Shown: piece by piece, positions 1 to 59,494 of the stretch | Layout of the letters: each line of letters opens with the position of its first letter | Position numbering within the stretch: the stretch's first letter is position 1 | IMG/VR virus record: IMGVR_UViG_3300042991_000196 | Location: 1-59,494 of that record | Reading direction: 5' to 3' (one strand) | Origin: a virus | Taxonomy: Duplodnaviria > Caudoviricetes | Length of the DNA stretch: 59,494 bases | The notes under the pieces: generated by a model | Seen by the model: the letters and a program-made list of their open reading frames with translations, nothing else | Databases searched by the model: none | Told to the model about the DNA's origin: nothing | Position numbers and translations under genes: made by a program

Positions 1-1
1 G

Positions 2-199
2 AGCATCTTTCCATTCTTTATCTGTAAATGATCCAGTTTCATAAACAATTTTAGGATTTTCCAGTTTAACGCATGTCTTATTAACTTCAACTAATTTGCC
101 AGTGTAAATATAGATTGCACAAAAAAATGTTACAGTTTGTCCTAATAATGACTCAAGACCCTCTTCTGATACTTCTACTACATTGTTAATTACTTTCAT
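2..199 (-). CDS. Sm/LSm-like fold phage protein (partial, runs off left edge)
   Basis: Hand-translated MKVINNVVEVSEEGLESLLGQTVTFFCAIYIYTGKLVEVNKTCVKLENPKIVYETG...; GGAG RBS upstream; resembles the Sm1 pattern. Confidence 0.55.
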   Translation of the reverse strand, partial: MKVINNVVEVSEEGLESLLGQTVTFFCAIYIYTGKLVEVNKTCVKLENPKIVYETGSFTDKEWKDA

Positions 200-227
200 T
201 TTTTAATTCTCCAATAAACATTTTAAG

Positions 228-1019
228 TTACTGAATGATCGTTTTGCCTGCAAGGTATGCTTTAGCAAGTTGATCGAGTGTAATGTTTTCAACCTTTGGC
301 ATATCAAATACTCGTGATTTAGCTTCAAAGCTGAGTTTTTCTGTAAAAAAGATCTGACGCTTAGTTCCTTGAGTTGTTAATAAGTATGCTTCATCAAAGT
401 CACATGCAAGAAGTTGCCTAAATTGTCCATTAACTGCTGGATATCGTCCGACAACTTCTTGATTGCTATTCATCAGGGTATGCAAATGTACTGTAACTGC
501 TACTGCACAAGGAAGTTCTTGCAATGTGCTAATAAATGTAGTCATCCAATTAAGCAGTTGTCCCCAATGCGGTGGTGCCATACCAAGTTTCATGTCAATC
601 TTTTTGCCAATACCACTCGGAGTAACTCCAGCCTTTTTAGCTATTTCATCAATGGCTTTCAGGTTCACATTTGTTAAACTGTCAATAACAAGCAGGCCAG
701 AATTTTCTGCAAGCCAATCAAAAAGGCCATCTTTTTCATCTTGTTGAAATTGATGCCAAAAATCGCTAAACTGTTGTTTACTTGAAGAAAAGTTATCTAT
801 TGTTATATCTGTGCGACTTGATGCAATTTTCTCTATTGTCTTCTCGCCGCCTTTATCGAACATGTAATAATGAATTGGCCCAGAAGTATATGTTGCTGTG
901 AAGTGCGTTTTACCTGAACCTGAATTGCCTGTTAGCAAAAACTTCAAATTGAATTTACGTTCTTTATTAAGAAGTCTTTGCTTATTCGGAGGCATAAGTG
1001 TTTTTACTTGATTATCCAT
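228..1019 (-). CDS. Sak4-like/AAA_24 RecA-fold ATPase (recombination)
   Basis: Walker A GNSGSGKT, Walker B LLVIDSLT, C-terminal EAKSR; coupled to a PD-(D/E)xK nuclease. Confidence 0.75.
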   Translation of the reverse strand: MDNQVKTLMPPNKQRLLNKERKFNLKFLLTGNSGSGKTHFTATYTSGPIHYYMFDKGGEKTIEKIASSRTDITIDNFSSSKQQFSDFWHQFQQDEKDGLFDWLAENSGLLVIDSLTNVNLKAIDEIAKKAGVTPSGIGKKIDMKLGMAPPHWGQLLNWMTTFISTLQELPCAVAVTVHLHTLMNSNQEVVGRYPAVNGQFRQLLACDFDEAYLLTTQGTKRQIFFTEKLSFEAKSRVFDMPKVENITLDQLAKAYLAGKTIIQ

Positions 1020-1999
1020 TACTTTTCCTCCTCAGTTAAAAGTCTTTTTCTCATGTTTTCATCATGCTCATCAGGATCCCAAGCATTGAAATGAAATCCT
1101 TGAGGTGCTTTATCAAACCAAGCAAGGGGATTGTTTCTCATTTTGCAAAGATCAAAATAAACACATGGAGACATAAAGCTGGTACATGATTGACCATAAC
1201 AACGATAGAATGATTTCAGGAGATCAGCACGATCTTTGCACCGCTCTTTGTCTTCTTCAAGGATTTTAATATCTTCTTGAATTTTATTTACATAGTAGAT
1301 CAGGTCATGCAAAAAATGATCTATTGCACTTGATCTTTTGCTAATTGTAATTGGCTGAAAATCAATTTTACTTTTTTGACAAAGGGCTATTCGATAAGTG
1401 ATTTTTGGAATCTTATCATAGAATAATCTTCCGGCAGTCAAATAGCCGTCCGTTTGAAAGCTGTTTTCAAATATTTGTGGTGTGATCGCATAGATTGCTT
1501 TAGCTGTCTTGTGATCGAATATTTCGATGCCATCACCATCACTTAAGATAAGGTCAATTCGTCCGATATAACGAGGAAGATGTGAACCATAATGTGATAG
1601 GTCAATGGCAAATGGAGCTTCAACAGCCAGCACATCGCGTTTTGCTGAATCCATTTCCATGAAACGATCCCAATATGCTTTGTACATATTTGCAGCATGT
1701 CCTGGGGATTTAGGAAAGATTAGGTCTTCGTCTTTCCAAAGAGGCGCTCCATCAAGAGCCCAGAGCTTGTTGAATGCTTTTATTGAATGGATTGTTAGAT
1801 CCATTGGATTGACTGCTTTTGGATCTGCTTGCAAGAGTTTGTATGATTCTTCCAGGCCATAGTGCCAGCAAGAACCAAAGACAAGATGAATTGAATTGCC
1901 TTGCGGACGCAAATGCATCATGTATTGGAAGAGGAATTTACGAGGGCATCCCATATAAGTAGATAATGAGGAATAATCTATTTTCTCTGTATAATTCAT
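1019..1999 (-). CDS. Cas4/RecB-like PD-(D/E)xK exonuclease
   Basis: N-terminal SSLSTYMGCPRKF, GRIDL..IFDHKT catalytic motifs, C-terminal Cys cluster (Fe-S type). Confidence 0.85.
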   Translation of the reverse strand: MNYTEKIDYSSLSTYMGCPRKFLFQYMMHLRPQGNSIHLVFGSCWHYGLEESYKLLQADPKAVNPMDLTIHSIKAFNKLWALDGAPLWKDEDLIFPKSPGHAANMYKAYWDRFMEMDSAKRDVLAVEAPFAIDLSHYGSHLPRYIGRIDLILSDGDGIEIFDHKTAKAIYAITPQIFENSFQTDGYLTAGRLFYDKIPKITYRIALCQKSKIDFQPITISKRSSAIDHFLHDLIYYVNKIQEDIKILEEDKERCKDRADLLKSFYRCYGQSCTSFMSPCVYFDLCKMRNNPLAWFDKAPQGFHFNAWDPDEHDENMRKRLLTEEEK

Positions 2000-2037
2000 A
2001 AAAATCCTTTATGATTATTGTTTAATAAATTTTTTTA

Positions 2038-2538
2038 TTATACGTGTATCCAGAACCATCTTTTATTATTTTTTATTCTTGAAATATTTCCTACATTTAC
2101 ACCATGTAATCGAGCTAATTTAATAGCTAAACCTTTTTCAGGCTTATACTTCAACATCCATTTAATTACTTTAACACATTCTTCATTTAGTTTTTGATTA
2201 CCTTGGTGATTTCTTTTTACCATGTCTATTGCATTATCAGAAAGATTACCTAAAATTAAATGTTGTGGATTTACGCATTGTGGATTGTCACAGGTATGTC
2301 TTACTATTTCATTTGATCTTATTGGACCTTTAAAAGTCATATAAGACATTCTATTGGTTAAGTAAGATTTATTTCCATAATATATTGAACCATAATTAGA
2401 TGAAGAAATAGCACCTTGCCAATTCCAGCAAATGTCATTTTGACCAGGTTTAAATGCATTATCAGGGAAAAAAGATAAAAATCTTTCTTTAAACTGAGGA
2501 AAACTCTTAAAGTTTCTAATATCAAATTGATAAGACAT
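2038..2538 (-). CDS. HNH homing endonuclease
   Basis: CWNWQG..YG..VRHTCDNPQCVNPQHL..N motif plus C-terminal HTH; AT-rich. Confidence 0.9.
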   Translation of the reverse strand: MSYQFDIRNFKSFPQFKERFLSFFPDNAFKPGQNDICWNWQGAISSSNYGSIYYGNKSYLTNRMSYMTFKGPIRSNEIVRHTCDNPQCVNPQHLILGNLSDNAIDMVKRNHQGNQKLNEECVKVIKWMLKYKPEKGLAIKLARLHGVNVGNISRIKNNKRWFWIHV

Positions 2539-2558
2539 ACTAAAATCCTTGTTTTAAT

Positions 2559-2591
2559 AAAAAGGCCAGAGAAATTAATCTCTGACCTTTT
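2559..2591 (-). terminator. Intrinsic terminator after ORF 2618-2983
   Basis: aaaaggccagaga-loop-tctctgacctttt hairpin with A/T tracts on both sides. Confidence 0.7.
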
Positions 2592-2617
2592 CGTTAGTTT
2601 CTTAAACTAATTAAAGT

Positions 2618-2983
2618 TTAGCGGGCATTGTTAAAGTTAGCCAGAACTGCCTCACGAACTTCAGGCGGCAGATTGCCGAGTGCTTCGAGGGCTTTTTCCT
2701 CAGCAGTCTTGGTGATGCGGAGAGTTGGCTTCCAGTCACTGAAGTCTTCTGCAAGGATAGCTTCATCAGAATTGCTGAATTCATCATTGTCATCCTTCTC
2801 CTCGAGCTTGCGGCGAACTACAGCACGGAAAGAGACCTTGAGCTGGTTCTTGATCTGATTTACTGCCAGATCTTCGCCGAGAGCCTCTACCAGTTCCTCG
2901 ATAGTAGATGCGCCCATAACGGCTGGTTCTGTTACAGTAATCTCGCGGCTGGCCTGGTTTGATACCACTTTAATCATAGTCAT
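2618..2983 (-). CDS. Hypothetical protein, monocistronic and probably highly expressed
   Basis: Own promoter and terminator, AAGGAG RBS, C-ending codon bias. Confidence 0.8.
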   Translation of the reverse strand: MTMIKVVSNQASREITVTEPAVMGASTIEELVEALGEDLAVNQIKNQLKVSFRAVVRRKLEEKDDNDEFSNSDEAILAEDFSDWKPTLRITKTAEEKALEALGNLPPEVREAVLANFNNAR

Positions 2984-3092
2984 TTTTGAATCTCCTTAAA
3001 AAAGATTTAATAGTTTGGGCAACATGCCCAGTTAATAGACCGTTATTTTCCATTCCGGTTTTTTCCGGTTTGGGTTTTTCCGGTATGCGCCC

Positions 3093-3121
3093 ACTATAAT
3101 AAAAAAAATCGGCGCTGTCAA
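3093..3121 (-). promoter_or_regulatory. sigma70-type promoter
   Basis: TTGACA-17 nt-TATAGT on minus strand, A-rich upstream. Confidence 0.85.
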
Positions 3122-3200
3122 CAATTTTTTTATCTTTTTTTAACCTTTTTTCATTCTATTTTCCTTCTTTATTAAGGTTTAAGTTTATTGTTTTTCAATG

Positions 3201-3536
3201 CTATTTTGAATGAATTGTTCCAATGATTTTCATGAAAGCTGAATCAATCTTAGTTTCAGGGTATGATACGTTTTGAGACACTTTTCTAAAACCACATTCG
3301 TTATCAGACCAAATAATTCGATATATTTTATCGTTGGGCTGTGCAATGTTTATGATGAGGTCATTTTCATACATCATGACATTATTCATATCACGCTTTC
3401 CAATGTATTGTTCGATGTCTTTTAACTTAAATGGTGTTGTTTGAAGAGTTTCGATTTTGAAATCATAAATAAAAGATAAGTTTTCATCAGAATACCAGTA
3501 AGCATTTCCATCCCAGGCACGAAATCGTTTAATCAT
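3201..3536 (-). CDS. YopX-family protein
   Basis: KRFRAWD..EQYIGKRD.N..MYENDLI..IIGTIH signature. Confidence 0.85.
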   Translation of the reverse strand: MIKRFRAWDGNAYWYSDENLSFIYDFKIETLQTTPFKLKDIEQYIGKRDMNNVMMYENDLIINIAQPNDKIYRIIWSDNECGFRKVSQNVSYPETKIDSAFMKIIGTIHSK

Positions 3537-3551
3537 TTATTTTAAGCTCCT

Positions 3552-3740
3552 TTATTCAATGTTCCATTGATGGCCACAATCAAGGCATTCGTCATAATAG
3601 CATTCAGGTGAAATGAAATTATCTTCAGAATGCTTTTTGACTATGTTAAATTCATAGCAGATTGGGCACATTTTACCTTTTTTAATTAAAGATTTAAATT
3701 CCAAATCATCAGATAAAAATTCAATTAATTTATCTTTCAT
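3552..3740 (-). CDS. Small Zn-ribbon protein
   Basis: CPIC...CLDCGHQW. Confidence 0.65.
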   Translation of the reverse strand: MKDKLIEFLSDDLEFKSLIKKGKMCPICYEFNIVKKHSEDNFISPECYYDECLDCGHQWNIE

Positions 3741-3749
3741 TTAATTTGA

Positions 3750-6113
3750 TTAACTCCTTTGATTGATGTTTTCTTGTTTGATTGCTTGAGCAATTTCATA
3801 AAGTTCTTTGTTTACTTGAAGAGCCGCTTTGAATGTTTGAGGAAAAGTTGCCTGACATTCACTAAGATCAAGTTTATGCAAGGCTCTACTTGCAGCAACA
3901 TAGAGGATGTTTGTTTCTTCTTGTGTTGGAACAGCCTTATCAGATGGTATTTTAAAATCATTTGCCAGCTTAACTACTGACCATTCGAGGCCTTTGCTTT
4001 TGTGTGCTGTAGTTATTGTAACTGAAGCATCTTCAGCGGATTCTTTAGTGCTTTCAAGTATGTTTAGTAGTCTTTCGCGTCCATAAGATTCAATGAGCTT
4101 GAGAATTGCTTTTAAGTCTCCGCCCATCGGGGAATCTGCATATTCTTTGAGATCAGCAAAGCTTGTAAATAAGAATAAATCAGGGTGATTTGAATATCCT
4201 TTTAGTTTAAGTTGAAAAATACTATTAATCAGGTATGTTAATGGCTGAGTTCCTCCTAAGATATGAACAGTTTTATTTTGATCTAAAGCATGAATTGTTT
4301 CGTTAATTACACCTTTGTTTGTTCGGCAAATAACACAGTTGATGTTACTTAGTGGTGTGTAAGATATTTGTGATTTAATCGTGTCATTTCCATAAAAGGG
4401 GATGTAAGTAAAATCAGTTGGATAGTAATTTTCGATGATGTTGTTTGCCAGATTTGCTATTGCATCACCGAACCTGAATGATCGCGTGATATATAGTTTG
4501 GCAAGTTTTTCATCTTGCAGGGCATTTACTGCACCACGCCAGGAATTATGAGTTAATAATCCATCAGCAAAATAATTATGATTTTTCTTTACTTCAAGTG
4601 AATATACTTTTCCTTTATAATCTTCTTTATATATGTAAATTTTTTCCCAATGTTCTTTAGTTGCGCTCCTGTTTGATTGTCCAGGCTTTTTAAGACCATT
4701 TTTTAATGGCAACATTAACATACCTTCATGCAGATTTGCGGCTGCTGTAATAGTAACTCTACGATTACCAATCATATTAGCATATCCAGCCGTCCATAAA
4801 GGTATATCTAAAAGAAGGCCAAAAAATTCAAGGCAGTTTTTACCTCGATTAGAATTATCTCCAATAAAATTCCAAAAATAATTTAAGTCTATTCGATGTT
4901 TATCTTGTTCACGAAAACATACTCCAGGTAATCCAAACTGTGCTTGATATAGAGCTTCATATAATGAAGATTCTTCAGAAGAATTTTGTATAGAAAGAAT
5001 CCATGCAGCATCAGCCTGTTCAACAGATGCACGTAAATTTAATCCAAATTGGCCCTGTTGACTTGAATAAAGATATGGTATTTTTCCTATTCTAAATTGA
5101 TTTCCTTTTCTCATAAGATAGACAATATGTTTATCTTTCATTTCCGAACCTATTCTAACCATACATTGATGTTGAGGAATATATTTAGATATACAGCCAG
5201 AATTAGTTGTAGCAACAATTAATTTTCCTTCATAATCTACTTCAGTAATAGATTTAACTGGATTACCTGTAGGAAATACATAACTATCATCAAAAGTAAT
5301 TACATTATCACCTACTTTAATGTCTTCGATAAATTTATCTTTAGGAAAGCATTTATCTCCACGACATTTTGCCATTGAAATAATAGTTCCAGCAGGTTGA
5401 CAATAGATTTGCTGGAATTGGTCTCCAACAAAAATCTTCTGGCAAGATTGATTCTTTATTATTTGAGCTATAACTGGGTTACTGTCTTGGTATTCGTCGA
5501 AGAATATGTAATCAATATTTATTTTTGGATTACTTAAAGCCCAAATCTTTAGATAAACATCATGAGTTATCGGAAGATCCGAATCTAAACGGATCATTTC
5601 ATTGAAGACTTGATTGGCATTTTGAATTAGGTCTTCTTTCATCAAATCAATGTCAGTATCATCGCGAGTAATGGTTAATTGTGGCAAATGTTTCCAGGCC
5701 ATTGTTTCATCAGCCGAATAGCAATATTTTCTGATTGTATTTAAGATCAAGTAACCTTTATTTGATGGGCTGTTATATGGTTGCCAATCGCCAATGTCCA
5801 TAATATCTGCAAGATATTTGCCAGTGAGCTTACGAAGGCGCTTTTTGTATTTATAACCAACTGCACCATAAGCAAGAGCATGACCTGTTTTGCATGTTAC
5901 TGCTGAGGTGAATTTTTTAGATGCTTCATCAGCAAGTATTTTGTTAAAGCTGATCGATAGTCCATGCCCGGTCATTTTGCGTGCAAGTGCAAGTAAGAGA
6001 AATGTTTTGCCTGAACCTGGAGGTGCTTGAATGGCATGGTCGGCGCCTTGTGTGATTGTGTTGATGTGGTTTTCTTGCTCTGCTGTGAGAGTTTTTCCTT
6101 TATATTTGATCAT
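3750..6113 (-). CDS. UvrD/Rep-like SF1 helicase interrupted by an intein
   Basis: APPGSGKT, FDEYQD, VGDQFQQIY|SWRGA, SFRFG, TAHKSKGLEW, YVAASRA. Confidence 0.92.
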   Translation of the reverse strand: MIKYKGKTLTAEQENHINTITQGADHAIQAPPGSGKTFLLLALARKMTGHGLSISFNKILADEASKKFTSAVTCKTGHALAYGAVGYKYKKRLRKLTGKYLADIMDIGDWQPYNSPSNKGYLILNTIRKYCYSADETMAWKHLPQLTITRDDTDIDLMKEDLIQNANQVFNEMIRLDSDLPITHDVYLKIWALSNPKINIDYIFFDEYQDSNPVIAQIIKNQSCQKIFVGDQFQQIYCQPAGTIISMAKCRGDKCFPKDKFIEDIKVGDNVITFDDSYVFPTGNPVKSITEVDYEGKLIVATTNSGCISKYIPQHQCMVRIGSEMKDKHIVYLMRKGNQFRIGKIPYLYSSQQGQFGLNLRASVEQADAAWILSIQNSSEESSLYEALYQAQFGLPGVCFREQDKHRIDLNYFWNFIGDNSNRGKNCLEFFGLLLDIPLWTAGYANMIGNRRVTITAAANLHEGMLMLPLKNGLKKPGQSNRSATKEHWEKIYIYKEDYKGKVYSLEVKKNHNYFADGLLTHNSWRGAVNALQDEKLAKLYITRSFRFGDAIANLANNIIENYYPTDFTYIPFYGNDTIKSQISYTPLSNINCVICRTNKGVINETIHALDQNKTVHILGGTQPLTYLINSIFQLKLKGYSNHPDLFLFTSFADLKEYADSPMGGDLKAILKLIESYGRERLLNILESTKESAEDASVTITTAHKSKGLEWSVVKLANDFKIPSDKAVPTQEETNILYVAASRALHKLDLSECQATFPQTFKAALQVNKELYEIAQAIKQENINQRS
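4545..5402 (-). mobile_element. Intein (286 aa) in helicase motif III
   Basis: Begins CQPAGT, ends YFADGLLTHN before extein Ser; removal restores QQIY-SWRGA. Confidence 0.92.
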
Positions 6114-6349
6114 AATATTGACTCGATGAGAGTTTTATGGAGAAAGGTATTAAATTCGCTGACTTTGCAGTCCATTAGGCCAGAATGCTTGATTTTACAA
6201 TCTGAGATGACAAGTCTTTGTATCCAGGTGTTAAAGAATTTTATGTTGATGATTTTTCCTTCTACGTTCGGGATGCGCTTTGTTATCCACTGATTCTTTT
6301 TCTTTTTTCGTAGATCATTTATCAGTTTGATATATTCTTCAATTGACAT
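6110..6349 (-). CDS. Hypothetical early protein
   Basis: RBS AGGAGCTAATCATG, operon context. Confidence 0.7.
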   Translation of the reverse strand: MSIEEYIKLINDLRKKKKNQWITKRIPNVEGKIINIKFFNTWIQRLVISDCKIKHSGLMDCKVSEFNTFLHKTLIESIL

Positions 6350-6644
6350 GATTAGCTCCTTTTAATAGTTTACACACGTTTATAGTGACAAAGCCTGATG
6401 AAATGGTAAATTCAGGTGGATGGATGATTTTGTTCTCAATAAAGGCTTTTAAGATGCCTTCATTTTCGCTCCAGTCTTTGATGCAGACATATTTTTTGGG
6501 GATAGAATGGTCTGGTAGATTGACTGATGCTTTTAATAGGACTTCGTTATTATGGTAGATGATGATTGCTGGCCGATTGTTTGGATAAGTGCATAACTTA
6601 ATTGTACAATGGTTGTAAGTTCCATAATTTAGTTTGATTTGCAT
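6339..6644 (-). CDS. DUF4313-like hypothetical protein
   Basis: YPNNRPAI..ASVNL..SENEGIL..IENKII..SGFV pattern. Confidence 0.5.
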   Translation of the reverse strand: MQIKLNYGTYNHCTIKLCTYPNNRPAIIIYHNNEVLLKASVNLPDHSIPKKYVCIKDWSENEGILKAFIENKIIHPPEFTISSGFVTINVCKLLKGANHVN

Positions 6645-6931
6645 GGTGGATTTTCCTTGAGGTATTCTTTGTTAGTGTATAGGGCGAAAAATTTGATACC
6701 CTGGTAAATACATGATTTTTCCCATTTATACTTAGTAGTAGCCAGTTTTTGCCAAACAGGAGAGATTCCTGAAAGTGTTAATGATGTTAAATGAACATGC
6801 ATAGTTGATTCATAATTAATGGTGCAACTGATGATATTGGTGATTTGTAAATCTTTAAGTACGCTTGCTGTTAGGTGAAGCTGTCTGATTATTTCTTTTG
6901 ATGATTGCATGTTTTCTTTGGTTGATTGCAT
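6629..6931 (-). CDS. Hypothetical early protein
   Basis: Operon context; duplicated start MQSTKEN/MQSSKEI. Confidence 0.65.
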   Translation of the reverse strand: MQSTKENMQSSKEIIRQLHLTASVLKDLQITNIISCTINYESTMHVHLTSLTLSGISPVWQKLATTKYKWEKSCIYQGIKFFALYTNKEYLKENPPCKSN

Positions 6932-6964
6932 ATTGTGTTCCTATGATGTGCTTCTATGATATGG

Positions 6965-7019
6965 TGTCCCTGCGTGCCAGCCGCCTTCGGCGTCTGGAAA
7001 TCAGGGGATTCGTATGGTT
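6965..7019 (-). repeat. AACCATACGAATCCCCTGATTT element followed by GCC-GAA-GGC stem-loop
   Basis: 18 bp identical to 15392-15409; split copy at 13797-13832. Confidence 0.8.
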
Positions 7020-7260
7020 AAATGCTTAGCTTGTTGGATTCTTTCCAGATTTGTTTAATGATGTCTGTTGATTCCTGGCTTGCTGGTGCTTCAGGATTGT
7101 TAGTTAAGGTGCAACATATGAGGATTGCTGTTCGCATGATTGCACTGTTTGATCTGAGCTTTGTCGCTGGTATGCCATGTGCGATTAGGCCATCGAGAGC
7201 TTTAGCAAATTCATGTAGGTTTACTCGAGTTGATATGGTTCTTGAATTGGCAGTTTTCAT
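7018..7260 (-). CDS. Putative ribbon-helix-helix protein (paralogue family)
   Basis: RTISTRVNLHEFAKAL..SNSAIMRTAI. Confidence 0.55.
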   Translation of the reverse strand: MKTANSRTISTRVNLHEFAKALDGLIAHGIPATKLRSNSAIMRTAILICCTLTNNPEAPASQESTDIIKQIWKESNKLSI

Positions 7261-7274
7261 GATGGTTCCTTTGA

Positions 7275-7556
7275 TTAATATTGGCTAAGATCGGCAAGTT
7301 CATATTCGCCTGATGCTATATTCTTTTTGATAGTTATTAGATTTTCGCCAAGGAATTGTTTAAGGTATTTAGATGTAGTCACGCTGGTGTTCCAGTTATT
7401 AATGTCAAGTTTGACTTTTCCTTGGATAGGTTGAAATGCGATTAAAAGATCGTATGAACTGAAGAAAATTCCTTTGGGTGTATGAAGAATGTATTGATTT
7501 AATGCCTCATTACCCCTGGAAGTGTATAGGTTTTTAATTGACTTGATGTTATCCAT
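7275..7556 (-). CDS. Conserved uncharacterised phage early protein
   Basis: NQYIL..FFSSY..IA..LD..W..SVTTSKYLKQFL pattern. Confidence 0.7.
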   Translation of the reverse strand: MDNIKSIKNLYTSRGNEALNQYILHTPKGIFFSSYDLLIAFQPIQGKVKLDINNWNTSVTTSKYLKQFLGENLITIKKNIASGEYELADLSQY

Positions 7557-7558
7557 AG

Positions 7559-7828
7559 TTAGGCCTCCTTGTTGATTGAAATGATTTCTTTGAGAGTTAT
7601 TTGCTTGACCGCTGGCATGTTGATGAACTGTATGATTTCATCTAAGATGCTTTGTGGGATGGTATTTGGCTTGTTAGAGGACATTTTTATAAGCCAACTG
7701 AGGTAAATGGTTTTGGTTAGGTCATTTAAACTGCTGGGTTTATAAGTTGGTTCAAGTTGACGAATCGCCCATAAGCCGTGGGCAAGTTGCTCTGGGCTAA
7801 GGCGTAAAGTGATTCGGATGTTTTTCAT
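7559..7828 (-). CDS. Putative ribbon-helix-helix protein (paralogue family)
   Basis: ITLRLSPEQLAHGLWAIRQLEP..SSLNDLTKTIY. Confidence 0.65.
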   Translation of the reverse strand: MKNIRITLRLSPEQLAHGLWAIRQLEPTYKPSSLNDLTKTIYLSWLIKMSSNKPNTIPQSILDEIIQFINMPAVKQITLKEIISINKEA

Positions 7829-7849
7829 GATTTAATGATCTCCTGGAGG

Positions 7850-7969
7850 TTATTCAAAACAAAATTGGATGTCTTGAAATTGTTTGTACCATGCTTCAAT
7901 GAACCACTTCGGGAGATAGGCAGGATTTTTTCGATTCATGAAGGCGATAAATCGTTTTGAATATTGCAT
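7850..7969 (-). CDS. 39-aa hypothetical protein (not in ORF track)
   Basis: MQYSKRFIAFMNRKNPAYLPKWFIEAWYKQFQDIQFCFE behind the shared AGGAGCCAATCATG start motif. Confidence 0.6.
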   Translation of the reverse strand: MQYSKRFIAFMNRKNPAYLPKWFIEAWYKQFQDIQFCFE

Positions 7970-7990
7970 GATTGGCTCCTTTGTTGAGGT

Positions 7991-8006
7991 TGTTCATTGG
8001 TGAACG
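7991..8006. promoter_or_regulatory. YGTTCA-N4-TGAACR palindrome copy 1
   Basis: tgttcattggtgaacg, intergenic. Confidence 0.7.
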
Positions 8007-8012
8007 GTTAAG

Positions 8013-8477
8013 TTATTCAACATGAACTGGTGCCTTTTTTGCCATAGATGACAGGATTGCTTCTCGTTGTTCAGGGGATAGATTTGCAAGCATTTTTATG
8101 ATTGTTTCCTTGTTGGTTGATTGTTTGGTTGATGGAGTTGATGGTTTCTTGGTGGCTTGTTTTGCCTGGAGTTGCTGGAGTTGTAGCATTTCATGGACAA
8201 TTATGTGTTCTTGATAATCGAGTGCCTGGTATGATTTGCTGGCGGTTTCCCATTGAAGTTGAATTGCTTTGTAATGGGAAGTTATTTCGTCGAGTTGATT
8301 TTTGATGATGGTTAGTTGTGGATACTGGGCTGTTTTTAATTCTTGGCTTTGTTTTTTAATGCATGTGAGACATTTTTGTTGATAATCAAAGGACTGTATT
8401 TTGGGAATTTTCGAGATGATGTAGTTTGTTAAGTTTTGGTCATATTGCTGGTTGCAGAGTGGGCAAGTTTCTGGCAT
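8013..8477 (-). CDS. Zn-finger/coiled-coil protein with C-terminal LANLSPEQ motif
   Basis: CPLC..CLTC, coiled coil, shared start motif. Confidence 0.7.
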   Translation of the reverse strand: MPETCPLCNQQYDQNLTNYIISKIPKIQSFDYQQKCLTCIKKQSQELKTAQYPQLTIIKNQLDEITSHYKAIQLQWETASKSYQALDYQEHIIVHEMLQLQQLQAKQATKKPSTPSTKQSTNKETIIKMLANLSPEQREAILSSMAKKAPVHVE

Positions 8478-8508
8478 GGTTGGCTCCTTTTTGATGGTTG
8501 AGGTTTAT

Positions 8509-8577
8509 TAACTAATAAATCAAAAGAATCATTGATGAGTGGCTGATAGGTCAATGATTCTTTTAGTTTATTAGTTA
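8509..8577. other. 27-bp intergenic stem-loop (25/27 complementary)
   Basis: taactaataaatcaaaagaatcattga / tcaatgattcttttagtttattagtta. Confidence 0.8.
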
Positions 8578-8587
8578 TGGGAAGTTA

Positions 8588-8773
8588 TTAAAGCAAGTCC
8601 ATTAGGTAGTCTGGTTCAAGGCCAAAGAACTCTTCACAGATATTGTGTGCTGCCTCTTGATCGTCTGCTTCAAGATATGCGTGAAGGGCTTCACGAGCTT
8701 CGGCTATTAAGTCATCTGCTTCAGTTGAAGTGAGGTCGTCCCGGCGCATGATGGTTTGTTTGAGTGACTGCAT
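8588..8773 (-). CDS. Small acidic helical phage protein (FGLEPDY motif)
   Basis: Shared start motif; D/E-rich. Confidence 0.75.
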   Translation of the reverse strand: MQSLKQTIMRRDDLTSTEADDLIAEAREALHAYLEADDQEAAHNICEEFFGLEPDYLMDLL

Positions 8774-8783
8774 GATTGGCTCC

Positions 8784-9044
8784 TTAGAGGTTTGAGATTA
8801 TGCCTGTGAGGGCGTACAGTATGGGGATGATGATGAAAATGACGATGCCTGAATAGATGTGTTTCATGTGGTTAGGTTCGTTGATGGTTGATGGTTTGGG
8901 CTTCCAGATTGAGCTGATGGTTAGGTGCTTGTGGGTTTTGGCACATTGGTGGCAGCAATTGATGAGGTTTAGGTTTCGATCATCTAAACGTTCGTTTCGA
9001 TATGTGCTATTTGTTGGCTTGTGACAATAATGGCAAGTTGGCAT
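8784..9044 (-). CDS. Zn-finger protein with C-terminal TM helix
   Basis: CHYC..CHQC and IYSGIVIFIIIPILYALTGII. Confidence 0.65.
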   Translation of the reverse strand: MPTCHYCHKPTNSTYRNERLDDRNLNLINCCHQCAKTHKHLTISSIWKPKPSTINEPNHMKHIYSGIVIFIIIPILYALTGIISNL

Positions 9045-9158
9045 GGTTGGCTTCTTTTGGTTGAGTTTTGAATTGTTGTAGTATTTTGATGAGTAAATTC
9101 ATTTTGATGAATAATAAGTTCATTTCAGTTATAATTTCTTCAGTGTTTCGTGTTTGTT

Positions 9159-9374
9159 TCATTTTTGGTTGGCTCCTTTTGATGCTCGGTCAAGGATTTG
9201 TCTGATAGATTGGTCTGAATGAAATTGGATGAGTGCATTTAGTCGCAGATTCCAGTCTTTCGTAGGTTCGTTCCATTGACTCATTCTGAGTCTATGATTA
9301 AATTCTGAATAAGATTTGATTTTTGATATTTCTTGTTTTTGTTTGCGATAGTTATAAAGTTGGTTTGGTGTCAT
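9159..9374 (-). CDS. Hypothetical protein (start revised to MTPNQL)
   Basis: RBS AAGGAACCATCATG, as for ORF 7260; the longer ORF-track start overlaps the promoter. Confidence 0.6.
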   Translation of the reverse strand: MTPNQLYNYRKQKQEISKIKSYSEFNHRLRMSQWNEPTKDWNLRLNALIQFHSDQSIRQILDRASKGANQK

Positions 9375-9493
9375 GATGGTTCCTTTGCCGGATTTCCGGC
9401 CTTGGGGGTGATTGCCCTTATTGGGCGGTGCATGGTGGCCCTTATATATAGTGGGCCGGTTTGTGCGTGACGTGTAAAAACGGGTCATGATGA

Positions 9494-9522
9494 ACGGTAT
9501 CATAATGATTATGGGATGTCAA
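9494..9522 (-). promoter_or_regulatory. sigma70-type promoter with extended -10
   Basis: TTGACA-17 nt-TACCGT with TGn just upstream of -10. Confidence 0.65.
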
Positions 9523-9777
9523 GGGAAAAAGAAGGAAAAAATGGTGGTAAATGGTATTTTTAGTGTGCGGCCAGGAATGGTGCTGAATGACCCGTGACGG
9601 GTTTGTGGTGTTTTTGTGGCGGATGGTACGGAAATGGTATGGAAAGGGTGTGGCGGGGCGGTTTTGTGTGTTTTTTGGCCTATGCCGCCCGCCTTGAATT
9701 GTTTGTGATGCTGTTTTACTCAAGGCGAGCGGGTTTAACTGGTTTAGCTGGTTGACTGATTGATTGGCTTAGACTGG

Positions 9778-10323
9778 TTAGTCAAGGTTTTTCCATTCGG
9801 GTGGCGGGCTGAAGTCTGTTACGGATGATATTACTGACTCGGTTATATTTGGGTCATGGAAGGCTGAGGGTTTGACCCGGTTGAAGGTAGCGTTTATTTG
9901 AGTGTTCAAGCGAGTTTCTTGGGCTGCTTGGGTTGCTTGGGCTGATTCTTGTCTGCATTGATTGAAGAATCTTTCTTGTTCAAATTCGAGGGTAATTTGC
10001 TCGGTTGTTTTTTGTACTTGTTTTTGCATTTGTGCTGATTGTGATGGTTGATAGGTTGTTTTAGCCATAGCTGCTTGGATGGTAGTGTATGGGTCTATTT
10101 GATTTGCAGGTAATTTTTCTATTAGCTTGATAGCATCAATATCTGCTTGAGAAGTGTCTAATGAGGTATTGATTGAATGCTTTGATATCCAGTCAATGAT
10201 AATAAGTTTAGCTGCTTGGGATAATGATGAAATTGGTTGATTTGGTTCGAGAGTTATGAGGATGCGTAATGCGCGAGCTAATTGGTAATGGTTTAATCTG
10301 AAAGACATGTGTGCGCTTGACAT
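9778..10323 (-). CDS. Putative ribbon-helix-helix protein with Gln-rich tail (start revised)
   Basis: MSSAHMSFRLNHYQLARALRILITLEP; GGAG RBS before 10323. Confidence 0.65.
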   Translation of the reverse strand: MSSAHMSFRLNHYQLARALRILITLEPNQPISSLSQAAKLIIIDWISKHSINTSLDTSQADIDAIKLIEKLPANQIDPYTTIQAAMAKTTYQPSQSAQMQKQVQKTTEQITLEFEQERFFNQCRQESAQATQAAQETRLNTQINATFNRVKPSAFHDPNITESVISSVTDFSPPPEWKNLD

Positions 10324-10345
10324 AGTAATGCTCCATTGATGAGGG

Positions 10346-10648
10346 TTAATCTTTAAGTGTAAATAGTTTTTGTTTGATTTGTGGTAATGGGTCGAGTTGT
10401 TTGTTTTGGTTGAGATTTGCACGGGCATGGGAAATTTCTTGAAGTAATTCTGGATTAATGTTATATGGATCGATGTTATGTTGAGTGTTGTTAAAGTGTT
10501 CTGATTTTGCTATATAATCATTAAAAATAGTCCTAATTAAATCTGCTGGCGTTGTTAGTTGCCAGGTTGGGTCAAGTGTGCGAATTGCTCGCAGACCACG
10601 GGCAAGATGATAGTCGGAAATGCGAAAACTAACGGTTGGGCTTGACAT
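10346..10648 (-). CDS. Putative ribbon-helix-helix protein (paralogue family)
   Basis: MSSPTVSFRISDYHLARGLRAIRTLDP..ADLIRTIF. Confidence 0.65.
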   Translation of the reverse strand: MSSPTVSFRISDYHLARGLRAIRTLDPTWQLTTPADLIRTIFNDYIAKSEHFNNTQHNIDPYNINPELLQEISHARANLNQNKQLDPLPQIKQKLFTLKD

Positions 10649-10789
10649 GGTGATGGCTCCTTAATGAGGGTTGAGGTTAGTTGAGGTTGAGAGGATGAAA
10701 TTGCTGGATGGGTTTAGGATGGTGATGGCCTCCTGATGAGTGGGTTGATGGTTAATGAAACAGGTTAATGGTAAAGTTAAGGTTAAAGG

Positions 10790-11372
10790 TTTGTGGCTGA
10801 TTTGTGTGTGATTTGTGGATGATATGTGGCCATTTTAGCATGTTTGTAGCCGTTTGTCCACGGTTTTTGTGTGTGCGTTTGTGTGTGATTTGTGGCCGGT
10901 TGTGGCCGGTTGTGTGCGGGTTGTGCGTGTACAGTTGGCACCGGTTGTGGTTGATTGTGTGCGTTTTGTGTGTGATTTTTGGAGGGTTCGCGTGCGTAAG
11001 TGGTTGATTTTAGGGGGGAAAATCTGTTTGTGTGGCCGATTGTGTGCGTTTTGTGTCCATTTGTACACACCCCCCCCCTCCTGACACTAAAAGTTAGGGT
11101 ATCAAAAAAAAATTTTAAGAGACTAAGAACCTACCCCCCCCCTAACAGCTTTGAAGGGGGGGGAGTGTACATTTGGACACATATCACACACAAACGACCA
11201 TCCAATATCCATAAAGCATTGAAATCATTACCTTTTATTCGTGAATTTTGTGTGCGTTTGTCACACATTCGGACACATATCACATACAAATGGTGCCAAG
11301 CGTACACGCATAAAAGTGTTTTTTGTGTGTGCGTTTGTGTGCGTTTGTGGGTTGTTTGTGTGTGATTTGTAG
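10790..11372. repeat. GT-rich iteron-like array around an imperfect inverted repeat with poly-C/poly-G tracts (candidate origin or end signal)
   Basis: About a dozen TTGTGTG(C/T)G(T/A)TT-like units; tgtgtccatttgtacacaC9 mirrored by G8agtgtacatttggacaca. Confidence 0.75.
10997..11009 (-). promoter_or_regulatory. IHF-consensus site
   Basis: AATCAACCACTTA matches WATCAANNNNTTR; 13-bp shared with 50604-50616. Confidence 0.55.
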
Positions 11373-11686
11373 CTATTTATGGCCATTTGTTCATGGAAAA
11401 ATGGTTTTAGACGTACAGATTTAATTTTATTATACGTCAACATACCTTTTTTTAGTGTCCATAGGCTAAAAAGCCATAAAAAGCCCGTCACGGCATGAAC
11501 GCCTTCAAGCATGCGCTGATAGCACCATAAAGGTGAAAATAGCGTGGCAGTGCCTTTATGGCCGTTTTTAAGGGTATTCAGGATGAACGGGACGGGGTGG
11601 ACAAACAAAGGGCCGGTCAACCAGGACGGTCAACCAGGGCGGTTTAATAGTTTAATCACTTAAAACTATTCAAGGCGCTTAAACGT

Positions 11687-11723
11687 AAAAAGCCCGATAC
11701 AGTTATTTCTAACCATATCGGGC
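11687..11723 (-). terminator. Intrinsic terminator after ORF 11749-12183
   Basis: gcccgata/tatcgggc stem followed by T5 on minus strand. Confidence 0.75.
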
Positions 11724-11748
11724 AAAATTAAGGTTGTACTTGAAGTTT

Positions 11749-12183
11749 TTAGCTGAAACGAGCGATTAACTCGGATATTTCTTCAGGTGATAAGGCACTT
11801 AGGGCATTGGTCGCCTTTTCTGCTGGCGTGAGCGCTCCCACAGGTTTTGTTGAAGTAGTCCACTTGCGATTATCAACACTGTTTTGGCCAATCTCAGGTG
11901 ACCATGTTCCCTTGACCATGCGTTTGAATGTTGCACGGTCGGAAATCAGCCAATCGTTAATACCTGCTTGCAATAAAGACAGCAAGCAATCATGCTCCTG
12001 AGCCCAAGCAAGGAATTGCTCCTCATCGTCGAAGATCGATGATGTTGGATAGTGTTCTCGCGGCAGAGTATGGGCGACATTGCCCCTATCTTGACGAAGA
12101 ATTACTCCTTTCTTGTCTACCATGAATGGTACAGAAGTTTCGGTTTTCAGCGTGTCGAGAGTAATGTAAATGGATTGGGACAT
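11749..12183 (-). CDS. Hypothetical early protein, probable distant paralogue of 2618-2983
   Basis: Own promoter and terminator; shared IS.RA..R, W and EKA..AL..L.PE motifs. Confidence 0.75.
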   Translation of the reverse strand: MSQSIYITLDTLKTETSVPFMVDKKGVILRQDRGNVAHTLPREHYPTSSIFDDEEQFLAWAQEHDCLLSLLQAGINDWLISDRATFKRMVKGTWSPEIGQNSVDNRKWTTSTKPVGALTPAEKATNALSALSPEEISELIARFS

Positions 12184-12251
12184 GGTAAATTTCCTTATAA
12201 AGAAAAAAAATGTTGAGCGACTCGAAAACGATTTTCAAGTCTAATGTGAGT

Positions 12252-12280
12252 AGTTTAATAACTTGCTCAGGTTATGTCAA
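12252..12280 (-). promoter_or_regulatory. sigma70 early promoter
   Basis: TTGACA-17-TAAACT. Confidence 0.75.
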
Positions 12281-12282
12281 GT

Positions 12283-12462
12283 TTAATCTGGTTCAATTAT
12301 GTAGGCGCATCTACCACCACACTTGCATACGATGCAATCACCTATCTGCCAGTTTTCAGGCAGAGACTCCATAAATTCTCTGCCACAATCGTAACAGGTT
12401 ACATCTGATCCTACGTTATCGCCAGATTCAAAAACTACAAATTGTTGAGTTGTTTTGATCAT
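12283..12462 (-). CDS. 59-aa Zn-ribbon protein, first gene of early arm (not in ORF track)
   Basis: MIKTTQQFVVFESGDNVGSDVTCYDCGREF..CIVCKCGGRC; AAGGAG RBS. Confidence 0.75.
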   Translation of the reverse strand: MIKTTQQFVVFESGDNVGSDVTCYDCGREFMESLPENWQIGDCIVCKCGGRCAYIIEPD

Positions 12463-12513
12463 GATAAATCTCCTTCAAGGTTAAGGTTATTCTTTAACTA
12501 CTGGCCTGACTTC

Positions 12514-12742
12514 ACTTTACTAACTGCTTTGATACTTGTCAAGAAGAAAATTGATTACAGTTTCAGCCCTCCGGGTTGGTTATCTGATTACAGTTTTCTT
12601 CCTGATAATTCTAATATACTGTCTTGTTTATTTTCTGTCAAGTTTTATTTTGAGATAGTTTTTAATCAATTAAAGTGTGTCGATTGATTATAGTTTTCTC
12701 TTTGATTGTTTATATATTAGTAAACTGTTTTTGTTTTGTCAA
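12514..12742 (-). promoter_or_regulatory. Three tandem sigma70 early promoters at ~100-bp period
   Basis: TTGACA-17-TAAAGT (12514-12542), TTGACA-17-TATATT (12613-12641), TTGACA-17-TAATAT (12714-12742). Confidence 0.8.
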
Positions 12743-12998
12743 GTTTTATTTTTGCTCCAGTTTTATGGTTGATTATTGTTGATTGATTTTTTCCAGTTGT
12801 TTTGGTGGTCAGGTGTTTTGTTTTGCCCTGGTTTTGTGCGGATGCTCACTGCCTGGGAACAATTTTCTTTTGTGCGGAACTGCCTTCAGGGCGATGCCTC
12901 GGTTTGCGCGTGTCAGATAAGGCTTTTCCCTACAGTTTGCGAATTTTTTACTGGAATAAATGCCGTCATTTGGTGGCAAAAAGAGTAAAAAATTTCCC

Positions 12999-13026
12999 TT
13001 GCAATCCCTCAAAAAAGTGTTATCAT
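12999..13026 (+). promoter_or_regulatory. Candidate promoter for packaging/structural arm
   Basis: TTGCAA-16-TATCAT with TGn extension. Confidence 0.5.
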
Positions 13027-13098
13027 GACATAAACATTTTTATTGTGTGAGCGGCCTGGACAAAACTAAACAAAAACCATACTCAGTCAGACTAAACC

Positions 13099-13782
13099 AT
13101 GCTCAAAGAACTTCGCACCCAGCATCGAACCATCATTCAGATGGCTTTTAATGGCTATCGCAACAAAGACATCGCCGAGCGCATGGAAATGAGCGACTGC
13201 ACAGTCTCCCAGATCATTCGCTCACCTCTCGGCCAGGCATACCTCAAAGGAATGCAAGACAAGGCCCAAGAAGCTACACTGGACGTGCGTAAAAAACTCA
13301 TCACATTAAATGCCAGCGCTCTCAACGTCCTTGAGCGCGTAATGAATCCAGCCGAAAAAGCACCTCACAGCGTCCAGCTCACTGCAGCAAAAGATGTTCT
13401 CGACCGATCAGGCTACAAAGCACCCGACAGACTCCATGTTGACATGACCTTACAAACCAAAACCGACCAAGAAATCGACGCTGAAATCAACGCCATGCAA
13501 CAAAGCATCGCCAAAACCTACACGCAAAGCCCGAACCAAGTTGCGACCATCACAACTCTACCACAGTCCCAGCTATCAAACCACCCGAACATAGCACAAA
13601 ATGAGTTTGATCCGTTCACCGATGAACACCAAGACGAGGGACTGGAAACTGGGCAAGCCACAGAAATTGATCCAGACTTAGCATACTTAAACGATACATT
13701 CGAATTTCCTGAAGAATCACAGTTCTCTGAAGAATCCCTACTACTAAGCAAAATACCAGCAAACATTTTTCAGTCAAATTAA
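13099..13782 (+). CDS. Putative terminase small subunit
   Basis: N-terminal HTH, AAKDVLDRSG motif, acidic tail, directly upstream of TerL. Confidence 0.7.
   Translation: MLKELRTQHRTIIQMAFNGYRNKDIAERMEMSDCTVSQIIRSPLGQAYLKGMQDKAQEATLDVRKKLITLNASALNVLERVMNPAEKAPHSVQLTAAKDVLDRSGYKAPDRLHVDMTLQTKTDQEIDAEINAMQQSIAKTYTQSPNQVATITTLPQSQLSNHPNIAQNEFDPFTDEHQDEGLETGQATEIDPDLAYLNDTFEFPEESQFSEESLLLSKIPANIFQSN
13613..13628. promoter_or_regulatory. YGTTCA-N4-TGAACR palindrome copy 2
   Basis: cgttcaccgatgaaca within terS tail. Confidence 0.7.
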
Positions 13783-13796
13783 CTCACAAGCACAAC

Positions 13797-13832
13797 AACC
13801 ATACGAATGGGGAGCGAAGCGACCCCTGATTT
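13797..13832 (+). repeat. AACCATACGAAT-[GGGGAGCGAAGCGA]-CCCCTGATTT element
   Basis: Matches 6998-7019(-) with a GCGAAGC hairpin insert; 21 bp identical at 18881-18901. Confidence 0.8.
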
Positions 13833-13852
13833 GGTCCAGGACATATAATTAA

Positions 13853-15367
13853 ATGCAAGAGCTTAGTCAAAATATTATTCCATCAGCCGATCAAATTGCA
13901 GCAGACATTTCTCTGCTCAATCGTGACCAGAAGGAACAATATCTTAAACTCTTGAAAGAAAAAGCAACTCGCATCAAACAAAACCGTATCATCCAATACT
14001 ATCCAGAGGCGGGACCACTCAGTCGCCATAACTATACAAAGCACATGGCCTTCTTTGCAGCTGGGGCTAAGTTTCCTGAGCGTTGCATCATGGCTGCAAA
14101 CCGTATTGGCAAGTCAGAGGGAATTGGTGCATACGAAATGACTTTACATCTTACTGGCCGCTACCCTGATTGGTGGGCCGGTAAGAGATTCACGCAACCA
14201 ATAACTGCATGGGCTTGTGGAACAACATCAACAACTGCCCGGGACATCGTCCAGTTCAAACTTGTCGGAACTCCTGAAGAACATGGAACTGGTCTCATAC
14301 CTGAAAAATACATCATCAAGACAACTCCTCGCGCTGGTGGTGTCCCAAATGCCATAGACACAATTCTTGTCCAGCATATATCAGGTGGCCTTTCACGATG
14401 CAAAATCAAATCGTATGCTGAAGGCCGCAAATCTTTTGAAGGAACTGAGCAAGACATCATTTGGCTCGATGAAGAATGTCCTCTCGATATCTATACAGAA
14501 TGCTTGACCAGAACCATGACAACCAACGGCCTGATCATGCTAACCTTCACGCCACTTGCAGGACTTACTGAAACAGTCCTCCAGTTTATGCCTGAAGGAA
14601 AGATTCAAGAGCATCAAGAAGGTTCACGCTTTCTCATTCAAGCAACTTGGGATGATGCACCCCATCTCACGACAGAACAAAAAGAGAAACTCTTTGCTGC
14701 CTTGCCACCACATCAACGAGAAGCGCGATCAAAAGGAGTTCCTCAACTTGGCTCAGGTGCAATCTTTCCAATTCTTGAATCAAACATTACCGTGGCAGAT
14801 TTTCCCATTCCAGACCACTGGTTACGTGCTTATGCCCTTGATGTTGGCTGGAAGAAAACTGCATGCCTTTGGGCAGCAATTGACCCGACAAGTAATATCA
14901 CTTTCCTTTACTCTGAATATTATCAAGGTCAAGCAGAGCCAGTAATCCATGCTGAGGGCATCAAAGCTCGTGGATTTTGGATTCCAGGCGTAATAGATAG
15001 TGCTGCACATGGCAGATCCCAAGAAGATGGTAAGCAACTCTTTGAAATTTACATGACCTTGGGCTTAGACATCACAAATGCTAACAAATCAGTCGAGTCT
15101 GGTCTTTATAAAGTTTGGCAAATGCTCGCAACGAACAAACTTAAAGTCTTCGGATCACTTGTCAACTGGTTTTCTGAATTTCGCATCTATCGTCGGGATG
15201 AACATGGGTCAATAGTCAAAGATCGTGACCATCTGATGGACTGCACTCGTTACTTAGTTATGTCTGGTCTTGATCGAGCAATTGCAACTCCATATTGGGA
15301 ACATATGGCTTGGGAAGACAGCGAAATCTATAACGAATCAGAAACTAATTGTATTACAGGATATTAG
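13853..15367 (+). CDS. terL: Terminase large subunit (P22-like)
   Basis: AANRIGKS Walker A, IWLDEE Walker B, TFTP, ALDVG and DHLMDCTRY nuclease motifs. Confidence 0.95.
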   Translation: MQELSQNIIPSADQIAADISLLNRDQKEQYLKLLKEKATRIKQNRIIQYYPEAGPLSRHNYTKHMAFFAAGAKFPERCIMAANRIGKSEGIGAYEMTLHLTGRYPDWWAGKRFTQPITAWACGTTSTTARDIVQFKLVGTPEEHGTGLIPEKYIIKTTPRAGGVPNAIDTILVQHISGGLSRCKIKSYAEGRKSFEGTEQDIIWLDEECPLDIYTECLTRTMTTNGLIMLTFTPLAGLTETVLQFMPEGKIQEHQEGSRFLIQATWDDAPHLTTEQKEKLFAALPPHQREARSKGVPQLGSGAIFPILESNITVADFPIPDHWLRAYALDVGWKKTACLWAAIDPTSNITFLYSEYYQGQAEPVIHAEGIKARGFWIPGVIDSAAHGRSQEDGKQLFEIYMTLGLDITNANKSVESGLYKVWQMLATNKLKVFGSLVNWFSEFRIYRRDEHGSIVKDRDHLMDCTRYLVMSGLDRAIATPYWEHMAWEDSEIYNESETNCITGY

Positions 15368-15377
15368 GTAACAGACA

Positions 15378-18109
<2,732 letters not shown>

Positions 18110-18124
18110 TTAGGGGAGCATGAG

Positions 18125-18367
18125 ATGATTAGTGCAGAACAGTTTGCAGAATGGAAAGAACATCCGGTAACAAAAGAAATCTTTAAAGAGATTCGGCAAT
18201 GTCGAGATGGACTGAGAGATCAATTAGCTGATGGATGTACACTTGGTGGTAGTTCACATGATACGCATGGACTAACTAATAGATTAGTTGGTCAATTAGA
18301 TGGACTTAATCAGTTATTAAGTATTTCTTATGCAGGGGCTGAGCTCGAGGAAGAAGCTGATAGTTAG
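18125..18367 (+). CDS. Conserved head-module protein
   Basis: EWKEHPVTK motif; between portal and GroES. Confidence 0.7.
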   Translation: MISAEQFAEWKEHPVTKEIFKEIRQCRDGLRDQLADGCTLGGSSHDTHGLTNRLVGQLDGLNQLLSISYAGAELEEEADS

Positions 18368-18412
18368 AGTGATAATTAAGTTGTGCTAATATTTATTTAA
18401 AAGGGTGATATT

Positions 18413-18742
18413 ATGGAAGAGATCAAAGACATTAATCAATCAGGGATAGTTCCTACTGGTGGGCACTTGTTGGTGATGCCTGATAAGGTAGAAGAACGAA
18501 CTAAGGGCGGAATTATTTTGCCTCAAGAAACACGGGATAAAGAACAAACGGCGGCAACAGTTGGGACTTTGATTGCTGTTGGTTCTGGTGCATGGGCTGA
18601 TATTGATGATGGCTCACCTTGGGCTATTGTTGGTGACAGAGTTAGTTATGCACGATATGCTGGTGTTTCGATGCTTGGGCAAGATAATGAAACTTATATA
18701 TTGATTAATGACAATGATGTTCTTGCAAAATTACTCTTTTAA
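18413..18742 (+). CDS. groES: GroES-like co-chaperonin
   Basis: EERTKGGIILP mobile loop, VGDRV.YARYAG, DVLA. Confidence 0.9.
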   Translation: MEEIKDINQSGIVPTGGHLLVMPDKVEERTKGGIILPQETRDKEQTAATVGTLIAVGSGAWADIDDGSPWAIVGDRVSYARYAGVSMLGQDNETYILINDNDVLAKLLF

Positions 18743-18754
18743 ATAGGTGTTATT

Positions 18755-19678
18755 ATGGCAGAAGATTTTATTGATGATATTATTGGTGGAGTAGCTGAGA
18801 TCAAGTCAGAAGCAGAAATGGTTGCTGAACTTAAAGATGCTACTGGTGAAAAAGATGCTAAGGTATCTGAACAAAACAATGGGAGCGAAGCGACCCCTGA
18901 TGAAGCTCAGGAAAGTGTTGCTAAAGGAAATGATCTGCCTGATGTTAAGGAATTAGCTACACAATTAGGTTGGAGAGAAAATCATCAAGGTGAAGATGCT
19001 GTTGATGCGGCGACATATATTTTGAGATCGAAAGATATTCAAAAGTCAATGAGTCAACATAATAAGGACTTGAAGGATCAGCTTCATGCTTTGAATAATT
19101 CTGTTAATGCGCTGAAAGTGCATAATGAAAGTGTTTATAAGGCTGAAGTAAAGAAGCTGGAGAGTGAAGTTGCTGAATTAAAAAAAGAACGTACAGCCGC
19201 GATTGAATTGGCTGATGTCGAAAAAGTTGAAGAGCTTGACAAGCAAATTGATGAAAAACAAAAAGATCTTGATGGGCCAAAAGTTACGGAACAAGTTCAG
19301 CATGTTGCTAATCCTATTTATGATGAATGGGTGAAGAATAATGGATGGTATTTAGAAAATGATGAGATGGCTAAGTTTGCTGATGCGGTAGCCCAGCAAT
19401 ATGTAGGTGCTCCGCTTGATCGAGTTTATAATCTTGTGCGAACAAAAGTACAGGAAGTATTTCCTGAAAAATTTGAAAGTGATAAGACCACGAATCAAGT
19501 TAAAACTCCTGTAGGGCCTCCAAGTCCTGTTGAAAGGTCTTCGGCAAAAGGAAATAATGTGTCATTTACTAAAGCTGATTTGACTGATAATCAAGTGCAA
19601 ATTATGAATCAGTTTGTTCGGGGTGGTATTATGACAGAAGATCAGTATATTGCTGATATTGCAAAAATGCAAGCATAA
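18755..19678 (+). CDS. Putative scaffolding protein
   Basis: Acidic coiled coil, LGW and WVKNNGWY motifs, upstream of capsid genes. Confidence 0.7.
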   Translation: MAEDFIDDIIGGVAEIKSEAEMVAELKDATGEKDAKVSEQNNGSEATPDEAQESVAKGNDLPDVKELATQLGWRENHQGEDAVDAATYILRSKDIQKSMSQHNKDLKDQLHALNNSVNALKVHNESVYKAEVKKLESEVAELKKERTAAIELADVEKVEELDKQIDEKQKDLDGPKVTEQVQHVANPIYDEWVKNNGWYLENDEMAKFADAVAQQYVGAPLDRVYNLVRTKVQEVFPEKFESDKTTNQVKTPVGPPSPVERSSAKGNNVSFTKADLTDNQVQIMNQFVRGGIMTEDQYIADIAKMQA

Positions 19679-19689
19679 ATAATGGGTGA

Positions 19690-20106
19690 ATGTTAATGGA
19701 TGATTTAGATAAGGTAAAGAGTGTTAATGGTGAGTCACCAAGAAAAAGAATTCCTTTGGGTACACGGAATGTCTTAACTGCACCGAAAAAAGTCGGGTTC
19801 GTGCGCCGATTTGTAAATGATAAGGGTGATAGAATTGAGAGTTTTAAGGATGCTGGCTGGAATATTGCTGATGATAAAGTGCAGGTTGGTGATCCTAAAA
19901 TTGGACGAGCTGGTTCGTTAGGAAGCCTGACAAATCCTCATGTCGGTGGTGGTCAGCGTGCTGTATTGATGGAAATTCCAGAAGGTCTTTATAATGAAGA
20001 TCGTGCAGTTTCTCAAGCTAAAATTACTAAGATTGAAAATGAGATTAAAAGAACCTCAAAAAATCCTGGTAGAGATGGCTTGAATGGTGAGGTAAGTATT
20101 TCATAA
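19690..20106 (+). CDS. Conserved head-module protein
   Basis: GFVRRFVND..GW..VLMEIP; position. Confidence 0.7.
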   Translation: MLMDDLDKVKSVNGESPRKRIPLGTRNVLTAPKKVGFVRRFVNDKGDRIESFKDAGWNIADDKVQVGDPKIGRAGSLGSLTNPHVGGGQRAVLMEIPEGLYNEDRAVSQAKITKIENEIKRTSKNPGRDGLNGEVSIS

Positions 20107-20132
20107 AGTAATAATCTAAGTGGAGTTATATT

Positions 20133-20720
20133 ATGGCGAATCTTGATACTCCATTCGGGCTTAAACCGGTTAAACATTTGACTGGTGCGCCCTGGAATGG
20201 AAAAGTAAATGTTTATTATGTTCCTGCAACTGATGCTACTGCATTGTTTAAGGGTGATGCAGTTAAAAGTGCTGGCTCTGCTGATGCTACTGGTAAGTTT
20301 CCTACAGTTGCTCAGGTAGTCGCTGGTGATGCAGTTAGAGGAGTTATTGTAGGGTTTGGTGATAATCCTTATGTTATGACTCATCCTGATGCACCTAATC
20401 GTGATTACAGGCCTGCATCTACTGCAATGTATGTTTTTGTAGTTGATGATCCGAGTGTCATTTTTGAGGTACAGGAAGATAGTGTTGGTGGTGCTTTAGT
20501 TGCTGCTGATGTTGGTTTGAGTGCAGATATTGTTGTTGCTGCTGGTAGTACTGCTACTGGTAAAAGTGCAATGGAACTTGATTCAAGTACTAAGGTTGCA
20601 ACTGCAGCTACATGTAAAGTGCTTCGTGTTATTGATCGCGAAGATAATGAACTTGGAACTAATGCTAAGTGGGAAGTATTGATTGCTGAGCATGAGATGA
20701 ATTTGGCTACTGGTGTATAA
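20133..20720 (+). CDS. Capsid decoration/cement protein
   Basis: MANLDTPFGLKP..FKGDAV..VDDP..FEVQ; immediately before major capsid. Confidence 0.7.
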   Translation: MANLDTPFGLKPVKHLTGAPWNGKVNVYYVPATDATALFKGDAVKSAGSADATGKFPTVAQVVAGDAVRGVIVGFGDNPYVMTHPDAPNRDYRPASTAMYVFVVDDPSVIFEVQEDSVGGALVAADVGLSADIVVAAGSTATGKSAMELDSSTKVATAATCKVLRVIDREDNELGTNAKWEVLIAEHEMNLATGV

Positions 20721-20731
20721 GGAGATATGTA

Positions 20732-21652
20732 ATGGGAATTATTACAACAAGTAATTTTGCTAAGGATTTGGTGCCAGGTGTAAAAACTTGGTTTGGGCAG
20801 AAATATAAAGAGTATCCGATTGAATACTTGGATGTTTTTGAGAAGACTAATTCAACGAAGGCTTTTGAAGAGGAGGCTGGAGTTACTGGCTTTGGTCTTG
20901 CTGCTGTTAAGACTGAAGGTGCTGGTGTTGCGTATGATGAGCAGGAGCAGGGATTTGTTAGTCGCTATACTCATGTGACTTATGGTCTCGGATTTATTAT
21001 TACTCGTGAGATGTATGAAGATGGTATTGCAGTGACTGTTGCATTGCGTCGTGCGAGCGCTTTGGCATTTTCAATCCGGCAGACTAAGGAGATGGTTGGT
21101 GCAAATGTACTTAATCGTGCATTTAATAGTGCTTATACTATGGGAGCTAATTCTGATGGTAAGGAACTTTGTGCTACTGATCATCCCAATAAGTCTGGTG
21201 GTACTTGGCGGAATGAACTTGCCACTGCTGCTGATTTGAGTGAGGCAGCTCTTGAGCAGGCTTGTATTGATATTGGGGCATTTAAAACTGATCGTGGATT
21301 GACGATTGCGATTATGCCTCAAAAGTTGATTATTCCGTCGGCACTGGAATTTGAGGCTTTTAGGATTTTGGAGTCTATTGGACAGTCTGGAACTGCTAAT
21401 AATGATATTAATGCGTTGCGAGCTTCTAAGAAGTTTCCTCAGGGTGTTAAAGTTAATCATTATTTGACTGATACTGATGCTTGGTTTATTGGGACGAACT
21501 GTCCTGATGGATTGAAGTATATGGAGCGCAGAGCTGATGCGTTTGGAACTGAAAACGACTTTGATACCGAGAATGCAAAGTTCAAAGCTACTTTCAGGGG
21601 TTCTTTCGGATGGTCTGATGCACGGGGAATTTTCGGAAGTCCCGGAGCGTGA
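20732..21652 (+). CDS. Major capsid protein
   Basis: S.KAFEEE..GFG..K.EG..YD, YGLGFIITRE, P.KLIIP, NHYLTDTDAWF, R.SFGWSD.R. Confidence 0.9.
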   Translation: MGIITTSNFAKDLVPGVKTWFGQKYKEYPIEYLDVFEKTNSTKAFEEEAGVTGFGLAAVKTEGAGVAYDEQEQGFVSRYTHVTYGLGFIITREMYEDGIAVTVALRRASALAFSIRQTKEMVGANVLNRAFNSAYTMGANSDGKELCATDHPNKSGGTWRNELATAADLSEAALEQACIDIGAFKTDRGLTIAIMPQKLIIPSALEFEAFRILESIGQSGTANNDINALRASKKFPQGVKVNHYLTDTDAWFIGTNCPDGLKYMERRADAFGTENDFDTENAKFKATFRGSFGWSDARGIFGSPGA

Positions 21653-21738
21653 TAATTTGATATTGTGCGGATAGGATGATATCTCTGATAAGGCAAATTA
21701 CTCATTTGCTTTTCGCATTCCTGAAGCGTGATAATTGA

Positions 21739-21754
21739 CGTTCACTTTTGAACG
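21739..21754. promoter_or_regulatory. YGTTCA-N4-TGAACR palindrome copy 3
   Basis: cgttcacttttgaacg, flanked by ataatt/aattat. Confidence 0.7.
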
Positions 21755-21776
21755 ATAATTATTGGTGATTAAAACT

Positions 21777-21808
21777 GGCGTCAGGAGGAGACAATCTCCT
21801 GACGCTTA
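21777..21808 (+). terminator. Terminator-like hairpin after capsid gene
   Basis: gcgtcagga..tcctgacgc stem; short T tail. Confidence 0.6.
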
Positions 21809-21854
21809 TATTGAGAGTTAAAGATTAAATTTAACATTTGTTTATGAAGGATTT

Positions 21855-22028
21855 ATGATGTTGAAAGAATCTAATGGTAAGTATATTTATCGTTGTGTGT
21901 TTTGTGATGCTATTAAATGTTGTGATGATCCAAGGGCAATTATTTACTGTAATCATAATAATGGATTTAGAGTATTGATGACCAGAAAACCTGCAACAAA
22001 TTTTAAAGATACGAATTTGAGGTCATAA
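21855..22028 (+). CDS. 57-aa Cys-rich protein (not in ORF track)
   Basis: MMLKESNGKYIYRCVFCDAIKCC..; AAGGA RBS; TAATG coupling to next gene. Confidence 0.6.
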   Translation: MMLKESNGKYIYRCVFCDAIKCCDDPRAIIYCNHNNGFRVLMTRKPATNFKDTNLRS

Positions 22029-22381
22029 TGTTTATACCAACATGGTTATTATCATTATTGATTATTCAGTTGTTAGCATTGTTGATTTGGATTTGGAAGA
22101 TGTTATGGAGTAAAGTAGTAAAAATTGAAGATGTACAAGAAAAATGTCCTGCAATGTTTCACTTGAGAAGATCGGAAGATAGGGCATTGGTAACTGAGAA
22201 AATTACTGAGGTGACTGATAAGATTTCACAAATATCGATCTGGCAAGCACATCTTGAAGAAATGATGGATTATAATAAGGCAGAACATTTAGAAATTAAA
22301 CGAATTATGGAAAATCTTGTTAAAGATGTTAAGAGTTTAGAAAAATGTATTAATCTTTTGGCATCTGGTAAAGATTGTTAA
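22028..22381 (+). CDS. Membrane-anchored coiled-coil protein (lysis-associated)
   Basis: N-terminal TM helix, heptad C-terminus. Confidence 0.65.
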   Translation: MFIPTWLLSLLIIQLLALLIWIWKMLWSKVVKIEDVQEKCPAMFHLRRSEDRALVTEKITEVTDKISQISIWQAHLEEMMDYNKAEHLEIKRIMENLVKDVKSLEKCINLLASGKDC

Positions 22382-22397
22382 AGAAATAGGAAGGCAA

Positions 22398-22592
22398 ATG
22401 AGATATCATACTTGCATTGCCACACCTAAAGAGATGATGGTTTATCGAATTGTCTGCGTAGAGTGTGGGCTTTCGACTGAGACAGACAGCGACAAGTGGA
22501 CTCCTGCACAAGGGACGTTTCAGTGCCCACGGTGCAAGGCCAGTTATCCTATTACCCCACATGCCAGAGCAAAAGGAAATTTCTGGGACTAA
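22398..22592 (+). CDS. Small Zn-ribbon protein
   Basis: CVEC..CPRC; GGAAGG RBS. Confidence 0.6.
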   Translation: MRYHTCIATPKEMMVYRIVCVECGLSTETDSDKWTPAQGTFQCPRCKASYPITPHARAKGNFWD

Positions 22593-22594
22593 TT

Positions 22595-22972
22595 ATGGAA
22601 ACAAAACCATTTACGATGACAGGGGAAGAAGGGCGTATTTGTGTATTGGTTGCGCCTGTCGATATTCAATTTCCTACTTTAATTTTGAATAAATTTCCAT
22701 CCTGTTGTGGCGCGGGACAAGGTTTCGGTGACATAATAGTCCCTGAGACTTTATGGGGGCTTAGAGTTAGTGCGGCATGTTTTATCCATGATTGGATGTG
22801 GAACAATGCTGAGTGCACATGGGAATATTTCCATAGCTCGAATGCAATATTCCTGTGTAATATGCTGGAAATTATTGAAACTCAAAGTACTTGGATGCTT
22901 AAACCTTTCCGGCGTCACCGTGCCTGGATGTATTTTGCGGCAGTGGACACTGTAGGGGCATCGGTATTTTAG
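22595..22972 (+). CDS. DUF1353/phospholipase A2-like CxxHD protein (start revised)
   Basis: CGAG..VPETLWG..AACFIHDW..N..F..NM. Confidence 0.55.
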   Translation: METKPFTMTGEEGRICVLVAPVDIQFPTLILNKFPSCCGAGQGFGDIIVPETLWGLRVSAACFIHDWMWNNAECTWEYFHSSNAIFLCNMLEIIETQSTWMLKPFRRHRAWMYFAAVDTVGASVF

Positions 22973-23061
22973 GGGGCGGTGAATGCCTACCTGACCACGG
23001 CTACCACGAAGAAAAAGGGATTTGCGGCTAAACAAGAAACCAAGATCGAAGGAGACTAAAA

Positions 23062-23304
23062 ATGGCAGAAAAAATCATGACCGTGCTGAGCTTGTTTCCG
23101 GCAATTATTACCGCTGTGCGGGCCATTGAAGAGGCTATTCCTGGCAGCGGCAACGGCAAGGCCAAGCTCGGCGTTATCCTTAATTCGGTGCTGGCGGTCG
23201 ACGAGGCGGCTAAAACCATGGTGCCGGTTATCACCAGCGTGGTCGGGGTTGTGGTGGCGGGGTTGAATACCGCCGGGGTGTTCAAGAGTGGCGCGTCTAA
23301 ATGA
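23062..23304 (+). CDS. Putative holin
   Basis: Small, hydrophobic, G.G.AK motif, near endolysin; AAGGAG RBS. Confidence 0.5.
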   Translation: MAEKIMTVLSLFPAIITAVRAIEEAIPGSGNGKAKLGVILNSVLAVDEAAKTMVPVITSVVGVVVAGLNTAGVFKSGASK

Positions 23305-23411
23305 CCTGCCCAAATTGTGGGCGCAGGCTCTCGACAAATGCTACTGAGAGCCAGTGCTGCAGCTATGATGTTAATAATGATGTTAATAATGAGGTTAATA
23401 ATGGCTGTTGA
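23301..23411 (+). CDS. 36-aa Cys-rich micro-ORF
   Basis: MTCPNCGRRL..CC; ATGA overlap with upstream stop. Confidence 0.4.
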   Translation: MTCPNCGRRLSTNATESQCCSYDVNNDVNNEVNNGC

Positions 23412-23928
23412 TAACGACTTTGCACCGTTGCTTGATGCACACGGGCCGGGAGAAGTGAGGAAACCATCAGTCAAGATAAATGTGCCGTTCGATTTTTGGG
23501 AGAAGCTAAAGGCGTGGAGAATCAGGAAGGATCGGCTGGCGAAACAGCTGAAGAATCGATTAATGAAGCGATTAATGAGGCGATTAATGTTGGCTGCGGC
23601 CTTTGCCTTTATGTCCCCCACGTTTGCACAAGCCGAAGACCCGTCTCCTTATAAGGGGATAAATTTCCAGTGGGAGTATGGGGATTATGCAATCCATTCT
23701 GGATTCAATATTTATCAAGTGGGCACGACTGAACCCATCGTGAAGATCACGGATCGGACAAAAAGATACTGTTATCATCTGATGCCTTTAACTATCGGCC
23801 AGTCCATGTGCTTTACCATGGATGCCGTTGATAACAAAGGCAACAAGTCTGAAATGTCAAAGGAGGCATGTATTATCGTTCCTCTGCCCGGCGTTGAGTC
23901 CTTCCTGGTGTTCCCAGGGGTGAAGTGA
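23401..23928 (+). CDS. Protein with internal Sec-type signal peptide and FN3-like domain (start uncertain)
   Basis: MRRLMLAAAFAFMSPTFAQA signal; F.W..GFNIY..F.M.AVD..GN.S FN3-like pattern. Confidence 0.55.
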   Translation: MAVDNDFAPLLDAHGPGEVRKPSVKINVPFDFWEKLKAWRIRKDRLAKQLKNRLMKRLMRRLMLAAAFAFMSPTFAQAEDPSPYKGINFQWEYGDYAIHSGFNIYQVGTTEPIVKITDRTKRYCYHLMPLTIGQSMCFTMDAVDNKGNKSEMSKEACIIVPLPGVESFLVFPGVK

Positions 23929-23941
23929 TGGTTTTAAACAA

Positions 23942-24127
23942 ATGACTGAGACAATCCACTATGAGATGGTAAGGTGTCCGTCATGTGGCAAAAGATGGCT
24001 TGATACAATGGACAATGCTGAATGTATAAGAGTGTATGGATGCTGTCTGCGCTGTCGTTACCAGCCATCCTGCGTGACGGTGGAGTGTGAGATTGAATCG
24101 GGGTTAGATATGGGAGACAGAACTTGA
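23942..24127 (+). CDS. Small Cys-rich protein
   Basis: CPSC..CCLRC; overlaps lysozyme start. Confidence 0.55.
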   Translation: MTETIHYEMVRCPSCGKRWLDTMDNAECIRVYGCCLRCRYQPSCVTVECEIESGLDMGDRT

Positions 24128-24525
24128 AAACATTAATTGATCAACTCAAAGAAGATGAAGGTTTCAGTGCGACCCCGTACAGATGCACGGCAGGACATTT
24201 AACCATTGGCTATGGAGCGAATCTTGACGCAGGAGTCACGAAAGAAGAGGCCGAGGGGATGTTGCGTGTGCGAGTTGATATTATCAATCGTGATCTGGAG
24301 AACGCGTTCCCTGACTGGTACAATGATTTAGACAGGAACAGGCAAGATGTGATTATTAATATGGTTTACAATCTCGGGCTTCAGGGGTTTCGTAAATTCA
24401 AAAAAATGATTCATTGTCTTGAAATAAAGGATTATACCGGTGCAACAATGGAGATGCTGCAATCAAAGTGGGCGAAGCAAGTAGGGAAACGGGCAGACAG
24501 GCTTGCAAAAATTATGAAACCATGA
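24124..24525 (+). CDS. Endolysin, GH24 (T4-type) lysozyme
   Basis: EDEG..PYRC.AG.LTIGYG.NL..MVYNLG..SKWAKQV..RA.RL; TTG start. Confidence 0.9.
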   Translation: MKTLIDQLKEDEGFSATPYRCTAGHLTIGYGANLDAGVTKEEAEGMLRVRVDIINRDLENAFPDWYNDLDRNRQDVIINMVYNLGLQGFRKFKKMIHCLEIKDYTGATMEMLQSKWAKQVGKRADRLAKIMKP

Positions 24526-24656
24526 TGCAAGGATATGACGAAAGAAAAAGAGTTATGCGTGAGGGGAATATAAATGGTCTGGCTATACAGTAAATGGACG
24601 GTGCGGGTGGGCGGCCATGACCACGGGGTGTCGAAAATGGTGAGGGAGGGGTAAAG

Positions 24657-25061
24657 ATGGGCTACTACGTCGCATACGACCGCATAAATGGCAACACCTT
24701 TTTAGGCATGTCACCTGACCCGATTCCGCTTGAAGGTGAGGGGATTTTCGTTCAGTTTTTCGATGAACCCATGCCTGACCTGAACAAGGTAACATGGAGC
24801 AACGGTTCTTGTTTGTTTATGGATTTGCCACCAACAGAGCGGATTATCTCTAAATACCAGTTTTTGAAACGGCTGACCCCTGAAGAGTATGGAACTATTA
24901 AGCAGGCAGCAACCATAAACGCGCAGGTTGGTTATTTCTGGGAGATGTTCGAGAGTGTCAATGAAATTGACCTTGATCTGACAGACACCGTTATGGCGCT
25001 GCAAATGATGGAAACAGGCGGGGTTCTCGGAGTTGGAAGGGCAGCGGAGATACTGAGATAA
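24657..25061 (+). CDS. Putative tail fibre/spike assembly protein
   Basis: ISKYQFLKRLT.EE..GRAAEIL; directly before spike gene. Confidence 0.5.
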   Translation: MGYYVAYDRINGNTFLGMSPDPIPLEGEGIFVQFFDEPMPDLNKVTWSNGSCLFMDLPPTERIISKYQFLKRLTPEEYGTIKQAATINAQVGYFWEMFESVNEIDLDLTDTVMALQMMETGGVLGVGRAAEILR

Positions 25062-25062
25062 C

Positions 25063-28000
25063 ATGGCCACGATTACTACCCCTACCTATCTCGACGGCGG
25101 TACTACCCGTACTGCTGGCGAGGCGATGACCATCAACGGTGCATCGGCAAGCCTGACAACACGCACCGACACCCGTATCCATGCCAATGCTCCCGCATCC
25201 ATGACGGGGAGTATAGGCTCGCAGACGATTACTGAGGGCGAGATTATCTGGGACGGCCAGAATATCCGGCAGATTGATTTTAATTCGGGGACTGGCAATG
25301 TTCCTGCTATTGGCACATCTGTGACGCAGGGCGGGGTGAGTGGCTATCTTCTTGGGGTTTGGGCCTCGAAGACTGCCGCGCCTACTGCGGCTGGTTCGGC
25401 AATGCCGGTGTCAGGGTTTATCAAGTTCCGTGAGGTTACAGGTGGTGCTTTTGTGTCTGGGGCATTGACCGGCATTGGTGCATCTGCCACAGGCGCCGAT
25501 GTGCTGAGCTGGATGGAGATTGCTGCTGATGCAGCGGCTAACTTCACTATTCCGAGGCTTGGGAAACACTCATCCAGAGGCGGTCGGTTCTACCTTGGGG
25601 TTACAGACGGGACAGTTGGCCAGCAGTTTCAGATTCCGACGAATGGTTCCACTGAGCAGTTTGCGCCTGGGGCGTTTGTAGAAAATTCGTCTGGCTCGGC
25701 TGATACGGATGATGATTATACCGCCTGGCCTGCTCTGAATGGGGCTACGAATGGTTGGGCGCATCAACACATTGGCGAGGCGTTCGGGGATACGGACAAG
25801 CGGCAGCAATTTCTCAAGGCTGTTGCCGGTGGCATTATGCAGATGGGTGAGGCGTATCAACAGGCTTCTACATATGCCTCTCTTGCCGCTCAGGCGTCAA
25901 CCTATGCCGGTATATCTCAGTCATGTACCTACACATGGGCAGATAACAAGGTAACGTGCTACATCGCCGCAGGGCATTTTCTTGAGACGGGACAACAGAC
26001 CGGCCTTGACTTTACCTCTGGTGGGGCCACAGCCTATGACGGGATTTATGCTGTTACCGTTATCAGTCCATATCATTTCATGGTCGATCTGACTGGTTCC
26101 GGCCCGGCTGGCAATGTAACCTCAAGGCCCGGAATAACCATCACCTTTGCCTCGCATCTCCAGAATATCGGGGAGATGGTCGATTGTAACTTCACTTCAG
26201 GCACAGGCGTTGACGGGATGTATGAAGTTTATATCGCCTCTACCACCTACGCCATTAAGTACCCTTCCATAGTGGCGATTACCAGTGGCAATGTCTCGGT
26301 GCTTCATTCTTTGACAATCACTTTCACCGCCCACAGTTTGGCGGTTGGTAATAAAGTCTATCTCGACTTTACCAGTGGTGCAGGGGTTGACGGACAGTAC
26401 ACGATCAAGACGGTTGTCGATGCCAATAACTATCGGGTCAATATGGCTCATTCAGCGGCAATAGCGTCAAGCAATGTGACAATGAAGAGGACTATTGGTC
26501 ATATTGCTCCTACTGGATGTAAGGTATGGATTCCAAATATCATCGTGACAGAGGTTGCTACGGCAGCAAGAGCGACAAACACGGTCCCATCCGCAACATT
26601 GGCGAGTCGCCCCGAATGGGTAACAACGTTGGCGGGCGCGATTGACCTTGAGTACTTGTATTGTACAAGTGGGTATTTCAACTTTGGTCAGGCGTATTCG
26701 CTGAGGTTGAAAAACTGTTTTATTTTTGACACTGTTGTTGTTAATGAGACAGCAACGGCCATTGATATAGAGGGATTGGCGACAGGGATGTACGGGGCGC
26801 TTGATACTTACGCACTTAGTTTGAACTCAAATTTTGCTGGCGGACTGATAAAAAGAAGCAGATTTGAACGCGGGAATGTACCTGGTTTGTCAGACCATGC
26901 TATTTACATTGGTTACTGTAAAGACATAACCTTTGATGGCGTTCAGGGTGGAATTATTCAGTATGTACGATCTACTGGTTACATTTGTTCTATTACTTAC
27001 AGTGACAATATAACCCTCAGTAATTTCCGCAGCATTAACAGCTACGTGAATGCTACTGCGTCAAAGGTACTTGTTACCGATTTAGACCATTGTGACCGGT
27101 ACAATGGACGAACGAATATAACGACCGCATACGGGGCTATTTCAATTAATTTAGGTTGTTATGATTGTGTCGTTGATGAGGTCACATTTGGCTTTGGCGG
27201 CACGATACCGGACTGCCATCCTGCGGCCTATGTTGTTGCTGCCGTTGCTGCAACAGACGTGAAGTTCAGGAATATAGGGACTTACAACGCCCCACTGTCC
27301 GGTGGAACCTGGGCACCAAACGTCTATGGATGCAGTCTGGTATTCAATACAAGCGGGAACAACCAAAATATAAAGGTGCAGAGATGTTTTCTTGATAGGT
27401 GCCGTACAGCCCCTTATACATTTATCAACTCTGACAAGGATATGCTCTATGAGCAGGTTATGGCAGGGATGTACGTCTATTCGACAAAAGTAATTCTTAC
27501 GATTGCTCATACCGCCCTGAATGCCAATATTAAGGGGTGTCAAGAAATAGACAGTGTTTTCGGTCAAGCATCTGTATATGGGACGCATTTTGTTGACTTC
27601 TTTATGGCAACCAATTATGGGCGGTTGCTGCTCTGCTTCAATGAACCGACTACCGAGACGACCAGCCAATTCACAATGGTATCAGGCACGGCTAAATTCA
27701 ACTCTTCTGGCGGATTACTAATGGCCGTGGTCGGCAACCAATGTATCTGGGAAATGCCCTATTTTGCCAAGGGGCATACGGGCTTTTACAATACTGTTGC
27801 TGTTATGAGCGGTGGGACGATTGGCAATTACTCCCTTGAGTTCCAGGCTGATACGGGTACGGGGTATAGCGTCTCGTGGCTGGCACTAAATGGAACGAAT
27901 CTCTCGGCCTTGACGGTTAATCCTGCTGTCGGGTTCAAACTCAAAATCAGGATTACCACGACTACGGCCAATACCACGGCGGTAACTTACCTGCGGATGG

Positions 28001-28311
28001 ATACCACCACCACGGCGGCGGCGCAGAGTGCTGATCTTTACCCGCTGGATGTTATCACTACTACCTTGACGGGGCTTGTGGCTGGCTCGGATGCGGTGGT
28101 CTTGTCGCATGGGACAGAAACGATTTTAGCAACGGTCGAAGACAATCCTGCAACTTCCTGGTCTTTTACTTACGAGGCTGCCGAGGCTGTTGACATTGCA
28201 ATCTACAAACCTGGATATTTCCCGCTGACCACAATTTATAATTTTATGTTGAGTGCGACGGACGCAAGCATTCCGGTCGTGCAAGTTCCTGACCCCTCTT
28301 ATTTGGAGTAA
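25063..28311 (+). CDS. Tail spike/receptor-binding protein
   Basis: Thr/Gly/Ala-rich beta protein; three ~45-aa H..G...DFTSG..DG.Y repeats; beta-helix-like middle. Confidence 0.7.
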   Translation: MATITTPTYLDGGTTRTAGEAMTINGASASLTTRTDTRIHANAPASMTGSIGSQTITEGEIIWDGQNIRQIDFNSGTGNVPAIGTSVTQGGVSGYLLGVWASKTAAPTAAGSAMPVSGFIKFREVTGGAFVSGALTGIGASATGADVLSWMEIAADAAANFTIPRLGKHSSRGGRFYLGVTDGTVGQQFQIPTNGSTEQFAPGAFVENSSGSADTDDDYTAWPALNGATNGWAHQHIGEAFGDTDKRQQFLKAVAGGIMQMGEAYQQASTYASLAAQASTYAGISQSCTYTWADNKVTCYIAAGHFLETGQQTGLDFTSGGATAYDGIYAVTVISPYHFMVDLTGSGPAGNVTSRPGITITFASHLQNIGEMVDCNFTSGTGVDGMYEVYIASTTYAIKYPSIVAITSGNVSVLHSLTITFTAHSLAVGNKVYLDFTSGAGVDGQYTIKTVVDANNYRVNMAHSAAIASSNVTMKRTIGHIAPTGCKVWIPNIIVTEVATAARATNTVPSATLASRPEWVTTLAGAIDLEYLYCTSGYFNFGQAYSLRLKNCFIFDTVVVNETATAIDIEGLATGMYGALDTYALSLNSNFAGGLIKRSRFERGNVPGLSDHAIYIGYCKDITFDGVQGGIIQYVRSTGYICSITYSDNITLSNFRSINSYVNATASKVLVTDLDHCDRYNGRTNITTAYGAISINLGCYDCVVDEVTFGFGGTIPDCHPAAYVVAAVAATDVKFRNIGTYNAPLSGGTWAPNVYGCSLVFNTSGNNQNIKVQRCFLDRCRTAPYTFINSDKDMLYEQVMAGMYVYSTKVILTIAHTALNANIKGCQEIDSVFGQASVYGTHFVDFFMATNYGRLLLCFNEPTTETTSQFTMVSGTAKFNSSGGLLMAVVGNQCIWEMPYFAKGHTGFYNTVAVMSGGTIGNYSLEFQADTGTGYSVSWLALNGTNLSALTVNPAVGFKLKIRITTTTANTTAVTYLRMDTTTTAAAQSADLYPLDVITTTLTGLVAGSDAVVLSHGTETILATVEDNPATSWSFTYEAAEAVDIAIYKPGYFPLTTIYNFMLSATDASIPVVQVPDPSYLE

Positions 28312-28317
28312 ACTACT

Positions 28318-29667
28318 ATGGCTATGATTACTGATCCTGACGACTTAATTGTGAGCACCAACATTACAATTAACACAACCGCCAAGACCTTTGACTTTGT
28401 TGAAGCAGGGGGATTGGTGGCAAAAGATGGCGTGGACATGAACGCCCTTTGGTCAAAGTTTGTCGATCTTTGGGCTACTGCCACCTACAAGCCATTCCCA
28501 TTCCCGATGAATAAGGTTGACAATCGGTCGGGACAATATGTGCTTGGTCGTGACCCTGGCGGAAATTACAACGGCTGGAAGCCTGGTACAGACGCATCCC
28601 GTCAGATACTCAGGAATGGCGGCTGGAGGGAGTATAGCAGTGCTGGGGTGCTGAACCGTGAATATTTTGGGGCGGTTCTTCAGGGCGGTGTGTCTTCTGG
28701 CTCGCAGTGCTATTTCCAACGGACTTCAACAGGTGCGCCAGTAAATTACACTTTCACTGATCTGCCCAATGAGGCAATTCAAGTTTTCGGCGATGCGACG
28801 AACGGCAATTTTGACAGTCGGACTTTCTTCAAGAGTTACAACCGGACGTATGGCTACACCTTTGATGATGTTTCTCTGACAGACATTTCCGAGACGGTGA
28901 CTGGGCCTTTTAAGTTGCCATTTGGAATCAACACGTCTGGCGACCTGAACCTGACCGCTGACGATACCGACGTTTTGCTTGATCCTTATGACACCTGCAC
29001 AATCAAGTATGATACAGCGAATACTAATATAACGATTGGCTCTGGCTCTTATCCGTTTAAAAAACATATTACCCATACAGACCTGACCCGTTACCAGATT
29101 TATACCAAAATGCAATATCTCCTGCGGCAGGCAACGGATATTAACACTGGAGGCACTGGCGGCACTGTAACTGGCAAGACCGCCGATCTGATTTGCTGGT
29201 TCGTCGGGCCTACCCTTTACACCAAGGCGTTCTTCACGCCCCTTGCAGAGGACTTGAATGATATTATTTTCATTGATGATAACGGCGTAGAACGAGAGTT
29301 TCCATATGCGTCTGCCGGAACGATGAACTTTAACACTCCACTCACCTCTGGTGCGACTGGTTCATATACCATGTTTTATGCAACTACACCTGGCGGTGAT
29401 GATTACGGCGAGGCATCGGCGGTGATTGTCAAGGACAAGGACAGTGTGGATATTTCCGGGACAATCTCTGGCGCATCAATCGCCTTTACCTTTGATTACT
29501 CTAACAACGTGCAGGGCGGGTATGCTGGGAGCACTGACCGGGATGTTGTTCTTGTGTGGGGCAATCCTGGACAGGCAAAGCCTGGAATATCAACAGGTAC
29601 AATCACGCAGAGCAAGGGTATTGCCATCTCTGCGGTTGCGGAAGTTGACCCATCGTATGTAGCCTAA
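28318..29667 (+). CDS. Virion structural protein
   Basis: Beta-rich; ITDPDDL N-terminus, DPSY C-terminus. Confidence 0.65.
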   Translation: MAMITDPDDLIVSTNITINTTAKTFDFVEAGGLVAKDGVDMNALWSKFVDLWATATYKPFPFPMNKVDNRSGQYVLGRDPGGNYNGWKPGTDASRQILRNGGWREYSSAGVLNREYFGAVLQGGVSSGSQCYFQRTSTGAPVNYTFTDLPNEAIQVFGDATNGNFDSRTFFKSYNRTYGYTFDDVSLTDISETVTGPFKLPFGINTSGDLNLTADDTDVLLDPYDTCTIKYDTANTNITIGSGSYPFKKHITHTDLTRYQIYTKMQYLLRQATDINTGGTGGTVTGKTADLICWFVGPTLYTKAFFTPLAEDLNDIIFIDDNGVEREFPYASAGTMNFNTPLTSGATGSYTMFYATTPGGDDYGEASAVIVKDKDSVDISGTISGASIAFTFDYSNNVQGGYAGSTDRDVVLVWGNPGQAKPGISTGTITQSKGIAISAVAEVDPSYVA

Positions 29668-29679
29668 CTGGTGTAGCGC

Positions 29680-30123
29680 ATGGGGAAGTTCATTTTTGAT
29701 GGGCCGACGAAGAAGATACACCTTGACCCTGCCTATGTGGTGAGCGGGGTGCTGTCTTTCTCGTGCCTGGAGCTCTGGAGCAGGTGGGTGGACTGGCAGG
29801 CGGTCAATCCACAGTACCTTTTTGCTCTGAGCATTATTTATGTGCCGTCGCCTGCCGGCGGATTTATCGGGCCTTACCTCTTCCTGCGGAATGATTTAGG
29901 CTGGGTGGGTGTTCCACCGCCTGTTGATGGTGTATCTATCCAGATAACAGGCGGGGCTTTTTATGGGATGAACGGGGCCTTGCCAGTGATGGAGAATGTT
30001 GTTGGGCAAGAGACTGATATGGTTGTGATGCAGTCGAATATCGTCAACACGATCTCGACAAGCGGGACGGCTGGCCCTACGGCGGCTGAGATTGCAGCGG
30101 CGGTTTGGGGATATACTCGATAA
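29680..30123 (+). CDS. Virion structural protein
   Basis: FDGPTKKI..LWSRWVDW..EIAAAVW. Confidence 0.6.
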   Translation: MGKFIFDGPTKKIHLDPAYVVSGVLSFSCLELWSRWVDWQAVNPQYLFALSIIYVPSPAGGFIGPYLFLRNDLGWVGVPPPVDGVSIQITGGAFYGMNGALPVMENVVGQETDMVVMQSNIVNTISTSGTAGPTAAEIAAAVWGYTR

Positions 30124-30374
30124 TGGATGCCTGGGAAACCTTAACAAGTAATAGCAGTCTTGCACCTGCCGGAAGCTACGATGCTTGGGAACATCTGAAC
30201 GCACAGGAAGGTGGAATTGCAACCATTCTTGTCGATGAATACCTTCTCACCATGGAGGATGATATGCCTAATCTCGTAATTGAAGATGGTGGGTTTGAAT
30301 TAGAACTTGACGACACTGGCCTTGAAATGACCGTTGATGATACTGATTATTACATTGAGGTGTGCCATGAGTGA
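30123..30374 (+). CDS. Acidic hypothetical protein (start revised)
   Basis: TAATG coupling; DAWE repeated. Confidence 0.55.
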   Translation: MDAWETLTSNSSLAPAGSYDAWEHLNAQEGGIATILVDEYLLTMEDDMPNLVIEDGGFELELDDTGLEMTVDDTDYYIEVCHE

Positions 30375-30720
30375 GATTTTAGGCGATATTGAAATGACGA
30401 GGGCTGACAGTTATCCGTTGATATTAACTGTTAAAAGCAAATCAACCAATCTGGCGATTGATTTGACAGGGTATGTATTTAAGCTCACAGTGAACAGTGA
30501 GAAAGACCCGATAGACATAACGCATCAGGTTTTTCAGGTGACTGGTGTGGTTGATCTTGATCAGGTGGCCAATAAAGGTAAGGTATCCTTTACTCCTACG
30601 TCCGCTGATACGGCAACTGTAGGAAAGTTTTACTATGACATCCAGTGGACAGTTGGTGGAACTGTGAAAAGTTGGAATGAAAAGAAAAAGTTCACGATTA
30701 AACAGGACATTACAAAGTAG
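30367..30720 (+). CDS. BppU-N-like tail/baseplate adaptor domain protein (start revised)
   Basis: R.DS..IDLTGY..G.V...T..DT..G..YYDIQ. Confidence 0.65.
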   Translation: MSEILGDIEMTRADSYPLILTVKSKSTNLAIDLTGYVFKLTVNSEKDPIDITHQVFQVTGVVDLDQVANKGKVSFTPTSADTATVGKFYYDIQWTVGGTVKSWNEKKKFTIKQDITK

Positions 30721-30755
30721 CTGGGTTATATTATGTTGTTGATGAGATAACTTGT

Positions 30756-30771
30756 TGTTCATTTATGAACG
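30756..30771. promoter_or_regulatory. YGTTCA-N4-TGAACR palindrome copy 4
   Basis: tgttcatttatgaacg, intergenic. Confidence 0.7.
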
Positions 30772-30819
30772 ATCAAACTGATTTACGCTACAGTTATCAA
30801 TTATGTAGAGGAAAATGAA

Positions 30820-31059
30820 ATGGCATATAAACCTGGTGATTACTTAGTAATTTGTGATCAATGTGGATTTCAACGCTATGCTTCTGAATGTAGAATGACT
30901 TGGAATAATTTATTTGTTTGTGCTGATACTTGTTGGGAAGAAAAACATCCACATTATTCTGATCCTAAACCTTTAGGTGAGAAACAAAGTGTACCTGTAT
31001 ATCGTCCTGAACCTGAAGAATCTTTTATAACTGTTCCAATAACTCAAGATGATTTATAA
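30820..31059 (+). CDS. Conserved Zn-binding morphogenesis protein
   Basis: ICDQCGF..W..L.VC..CWE.KHP..RPE. Confidence 0.7.
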   Translation: MAYKPGDYLVICDQCGFQRYASECRMTWNNLFVCADTCWEEKHPHYSDPKPLGEKQSVPVYRPEPEESFITVPITQDDL

Positions 31060-31062
31060 GGA

Positions 31063-31716
31063 GTGTTAATGGCTACTTTTGAAGAATTAATATTAAGAAC
31101 AAGTACTCTTGTGGATGATTCAAGTCTTGAAGATAGTTTTGGAGACTTTATCAATCAGGGAGTAGCTGAAATTGCTGGTGGTATGCAATCAGCTTTAGGG
31201 GATATAATTACACCACCTTTACCGGAGCTTCTATCTATAGATACTGTCACAACAGTTATTGGGGTAGCCTATGTAGATATGCCATTGACATTTCAACGGA
31301 ATCTTTGTCTTGCTGTATCAGCACGAGGAGCCGAAATTGATATATCACATTCTTTTATTGATTTTGTTACAACGTATCCAGCTCTTTCCAGGGTAGGTAA
31401 TATTTCTGAGGTTGTAGAGCATGGAGGGAAAATCTATTATCAGGGGATTCCCATGGCGGCTGAAATTTTAACCTTGCATTTTTACCGTAAACCTGTTATG
31501 ATGGTTAATGATGGAGATGTACCAGATGGTATTCCTGAACATTTGCAAATGTCATTATTGACTAATTTTGCTGCATGGAAATCTTATGAGTTTCTTGAAG
31601 ATGGAATTGAAAATGAGACTCCAAATACAACAAAATTTAAGGGTTTATTTTTTGAATCATTAAAAACACTTGAACTAACAGTTCCTTATGAATCTCGTGG
31701 GTTAATGTTGAGATAA
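31063..31716 (+). CDS. Putative head-tail adaptor
   Basis: TFEEL..FINQG..MP..F..FYRKP..IPEHL; size and position. Confidence 0.6.
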   Translation: MLMATFEELILRTSTLVDDSSLEDSFGDFINQGVAEIAGGMQSALGDIITPPLPELLSIDTVTTVIGVAYVDMPLTFQRNLCLAVSARGAEIDISHSFIDFVTTYPALSRVGNISEVVEHGGKIYYQGIPMAAEILTLHFYRKPVMMVNDGDVPDGIPEHLQMSLLTNFAAWKSYEFLEDGIENETPNTTKFKGLFFESLKTLELTVPYESRGLMLR

Positions 31717-31719
31717 GAT

Positions 31720-32640
31720 ATGACTGAATCAATTATTTTAAAAGGCGCTTCAGGATTAAATAATATTGTTGATCCTTTGCGGCATCAATATAATCCTGAA
31801 ACTGGTGTAGGCTTTTTAGCTGAAGCAGTTAATGTTGATATTGATGAAACTGGTATGATTTATAGACGTGCTGGACAAGTTCAATTATCTGATATATCTT
31901 CTCACTCATTATTTTGCGATAATGGTGACTGTTTTGTTATACAAGATAGAACAGCTGATGCTGCACTTTATAAAGTTGGTACAGATTTTTCATTGACTGG
32001 TGTTCGTTCAGGGCTGATGAAAGGTGCTAAAGTTTCTTACTGGCAAGCAGGAACAAAGACTTATTATTCAAGTGCTTTTCAAAATGGTATAATTGAAAAT
32101 GGTTTATCAAGTCCATGGCCTACTAATGTTCATGTGGGTGCGGATACAACAAGATCTTTTTATGCTGCTCCACTTGGTAATCATATTTGTGTCTTTCAAG
32201 GTCGCATGTGGATTGCAGTTGCTAATGTAATATGGGTTTCTGAGCCATATGCATATGGCAAGTTTGATATGGCGCGGTGTTTCTTTCAGTTTGGTTCAAA
32301 TGTCAGGATGATAAAACCTGTTCAGGCTGGTGTTTGGGTATCTACTGAAGAATCTACAGGTTTTATTCGTGGAGCAGATAAGTTTTCTGATATGAGTTTT
32401 GAAAAGAAAACAGAAGTCCCAGCGCATGAATATAGCGCGAATATTGAACTTGTTGATTTGAGTGCTACAGCTTTACAGATTCAGGGTTTATCTGCTATCT
32501 GGTCAAGTGATGATGGTTTGTCTATAGGTACAGCAGACGGAGCGCTGATTGTCCCAACAGCAAATAAGTTGTTATACCCAACTGGTTCATCAGGAGCAAC
32601 TGTTGTTTCTGATTATAATGTAATTAACTCAGTTTATTAG
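31720..32640 (+). CDS. Putative tail nozzle/stabilisation protein
   Basis: GLNN..EAVNVDI..G...RR.G; GRMWIA..SEP beta-propeller-like. Confidence 0.6.
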   Translation: MTESIILKGASGLNNIVDPLRHQYNPETGVGFLAEAVNVDIDETGMIYRRAGQVQLSDISSHSLFCDNGDCFVIQDRTADAALYKVGTDFSLTGVRSGLMKGAKVSYWQAGTKTYYSSAFQNGIIENGLSSPWPTNVHVGADTTRSFYAAPLGNHICVFQGRMWIAVANVIWVSEPYAYGKFDMARCFFQFGSNVRMIKPVQAGVWVSTEESTGFIRGADKFSDMSFEKKTEVPAHEYSANIELVDLSATALQIQGLSAIWSSDDGLSIGTADGALIVPTANKLLYPTGSSGATVVSDYNVINSVY

Positions 32641-32649
32641 GAGAATAAA

Positions 32650-33123
32650 ATGGCGCTACGATTAAGTACAGGTTTGGTAAATGCCTTAAATGTTACTGAT
32701 GATTTTAAGGGCTTAATGGCAAATGGTGTTATTTATCGGTATTCTGGCACACAGCCAACTGATGCGGATGCTCTTGAAACGGGAACTTTATTGGATGTTA
32801 TTACTTTGAATGCGGGTGCATTTACACCAGGAGTAGCCACGAATGGGCTTAACATGGGTACCAGTACTGATGGGGTCTTATCTAAAGATGCAGCTGAGGT
32901 GTGGCAATCAGTAGGTCTTGCTGCTGCTGGTACTGGCACGGCTGCTGGGTGGTTCAGATGGTATGCTAATGATCGTATTCAAGGAGCCAGTACCACGGCC
33001 ATTAGACTTGATGGCGCAATCGGTACTTCGTCCTCCTATGAAATGCGGATGTCAAATACATCAATTGTGGAAGGGAATACTTCCAGTGTGAGCACTTTTA
33101 CTGTTACTCAACCGAAAGCGTGA
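32650..33123 (+). CDS. Virion structural protein
   Basis: MALRLSTG..YSGTQP..AD..WFR..RLDG. Confidence 0.65.
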   Translation: MALRLSTGLVNALNVTDDFKGLMANGVIYRYSGTQPTDADALETGTLLDVITLNAGAFTPGVATNGLNMGTSTDGVLSKDAAEVWQSVGLAAAGTGTAAGWFRWYANDRIQGASTTAIRLDGAIGTSSSYEMRMSNTSIVEGNTSSVSTFTVTQPKA

Positions 33124-33127
33124 TCAA

Positions 33128-34090
33128 ATGGCATATGCAAACTTAGTAGCGCAGTCTTGCAGTAATCCTGCTGAAATATTTATGCGTTTCAGGGATTTCA
33201 TATGCAAGCGTAATGGAACATATAATTATTCCAGTACAGGGGTTGGATGGACTCTTTATGATTCTTATTACGCGATAAATGAAAGCACTATTTCAGTCGA
33301 TGATTATTTTGTGATATATTCAGCTGGTGAAGATGGTCAGCGCGATATGTATTTTCAAATCAAATTCTTATCTGGTTATATTGTTATTATTGGGATGCTA
33401 TATTGGAACAGTAGTACTAACACCGCGGTCGGTGTGTTTGGATCCGATAATAATCAATTTGGTTTTACAGATAGTAATATAGTTTATGTCTATGCTGATC
33501 TGGATGCATTTTATGTAGTTAGCCGCAATATTGACTATGTTATGGGCTGGGGTGGATGGATGCCAGATTCAACTATAGGTCAAGCCATAACAGTAGCTTC
33601 AAATGCTATTACCGCTGGATCATCAGTCACAGTGACTTTTACTGCTATTCCAGCAGGGTGGTACCCAGGTACATATCTTTTTGTTAGAGATCAAGCTCAT
33701 ATTGAATCAGTTCAAATTACTGATATTTCTGGTCTGGATGTTACTTTTCAGACATTTGTTAATTCTTATGCAGCAGGGAGTAAATTTGTATTAGAGCACA
33801 CCGTATTTTGTGGGGCATATTTACAAATAGCACATGAAGGTTCTTTAAATACAAATTATACAATGTATACAACATCATTACCAGGGCCGACAAATAGGGA
33901 CTATTTATTAAATAAATACGTGTCTCAAAAAATTGACGTTTGTACCTTGAATACTTTTATGGGTCCGCTTCCACATATATTATGCTCTGTGCCATTTGGT
34001 ACTGTGAGGTTTTTTTCTGTTGATGAAACTACGGGTTATAGGTATTTTCCTTTATCGACTGTAGGTGACATTTTAATATTGGAGGTATAA
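33128..34090 (+). CDS. Putative tail protein
   Basis: Beta-rich, tail module position. Confidence 0.55.
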   Translation: MAYANLVAQSCSNPAEIFMRFRDFICKRNGTYNYSSTGVGWTLYDSYYAINESTISVDDYFVIYSAGEDGQRDMYFQIKFLSGYIVIIGMLYWNSSTNTAVGVFGSDNNQFGFTDSNIVYVYADLDAFYVVSRNIDYVMGWGGWMPDSTIGQAITVASNAITAGSSVTVTFTAIPAGWYPGTYLFVRDQAHIESVQITDISGLDVTFQTFVNSYAAGSKFVLEHTVFCGAYLQIAHEGSLNTNYTMYTTSLPGPTNRDYLLNKYVSQKIDVCTLNTFMGPLPHILCSVPFGTVRFFSVDETTGYRYFPLSTVGDILILEV

Positions 34091-34096
34091 AAACTT

Positions 34097-34837
34097 ATGG
34101 ACTTATTTTTTATACCTTCAGATAGGCGTCCAATAGCAAACTTAATATACAACGCTCCAATAACTATAATCACAGAGATAGTTTTACCCTATAAAGAGGT
34201 TGCTTCTGAGTGCACTAATCCAATAATTGAAACCTCAGATGTGGTAATAGTTTTACCCTATAAAGAGGTTGCTTCTGAGTGCACTAATCCAATAGTCACA
34301 ATCACAGAGATAGTTTTACCCTATAAAGAGGTTGCTTCTGAGTGCACTAATCCAATAGTCACAATCACAGAGATAGTTTTACCCTATAAAGAGGTTGCTT
34401 CTGAGTGCACTAATCCAATAGTCACATGGGGCAGTATTAAAAAGCGGGTCCTTCGTGTGCTATGTGAAATGGGCAGTGATACCAGTATAGATTTACCAAA
34501 ACGAATAATTTCATCTGAAAGCTGGAATCCAACAGTTGTTTATAGTGACATAACATTACCGAAGATTCGTCTTGCAGCAGAAGTAGAAAATTGGAAAGTG
34601 GCTATTGTTAAAATGACACTGCCAATGAAAAAGGTTTCATGTGAATGCCTTGCGGAAGATTTTACATATGGCACAATAACACTTTCTGCAAGAGTAATGG
34701 AATCAGTAATAAATGCAGGTACTGTAACTTATTGTAGTATGACTTTACCGAATAAACTATTGCGATCGGAATCAGGCAGCATACTTGACTATTCAGTAAT
34801 CAAACATCACAGACCTGGAACAGTTTGTAACATTTAA
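34097..34837 (+). CDS. Repeat-containing tail protein
   Basis: IVLPYKEVASECTNPI x4 then degenerate ~21-aa (T/D)LP repeats. Confidence 0.7.
   Translation: MDLFFIPSDRRPIANLIYNAPITIITEIVLPYKEVASECTNPIIETSDVVIVLPYKEVASECTNPIVTITEIVLPYKEVASECTNPIVTITEIVLPYKEVASECTNPIVTWGSIKKRVLRVLCEMGSDTSIDLPKRIISSESWNPTVVYSDITLPKIRLAAEVENWKVAIVKMTLPMKKVSCECLAEDFTYGTITLSARVMESVINAGTVTYCSMTLPNKLLRSESGSILDYSVIKHHRPGTVCNI
34178..34420 (+). repeat. Four identical 48-bp in-frame repeats (periods 69, 63, 63)
   Basis: atagttttaccctataaagaggttgcttctgagtgcactaatccaata at 34178, 34247, 34310, 34373. Confidence 0.95.
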
Positions 34838-34849
34838 GGAGACTTTATA

Positions 34850-36310
34850 ATGGGGTCATTTGTTAATGGCATATCTGTAAATTTATCATTACCTACTCCA
34901 GGATACCCACAGGATTTTGAAGGCGAATGGGAAGCCCCTGGTATAAATTCAACCGGGGCGTATGCCCTTGTTAACGAGCGATTCGATGCTGTGTCAGAAG
35001 ACGCTGACGCGATGCTTGTTACTCTTCAGCAATATATGGCCAATCTTAATGGTATCATTGCCCCTTTAGTAATTCCAAATGTTACATATGATTCACAAAC
35101 TATTCCTAATTTAGCTGGTAATATCCCCTCCCCACCAGTAATGGCAGCAAGTCTTGATTTGGTTTTTCCTGACTTCTCTGTTGTTCTTGGCACTCTTGCA
35201 TCAATCCCGACAGTTGATTTATCAGATATTGATCCCGCTGACCCTCCAGATACAATAGCAGACTCTCTTTCTTGGGTAGCTTCCAGTTACGATACAACAC
35301 TGTTTACACCATTGTTGACTCGAATAATCAATGATTTACAAACTGGAGCCACTGGACTTGATGCTACTGTTGAGCAAGAAATATTTGATCGCGCCAGAGC
35401 CAGACAGACTATCGAGTTCAATAAGACTCAAACTGAGATTGAAGATTACTTTGCTGTTCGTGGCTTTGATCTTCCACCTGGGGCAATGGCAGGACGCTTG
35501 CAAGAACAAGCCAGTGAACAAGCCAGAAACTTGCTCGATTTGAATGGCAAGATAATGATTGAGCAAGCTGAACTTGCTCAAAAGAACAGTCAGTTTATAC
35601 TTAGTTTGGCGAAAGATTTAGAGTCAGTGCTGCGTGACTTTTATAATAAGACCAATGATCGCTCACTTGATTATGCAAAGGCTTTAGCTGTTAATGCTAT
35701 TGCAATTTATGCAGAAAATATCAAGGGCTACATCGCTAAAGCTGAAGCTGATAAGATTTATATTGAAGTACAAATTGAAAATCTCAAAGCAACCGTTGAA
35801 TATAATAAGGGAGTAATTCTTGCTTTTACAGGTGAAGTAGAAGCGTATACCGCTGAAATAAATGGTAAAGCATCAAAAAATAAAGCAATTACTGATGTTT
35901 ATTCAGCCCAAGTAGACGGGTATGAGTCAGAGTCTCGTGCGGTTACTGAACAGCAAAAAGGTTTGGTAGCGGAGTGGGAACTAAGGGTAAAAAATGCTGA
36001 TTCTGATATGCAAGCCCAACTTGGTGAGATCGACGCTCAAGTAAAAGCATATGGGGCTGAATATGGGTTGCGAGAGAAGGTTGCTGAATCACTAACTAAT
36101 GTTTCTGCCCAAGCTTTGGCCTCGATGTACGGTGCAGTTAATGCCTCTGCAGGAATTTCTAACAGTTATAATGCTGGTGAAAGTGAATCTTGGAGTCATT
36201 CAGAATCTCGTGGAATTAGTATAGGACACTCAGAGAGCATAGGGTCAAGTCTTGGGGTATCGGCCAGTCTTTCTAATGATCTTAGAGAATCTCATAACTA
36301 CGAAGAGTAA
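34850..36310 (+). CDS. Coiled-coil virion protein
   Basis: RGF.LPPG motif, long helical region, Ser-alternating C-terminus. Confidence 0.7.
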   Translation: MGSFVNGISVNLSLPTPGYPQDFEGEWEAPGINSTGAYALVNERFDAVSEDADAMLVTLQQYMANLNGIIAPLVIPNVTYDSQTIPNLAGNIPSPPVMAASLDLVFPDFSVVLGTLASIPTVDLSDIDPADPPDTIADSLSWVASSYDTTLFTPLLTRIINDLQTGATGLDATVEQEIFDRARARQTIEFNKTQTEIEDYFAVRGFDLPPGAMAGRLQEQASEQARNLLDLNGKIMIEQAELAQKNSQFILSLAKDLESVLRDFYNKTNDRSLDYAKALAVNAIAIYAENIKGYIAKAEADKIYIEVQIENLKATVEYNKGVILAFTGEVEAYTAEINGKASKNKAITDVYSAQVDGYESESRAVTEQQKGLVAEWELRVKNADSDMQAQLGEIDAQVKAYGAEYGLREKVAESLTNVSAQALASMYGAVNASAGISNSYNAGESESWSHSESRGISIGHSESIGSSLGVSASLSNDLRESHNYEE

Positions 36311-36312
36311 TA

Positions 36313-38343
36313 ATGTTACCAGTTCCCCCACGACTGAAGTTTCATGGTAATACCCATGCAGCTAAACAGTTTAAACGGTTTGCATTATCTCAGCTTGAGA
36401 TTCTGAAAAAACAGATGTCTTTTCAGGGGCTGAAACAGGGCGTTCGTAGAGTATCACCATTTGAGGGAGTGCTTATTGAGTGTGTCTCAAAGTTTGGTTT
36501 GCATGTTGTTAATGTGTTTGTAGCGCCTTCACTAATTATTCGGCCAACAAAACAAAAGTATGGTTTGTTACTTGGTAATGCTGAACTTCTTGACGTATGT
36601 AAAAAACCATTTTATCCTATTTATATGGTCTACCATGATCAGTTTAAAGGACATCAGATTGTATTTTGTGAATATAGTTTAATTGATGGGTTACAAAATT
36701 TTACATCTTCTGAAAATACTAATCTTAACTATGAATCTTTTATTTCTCAAATAAAATTTAATGACATTACAATAGACTATTTTGATCCGTTAATTAATGA
36801 TACTAAAAGTGTGTGTGTGGATATTTTATTAACTAAAGAACTCACACATATTTATATTTCAATAAATATAATAGCAGGGATACCAGATTGTACTAAATTA
36901 AATACAAGTAGTGATATAATGGCTGCTGAAGAGAATAACACTACAATATTTATAATCAAAGATGAAAAAGATATTTTTCGTGAAATTCATAAAACTGTCA
37001 TTATTGATACCAGTACATGTATAAATTTCAATGAGGATAAAACTGAATTATACACATGTAATTTAAGTTGTGATGAAGCTACTGGATTAGTATTTATTAG
37101 TGCCTCTTTATATAAAAGAACATTTATAGACGGGAAACATTCATGGGAGCTTATAGTTAATCGAGTAGGCACTATAGATATAGATAATACATATGTGTCC
37201 GGATCACATGTAGATCAAAATGGATTTTTATATGGGATTTATACGGAGGTGCCTTCTGATGTTACTGCAAATATTTATTACAAAATTCAGGTAGGTAAAA
37301 AAGAAGATGGCCAGTATGTTACTTCTGATTTTACTATTGCTGACTTGATAACAATCACAGAACCCACAGAAACTTACATGTGCAGAGGGACGGTTGTATC
37401 TTCTACAGGGTTTGAGCCAATTAAAGCCACAGTGGTTGACTTATCAGGTGAAACGGGGATGTCTTTTACTAGATCGGGTAAAAGCACTGCGTATCCAGTT
37501 TGCCATGGTACTTGGCCCTGTCAAGTTTTTAATGGTACAAACTGGGTTTCTGGTCCTTGTGGTGGGGGCGCTGGTGGTATTCCATGCCCTGGGTCTGATT
37601 GCATAGCTACATGGTATCCATTTTCAAATCCTTCGACGCGACGAGGAACATTTTATTATAATACAGATCATTATTTTGCTTTAGATAACACCTGTCCAGT
37701 ACGAGGTTTTACTTATCAAGCCACGACTGTAGATATAACTATAAATTTTGATGCCCCAGAGTTTTCTGGAAAACACATAATTGAAACATCTTCAGGCACA
37801 TGCGAGCCTGCACAATGGATAAGTGGGCACGGTGAATCAGAAACTTGGTGGGGTGATTGTATATATGTTACCAGTACTATAAATATGTCATCAAAACCAG
37901 GTGCGTCAGGACCAGATTTATCACATGCTTTTGGTAGTAATGTTATAGTAAAACACAATAATCAAACTTATGAGAAACTTGTTTCTGAGGGAAGCCCACA
38001 AGGCAGAGCAGAGCAGAGCGTAGCGGCAATATGGCCATCTTGTGAACCTTATGACTTTATAGACGCGATGCACTATTACCGTGATGAATATTTAACTATA
38101 TGGGAAACACAAGAGGAGTGTTGTACTTTGTACCCTATTGAAAAAGATCAAGTTAAAGCTACTAAAGGATTTGTTTCTGTTAGTCCGTCACAGGTACTTT
38201 TAGCAGGAATAATTTATCAATCTCCACCTAACTTAGATATTCATATGGCTGTGTTGGTAAATTCAATAGAATGTGCAGATACGATACAAAATACACTTAA
38301 TTGTTTACCAGAAAAGTTTGGATACATTGGATTTGTGTGTTAA
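36313..38343 (+). CDS. Cys-rich putative tail/receptor-binding protein
   Basis: Basic N-terminal domain, AT-rich Cys-rich body. Confidence 0.55.
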   Translation: MLPVPPRLKFHGNTHAAKQFKRFALSQLEILKKQMSFQGLKQGVRRVSPFEGVLIECVSKFGLHVVNVFVAPSLIIRPTKQKYGLLLGNAELLDVCKKPFYPIYMVYHDQFKGHQIVFCEYSLIDGLQNFTSSENTNLNYESFISQIKFNDITIDYFDPLINDTKSVCVDILLTKELTHIYISINIIAGIPDCTKLNTSSDIMAAEENNTTIFIIKDEKDIFREIHKTVIIDTSTCINFNEDKTELYTCNLSCDEATGLVFISASLYKRTFIDGKHSWELIVNRVGTIDIDNTYVSGSHVDQNGFLYGIYTEVPSDVTANIYYKIQVGKKEDGQYVTSDFTIADLITITEPTETYMCRGTVVSSTGFEPIKATVVDLSGETGMSFTRSGKSTAYPVCHGTWPCQVFNGTNWVSGPCGGGAGGIPCPGSDCIATWYPFSNPSTRRGTFYYNTDHYFALDNTCPVRGFTYQATTVDITINFDAPEFSGKHIIETSSGTCEPAQWISGHGESETWWGDCIYVTSTINMSSKPGASGPDLSHAFGSNVIVKHNNQTYEKLVSEGSPQGRAEQSVAAIWPSCEPYDFIDAMHYYRDEYLTIWETQEECCTLYPIEKDQVKATKGFVSVSPSQVLLAGIIYQSPPNLDIHMAVLVNSIECADTIQNTLNCLPEKFGYIGFVC

Positions 38344-38429
38344 ATCATTATTTAATATCGCTTAAATACGTAATTACGATGAGTTCATATGACAAAATCC
38401 TTAAAAACTTTATTAGATTGTAATACATA

Positions 38430-38903
38430 ATGCAAACAATACGAACTAATTTAAAGAATAGCGCGTCAACGCAATATATCAATTTCAACTACACCTCTAT
38501 GTGCCGGTTTAATGGGGTTATGTTAGGTGCTGGTCAGGGTGGATTGTTCAAAGCCTGTTGTGGAACTGATGATAATGGCACAAAAATTGACGCGTATTTT
38601 ATTCCATATACTGTTGATTTCAATGATGATCATCCGAAAAGATTACGCCGAATTTATCTTGGTGGAATTATTGAAGGTGATTTGAAACTTACTATAACAG
38701 GTAACGGAAGTGACATCAATGGCCCATATACTATAACACCAAATACTTCTGAAACTAAGCAAGTTAAAATGTTCTCCATTGATCGAAGTGTTGGTCATAA
38801 ATGGGTTTATGCTGATATTAAATTTGAAAATGTTAATGGATCATTTTTTGCCATTGATTCAATACTTGCTGTTTATTCAACACATCATAGACGGAGAAAT
38901 TAA
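38430..38903 (+). CDS. Virion/tail protein
   Basis: TQY.NFN..S..DF..KR...YLG. Confidence 0.6.
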   Translation: MQTIRTNLKNSASTQYINFNYTSMCRFNGVMLGAGQGGLFKACCGTDDNGTKIDAYFIPYTVDFNDDHPKRLRRIYLGGIIEGDLKLTITGNGSDINGPYTITPNTSETKQVKMFSIDRSVGHKWVYADIKFENVNGSFFAIDSILAVYSTHHRRRN

Positions 38904-38905
38904 AA

Positions 38906-40387
38906 ATGGTTTATAATCCATATGAAGATGAAAACCTCTTAAAAAATCAGGGTGGAGTTAGCAGAGATTCTCTCGTTGCCAAAGGTGCAGAAGGATTAGG
39001 CCGAGCTGTTATAGATTTACCTAAACCATTTGTTGCTGCATCGAGGACAATGGCATCAATGACTGGTGGTGATATAACTCAAGGAATAGCAAACAGATTA
39101 TCAGCTGATGCTAAAACACAAAATGAGGCTTTAAATCGGGGAAATGTAAATCTTGCTTTAGGCGCAGATAAGTTAAAAACAGATATTGCATCAGGAAACT
39201 TTCCTCGGCGTCTTAATGAATTACCAAATTCTCCAGTATCTCCAATTGGAAATCTTAGTAGATTACCTGAAAAAAACTTAAATCAAGATAGAGTTCTTCC
39301 TGGGATGGGACCATTATTAGCAACTAATCCAAATGTTGATAAACGTTTTCAAGATATGCAAGCAGGTATTCGTGGAGTATCACAAGCTCAGGTAAGAGAT
39401 GCACAAAGTCGAGGATTACAATATGGTGGTAATCAAGATGGTTTGAAAGCATACCCGAAATTAAATCAAATTCCAACATTTACTAATGATCGTGGAATGT
39501 TACAAGCCAGAGATCAGAATGGAAATCTTATGTCTCGTCAAGCTGGAATTGATGCGGCCCGTCAAAATAATCTTAATAATTTAGGACAAGTAGGTAAATC
39601 AGTACTTGCAAGTAGACAACCTGAACAATCAGTAAGGTATAGTAATGGTGGACTTGATATTACATTTGCTCCAGGAACATCAAATCAAGAAATTACTGAT
39701 TTTACTGGCACACATCGAGGATTAGTTAATGCCAGACAGGAGCAAGAAAAAATAAATGCTGCTCAAGCAACAAAATTACAAGCAATGAATGATGGTCGTG
39801 GACCTGGGCCAGCTATGCCAACATTGCCTAATTTATCTGGGATGACCGTTAATCGACAAGAAGCAGCAATAAAAGCATATACAGCAAAACAATCTGCTTA
39901 TGATAACTGGCATCAAAATGTTACGCAGGCAGAAAATTATCGAGGACAAAATGCTAATGCAGCAGAACAAAATGCAATCAGTAGAGAGCATTATGGTGTT
40001 ACTGGTGCAAATGATGCTTTGCGAGCACAGACTGATGCAACTACCAAGACACAGGAAATGAATCTTGCAAATAGTAAAGATATAAATACTCAGCGAGCTT
40101 TAATGAATGCTACTCCTGAACAAAGTCAAGCATATCATCTTGGCTTGAAAGCACAAGAACCAGATATAAAAACACTTAGAGTTCCTATTAATCCAGATAT
40201 TCCTGCATTAGGTGAGCAAGATATATTAGTAAATGCTACTACTGGTAAACAAATTAATTATTCACAAGATAATAAAATGACTTTTGAACAAGCATTAGCA
40301 AGTCATCCAGCATATCAAAAGAAATTTGCCACAATGACAGCAGAACAGCAAGATGAAATGCGTAAAAGATTTGCGGGAGGAAAATAA
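38906..40387 (+). CDS. Putative internal virion (ejection) protein
   Basis: Q/N/A-rich, Cys-free; abuts giant gene. Confidence 0.6.
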   Translation: MVYNPYEDENLLKNQGGVSRDSLVAKGAEGLGRAVIDLPKPFVAASRTMASMTGGDITQGIANRLSADAKTQNEALNRGNVNLALGADKLKTDIASGNFPRRLNELPNSPVSPIGNLSRLPEKNLNQDRVLPGMGPLLATNPNVDKRFQDMQAGIRGVSQAQVRDAQSRGLQYGGNQDGLKAYPKLNQIPTFTNDRGMLQARDQNGNLMSRQAGIDAARQNNLNNLGQVGKSVLASRQPEQSVRYSNGGLDITFAPGTSNQEITDFTGTHRGLVNARQEQEKINAAQATKLQAMNDGRGPGPAMPTLPNLSGMTVNRQEAAIKAYTAKQSAYDNWHQNVTQAENYRGQNANAAEQNAISREHYGVTGANDALRAQTDATTKTQEMNLANSKDINTQRALMNATPEQSQAYHLGLKAQEPDIKTLRVPINPDIPALGEQDILVNATTGKQINYSQDNKMTFEQALASHPAYQKKFATMTAEQQDEMRKRFAGGK

Positions 40388-43300
40388 ATGGCAGGACAAT
40401 TTGATGATATTTTCGGTATTGATACTACAACTGAAAATGATACTGCTAAGACTGGTGGATCATTTGATGATCTATTTGGCGTAAATACTCAAACTGTTAC
40501 TGATGTACCATCTCGAGGTCTTGGTGGATTTCTGAAAGATACAGCTATAGATGTGACAAAAGGAGCTGTTGGTTTAGGTGAAGCAGCTGTTGGACTTGCA
40601 GATATCCCTACAGGTAATCTTGTCGGTAAAGGTTTATCATCTATCGGATATGATCCAAAGGCAACTAAAGAAATACTTGAATCAGGTTATAGTGAAGCAA
40701 GACAATTAGCAAATAAAAATGTTGCTGATGCAAGTGGATTTATTGATACAGCAAAAGCACTTGTTCAGAATCCTTCTGCTGCATTTGGTGCTGTTGTTGA
40801 ATCATCTCCTATGTCATTAGGTGGTGCTGGAATTGCTCGCAGTGTTGGTCAAAAACTACTTGGAACTGCTTTAGCTAATGCAGAAATTAAAGTAGGCACA
40901 GAAGCAGCTAAAAAGTTTGCTACCGAATTTTTCAAGCGTCCAGATGTAATGGCCAAAATTATTGGTGCTGGGGCTGCTTCTGAAGGTGCAATGACAACTG
41001 GCATTATTCAGGAGCAAGGTCGTCAAGAAGGTAAGGACTGGAGTGAGACGATTCTTCCTGCTGCTGCTGCAGGTATTGGTACAGCAGCTATAGGTGTATT
41101 ATCATCTAAAGTCCCAGGATTTAAGGATGCTGAAGCATCATTTGCTAAAGCTGGACTTGTCAGTGGTGAGCGAACAAGTTTGTTATCTGCTGGTAAAGAC
41201 ATTGCAAAGACAATGTTTAAGGAAGGTGTTTTAGAGGAAATGCCTCAATCAGGTCAAGAGCAGATATTTACAAATCTTGCGCTGGATAGACCTTGGGATG
41301 AGGGTGTTAAAGAAGCAATGGCTACAGGTATGGTAGTAGGTGCATTACAAGGCGGTGGTATGGAAACCACAAGTCAGGGTATAAATGCGCTTCAACCTCA
41401 GCCACTTACATTAGATCAAAAACTAACTAACCAGGCATCAAATATTTTTAGTCAAGGTCAAGAAAGAGTTAATGAAAATACTCAAGCATTAACTTCAATG
41501 ATAGCATCAAATGAAGCCCTCTTAAATGATCCTCAAAAGTTTGATGCTAAAGTAAAAGAATTAGATATTGAACCTGATGCGTTAATTGCTCAGCTTACTG
41601 AAGAAAATAGTTTTAATAAAAACTTATTAAATAAAATTAGCACACGTATTGCTGAACAAGCTAAGGCAAAACAAGAAGAATATAATAAATTATCTCCTGA
41701 AGAAAAAGCTGTCCGAGATGCTACTGATAGACTTAATTCACAAAGAGCAGCAAATACTAAAAAACTTGATGAACAAACTGAACAAACTAATCTTGATGAA
41801 CAAGTTAAACTTATTGATGATCAAGAAGCATTAGCTACTAAACAATATTATGCCGAGCAAGATCCAACAAAAAAGAAGCTCCTTGCTAATAATGTATTTG
41901 CACTTAGAGATCAAAGAGATAAACTTGTCAATACTTCATCTCAAGATCAACAAGCAACTTCAGATCAACAAGCAACTATTGATCAAAAATCTCTTCTTTA
42001 TAATCAGCAACAAAATGCACCAAAACTTAATTCTCCTGATAAAGCTACTCGTGAAGCAGCTCGAATTGAACAAGAAAAAATAACTGCTGAGATGACTCGA
42101 TTAGTCGATGAGTATCAGGCAGGTAATGCTAAGGGTTGGATGAATAATCCTGACAATGTATCTCAAGATGGTCAAGGATTATTATCTGAAGTACAACAAA
42201 AACAAGCATCACTTGATTATAATCAGCAAAGAAATACTCCAGTTCAGCAGCCAGTAACTCAGCAGCCAACTGGATGGGTTACTAATAAGACATCTGATGT
42301 AAATAATCGTTTTATTGGAAATGAAATAAATAAACTTTCATCTACATATGATCCTGAACCTCCTGAAAATTTAGCTGAAATTAAATCTACATCACAACAA
42401 ATTGGGAATAATGATACAAGTTCGTTCATAAATGAACAATCAGATGAACAATCAAAGCAAGTTCAAGAAGTTATTTCATTAACAAAACAATTAGCTATAA
42501 ATGAACAGCAACTTACTTCATTAGGTAATCAATTAAATAATACAACTGATTTAAATGAATTAAATATTTTACATCAAGAGATTAATGATCTTTACACACA
42601 GCAAGAAAATTTACTGCAGCAACAATTAAAAAATCAGGAAGAACAACAATTTGAAGATCAAATAACTCAACCTGAAATAAATGCAGAATCTTCAAATGTA
42701 AACTTTCAAACAACTGAAAATCAGGAAAGTTTAGGTAAAGTCAGCCTTGAAGATATTAAAAAAGCTTTTCCAAATCAAGAAATCAGTCAAGCAGCTGATG
42801 GGACTATTTCAGTTAGATTTAAGAATGGCAAAGGACTGACAATCAATAGCATTCAGAATGCTGGGCAAGGTTTTGTTAAGTTAGCTATTGAAACTGGTCA
42901 GATGTCAAAAAATGGAAAAATTCTTGGCATTACTATAAAAAATGAAATTCTTCTTGATGCAAACTTTGCTGATAATAAAACTCTATGGCATGAAAATAAG
43001 CATGTTCTTGATAATCTTGGAATAATTACTTCAGCAGATGATTCAGCATTAAATCGTGAATTTAATAAACTTCGCAAAGCAGGTAAGTTAGAATTTGCTC
43101 TTAGCACTCATGAAGATCCAGTTCAGCGAATGATTGAGAATCGTGCAAATATGTTTGCTCAAATCATGGTCAATCGAGAAGCATATCGAAATACTCCATT
43201 CGGTAAAATCATTCAACGAGTTATGGATTTCTTTCAACAATTACTTTCATTTGGTAATCAATCAATCGCAGGCTTAGCGCGCGAAGTAGAAAGCGGTAAG

Positions 43301-46300
43301 ATTTATGAGCGTCCAGTAGCTGAAAAAATCGCTGCTGAAAAAATGAAGAATCAAAATACATTTAAGAAGTGGTTTCTTGGAAGTAAAGTTGTTGATGAAA
43401 ATGGTGAACCTATAGTTGTTTATCATGGAACAAATAAGAATTTTAAATCTTTTGATACTATGTTTACAGGAGCATCATGGTTTTCTACAACACCTGAGTA
43501 TGCTAATCTTTACGCTAAAACAGATCAAGAGGGGGGAAAAATATATCCAGTTTATTTAAATATTAATAATCCTGCTGATTTAGGTTTTAGAGATTCTTCA
43601 ACATTAGTAAAAAGAAAAGATATTGAAGAACGAGTAAGACAACTGATCCTCAATGCCTTTGAAAATAAACAAACAGATAAAGAAACAGCTAAATATGCTA
43701 TTGAAATAATTAAAAGTGATGAATCACAAGATTTTATTCCTGCATGGGAATGGTTACAATATGATGCTGTTTTTATAGATGCCTTAAAGGCTGTTGGATA
43801 TGATGGACTTGCTTCAAGAGAAGGTACTAATGGTAGTGTTATAACTTACGGAGCTTTTGAACCAACACAAATAAAATCAATCTTCAATGATAATTTTGAT
43901 GGTACTGATCCGAACTTTCAAACAATTCCAATTAAAGAAGAAAATTTACCTCAAGAAATTAAAAATATTCTTAAATTACCTCAATGGAAAAAAATTAAAG
44001 ACGCAAATCAATTGTTTAGAAATAAAGAATTTTTTGATAAAACTGGCTTTTGGTATGGTAAAGATGGTTTGTGGCGCTATGAATTAAATAAAGAAGATCT
44101 TAATATTGATTTTGATAAATTATTTTCAAGTGTAAAACTTCCTGTAAATTTATCAAATGTTATGAATATTAATGCATTAAAAAATAAAGTGCCTAATATT
44201 GAACAAACAAAAATTAACCTAAATGCAGATGAGTCTTATTATAGCACTGATGAAGATATTATTTTTTTATCTCGCAATAATCCTGATATTTTTTATCATG
44301 AATTACAACATGCAATTAATCATAAATTACAAACATTTCCAGGTACAAGTATAGATTATGAAGAATCACGTATTTTAGCACCTAAAATTATAGCACGATA
44401 TAAAGAAATAAAGAAAAAACTAAGAATCTCTAAAGATAATTCAGTAGAACAATTAAATGATTTAGTAGATCAATTTGATGCGTTAATTGATACTATGGAG
44501 AATTATATAAAAAATGATACTTATTATTTACCTTATCAAGAACGTACTTATATAAATAAAGATATTGCAAATTTCTTATTTTCTATTGGACAAAATGAAG
44601 CTGCAAAAATAGCCAAATTTCCTTTTGATAGTACCTTAAAACAAGGAATTAAAAATTATTATACTAAGCCAGGAGAAATGGAGGCCAGATTAACAGAAAT
44701 ACGCATGGCAATGTCTAAAGAAGAAAAAAGATTAACTCCTCCATGGGAAACATTAGATGCAATGTTACTTAATGAAGGTTATATGTCTAAGTATGGCAAT
44801 GCATTATTTCAAGTTAGTGAAAGCACTGAGCAGAAAATTCCTCAAGCAGATTACGATGCCTTGAAGGAAACAGAGAATAATCTCCTGCAAAATTTTGCTC
44901 AACAAGCAAGAATAAAATTTCATGAAGTTAAACTTCTTGCAGATAAAGCATTTGGCGCAATATCAACAAGACTTAGAAATGTTAATCCAGAATTATCAGA
45001 ACGTATAAGACAACTTGATTTTGATACAAGTCAGAAAATCATTGCTGTACTTAAATCAGCTCAACCAATTCTTGATGCAGTTCATGGGACTAAAAATAAA
45101 CTTGGTATTCGTCAAGGTGGCATGACAGCAGGGGATAAGATCGAATGGAATTGGGCAAGACTTAATTCTGATCAAGGTAAAATTGAACAGCTTGCACGAA
45201 AATATAACATTACTAAACAACTTGCAATTTTACGTGAAAAACTAAATACTATCCGTCAAGAAGCTATCGAAGTAGGATATGATGTAGGTTTTATTGATGA
45301 ATATTGGCCACGAGTAATCAAAGATCAGGAAGGATTTCTTCAGGCAACTCAAGAAATTTCACAACGACCTGTATTTACTGAAGCAATTAGGGCACGAGCA
45401 AAGAAACTTGGAATAACTCAAGAAGCATTTGAACGTGATTTTCCTCAAGTTAAAGCAGACATCATTAGCAACTTAATTCTCAATCAATCATCAGGAATTG
45501 GCGGGCCTGGTAATATTCAATCTCGTGTATTTGAAACCATCAAAAATGAATATGCACCATTTTATATGGATGCTGATGCTGCCTTAATGCAATATGTTTA
45601 TAGCATGACTAAAAAGATTGAAGCCAGAAGATTCTTTGGTAAAGTTCCTACAAGAATCAGTAACCTGAAAACATCTAATACACAAAAACAGGCAGAACTA
45701 ATAAAACTTGCACAGCTTGCTGATATGGCTCGTGCTGAAAATCCTGAAAGACTCATAGAAATAGAAAGGCGAATCACTCAGCTACGAGAAAACATTGCTC
45801 GTAACAATCAAGACTTAGAAGCATATCAAATTACAAATGATTATACTGAGAACATTGGTTCTTACATTGATCAAATGATGCTTGATGGACGAATTGAAAA
45901 GAAAGATGAAAAGATGGTTCGTGATATTCTTGATGCAAGATTTCATGAGCAAGGTACTCATGGTGTAGTTAATGCAGCTAAAAATGCTGCTTATATTGAT
46001 GTTATGGGTAATTTTGCATCAGCAATTACTCAAATTGGTGACTTAGCTTGGGCCATGTATGTTGGTAAGGCATGGACACCAAGTAACTTTTTAGGTATTA
46101 GTAAAAATCTTCTTCAAGCAATAGCAGGTGAATCAAAGGTAACTAAAGAAGATCTTGGTATTGAACGAATTGCTCAAGAATTTGCTGATGGAACAACAAT
46201 GAGTAAAGCAGTCAGTAGAGTGTTTAAGATTGTTGGACTTGAAAAAATTGATTCGATTGGTAAAGAAGTCCTCATCAACAATGCTTTAGACCAATTCAAA

Positions 46301-47272
46301 ATTCAAGCAAATGCAAATCCAGATGCATTAGCAAAAAGAATCAGCCCAATCTTTAGAAATAAATCAGCTGATGTTGTTCAGGAGATTTTAGCAACTACGC
46401 CATCTGATAATGTTAAGCTGTTACTTTATTCCAAATTACTTGACTTTCAACCAGCTGCTCTTTCTGAAATGCCTGAGGTATATCTTAAGGCAGGAAATGG
46501 TCGAGTAGCTTACATGTTAAAAACATATACTTTGAAACAACTTGATATATTTAGACGAGAAGTTGTGCATAACCTGAAATCTAAGGATCCTCAGCAAATA
46601 GCTCAAGGATTAATAAACATGATTCAATTAGCATCATTACTTATACTTGCTAATGCTGGTGCAGATGAATTAAAAGATCTTTTGCTTGGTAAAGAAATGA
46701 AATTTTCTGACCATGTAATTGAAAATCTTTTAACTATGGGAGGTGCATCAAGACATATGAAGATGCAAGTAACACAGGATGGAATTGGTTCTGCGGCACT
46801 TCAGCAAATGCTACCACCAGTAAAATTTATCAATGCTTTAAGCAAAGATGCGCATGAAGCATATGAAGATTATGTATCTGGTGATGTAAGTAATTTCGAT
46901 CATGCAAGAATCATTGATTCGATTCCTGTTGCAGGTAAACTTTATTATTGGCACGCTGGACGAGGTGCAAAGAACAAGCAATCTATTGCTGAACAAGCAT
47001 TTAAAAAAGCAAGCATAGATGCAAGACTCTTTAAGAGACAACTTGAAAATTCTCAAGATAAAAGATTGTTCTTACAATCAAATATTGATCGACTTAAGCA
47101 ATCAAAATTACAAGAGAATTTTCAAGCTGCATTACATAAGAATAAAGCAAAAATAAATAAGTTAGAAAAATTACCCCTAACAGTAAATGTTCAAACTATG
47201 CTTGGTCAATATAAAGCACAGCGTGAACAAATTATGCAAAGCTACCTCAATGCAGCAAAAACAATCCAATAA
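40388..47272 (+). CDS. Giant ejection protein with polyvalent domains (ART-like, LPD23-like, two HExxH)
   Basis: Gly/Ala-rich N-terminus; WHENKH; FKKWF.GSKVVDENGEP.VVYHGT..GYDG..QIKS; TGFWYGKDGLWRYE..HELQH..GEMEAR. Confidence 0.8.
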   Translation: MAGQFDDIFGIDTTTENDTAKTGGSFDDLFGVNTQTVTDVPSRGLGGFLKDTAIDVTKGAVGLGEAAVGLADIPTGNLVGKGLSSIGYDPKATKEILESGYSEARQLANKNVADASGFIDTAKALVQNPSAAFGAVVESSPMSLGGAGIARSVGQKLLGTALANAEIKVGTEAAKKFATEFFKRPDVMAKIIGAGAASEGAMTTGIIQEQGRQEGKDWSETILPAAAAGIGTAAIGVLSSKVPGFKDAEASFAKAGLVSGERTSLLSAGKDIAKTMFKEGVLEEMPQSGQEQIFTNLALDRPWDEGVKEAMATGMVVGALQGGGMETTSQGINALQPQPLTLDQKLTNQASNIFSQGQERVNENTQALTSMIASNEALLNDPQKFDAKVKELDIEPDALIAQLTEENSFNKNLLNKISTRIAEQAKAKQEEYNKLSPEEKAVRDATDRLNSQRAANTKKLDEQTEQTNLDEQVKLIDDQEALATKQYYAEQDPTKKKLLANNVFALRDQRDKLVNTSSQDQQATSDQQATIDQKSLLYNQQQNAPKLNSPDKATREAARIEQEKITAEMTRLVDEYQAGNAKGWMNNPDNVSQDGQGLLSEVQQKQASLDYNQQRNTPVQQPVTQQPTGWVTNKTSDVNNRFIGNEINKLSSTYDPEPPENLAEIKSTSQQIGNNDTSSFINEQSDEQSKQVQEVISLTKQLAINEQQLTSLGNQLNNTTDLNELNILHQEINDLYTQQENLLQQQLKNQEEQQFEDQITQPEINAESSNVNFQTTENQESLGKVSLEDIKKAFPNQEISQAADGTISVRFKNGKGLTINSIQNAGQGFVKLAIETGQMSKNGKILGITIKNEILLDANFADNKTLWHENKHVLDNLGIITSADDSALNREFNKLRKAGKLEFALSTHEDPVQRMIENRANMFAQIMVNREAYRNTPFGKIIQRVMDFFQQLLSFGNQSIAGLAREVESGKIYERPVAEKIAAEKMKNQNTFKKWFLGSKVVDENGEPIVVYHGTNKNFKSFDTMFTGASWFSTTPEYANLYAKTDQEGGKIYPVYLNINNPADLGFRDSSTLVKRKDIEERVRQLILNAFENKQTDKETAKYAIEIIKSDESQDFIPAWEWLQYDAVFIDALKAVGYDGLASREGTNGSVITYGAFEPTQIKSIFNDNFDGTDPNFQTIPIKEENLPQEIKNILKLPQWKKIKDANQLFRNKEFFDKTGFWYGKDGLWRYELNKEDLNIDFDKLFSSVKLPVNLSNVMNINALKNKVPNIEQTKINLNADESYYSTDEDIIFLSRNNPDIFYHELQHAINHKLQTFPGTSIDYEESRILAPKIIARYKEIKKKLRISKDNSVEQLNDLVDQFDALIDTMENYIKNDTYYLPYQERTYINKDIANFLFSIGQNEAAKIAKFPFDSTLKQGIKNYYTKPGEMEARLTEIRMAMSKEEKRLTPPWETLDAMLLNEGYMSKYGNALFQVSESTEQKIPQADYDALKETENNLLQNFAQQARIKFHEVKLLADKAFGAISTRLRNVNPELSERIRQLDFDTSQKIIAVLKSAQPILDAVHGTKNKLGIRQGGMTAGDKIEWNWARLNSDQGKIEQLARKYNITKQLAILREKLNTIRQEAIEVGYDVGFIDEYWPRVIKDQEGFLQATQEISQRPVFTEAIRARAKKLGITQEAFERDFPQVKADIISNLILNQSSGIGGPGNIQSRVFETIKNEYAPFYMDADAALMQYVYSMTKKIEARRFFGKVPTRISNLKTSNTQKQAELIKLAQLADMARAENPERLIEIERRITQLRENIARNNQDLEAYQITNDYTENIGSYIDQMMLDGRIEKKDEKMVRDILDARFHEQGTHGVVNAAKNAAYIDVMGNFASAITQIGDLAWAMYVGKAWTPSNFLGISKNLLQAIAGESKVTKEDLGIERIAQEFADGTTMSKAVSRVFKIVGLEKIDSIGKEVLINNALDQFKIQANANPDALAKRISPIFRNKSADVVQEILATTPSDNVKLLLYSKLLDFQPAALSEMPEVYLKAGNGRVAYMLKTYTLKQLDIFRREVVHNLKSKDPQQIAQGLINMIQLASLLILANAGADELKDLLLGKEMKFSDHVIENLLTMGGASRHMKMQVTQDGIGSAALQQMLPPVKFINALSKDAHEAYEDYVSGDVSNFDHARIIDSIPVAGKLYYWHAGRGAKNKQSIAEQAFKKASIDARLFKRQLENSQDKRLFLQSNIDRLKQSKLQENFQAALHKNKAKINKLEKLPLTVNVQTMLGQYKAQREQIMQSYLNAAKTIQ
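42423..42438. promoter_or_regulatory. YGTTCA-N4-TGAACR palindrome copy 5
   Basis: cgttcataaatgaaca, exact reverse complement of copy 4. Confidence 0.7.
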
Positions 47273-47275
47273 ATA

Positions 47276-47318
47276 AAAATATGGTATAATATAGTTTCAT
47301 TATATTATACCATATTTT
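47276..47318. terminator. Perfect 18-bp AT-rich hairpin between convergent arms
   Basis: aaaatatggtataatata-gtttcat-tatattataccatatttt. Confidence 0.75.
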
Positions 47319-47329
47319 ATCTAACACTA

Positions 47330-48202
47330 TTAAAATTCTAACCAAGGCATCATGTTCATAACTCTTTGCATATCTGGATGAGCATCTTTCGCTGTGCGTA
47401 ACTTTCTTATGTGCATCCATTCATCCATGTCAGCAGTAACAATTATTTCTGTTTTAAGCGCATTTGGAAGAACTGCTCTGGCTTGTTGTGGTTTAAGCTC
47501 ATTACTTCGCAAATGCTGGTAATCAATTTCAGCTTGTTCACAGCATTGTATAAATGAGTATTTATTTACTTTTGACCAAGAATCAAAATTATCAGGTTCA
47601 ATAAATTCCATATCTTTACCAGCATAATTTACATACCTGGTAGATTCTTGTGCAAAAGAACATAGTCTATGTCGGACTAATTCATGACTAACTCCGCGAT
47701 CACAAATAAATTTAGCTGAATATCGGTGAAGTCTTTGTGGAATTTCATCATGAGGACAAACTGCCCAAACAGATCCAGGTGGGTTAAAAATATGAATATC
47801 AAATAAATCAGTATAAACTTCGCCAAACACACTGAATATTGAATCATACCAACCAATCATATTTCCTCGTTGATACCAAGCTATAAGATTTCCGCCAATA
47901 TAAATATAATCATCATCTTGAGTAATATTAAGAAATTTCCCACTCAGCGATTCTATTATAGTAATTAAGTTTGGAATATGTATCGTTGGGTATGGCATCC
48001 TAAGAACAAAATTTGAATGTTCAACCATTGCCAAATGCTTATTCTTGATTAACCTTGAGACAAACTTTTTAGCTCCATCAGGCGTAATCTTATCTTCTGA
48101 CTTATAACAAGTTCGTCCAGCTATCTCTATAAATTTAATTACTTCATCACAATCAGTTGGAACTGCCCCAAAGAACTCAACACTTGGTTTTATAATTTTC
48201 AT
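47330..48202 (-). CDS. thyX: FAD-dependent thymidylate synthase
   Basis: GRTCYKSE, EH, RGVSHELVRHR..SFAQESTRY, ARAVLPN. Confidence 0.95.
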   Translation of the reverse strand: MKIIKPSVEFFGAVPTDCDEVIKFIEIAGRTCYKSEDKITPDGAKKFVSRLIKNKHLAMVEHSNFVLRMPYPTIHIPNLITIIESLSGKFLNITQDDDYIYIGGNLIAWYQRGNMIGWYDSIFSVFGEVYTDLFDIHIFNPPGSVWAVCPHDEIPQRLHRYSAKFICDRGVSHELVRHRLCSFAQESTRYVNYAGKDMEFIEPDNFDSWSKVNKYSFIQCCEQAEIDYQHLRSNELKPQQARAVLPNALKTEIIVTADMDEWMHIRKLRTAKDAHPDMQRVMNMMPWLEF

Positions 48203-48204
48203 TG

Positions 48205-48465
48205 TTAATCTTCTTCATAGTAAATAGGGCCATCATAAGGTGCACAATTAATATAGTCTTCTTCAGCTGCAAATTCACAATGCTTTACTTCAACATAGCC
48301 ATCACCAAGTAATATTCTACCACAATTTAAACAAACATCAACATCATAATCATCATCATCAAACTCATCATCAACCTCCTCATCATAAGCATCACTATCA
48401 TCAAACTCTGGTATCATTGCATCATATCTTTCTTGTGCTACATCCATCTGTTTTTTACTAATCAT
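48205..48465 (-). CDS. Highly acidic small protein with CxxC
   Basis: D/E tract then CLNCG; AAGGAG RBS. Confidence 0.65.
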   Translation of the reverse strand: MISKKQMDVAQERYDAMIPEFDDSDAYDEEVDDEFDDDDYDVDVCLNCGRILLGDGYVEVKHCEFAAEEDYINCAPYDGPIYYEED

Positions 48466-48489
48466 AATTAAGTCTCCTTAATAAGTTTT

Positions 48490-49506
48490 TTAACCTTTTG
48501 ATTTAATATTGCAAACATATTGTTTCTTCTTACATTTAATTGGACATGGTTTAACAGGGTTAAGTTTTATTAATTCTTTTCGATAATCAAGATAAATATC
48601 ATCCCAATCTGGCACATGCATTTTTAAGTAAGCTAAAATATCTTTCCCTGATCTACTTGCACAATGTCCATGGTGGCACTTAAAACTCATATAACCATCG
48701 GCCAGAATAAATACTGTAGCTCGATTATCTGATGGATCAGTATGTTCATTAGCCCAAGGACAATTAATATCATAATGACCTTCATCAAGTATATTTTTAA
48801 TTTCTAATAATTTCCATGCAGGATGCTGTGAGGCATAATGATCTTCAAGGAAATCATAATCACCTGAGCTAAAGCTCTTGTGTGATTGACTCAAATCAAT
48901 TTCAAATGCATCAGCCAAGTCAGTGATGCTGATTTTAACTTCTGGCTGCCAAATAATCATATTGCATTTGAAAATCTTTCCAGAATTTAACTTGACCTTA
49001 CTTTTCTTAGTGTTATATCCTTCAGGCAATCGTACATATCTTGTTACGCCCAACATTCCTGAATCAATTCCATCAGGGCAAATTTTATGCACTAAACCAG
49101 TCAAAAGATTCTCTACTAATGAGCGTTCTTTACATGGGTCAACCAATATGTATCCCCATTGCTGAGAACCTGGACTTGTTTCTAATATCCAACTTGGTGC
49201 TGGTTTATCAAGCATTAAATCCAAAGGAATTTTTTCTCCAACATCATCAACTACTATGCAATGCGTTGATTTGAAAAGTTCTTTCCTTCGCCTGGCACCA
49301 TCCGCAGTTTCGTGAAATAAACTAATTGTAAAATATTGATTTGCAAATTTACGAAGTTCGCTATTCACATAATAATTTCCTAACCATGCTTGTTTGCTTT
49401 CATCAGTAAACCCTATTCCAGGATCATGGAAGAAATCAGTCACATGAGCCCAAATGAAACTTGGACCAAATATCGCCTGAAGAAATTCCTTATTAGATAT
49501 ATTCAT
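48490..49506 (-). CDS. RepB-type (AEP) DNA primase with C-terminal Zn finger
   Basis: VVDDV, PSWILETSPGSQQWGY, RYVRLP.G.N, CPW..H..CHHGHC. Confidence 0.85.
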   Translation of the reverse strand: MNISNKEFLQAIFGPSFIWAHVTDFFHDPGIGFTDESKQAWLGNYYVNSELRKFANQYFTISLFHETADGARRRKELFKSTHCIVVDDVGEKIPLDLMLDKPAPSWILETSPGSQQWGYILVDPCKERSLVENLLTGLVHKICPDGIDSGMLGVTRYVRLPEGYNTKKSKVKLNSGKIFKCNMIIWQPEVKISITDLADAFEIDLSQSHKSFSSGDYDFLEDHYASQHPAWKLLEIKNILDEGHYDINCPWANEHTDPSDNRATVFILADGYMSFKCHHGHCASRSGKDILAYLKMHVPDWDDIYLDYRKELIKLNPVKPCPIKCKKKQYVCNIKSKG

Positions 49507-49534
49507 GAAATTCTTGCTTTAGCTTTGATCTTGT

Positions 49535-49550
49535 CGTTCATTCGTGAACA
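49535..49550. promoter_or_regulatory. YGTTCA-N4-TGAACR palindrome copy 6
   Basis: cgttcattcgtgaaca, ~30 bp upstream of primase start. Confidence 0.7.
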
Positions 49551-49963
49551 CAACTTGTTTCGTGTTTTTCGAGTTTAAGTATAAGTTTCTTGACACTTTT
49601 TTCTAACTTATAAAGTCTTTCAAGTTCATCAGCGGCCTGATATCTTGCTTTACACATTTCATCTACGTTAACATTATAAGGAAGTCGTAAGTAATGTAAC
49701 AATGTTTCTTTATTCATAAATTCTTTAGATGTAAATTTTTCATTTATAAGTGGCTTAAATTGATCTGGAGTACAAATGATCATTGTATTTGGGCTTTTAT
49801 CAATGTGACCTATCTCATAATTTCCAGGAAAATTTTTTGCTTTATATTTAATTATTCCTTTCCATCCTTTTTTAGCTATAAGATTTCCAGGATAAGGTTC
49901 AGTAAAAATATCTTGAGTAAAAATTACTGGAGTACCTACAACATAGTCTTGGTCGTGATCCAT
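49538..49963 (-). CDS. Hypothetical protein
   Basis: AGGAG RBS; AADELERL C-terminal helix. Confidence 0.65.
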   Translation of the reverse strand: MDHDQDYVVGTPVIFTQDIFTEPYPGNLIAKKGWKGIIKYKAKNFPGNYEIGHIDKSPNTMIICTPDQFKPLINEKFTSKEFMNKETLLHYLRLPYNVNVDEMCKARYQAADELERLYKLEKSVKKLILKLEKHETSCVHE

Positions 49964-49977
49964 TTAATTCTCCTGAG

Positions 49978-50490
49978 TTAATTTTTTAATTGATTCCAAA
50001 TAGCCTTAGCCGAGTTTACTTCAAATGCTTTAATATAATTAGGATTGATGATGAATGAAAACTTTCCAGGCTTTGTCAAAATATTAACAATTCTTGCAGT
50101 TAAAGCCTTATCATGCATTTCTTTCGGAATAGCCATCGGATAGATTTTGCGTATCAAACCAACAGCTTTAATTGTAACTAATCGGCGATAAATAACTCCT
50201 TGAGCATCCTTATCTAAATCTTCCCAATGATCCATTGATGCGATACGTAAGTTTCTATCAGAATTGTTTTTAATTTCATTAAAAAGTTCTTGCTCTTTTT
50301 TTGATAATGAAATTATTAAATCAAGAAGATCCATGTAAGATATCCTCGTTGTTGATGATTTTAACACTCCTATCGGAGTAAAAGCACCAAAATCATTTTT
50401 GTACTTTTCTTCAATAGTCACTTTATAACTGCACTCCTCAGTACCATTAAAGTATAAATTCTCTGCTCTTTTGATGTAAACATTTTCCAT
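49978..50490 (-). CDS. RepL-like winged-helix protein (paralogue 1)
   Basis: LSKKEQELFNEIK..GLIRK..FIINP. Confidence 0.55.
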   Translation of the reverse strand: MENVYIKRAENLYFNGTEECSYKVTIEEKYKNDFGAFTPIGVLKSSTTRISYMDLLDLIISLSKKEQELFNEIKNNSDRNLRIASMDHWEDLDKDAQGVIYRRLVTIKAVGLIRKIYPMAIPKEMHDKALTARIVNILTKPGKFSFIINPNYIKAFEVNSAKAIWNQLKN

Positions 50491-50527
50491 AAGGATTCCT
50501 CAAAAAGGTTAAATTTGAATAATCCTT

Positions 50528-50556
50528 ACTATAACCTACGAGGGTCTTTTTGTCAA
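50528..50556 (-). promoter_or_regulatory. sigma70-type promoter
   Basis: TTGACA-17-TATAGT. Confidence 0.85.
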
Positions 50557-50722
50557 CCCTTAAAATACATTGACGGGTTATTTTATTTACCTAAGCAAAA
50601 TGCCGTAAGTGGTTGAAATTCTTACAAAATAAACGAGTTAGGTTACACTAATTTAACATACTTAGTGTAAATAGACCGCTATGGGCCACTGATGAACAAC
50701 CAGTTAAACTGATCTAAAAGTT

Positions 50723-51178
50723 TTAACTTTCATTTGATTTTTCTTTTGCAGCTTTTAATAAATTCCAGATCTGTTTAGCCATTTCATATTTCCATGGAAT
50801 AATCAACCGTGGGTTTATCATATAAGTATATCGTTGAGGCCGATATAAAATATTTCTCATCTCATCTTGCCCAGGATCAGTAATCTTTATCGGAATAACT
50901 TTCATGATTAAATTAGCTTCAATCAAATGTTTTAATCTAATATAAATATTACTCATATTTTGATGCTCCATGAAATTTGTCATAACAGCAATATTTGTTC
51001 GACTTAAAGAAGCATTTTTAATTTCAGTGAATAGATGACGTTCTGATTTTGATACAGTATCAAATAAATCAAAAAGATCCATAAAGGAGCTCCTTGATTC
51101 AAGTTGATGCAAAGTTCCTACCATACTGTATGGCGGATAGTGTTCCTTATAGGTTTGTTTCTTTGTAGTTATAGTCAT
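50723..51178 (-). CDS. RepL-like winged-helix protein (paralogue 2)
   Basis: VSKSERHLFTEIK..NLIMK..YMINP. Confidence 0.55.
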   Translation of the reverse strand: MTITTKKQTYKEHYPPYSMVGTLHQLESRSSFMDLFDLFDTVSKSERHLFTEIKNASLSRTNIAVMTNFMEHQNMSNIYIRLKHLIEANLIMKVIPIKITDPGQDEMRNILYRPQRYTYMINPRLIIPWKYEMAKQIWNLLKAAKEKSNES

Positions 51179-51191
51179 TTCATTCTCTCCG

Positions 51192-51827
51192 CTAATCCAA
51201 GGTGATAATGTTCAAATTAAGGAGTTCAAAAAAGCACCGCTTGGTTGCACTGATGTCAGCGAAGGCATCATGTGCAGAATCAAAACCTTCGGCAAATAAG
51301 ATCTGATGAAGTTCAATGAGCTTGGGCCATTTCGGGCGATTAGCTTTATTTTTTAATCCGCAAAATTTAACAACTGCTTTATCTTTCATTGTACAATATC
51401 CAGGTAAATCAAGATAGAATGCAGATCGAGCTTCATCAGAAAGTTCATCAATATTTCTTTCCATTAGATGTCTTGCATATTGAATATCAAAATCAAGATT
51501 ATGACAAACCATCAAGTCAGCTTGACGAAGCAGTAGGCCAAATTGTTCTGCCGCTTCAAGTTCTTCAATGCCTTCTGAATCTGCCTGATCAACTGATATA
51601 CCATGAACTTCTTGTGCAAATGGATTCATTGATCTACCATTCGCTTTGATGATTGTATTCATCTTTGCAAAATCTTCATTTTGATTTGCTAATATTGCAC
51701 CAATTTGAACTGTCCATGCTTGATCTGAATGAGCGGCTGAAAGATTCTTTTTAATGAATCCTGATGTTTCAGTATCAAAAAACAGAATCTTAGTCTCATC
51801 GTTCAAGCTAATTGTCTTAAGTGGCAT
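51192..51827 (-). CDS. DEDDh (DnaQ-like) 3'-5' exonuclease
   Basis: FDTETSG, HNLDFD, AHDAFAD. Confidence 0.9.
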   Translation of the reverse strand: MPLKTISLNDETKILFFDTETSGFIKKNLSAAHSDQAWTVQIGAILANQNEDFAKMNTIIKANGRSMNPFAQEVHGISVDQADSEGIEELEAAEQFGLLLRQADLMVCHNLDFDIQYARHLMERNIDELSDEARSAFYLDLPGYCTMKDKAVVKFCGLKNKANRPKWPKLIELHQILFAEGFDSAHDAFADISATKRCFFELLNLNIITLD

Positions 51828-51845
51828 AGTAATAAATCCTTTGAA

Positions 51846-53105
51846 TTATTTTTGTTTAAGTAAGTTTCTATCCATTAACCTGAAAACAGTTTCATCTAAG
51901 TAATCAGAACGATCAATTTCTACTTTAGTTTTGATTGTAGTATATCTTGATGATGTTGCTGAACATTCAGCTTTGATTAAGCCTGACTGCTCGGCCATTT
52001 CAACATATCCGCGAAGTTGTGGTATATTATCTACATCAAGATGAAAATTCCGTGTAAGTTCAGTCCAATCAAAATATTCATGTGAATCAATAAAAGTAAG
52101 GAATTTCGCATAAACATTTGCTTGACTTGATAATCCAAGACCATAAAAAGCATTTGGCATTTCTTGTTCAGTTATTTGAAGAATAGCTAATGCTTTTTCA
52201 AAATGTTTATCAGTTATAATCATGTCATTTGATTCAGCTGCTGAAATTAACATACATATTTTATTAAGATGTAGTGGCCGGCGATGATTATAGCCGAGAA
52301 ATTTATCCGATATGACTCCTGATGCATCATAATCTTGTTCATACCAACGAACATATACTTTAAGAAATTCCTTTGATAAGATAAATGGCCCAGATAAGTT
52401 TGCTATTTCCTGAAGATCATTTTCAAGATTACGAATAATTTCTTCCTCTTCTTCAGTTAGGAATTGTAATGCCGTTCGTTGCTTTGGGCCATTTCCAACA
52501 ACGAAAATAATTCGCGAGATCAATCCGCCGCCTACAGCATCTTGACTTAACTTTGCTTGAAGTAAACTTGGCGTTATAGCACCAATGATTGTTAGCCAGC
52601 AATTAGATAGGTCTTCACTTTTTCTTGTAAGCGTCTTATACGTCCAAGAATCAGAACAATCAAAAAGATCAGTCAGAGATGAGATGAGCATTTGATCTCG
52701 ATCAGAAAGAAAGACTTGAAATTCCTCAGACCAGATCGAGACACTTTTATGTTTTTTGGTTAGTCCTTGTGGATCAACATAACTATCTTCTGAATCCATA
52801 ATTTCTTTATAAAGTGCCTGTGTTGACCCGAGTGAATCTGCTCCTATTGGTACATTTAATGTTTGAACGATTGATTTGGCAATTTTCATTGCCGTTCCTT
52901 TCCGACCTCCAGGCGGACCAACTAATGAAACAAATAGATTAGGATATACAAAGCCTCTTAAAGCGCCCCAATTACAGTAACACTTTCTCCTTAGTGCAGA
53001 TGAAATAGCTGTTAATCCAGACCAGAGATGATACAATTCTGGCGGCTCTGTTCGTTGAGTATATTTCATGTAAAATTCTAACCAGTCTGATAATTGTCTT
53101 GACAT
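51846..53105 (-). CDS. DUF3987/YfjI-type AAA+ helicase
   Basis: PNLFVSLVGPPGGRKGT, SEEF, LTDLFD, GGGLISR. Confidence 0.8.
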   Translation of the reverse strand: MSRQLSDWLEFYMKYTQRTEPPELYHLWSGLTAISSALRRKCYCNWGALRGFVYPNLFVSLVGPPGGRKGTAMKIAKSIVQTLNVPIGADSLGSTQALYKEIMDSEDSYVDPQGLTKKHKSVSIWSEEFQVFLSDRDQMLISSLTDLFDCSDSWTYKTLTRKSEDLSNCWLTIIGAITPSLLQAKLSQDAVGGGLISRIIFVVGNGPKQRTALQFLTEEEEEIIRNLENDLQEIANLSGPFILSKEFLKVYVRWYEQDYDASGVISDKFLGYNHRRPLHLNKICMLISAAESNDMIITDKHFEKALAILQITEQEMPNAFYGLGLSSQANVYAKFLTFIDSHEYFDWTELTRNFHLDVDNIPQLRGYVEMAEQSGLIKAECSATSSRYTTIKTKVEIDRSDYLDETVFRLMDRNLLKQK

Positions 53106-53168
53106 ATTTGAATAGCCTTTTATCTTAAAGCATGATATATTGTTGATAACTGATTATTAACTATTTCC

Positions 53169-55694
53169 TTAAAATCCGATTTTTTGAATTGCTTTATCAA
53201 CTGATTCTTGATTGAATTGTGATATGTCTGCTGTATTACCAGCCCACTGAGTGCCAATCTTGGCATCTAATCCTATTGTAAAACTTTTGCCTTTGTATGT
53301 AAATGTGTGTGTCATATGATCTTTAATGATTAAAAGAATGTTTAGCAGATTTGGTATTTGAGATTTATGAAATTGAAATAAGACTGAATCATGTACAGTT
53401 GTAAGCATTCTAATATCATAATTATTTTTACCTAATCTTTGATCATTTACACATTTAATTAGTCCACGATTAAGGAGTTCTGCCACAGTTGATTGAGGTT
53501 TGTAACTATAAGCATTTCTAAATAGTGCAGGATTCATTTCGCCAAGAAATTTCTTTGGCCTACCAAAAAGGTTAAATAATGTTCTTGTTGTCTGAACTTC
53601 TTCTTCAATAGATTTATGCCAACGCTTTAGTCCAGGAAATCTATCAGTATAATTTTGAAGAAGTTTTTTGCATTCTCCTTGAGACATAAAGATTTCTTCT
53701 TTAGCTAAATTATCAGAGAATGTTTGTGGACCCATACTGTAATTACTGGCATGAACTACCTTTTTGCCCATGTAACGCATTGTTGACTTTTGATCTTCTT
53801 TATTTGCTTTTGCTTCTGCAATAACTTCTTCAATAGGCACATGAAAGATTTTACTTGCATTAAAACTATGTACATCAATATTACTGAGAAATGATTCAAT
53901 CATATTTGTATCTTGCGCTAAGTATGCAACTACATGAGCCTCGGCCTTCGCTAAGTCACATTCACATAAAATCCAATCAGGATCAGCAGTGAGAAAGTAT
54001 TTGAAAACATACGGAATGTTCTGGAGGTTGCTTCCAGTTCCGAAATAAGTTGCCTCAGTAGCAATTCTACCTGAAACAGTACCAGAAATTTTGTGATTAC
54101 ATCGAAGTTTCTTATCTTCGTCAACTGAAATGTTAAAGTAAGTAGATACAAGTTTAGCATATTTTCTAATTTTAATTATGATCTTTGCTTCAGTAGAACC
54201 TTTACCACCATTCTTTGCAATTCGATGTAAGGCTACTGAATCACATGAAGCATTACCTGTATCACGGTTAATGTATGGTTTAATCATACAAATACCATAA
54301 AAATATGCAATCATTTGTTTTGCAGATGCAGAGTTTAGTTCTTGTCCAGCTATTTCATCAAGCTGTTTCTGTAATGCGATGATTTTTTCCTCATAATCTG
54401 CCTTAGTTTTTTTAATGCCTTCAGTATCAGTTAATATTCCATTAAATTCCATTTCCATCAGGGGCTTATGTAAATCCATAGTATAATCTAATGCGTCTGT
54501 AGCATTAAATTCTTCAAGCTCCTTGATGAGTGCTTCAGAAATAGGAAGTAAATAAGCAGAATCTTTTGCATTGTAAGTCCAATATTGCGGCCAATCCTTA
54601 ATAACTTTCAGGTGGGATAATTTTCCATCATCTTTATAATAAGGATAGTAAGTATAACATGAAGTTAAATAGTCTAAACCTTTGGGCAAATCAGTATAGC
54701 ATATATGTTGTGCAAGCATTGTATCAAAATAAAAGTTTTCTGTTTTAATATCCATTGTTCTTAAAATGAACATTATATCAAACATTCCATTTTGAAGAAT
54801 TTTCTTGATATTTTCAGCAGCTAATATTTTTGCACATCCAAGCCAAATCTTCACTTCTTCTTCAACAGACCAATAACTTCCTTGATTATTCATCAAAGGA
54901 ATGCACATACTTTTGATTTTACCTTCATCATATACAGCAAAAGAAAAGCATGTGATAAATTTTGGGGTTGCTTCAATATCAAAGGCAACGAACTCTTTAG
55001 ATTGAACAAGAGCATAAAATTGCATAACTTTTTCAAATCCAGGCTGAATAATAATTTCTGTATTATCAACCAATAATGATGGGTCTTCAATGAGTTTGAG
55101 TGCTTTTGTAAAGTCTGCAATCATTGTATAGAAATGTACAGGTTTACCAGTAAAGGTGGTAAATGATGGATGGAAAGAAAAGCCTATAATCTTACCTGCA
55201 AGCTTTTCTTTTAGGTGCGGAAATTCTTCGGCATAATAGAATGATCCACGAAATTTTTGAATAGAATCAAATCTTGGTTCATCAATTAAAAGTCTCATGG
55301 CAGTATCACCAAGCAACATGATAACTTTGCCTGGAAATTCTGCTAATTCATCAATCAGGGCCATCTGAAGTTCACTCCATTTAGGATGTCTCCAGCCCTT
55401 ATCAGTCCAAAGTTTACTAACATTATTTTTTGGTAATTTTGCTTTACAAGCAGTAGTTAGATAAATTTGATATCTGGCTAATCTAACTGCGGCACAAATA
55501 CGATTAAACTGTGCTCCAGCAGGGCCAAGAAAAGGCTCGGCTTTTAATAGTTCGATGTCATTTGGAGCATCGCCGACCATAGCGATGATAGCAGTTTTAA
55601 TGTTATTTGTTGGTGGACATTCTACAGCAAGAATATCTAAAGAATTTTTCTGTAGACCTTGTTCTCCTGTAGGGTCTTTGGGAATAATCATCAT
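53169..55694 (-). CDS. polA: Family A DNA polymerase with N-terminal UDG-like and 3'-5' exo domains (start revised to MMIIPK)
   Basis: VGDAP..E..PF.G.AG, HPS; FDIE; NLQNIP; DLAKAE; R...K...HASNY; TVHDS. Confidence 0.93.
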   Translation of the reverse strand: MMIIPKDPTGEQGLQKNSLDILAVECPPTNNIKTAIIAMVGDAPNDIELLKAEPFLGPAGAQFNRICAAVRLARYQIYLTTACKAKLPKNNVSKLWTDKGWRHPKWSELQMALIDELAEFPGKVIMLLGDTAMRLLIDEPRFDSIQKFRGSFYYAEEFPHLKEKLAGKIIGFSFHPSFTTFTGKPVHFYTMIADFTKALKLIEDPSLLVDNTEIIIQPGFEKVMQFYALVQSKEFVAFDIEATPKFITCFSFAVYDEGKIKSMCIPLMNNQGSYWSVEEEVKIWLGCAKILAAENIKKILQNGMFDIMFILRTMDIKTENFYFDTMLAQHICYTDLPKGLDYLTSCYTYYPYYKDDGKLSHLKVIKDWPQYWTYNAKDSAYLLPISEALIKELEEFNATDALDYTMDLHKPLMEMEFNGILTDTEGIKKTKADYEEKIIALQKQLDEIAGQELNSASAKQMIAYFYGICMIKPYINRDTGNASCDSVALHRIAKNGGKGSTEAKIIIKIRKYAKLVSTYFNISVDEDKKLRCNHKISGTVSGRIATEATYFGTGSNLQNIPYVFKYFLTADPDWILCECDLAKAEAHVVAYLAQDTNMIESFLSNIDVHSFNASKIFHVPIEEVIAEAKANKEDQKSTMRYMGKKVVHASNYSMGPQTFSDNLAKEEIFMSQGECKKLLQNYTDRFPGLKRWHKSIEEEVQTTRTLFNLFGRPKKFLGEMNPALFRNAYSYKPQSTVAELLNRGLIKCVNDQRLGKNNYDIRMLTTVHDSVLFQFHKSQIPNLLNILLIIKDHMTHTFTYKGKSFTIGLDAKIGTQWAGNTADISQFNQESVDKAIQKIGF

Positions 55695-55695
55695 T

Positions 55696-55965
55696 TTATA
55701 ACCTATCCTTTTTAAGTTGTCCAGGATTTGGAGCTTTGATCTCATGTTTACAATCTAAGCAGAGATAGCTTTTTACTCGAATTATATTTGATGTTAAGAT
55801 ACCAACAGCAAAATTATAATCTGGTTCATTCTTATACCCATTCGGCCAACTTTTAGTTGCAAAGCCAATTTCTAAAGGTACAATATTTTTGTGCATACAA
55901 CAGAATTGTCCTTTATCTGGTGGCTTTTCTTCTGCCATTATTTTCCCTGCCTCATACTTTGGCAT
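55696..55965 (-). CDS. Small Zn-binding protein
   Basis: CMH..CLDC. Confidence 0.6.
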   Translation of the reverse strand: MPKYEAGKIMAEEKPPDKGQFCCMHKNIVPLEIGFATKSWPNGYKNEPDYNFAVGILTSNIIRVKSYLCLDCKHEIKAPNPGQLKKDRL

Positions 55966-56120
55966 ATTAATGCTCCATTAAAATATTTTCATACCTTGAC
56001 TACGCCAAAAGTTTTTTAAAGATAATAATTGATAATAAACTTGATCCATCCAAGCAAATTCATGTATCATATGTAATTTATGATATCTTTTTGATACAAT
56101 TAACATAAGTTTACTCTCCA

Positions 56121-57554
56121 TTAAAGTCCACTGATATCTGCTGAAATTCCAGTGTATTGTTCAAGTCGATGATAAAATTCTGGAATGTACTTTTGACTCT
56201 TATCACAACCAATAGGCATCATTCGAGCTTTTGCGGCACTAATAAGGCAGTTTCCTGAACCTGCAAAGGGACTTAAAAAGATAGTTCCTGGTTTACTTAA
56301 TGCCTTAAGAAAATGATCGTACAAAGCTATTGGTTTTTCCCATTGATGGATACGATTAGCTGCACTACCAGAATCAATGTTTATAGCACTTGATAGACTT
56401 GCAGTATTAAATTGAGCATTTCCTTTTCTAAATAGTAAGTACATTTCCCAGTTACTTACTAAGCATCGCTTAGGTTGATTTGTACTGCCGCCAGATTTTA
56501 CCCATGAGCCAGGTTGCTGAACTTGAAAGCCTATGTTTGAAGCAATTTTATTAATTTCTGTAAAGTGTTCTTTACCAGTCCAACACAGTACCCAACTTGC
56601 ATCAAGCATCTTTTGATAAATCAAGGGCAAGTAATTAAAATAAAACTCATAAAGTTCTTTTTCATCCCAATCAGTTGCCCTGCTTTCAATACCATTTGTT
56701 TTACCATAGTTTTCATTAAATCCGATTGCATATGGAGGATCAAGTTCAACCATTCCAACAGAATTATCAGGGATTTTATCTAAGAAACTTTTATAGTTTT
56801 CAGCTACATAAATAACATTAACACTTTGCAGTTCATTTTGTTCTTCCTGATCTTCAAGGGCATTTAAGTCAAATTGATCCTCAGACAGATTTTTATCAAC
56901 TGAAGAATTTTTATCTACTGAGGGTTTTGATGCCTTAGTCTTTTTAGGTGCCTTGAAATTACCTGATTGAAGTTCTTTCAAACGACCTTTTTCATCATCA
57001 GTAAAGTTGTCCATTCGCTGAATTGCAGTAGCCTGATTTCCGAATGCCTTATAAAGTTCTCTTGCACGGCCTTTAGTTGTTTGATCTTTTAATTCAGGGA
57101 AAATTTTCAATGCTTCAGCAAAAGCCAAATCAGTTGATAAGCCACCTAAACTACAATAAAGTCTTTTTGCAGTTTCTCTATAACCCCAAGTTTTGCCCTC
57201 TTTTTCTGCATGATCTTTCCAGTAATTATGAAGTTTATACTTGAGGTCTATTTCTTCATGCCAGGCAAATTCTTTCCGATCCATATTGGAAAGCATTTCA
57301 ATCAGGACATGGTCATCTTGAGTGATTCCGAAGACTACTCGTGTTTCAATAACTTCATGACCAAGACTTTTGAGTGCTTCAATTCTATGTGCACCATCAA
57401 TCAATACATTATCTTCATTAATTAAAATTGGTACTAATTGACCAACCATTTTAATTGAGTTAGCTAATGAAGTAATATCACCCAATGCAGTTCTTGCACG
57501 ATCTTTAATAATAATATCGGCAATTTGTCTTTCTTCTACTTGAAAAAGTTGCAT
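56121..57554 (-). CDS. ParB-like domain + HTH fused to N6A/N4C DNA methyltransferase
   Basis: LANSI..GQLVPI..IDGAHR; WGYRETAKRLYCS HTH; DPPY before HQWEKP and PFAGSG (beta class). Confidence 0.88.
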   Translation of the reverse strand: MQLFQVEERQIADIIIKDRARTALGDITSLANSIKMVGQLVPILINEDNVLIDGAHRIEALKSLGHEVIETRVVFGITQDDHVLIEMLSNMDRKEFAWHEEIDLKYKLHNYWKDHAEKEGKTWGYRETAKRLYCSLGGLSTDLAFAEALKIFPELKDQTTKGRARELYKAFGNQATAIQRMDNFTDDEKGRLKELQSGNFKAPKKTKASKPSVDKNSSVDKNLSEDQFDLNALEDQEEQNELQSVNVIYVAENYKSFLDKIPDNSVGMVELDPPYAIGFNENYGKTNGIESRATDWDEKELYEFYFNYLPLIYQKMLDASWVLCWTGKEHFTEINKIASNIGFQVQQPGSWVKSGGSTNQPKRCLVSNWEMYLLFRKGNAQFNTASLSSAINIDSGSAANRIHQWEKPIALYDHFLKALSKPGTIFLSPFAGSGNCLISAAKARMMPIGCDKSQKYIPEFYHRLEQYTGISADISGL

Positions 57555-57570
57555 ACTTTGTTTCCTTATT

Positions 57571-58137
57571 TTATGTCCATTGATTTACAATAGCCGAAGC
57601 TATTCCAGAATAAGTTTCACTACGATCTCTTTTTCGATTTTTACCTGGAGCCATTTTCCAAATTCTTTGTTCACGCCCAGATACTATGTTTGATGGTTTT
57701 AATGGTTTCAAATTATGTACAGCAAAACCTGTTTTTTTTGTTTCTCCATGGCCATGTTGCCAAGGCTGAATATAAAAAACATTAGGTAAATACTTAAAGA
57801 TAACACTCACTGGATTCTCAAGAGCAACTTTATCTGAATGTTCTTTGGCTTTATTCCATAACTGTTTTGTCCATTCTATTGCATCCAATCTTTTTTGATG
57901 CCTTGGCATACCTTTCCCATACCATCTATTACCACTTACGGCCAAAGCAGTGCAATCTGGATGTAATATAATTAAATCCCATCTTTGTAAAGGAAGAATC
58001 TTCATTATATCATCTTGATAATGCCATTCAGGATTACCACGAGTCTTTTTTATATCACAACTATAAGCTTCATGTCCGGCAAGTCTAAATGCTTTAGTTA
58101 ATATTTGACTCTCTTCACAGCCTATTAAAACTATCAT
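57571..58137 (-). CDS. Short phage DNA cytosine methyltransferase-like protein
   Basis: VLIGCEES..SCD..WDLII.HPDCT.L..SG..ENP..QPWQ.GH. Confidence 0.75.
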   Translation of the reverse strand: MIVLIGCEESQILTKAFRLAGHEAYSCDIKKTRGNPEWHYQDDIMKILPLQRWDLIILHPDCTALAVSGNRWYGKGMPRHQKRLDAIEWTKQLWNKAKEHSDKVALENPVSVIFKYLPNVFYIQPWQHGHGETKKTGFAVHNLKPLKPSNIVSGREQRIWKMAPGKNRKRDRSETYSGIASAIVNQWT

Positions 58138-58159
58138 TTTTATATGCCTATTATTTCCT

Positions 58160-58438
58160 TTAATTATTACTTAATTGTTTTTTGATTAGTTCAATTTGTT
58201 CTGGGGTTAGTTTAGCTAATGCAGCATTTGCTTTTTTAGTTATGTCTTTTGGTTGTCTAACTTTACCCGTACTTGAAGCTACTTTTTTCATTGCTGTTTT
58301 AGAAATGTTTTTTGCATTAACTAATGCTTCATTAAATGCTGAACTACGAATAGTTCTAATTCGTTCAATCAAACCTAATTGTTCAGTATAATGCATCTCT
58401 AAAAATGATTTGCAGTAAATTCTATCCATGAGTGGCAT
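58160..58438 (-). CDS. Basic protein with C-terminal ALAKLTPEQ motif
   Basis: Operon context. Confidence 0.7.
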   Translation of the reverse strand: MPLMDRIYCKSFLEMHYTEQLGLIERIRTIRSSAFNEALVNAKNISKTAMKKVASSTGKVRQPKDITKKANAALAKLTPEQIELIKKQLSNN

Positions 58439-58449
58439 AATTAATCACC

Positions 58450-58908
58450 TTACCAAAATCCTGGAGTATTTGAATATATATGCATAAACTTAAAAAAAGC
58501 ATCTGAGTCAATTTTTGACATCGTATCAACTTTTTTATCTTTATTAATAATATTCTTTTTAAGTTTTTCCAATAAGTTCAATGGACGATCATCAAGTTCA
58601 GGGAAATTCATTTCAGTATTGTAAAGATTGATCAAGCAGAATATGGCCGCGCCAAGGTGATGTTTTTCAATGTTATATTTTTCCTTTGCTTCTGGATCAT
58701 TTGACTCTAATTTGAAAAACCATGCAGTGAGATGGCGCATCAGCGCATCATACATTATGGTAGAATTAAATCCAAGTCTCCATGATTCACGCTGATACTT
58801 AATGATTCCTTCGCGATATGCAGGTTCAAGCATAGGAATTATAAGATCAAGCGGAATTAAGCTAACTTGAGACTTATCTTCGAGGGAATTATTCTTAGGT
58901 GCTGGCAT
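58450..58908 (-). CDS. dATP/dGTP diphosphohydrolase-like (DUF5664-type)
   Basis: SLIP..G..KY...W..G..YDALMRHL.AW..D.E..HL..A. Confidence 0.75.
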   Translation of the reverse strand: MPAPKNNSLEDKSQVSLIPLDLIIPMLEPAYREGIIKYQRESWRLGFNSTIMYDALMRHLTAWFFKLESNDPEAKEKYNIEKHHLGAAIFCLINLYNTEMNFPELDDRPLNLLEKLKKNIINKDKKVDTMSKIDSDAFFKFMHIYSNTPGFW

Positions 58909-58910
58909 AG

Positions 58911-59123
58911 TTATTCCTTACTAATGGAGGGTAAAGTTAAAGGTTGTTCTTTATAGAGATAGTCTGTAACTTCATTGAAACGATCTTCTTGAATAATTTT
59001 CTTCAAGGACATAAAAATACTCTTAAAAAATAATGTTTGTTGTCCATGGTAAAATTTATCATGAACTACTTCATATAAATCTTCCTCAATTCGTGCTGTT
59101 ATTTTACAATCTTTATCACTCAT
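58911..59123 (-). CDS. Small protein, possibly ribbon-helix-helix
   Basis: KITARIEEDLYE N-terminus. Confidence 0.5.
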   Translation of the reverse strand: MSDKDCKITARIEEDLYEVVHDKFYHGQQTLFFKSIFMSLKKIIQEDRFNEVTDYLYKEQPLTLPSISKE

Positions 59124-59493
59124 TTGGTTCCTCCTTAATTAGTTTCATTAGTTGTGCTTCGGTTAATTGTTTAACACCATACTTTATTGCTTTATTGATT
59201 TTAGTTTTTCCTGCATCATCACCAACAATTAGATAATTCGTATCCATTGTAACTGCAGCAGAAAAACCAAAACTAAAATCATTTAATAATTCAATCATTT
59301 CTTCACGAGGCATACTTAATGCCCCAGTAATGCAATATTTTATTTTAGCAATATCTGGAATGGGCGTAAACTTAAATACATTCATTTCTGCAATAGCATC
59401 TAAATAAATCATTACAGCAGAAGAAAAGTTGTTTTGTGCTTTAATAGGTATATTTCCAGAGAATTTTCCTGTCTTAACATATTGACATAGTTT
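59116..59493 (-). CDS. C-terminal BRCT part of a gene truncated by the window edge (probable NAD-dependent DNA ligase)
   Basis: CITG.L..R..V...TNYLIVG..G..K..KA..GV; frame stays open to the edge. Confidence 0.65.
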   Translation of the reverse strand, partial: KLCQYVKTGKFSGNIPIKAQNNFSSAVMIYLDAIAEMNVFKFTPIPDIAKIKYCITGALSMPREEMIELLNDFSFGFSAAVTMDTNYLIVGDDAGKTKINKAIKYGVKQLTEAQLMKLIKEEPNE

Positions 59494-59494
59494 A

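Follow-up and report, generated by a model that had tools for sequence, protein, structure and literature searches.

Dispersed 16-bp palindromes as candidate docking sites for a phage ParB-HTH-methyltransferase

The palindromes and their surroundings

The window, meaning the entire stretch of DNA analysed here, is the whole IMG/VR virus record IMGVR_UViG_3300042991_000196 (59,494 nt), which is rated about 90% complete. It encodes a PD-(D/E)XK nuclease, a ParB-methyltransferase fusion, a PolA, and a DUF3987 helicase, together referred to below as the replication cassette, and scattered over it are copies of a short palindrome (Table 1). A preliminary description, made from the letters alone, had listed six copies of YGTTCA-N4-TGAACR, and a search for exact matches to YGTTCANNNNTGAACR finds all six at those places. 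The description had also estimated that fewer than 0.1 copies would arise by chance and had proposed a comparison with shuffled sequence. The estimate is borne out: in 100 dinucleotide-preserving shuffles the mean count was 0.02 and the maximum 1, and none of the 100 reached the observed 6. The gaps, first put at 5.6 to 11.7 kb, measure 5622 to 11667 bp. A degenerate copy noted near 50683 survives in part, in that there is a half-site with its flank box here (TGAACAACCAGT; a search for TGAACRNCMAGT gave 2 matches against 0.10 expected), but the left arm carries two mismatches. If one mismatch is tolerated in the 10 core bases, a single extra site appears, at 30690.

Table 1. Features of the window discussed in the text
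Feature	Position	Strand	Context or basis
PD-(D/E)XK nuclease, cassette member	1019-1999	-	Family search and comparison
Palindrome copy 1, TGTTCA-TTGG-TGAACG	7991-8006		Intergenic, between 8013-8477(-) and small genes upstream of RHH-like 7559-7828(-)
Palindrome copy 2	13613-13628		Within terS-like gene 13099-13782; reads P-F-T-D-E-H
Palindrome copy 3	21739-21754		Downstream of major head gene 20732-21652, upstream of strong hairpin 21778-21805
Palindrome copy 4	30756-30771		49 nt before ATG of 30820-31059
Palindrome copy 5	42423-42438		Within 2294-aa polyvalent (ART-domain) gene 40388-47272; reads S-F-I-N-E-Q
Palindrome copy 6	49535-49550		Overlaps stop of 49538-49963(-); 28 nt before ATG of primase-like 48490-49506(-)
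Degenerate copy, half-site and flank box (TGAAC-AA-CCAGT)	50693-50704	+	Motif comparison
DUF3987 helicase, cassette member	51846-53105	-	Within 51846-55745
PolA with N-terminal UDG-like domain, cassette member	53169-55745	-	Within 51846-55745
Proposed reader, 477-aa ParB (N-domain and HTH)-linker-methyltransferase fusion	56121-57554	-	PF02195 and PF01555 on record
Beta-class DNA methyltransferase domain, residues 245-470, DPPY and FAGSG motifs	56145-56822	-	Family search and model
Predicted disordered linker, residues 194-242	56829-56975	-	pLDDT below 50
Helix-turn-helix, residues 125-151, recognition helix starting GGLSTDL	57102-57182	-	Predicted fold; covariation with half-site
ParB N-terminal fold (sulfiredoxin-like, NTP-binding), residues 5-95	57270-57542	-	Profile and structure comparison

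Four of the six copies (1, 3, 4, and 6) lie at gene junctions and two are intragenic. Copy 1 lies 7 nt past the neighboring stop codon, and a palindrome occupies the equivalent spot in G001, G003, G004, and G007, four of the related phages described below. Copy 3 is 87 nt past the major head gene, which in eight relatives is followed by a copy after 5 to 32 nt. On the left (30750-30761), copy 4 has its flank box complete, and five relatives carry a counterpart of copy 6, 21 to 44 nt upstream of the same primase-like gene. Copy 2, 75% along the terS-like gene, is found within terS and in one and the same reading frame in six genomes including the window, and the four terS genes without the palindrome are missing the encoded hexapeptide, too. 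Copy 5, 30% along its gene, is likewise found in an identical frame at about 0.3 of the giant gene's length in six genomes, the window among them. Finally, seven relatives have a further palindrome between their AAA_24 and BRCT genes; the ends of the window fall at this very place, so a seventh copy was probably present in the part missing from the record.

Conservation and genomic company of the palindromes

How well are the sites kept? Nine related IMG/VR phages carry 3 to 8 copies apiece at matching positions, including those in terS and the giant gene. Counts of the core, GTTCA-N4-TGAAC, run from 5 to 8 in eight relatives of 42 to 66 kb and stand at 3 in a fragment of 31 kb, while a reversed-pattern control gave 0 in every relative searched. 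Across 112 half-sites TGAAC is invariant, the following base is a purine in all 112, and the flank box C-M-A-G-T comes next; the spacer shows a symmetric preference, Y-W-W-R. Coding sequence takes up some 93% of the DNA, yet 34 of the 56 sites fall outside ORFs, and most sites are intergenic, 16 to 50 nt before a start codon. Spacing is uneven in G002, where one gap reaches 25 kb. For the copies inside terS and the giant gene, synonymous positions that fall on motif bases are constant and the spacer varies, in keeping with the earlier suggestion of signals at the DNA level. As judged from these comparisons, the palindromes are under DNA-level selection.

By comparison of genomes, the palindromes travel with the replication cassette rather than the head genes. 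In five phages that have just the head genes in common with the window, and no match to the ParB-methyltransferase, PolA, or DUF3987 helicase, there is no such palindrome (their top family has 2 to 4 copies, as in shuffles), and by the same statistic six TerL-distant phages have no palindrome family either. Under that statistic, 10 of 12 cassette-bearing genomes have a family of at least 5 copies at least 1 kb apart, the exceptions being G033, with 4 copies, and G036, with 2 perfect copies plus 8 in an imperfect form, GTTC-N7-GAAC; a pattern search finds 8 copies in G030 and 10 in G031. Other cassette-bearing lineages each have their own dispersed palindrome. The Desulfofustis phage LS06-2018-MD01, for example, has the cassette in common with the window, but not the head genes, and carries six copies of a palindrome of its own. 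In nine cassette genomes with their own palindromes, 52 of 66 sites are outside ORFs of at least 60 aa, against 5.9 expected. In five of the nine, the sites are spaced more regularly than chance would give (P ≤ 0.01); spacing in G034 and the Desulfofustis phage is indistinguishable from random.

The co-occurrence of motif and ParB-methyltransferase, which the preliminary description had proposed to check, thus holds for the cassette lineages and for the head-gene-only phages that lack both, but not for every fusion. Four “classic” ParB-methyltransferase temperate phages or prophages have no dispersed palindrome, their top family having 2 or 3 copies. The fusion as such therefore does not imply sites, and one subfamily is concerned.

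The ParB-methyltransferase and its recognition helix

The ParB-HTH-methyltransferase architecture first read from the translation is upheld by profile and fold matches: after the ParB N-domain comes an HTH domain of the ParB/Noc/KorB type. A profile search against solved structures matched ParB, Noc, and Spo0J (E 1e-15 to 2e-11), and a model of residues 1-200 (pLDDT 80) resembles C-terminally truncated Noc, ParB, KorB, and Spo0J over about 180 to 225 alignment columns (E 7e-7 to 3e-5), with KorB chains 8qa9_B and 8qa8_C among the fold matches. In the N-domain, G54, R57, E86, N90, and R93 are invariant across 17 homologues. Box II reads G-A-H-R, with the glutamate that canonical ParB uses for CTP hydrolysis absent; the box II arginine and the N and R of box III are invariant.

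The enzyme is predicted to form a homodimer (score, 0.67; best of three controls, 0.00) through its methyltransferase domain, at residues 328-392. At least 67% of contacts agree between runs, and the partner pLDDT is at least 69. Among solved structures, 20 of 30 same-chain pairs and 1 of 23 single chains got as far as the same mark, rough counts because the analysis' own alignment was used. Solved dimers exist for related methyltransferases, and the pass may stem from likeness to them.

Does the protein change with the site? Comparison of lineages shows that its predicted recognition helix does so when the half-site changes. Where both members of a pair share a half-site (15 pairs), the helix is on average 26 points more identical than the remainder of the protein; where their half-sites differ (63 pairs), the difference is -0.5. 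None of 2000 label shuffles reaches the observed value, though the lineages are related, so that neither the pair counts nor the shuffles are independent trials. The Desulfofustis protein illustrates the point: its helix is closest to those of L277 (69%) and L281 (61%), which have the same palindrome, while for its N-domain and methyltransferase domain these two are not the closest.

What may read the palindromes

We consider it fairly probable (roughly 0.6) that the phage's own ParB-HTH-methyltransferase docks at the palindromes, which would then be parS-like or OB-like sites in double-stranded DNA. It had been suggested at the outset that this protein may load here and spread methylation along the phage genome. 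The docking half of that idea gains support by comparison, from cassette lineages that carry palindromes and a helix that follows the half-site; NTP-gated sliding and spreading methylation are steps that we infer. How might such an enzyme work? It would dimerize via its methyltransferase domain, as predicted, and the two HTH modules of the dimer would take one YGTTCA half-site each. With nucleotide bound, the ParB N-domains may close round the DNA after docking, and the closed enzyme may then leave the site along the DNA. Its tethered methyltransferase, of the N6-adenine type, would act in cis and so mark the phage genome, not that of the host. With one site per 6 to 10 kb, the entire genome would be within the enzyme's reach, which would account for copies kept even inside a 7-kb gene. 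The same anatomy would fit KorB-like long-range gene silencing equally well, or methylation restricted to the palindromes themselves. Against docking stand the absent box II glutamate, the absence of N6_N4-methyltransferase fusions from the nucleotide binders in the survey sections of PMC12704722 treated below, the long gap in G002 and the random-like spacing in G034 and the Desulfofustis phage, the classic fusions without palindromes, a cassette that may encode small proteins below the sensitivity of sequence searches, and the presence in that cassette of a helicase with a winged-helix-like C-terminal domain.

Could the sites instead be operators of a small phage RHH-like regulator controlling several operons and its own gene? 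The candidates are 7559-7828, a longer paralogue (9778-10428), and a 70-aa protein (58911-59123), whose N termini look strand-helix-helix by eye. In G001, G003, and G004, the homologue of 7559-7828 has a copy 20 to 38 nt ahead of its ATG, in the style of an autoregulated operator, which also speaks against docking; copy 1 in the window heads the same gene block, and most sites precede start codons closely. Conserved dispersed operators are known in phages, too: the conserved inverted repeats of phiC31 and the stoperators of L5, like the dispersed centromere sites of N15, are short conserved sites repeated intergenically round the genome. These, of course, are temperate phages or plasmid-prophages in which the reader is a repressor or partition protein, whereas the candidate reader in the window is an enzyme fusion, and no integrase, partition genes, or lysogeny module was found in this lytic-looking genome. 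One would hardly expect operators inside terS, deep within a 7-kb gene, or immediately behind the head gene, and no family or solved-structure match backs the RHH fold. Profiles of the three families, run against every ORF in six related phage contigs, had no match at E ≤ 1, and one of these contigs is R24, with eight dispersed palindromes of its own; this is weak evidence in that small proteins diverge fast. All told, such a regulator, raised earlier along with a RepL-like one, is weakened to an unlikely explanation; nothing RepL-like was found among 31 window proteins (Pfam or PHROGs).

It is also rather improbable that the palindromes serve the DUF3987 helicase for loading or as origins, bound through its C-terminal domain and giving many replication starts. 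The helicase travels in the cassette; R24 and the Desulfofustis phage have a copy within about 10 nt of the helicase gene end; and in five of the seven loci among L275-L283 where a palindrome recurs, a copy lies within some 60 to 260 nt of the tblastn match end. All eight R24 copies have an A+T-rich box 8 to 11 nt to one side, in constant orientation, and some viral helicase-initiators start replication at palindromes beside an A+T-rich stretch. The C-terminal domain, however, whose winged-helix-like fold is read from alignment only, does not keep pace with the site. Among lineages with the GTTCA half-site it is 36 to 51% identical against 63 to 76% for the core (68 against 81% in the closest pair), and that of the Desulfofustis helicase is 18 to 21% identical to L277 and L281, with the same palindrome. 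Moreover, we know of no precedent for 5 to 12 origins in a genome of 45 to 65 kb.

Sites for a host regulator that times phage genes are very unlikely. The 5-N4-5 geometry is typical of dimeric CRP/FNR-type factors, and one unrelated phage, of Vibrio, encodes a ParB/sulfiredoxin-methyltransferase and has 10 intergenic copies of TGTGA-N6-TCACA, a match to the CRP consensus, but the palindromes differ widely between related lineages, tracking the phage protein's helix, and in MAG bins with related contigs the core is at background level only. Most disfavoured, with very little probability left to them, are RNA hairpins (terminators, processing sites, or protein-binding stem-loops): the sites are self-complementary on both strands and mainly intergenic, and a simple scan calls copy 3 terminator-like, but there is zero covariation (112/112 half-sites identical), the outer Y/R pair is noncomplementary in five of six window copies, the symmetric spacer would shrink the loop to two bases, and the stem has 5 or 6 pairs with no T run after it, except weakly at copy 3.

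For docking by the ParB-methyltransferase, the nearest models are ParB-parS and Noc-NBS, in which the protein has an N-terminal ParB fold and then an HTH, and the sites are short palindromes in several dispersed copies. The likeness to parS drawn in the preliminary description proves weak, the outer bases being common and the inner ones different. Unlike ParB and Noc, the phage protein has no C-terminal dimerization domain, the methyltransferase domain with its predicted dimer interface standing in that place, and no ParA was found among the window proteins scanned. OB operators are spread in many copies over the 60-kb RK2, and the window likewise has one 16-bp site dispersed over a mobile genome. 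According to PMC11790492, KorB of RK2 is a ParB-family clamp with one 16-bp operator, OB, adjacent to promoters in some cases and far from them in others, and spreading from such sites is known ParB/Noc family behavior. KorB, which works together with KorA and IncC, lacks an enzyme domain, whereas the phage protein has a methyltransferase and no known KorA-like partner.

The survey sections of PMC12704722 that treat ParB-CTPase-fold/N6_N4 methyltransferase fusions, the domain pair of the window protein, describe PF02195 with PF01555 as frequent in phages and of unknown function, and do not list these fusions among the nucleotide binders. The part of PMC13229309 on ParB-dependent thymine dioxygenases describes the directing of DNA-modifying enzymes to loci by ParB homologues as unconfirmed. 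The window subfamily differs from the fusions in those portions of both papers by its HTH and by having a candidate for its cognate site. A literature search found no published DNA target for ParB-methyltransferase fusions. If the palindromes are indeed docking sites, they would be the first predicted DNA targets for a common, unexplained class of phage proteins.

Palindromes of the window and its close relatives

The preliminary description had listed six copies of the palindrome YGTTCA-N4-TGAACR, two of them within coding sequence, and had taken them to exceed chance. All of this stood: the 59,494 bp hold exactly six, against a mean of 0.02 in dinucleotide-preserving shuffles, none of which (0 of 100) contained six. 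Four lie at gene junctions and the other two in the terS-like gene and the giant gene. The degenerate copy suspected near 50683 fared less well, as a half-site with its flank is present there but not a whole palindrome. Permitting one mismatch in the ten bases of the core, GTTCA-N4-TGAAC, adds just one site.

Features of the window and of related contigs discussed in the text
Position	Strand	Feature
7991, 13613, 21739, 30756, 42423, 49535		YGTTCA-N4-TGAACR palindromes
50693-50704		half-site with flank
about 12.2 kb, via record ends, to 47.3 kb	-	early and replication genes
about 12.4 to 47.3 kb	+	packaging, head and tail genes, giant gene
1-228 and 59412-59494		record ends, between AAA_24 and BRCT genes
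3750-6113	-	UvrD-like helicase; weak intein-splicing-domain match (residues 284-523), under the Pfam cut-off
7559-7828	-	RHH-like small protein
9778-10428	-	RHH-like small protein, longer form
12250-12750	-	four tandem sigma-70 promoter-like sites
40388-47272	+	giant gene, 2294-aa polyvalent protein; ADP-ribosyltransferase domain at 1003-1170; 41-75% conserved in relatives
47330-48202	-	ThyX
53169-55745	-	PolA with N-terminal uracil-DNA-glycosylase-like domain
56121-57554	-	ParB-methyltransferase fusion, 477 aa
57571-58137	-	second methyltransferase
58450-58908	-	dATP/dGTP diphosphohydrolase N-domain protein
58911-59123		RHH-like small protein, 70 aa
L079 2688-2774		tRNA-like gene of relative G004
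R18 (G018:C331), about 17.48-17.80 kb and 29.87-30.28 kb		two repeat clusters

The window is a whole IMG/VR virus record with a completeness rating of about 90%. Seven relatives carry about 3 kb at the point where it breaks, including one copy of the palindrome. Because this class of site coincides with the window ends, a seventh copy is probably missing from the record there, to judge from the relatives' sequences. In G004 this stretch contains an unusual tRNA-like gene whose anticodon has four bases. Elsewhere in the window, the diphosphohydrolase, ThyX, the PolA with its glycosylase-like domain, and the second methyltransferase may mean that the nucleotide pool is altered or that non-standard bases are used.

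A search with TerL returned 65 related loci, and the whole records of the close relatives (TerL 78-92% identical) hold 6, 5, 8, 7, 6, 5, 5, and 5 core copies. A 31-kb fragment of a relative holds three, and the reversed pattern, used as a control, is absent from all nine. The sites fall into syntenic classes: 5-32 nt past the stop codon of the head gene (eight relatives), within terS about 0.7 of the way along (five), 290-490 nt upstream of terS (three), about 0.3 of the way along the giant gene, 21-44 nt ahead of a primase-like gene, between the homologue of 8013-8477 and an RHH-like gene, and between the AAA_24 and BRCT genes. Farther out, the six TerL relatives G010-G015 have neither the motif nor the fusion nor the RHH-like gene and so do not separate the hypotheses; two fragments of 9-12 kb with a fusion 58% identical hold no copy but are too short to carry weight. 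Against 50,697 phage records, megablast with 9 kb of late-region sequence found no close cultured relative.

What kind of signal are these sites? Among 56 sites pooled from the window and nine relatives, TGAAC is invariant in all 112 half-sites and the next outward base is always a purine (112/112). Two bases further outward stands a box, C-(A/C)-A-(G/T)-T, followed some 17-18 bases later by a weaker one. The four-base spacer prefers Y-W-W-R, which is itself symmetric, and the outer Y and R bases cannot pair in five of the window's six copies. The sites are modestly asymmetric (35 right-heavy, 17 left-heavy, 4 equal), in a class-specific way whether oriented by transcription or by genome. An RNA hairpin can be rejected, since the arms are invariant with no compensatory change and the spacer is symmetric, features that in these alignments point to a symmetric protein reading duplex DNA.

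The sites inside genes bear out the suggestion that the palindromes act at the DNA level. Those in terS and the giant gene are always in the frame xxG-TTC-ANN-NAT-GAA-Cxx, synonymous positions never vary within the motif though they do in the spacer, and four terS genes that lack the site lack the peptide too. On this comparison of sequences, the fixed synonymous positions and the missing peptide show selection acting on the DNA.

Reading the sites as promoters was tried and rejected: a sigma-70 scan of 7000-23000 gave 37 promoter-like sites against 43.0 in shuffles, with a single weak match overlapping the palindrome at 21739 and the others not tied to palindromes. Separately, the four near-consensus sites of 12250-12750 (TTGACA, 17 nt, TAnnnT) recur roughly every 100 bp where the leftward early genes begin, and the ORFs called there are probably spurious.

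The replication cassette and the recognition helix

Do the palindromes travel with a particular set of genes? A blind statistic was used that takes the largest family of perfect palindromes with 5-bp arms, a spacer of 0-10, at least two G/C per arm, and copies at least 1 kb apart. It ranks GTTCA-N4 first in the window and its relatives. Five contigs have the window's portal, head, and neighboring genes (head protein 55-64% identical) but no match to the ParB-methyltransferase, PolA, or DUF3987 helicase of the replication cassette, whose fourth member is a PD-(D/E)XK nuclease, and their top families number 2-4 copies, the same as shuffles; six TerL-distant phages are also at shuffle level. Every cassette-bearing lineage examined has dispersed palindromes, though often of another sequence. 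The expected co-occurrence of dispersed palindromes and fusion was found in related phages, and fusion-less relatives by head gene have no palindrome family above shuffle level.

Palindromes of cassette-bearing lineages and the recognition helices of their fusions
Half-site	Palindrome	Copies	Helix start
GTTCA	GTTCA-N4-TGAAC		GGLSTDL
TAACAA	TAACAA-W-TTGTTA	8 each in R24, G025, G035 (R24, 8/8 intergenic)	NPMNV[ST]RAL
TCCCAA	TCCCAA-W-TTGGGA	8 in G030, 10 in G031, 6 in Desulfofustis phage LS06-2018-MD01	SSKS-x-[VI]-[SA]-R-[DE]-L
GTGTA	GTGTA-N9-TACAC	5 and 4	KS-x-MTVSNNL
GGTTAA	GGTTAA-N3-TTAACC	12	another, distinct sequence
	GTTCAA-N3-TTGAAC	7	
	imperfect GTTC-N7-GAAC	8	

The Desulfofustis phage, a cultured-collection record, has the cassette in common with the window but none of its head genes. 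Nine cassette-bearing genomes have 66 sites between them, and 52 of these fall outside ORFs of at least 60 aa, against 5.9 expected. In five of the nine, the gaps between sites are more regular than random placement would give (P<=0.01), while two show no departure from random, and spacing is uneven in some genomes. The broader idea that any ParB-methyltransferase implies dispersed palindromes was rejected: none of four temperate phages or prophages with classic fusions has them, so it is to the HTH-bearing subfamily of the cassette, and not to fusions generally, that the link applies.

Other repeated elements were met in these genomes. All eight sites of contig R24 (G024:C244) have an A+T-rich, TAT-N-AT-like box 8-11 nt away on the same side, with the same orientation in 8/8 regardless of the direction of the neighboring gene. 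The two clusters of contig R18 total 13 TGTTG-N8-CAACA repeats and resemble origin-like iteron arrays, unlike the dispersed sites. A possible likeness to the iterons of a satellite-phage primase-helicase was considered and set aside. Five loci (L146, L147, L152, L153, and L154) have in common a motif resembling ACTG-N-CCTAGCAGAC downstream of the head-gene terminator; it lies 30-60 nt past the terminator in several distant head-module relatives and may be a lineage-specific promoter.

If the fusion reads the palindrome, its recognition helix should follow the half-site, and in the aligned fusions of 14 lineages the helix start sorts by palindrome type. The 15 pairs that share a half-site are on average 26 percentage points more identical in the helix than in the remainder of the protein; for the 63 pairs whose half-sites differ, the corresponding figure is -0.5. 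At 40-54% overall divergence, helix identity is 62-92% for same-site pairs versus 23-69% for different-site pairs. Shuffling the labels 2000 times never gave a value as high as the one observed, a count that is not a probability because the lineages are kin. The most independent contrast is the Desulfofustis phage, whose helix is nearest those of L277 and L281 (69% and 61%), loci with the same palindrome, while its N-domain and methyltransferase domain have their nearest relatives elsewhere. This covariation argues, indirectly, that the HTH of the fusion would read its cognate palindrome.

The candidate reader and its rivals

The 477-aa fusion joins a ParB-like half to a methyltransferase. PHROG "ParB-like" families match residues 1-236, and a profile of 17 homologues against solved structures returns ParB, Noc, and Spo0J (E 1e-15 to 2e-11; ParB 4umk, 1.2e-15), which places a ParB (sulfiredoxin-like) fold at the N terminus. 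Pfam ParB_N matches 11 of the 17; the window protein falls below the level of E 1, and PF02195 is on record for it. In the structure models the ParB N-fold leads into helices that include the HTH (125-151); a disordered linker spans 194-242, and a beta-class methyltransferase domain comes after it. The HTH helices, 125-132 and 136-151, are present in two models and directly follow the N-domain; HMM alignments to ParB extend to residue 118-144. A 200-residue N-terminal model aligns by Foldseek over about 180-225 columns to Noc, ParB, KorB, and Spo0J structures comprising N-domain and DNA-binding domain. G54, R57, E86, N90, and R93 are invariant in the 17 sequences. Compared with the reference nucleotide boxes (box II GERRxR, box III ENLQR), box II reads G-A-H-R, without the canonical glutamate, while its arginine and the box III residues are kept.

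At the other end, the PF01555 match (E 4e-17), the DPPY catalytic and FxGxG SAM motifs, and fold matches to CcrM, M.RsrI, MboIIA, and DpnA (E 6e-14 and weaker) identify a beta-class N6-adenine/N4-cytosine methyltransferase, with D272, P273, P274, G432, S433, and G434 invariant. No ParB-type C-terminal dimerization domain was found in the fusion, the methyltransferase domain following the linker instead, and Pfam found no ParA/CbiA family among 30 window proteins scanned. How, then, might it dimerize? Folding two copies predicts a symmetric interface in the methyltransferase domain, residues 328-392, scoring 0.67 against 0.00 for the best of three controls, with agreement between runs in at least 67% of contacts and partner pLDDT of at least 69. 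The dimer mark is reached by 20 of 30 solved one-chain pairs versus 1 of 23 solved single chains, counts that are rough because our own alignment was used. Dimers of related methyltransferases have already been solved, so the prediction may reflect likeness to them.

Other proteins could of course read the sites. The strongest rival is a regulator among the RHH-like small proteins, whose strand-helix-helix pattern was recognized by eye but draws no Pfam, PHROG, or PDB match. Their homologues are not detectable in R24 or five other related contigs, though small proteins are easily missed and small cassette proteins could have escaped the searches; a homologue search gave three near-identical proteins and no more. 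The window proteins of 7559-7828 and 9778-10428 and their homologues in G001-G009 are paralogues with a strand-helix-helix-like N terminus, and the longer forms carry a conserved acidic tail with D-F-S-P-P-x-[DE]-W that may be a docking peptide. A second rival is the DUF3987 helicase, whose C-terminal winged-helix-like domain might read the palindromes as an origin-binding module. Such a reader should covary with the sites or be conserved, but the domain is 36-51% identical among most GTTCA-half-site lineages, against 63-76% for the helicase core, and 18-21% between lineages with a common TCCCAA palindrome; it evolves faster than the core and does not sort by palindrome. TerS, with a sigma-70-region-4-like HTH at its N terminus and one copy within its own gene, was set aside as a reader of pac-like sites because so many starting points for packaging would be a poor fit and because head-module relatives without a terS match do not separate it from the ParB-methyltransferase.

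That dispersed palindromes can have other readers is illustrated by the 42-kb, siphovirus-like Vibrio phage 1.213.O (L191; MG592583.1), which is unrelated to the window. It encodes a classic-type ParB/sulfiredoxin-methyltransferase and has ten perfect TGTGA-N6-TCACA copies, all at gene junctions; the palindrome is CRP-like, and both host CRP and a phage protein are candidates for its reader.

Probable docking, proposed sliding and methylation

How might the fusion use its sites? The step that the evidence supports is the first, in which a dimer would dock on a palindrome through two HTH modules. Nucleotide-gated closure, sliding, and methylation in cis would follow, if the fusion behaves like the ParB family as PMC11790492 describes it. 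This scheme is compatible with the box II arginine and box III residues that the protein has kept, and with the roughly even spacing of 6-10 kb, which persists even where it requires the site to be written into long genes. The full proposal is of a self-addressed, sliding methyltransferase that loads only at palindromes peculiar to its own genome, shuts around the DNA as a clamp gated by nucleotide, and methylates while diffusing, so that phage DNA is marked in cis and host DNA is not; spacing would then reflect travel range, and the helix/half-site pairs a recognition code. We give this proposal about one chance in four. KorB-like silencing fits equally well, as does methylation confined to the sites.

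Phages are described as frequently carrying ParB-fold fusions to DNA methyltransferases, with a function that is still open (PMC12704722), and PMC13229309 calls the directing of DNA-modifying enzymes to loci by ParB homologues unconfirmed. The dioxygenase-associated ParBs of that paper have no DNA-binding domain, whereas the window fusion has an HTH. A search of the full-text literature, with subscription journals and supplements outside its scope, found no published DNA sites for phage ParB-methyltransferases. For one subfamily, the window and its relatives now give concrete candidate sites, several natural protein-site pairs of differing specificity (GTTCA, TAACAA, TCCCAA, GTGTA, and GGTTAA types), and a short helix that appears to set specificity, which together make the targeting question directly testable. 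If the fusion does load in cis, the virus would tell its own DNA from that of its host by address, not chemistry.
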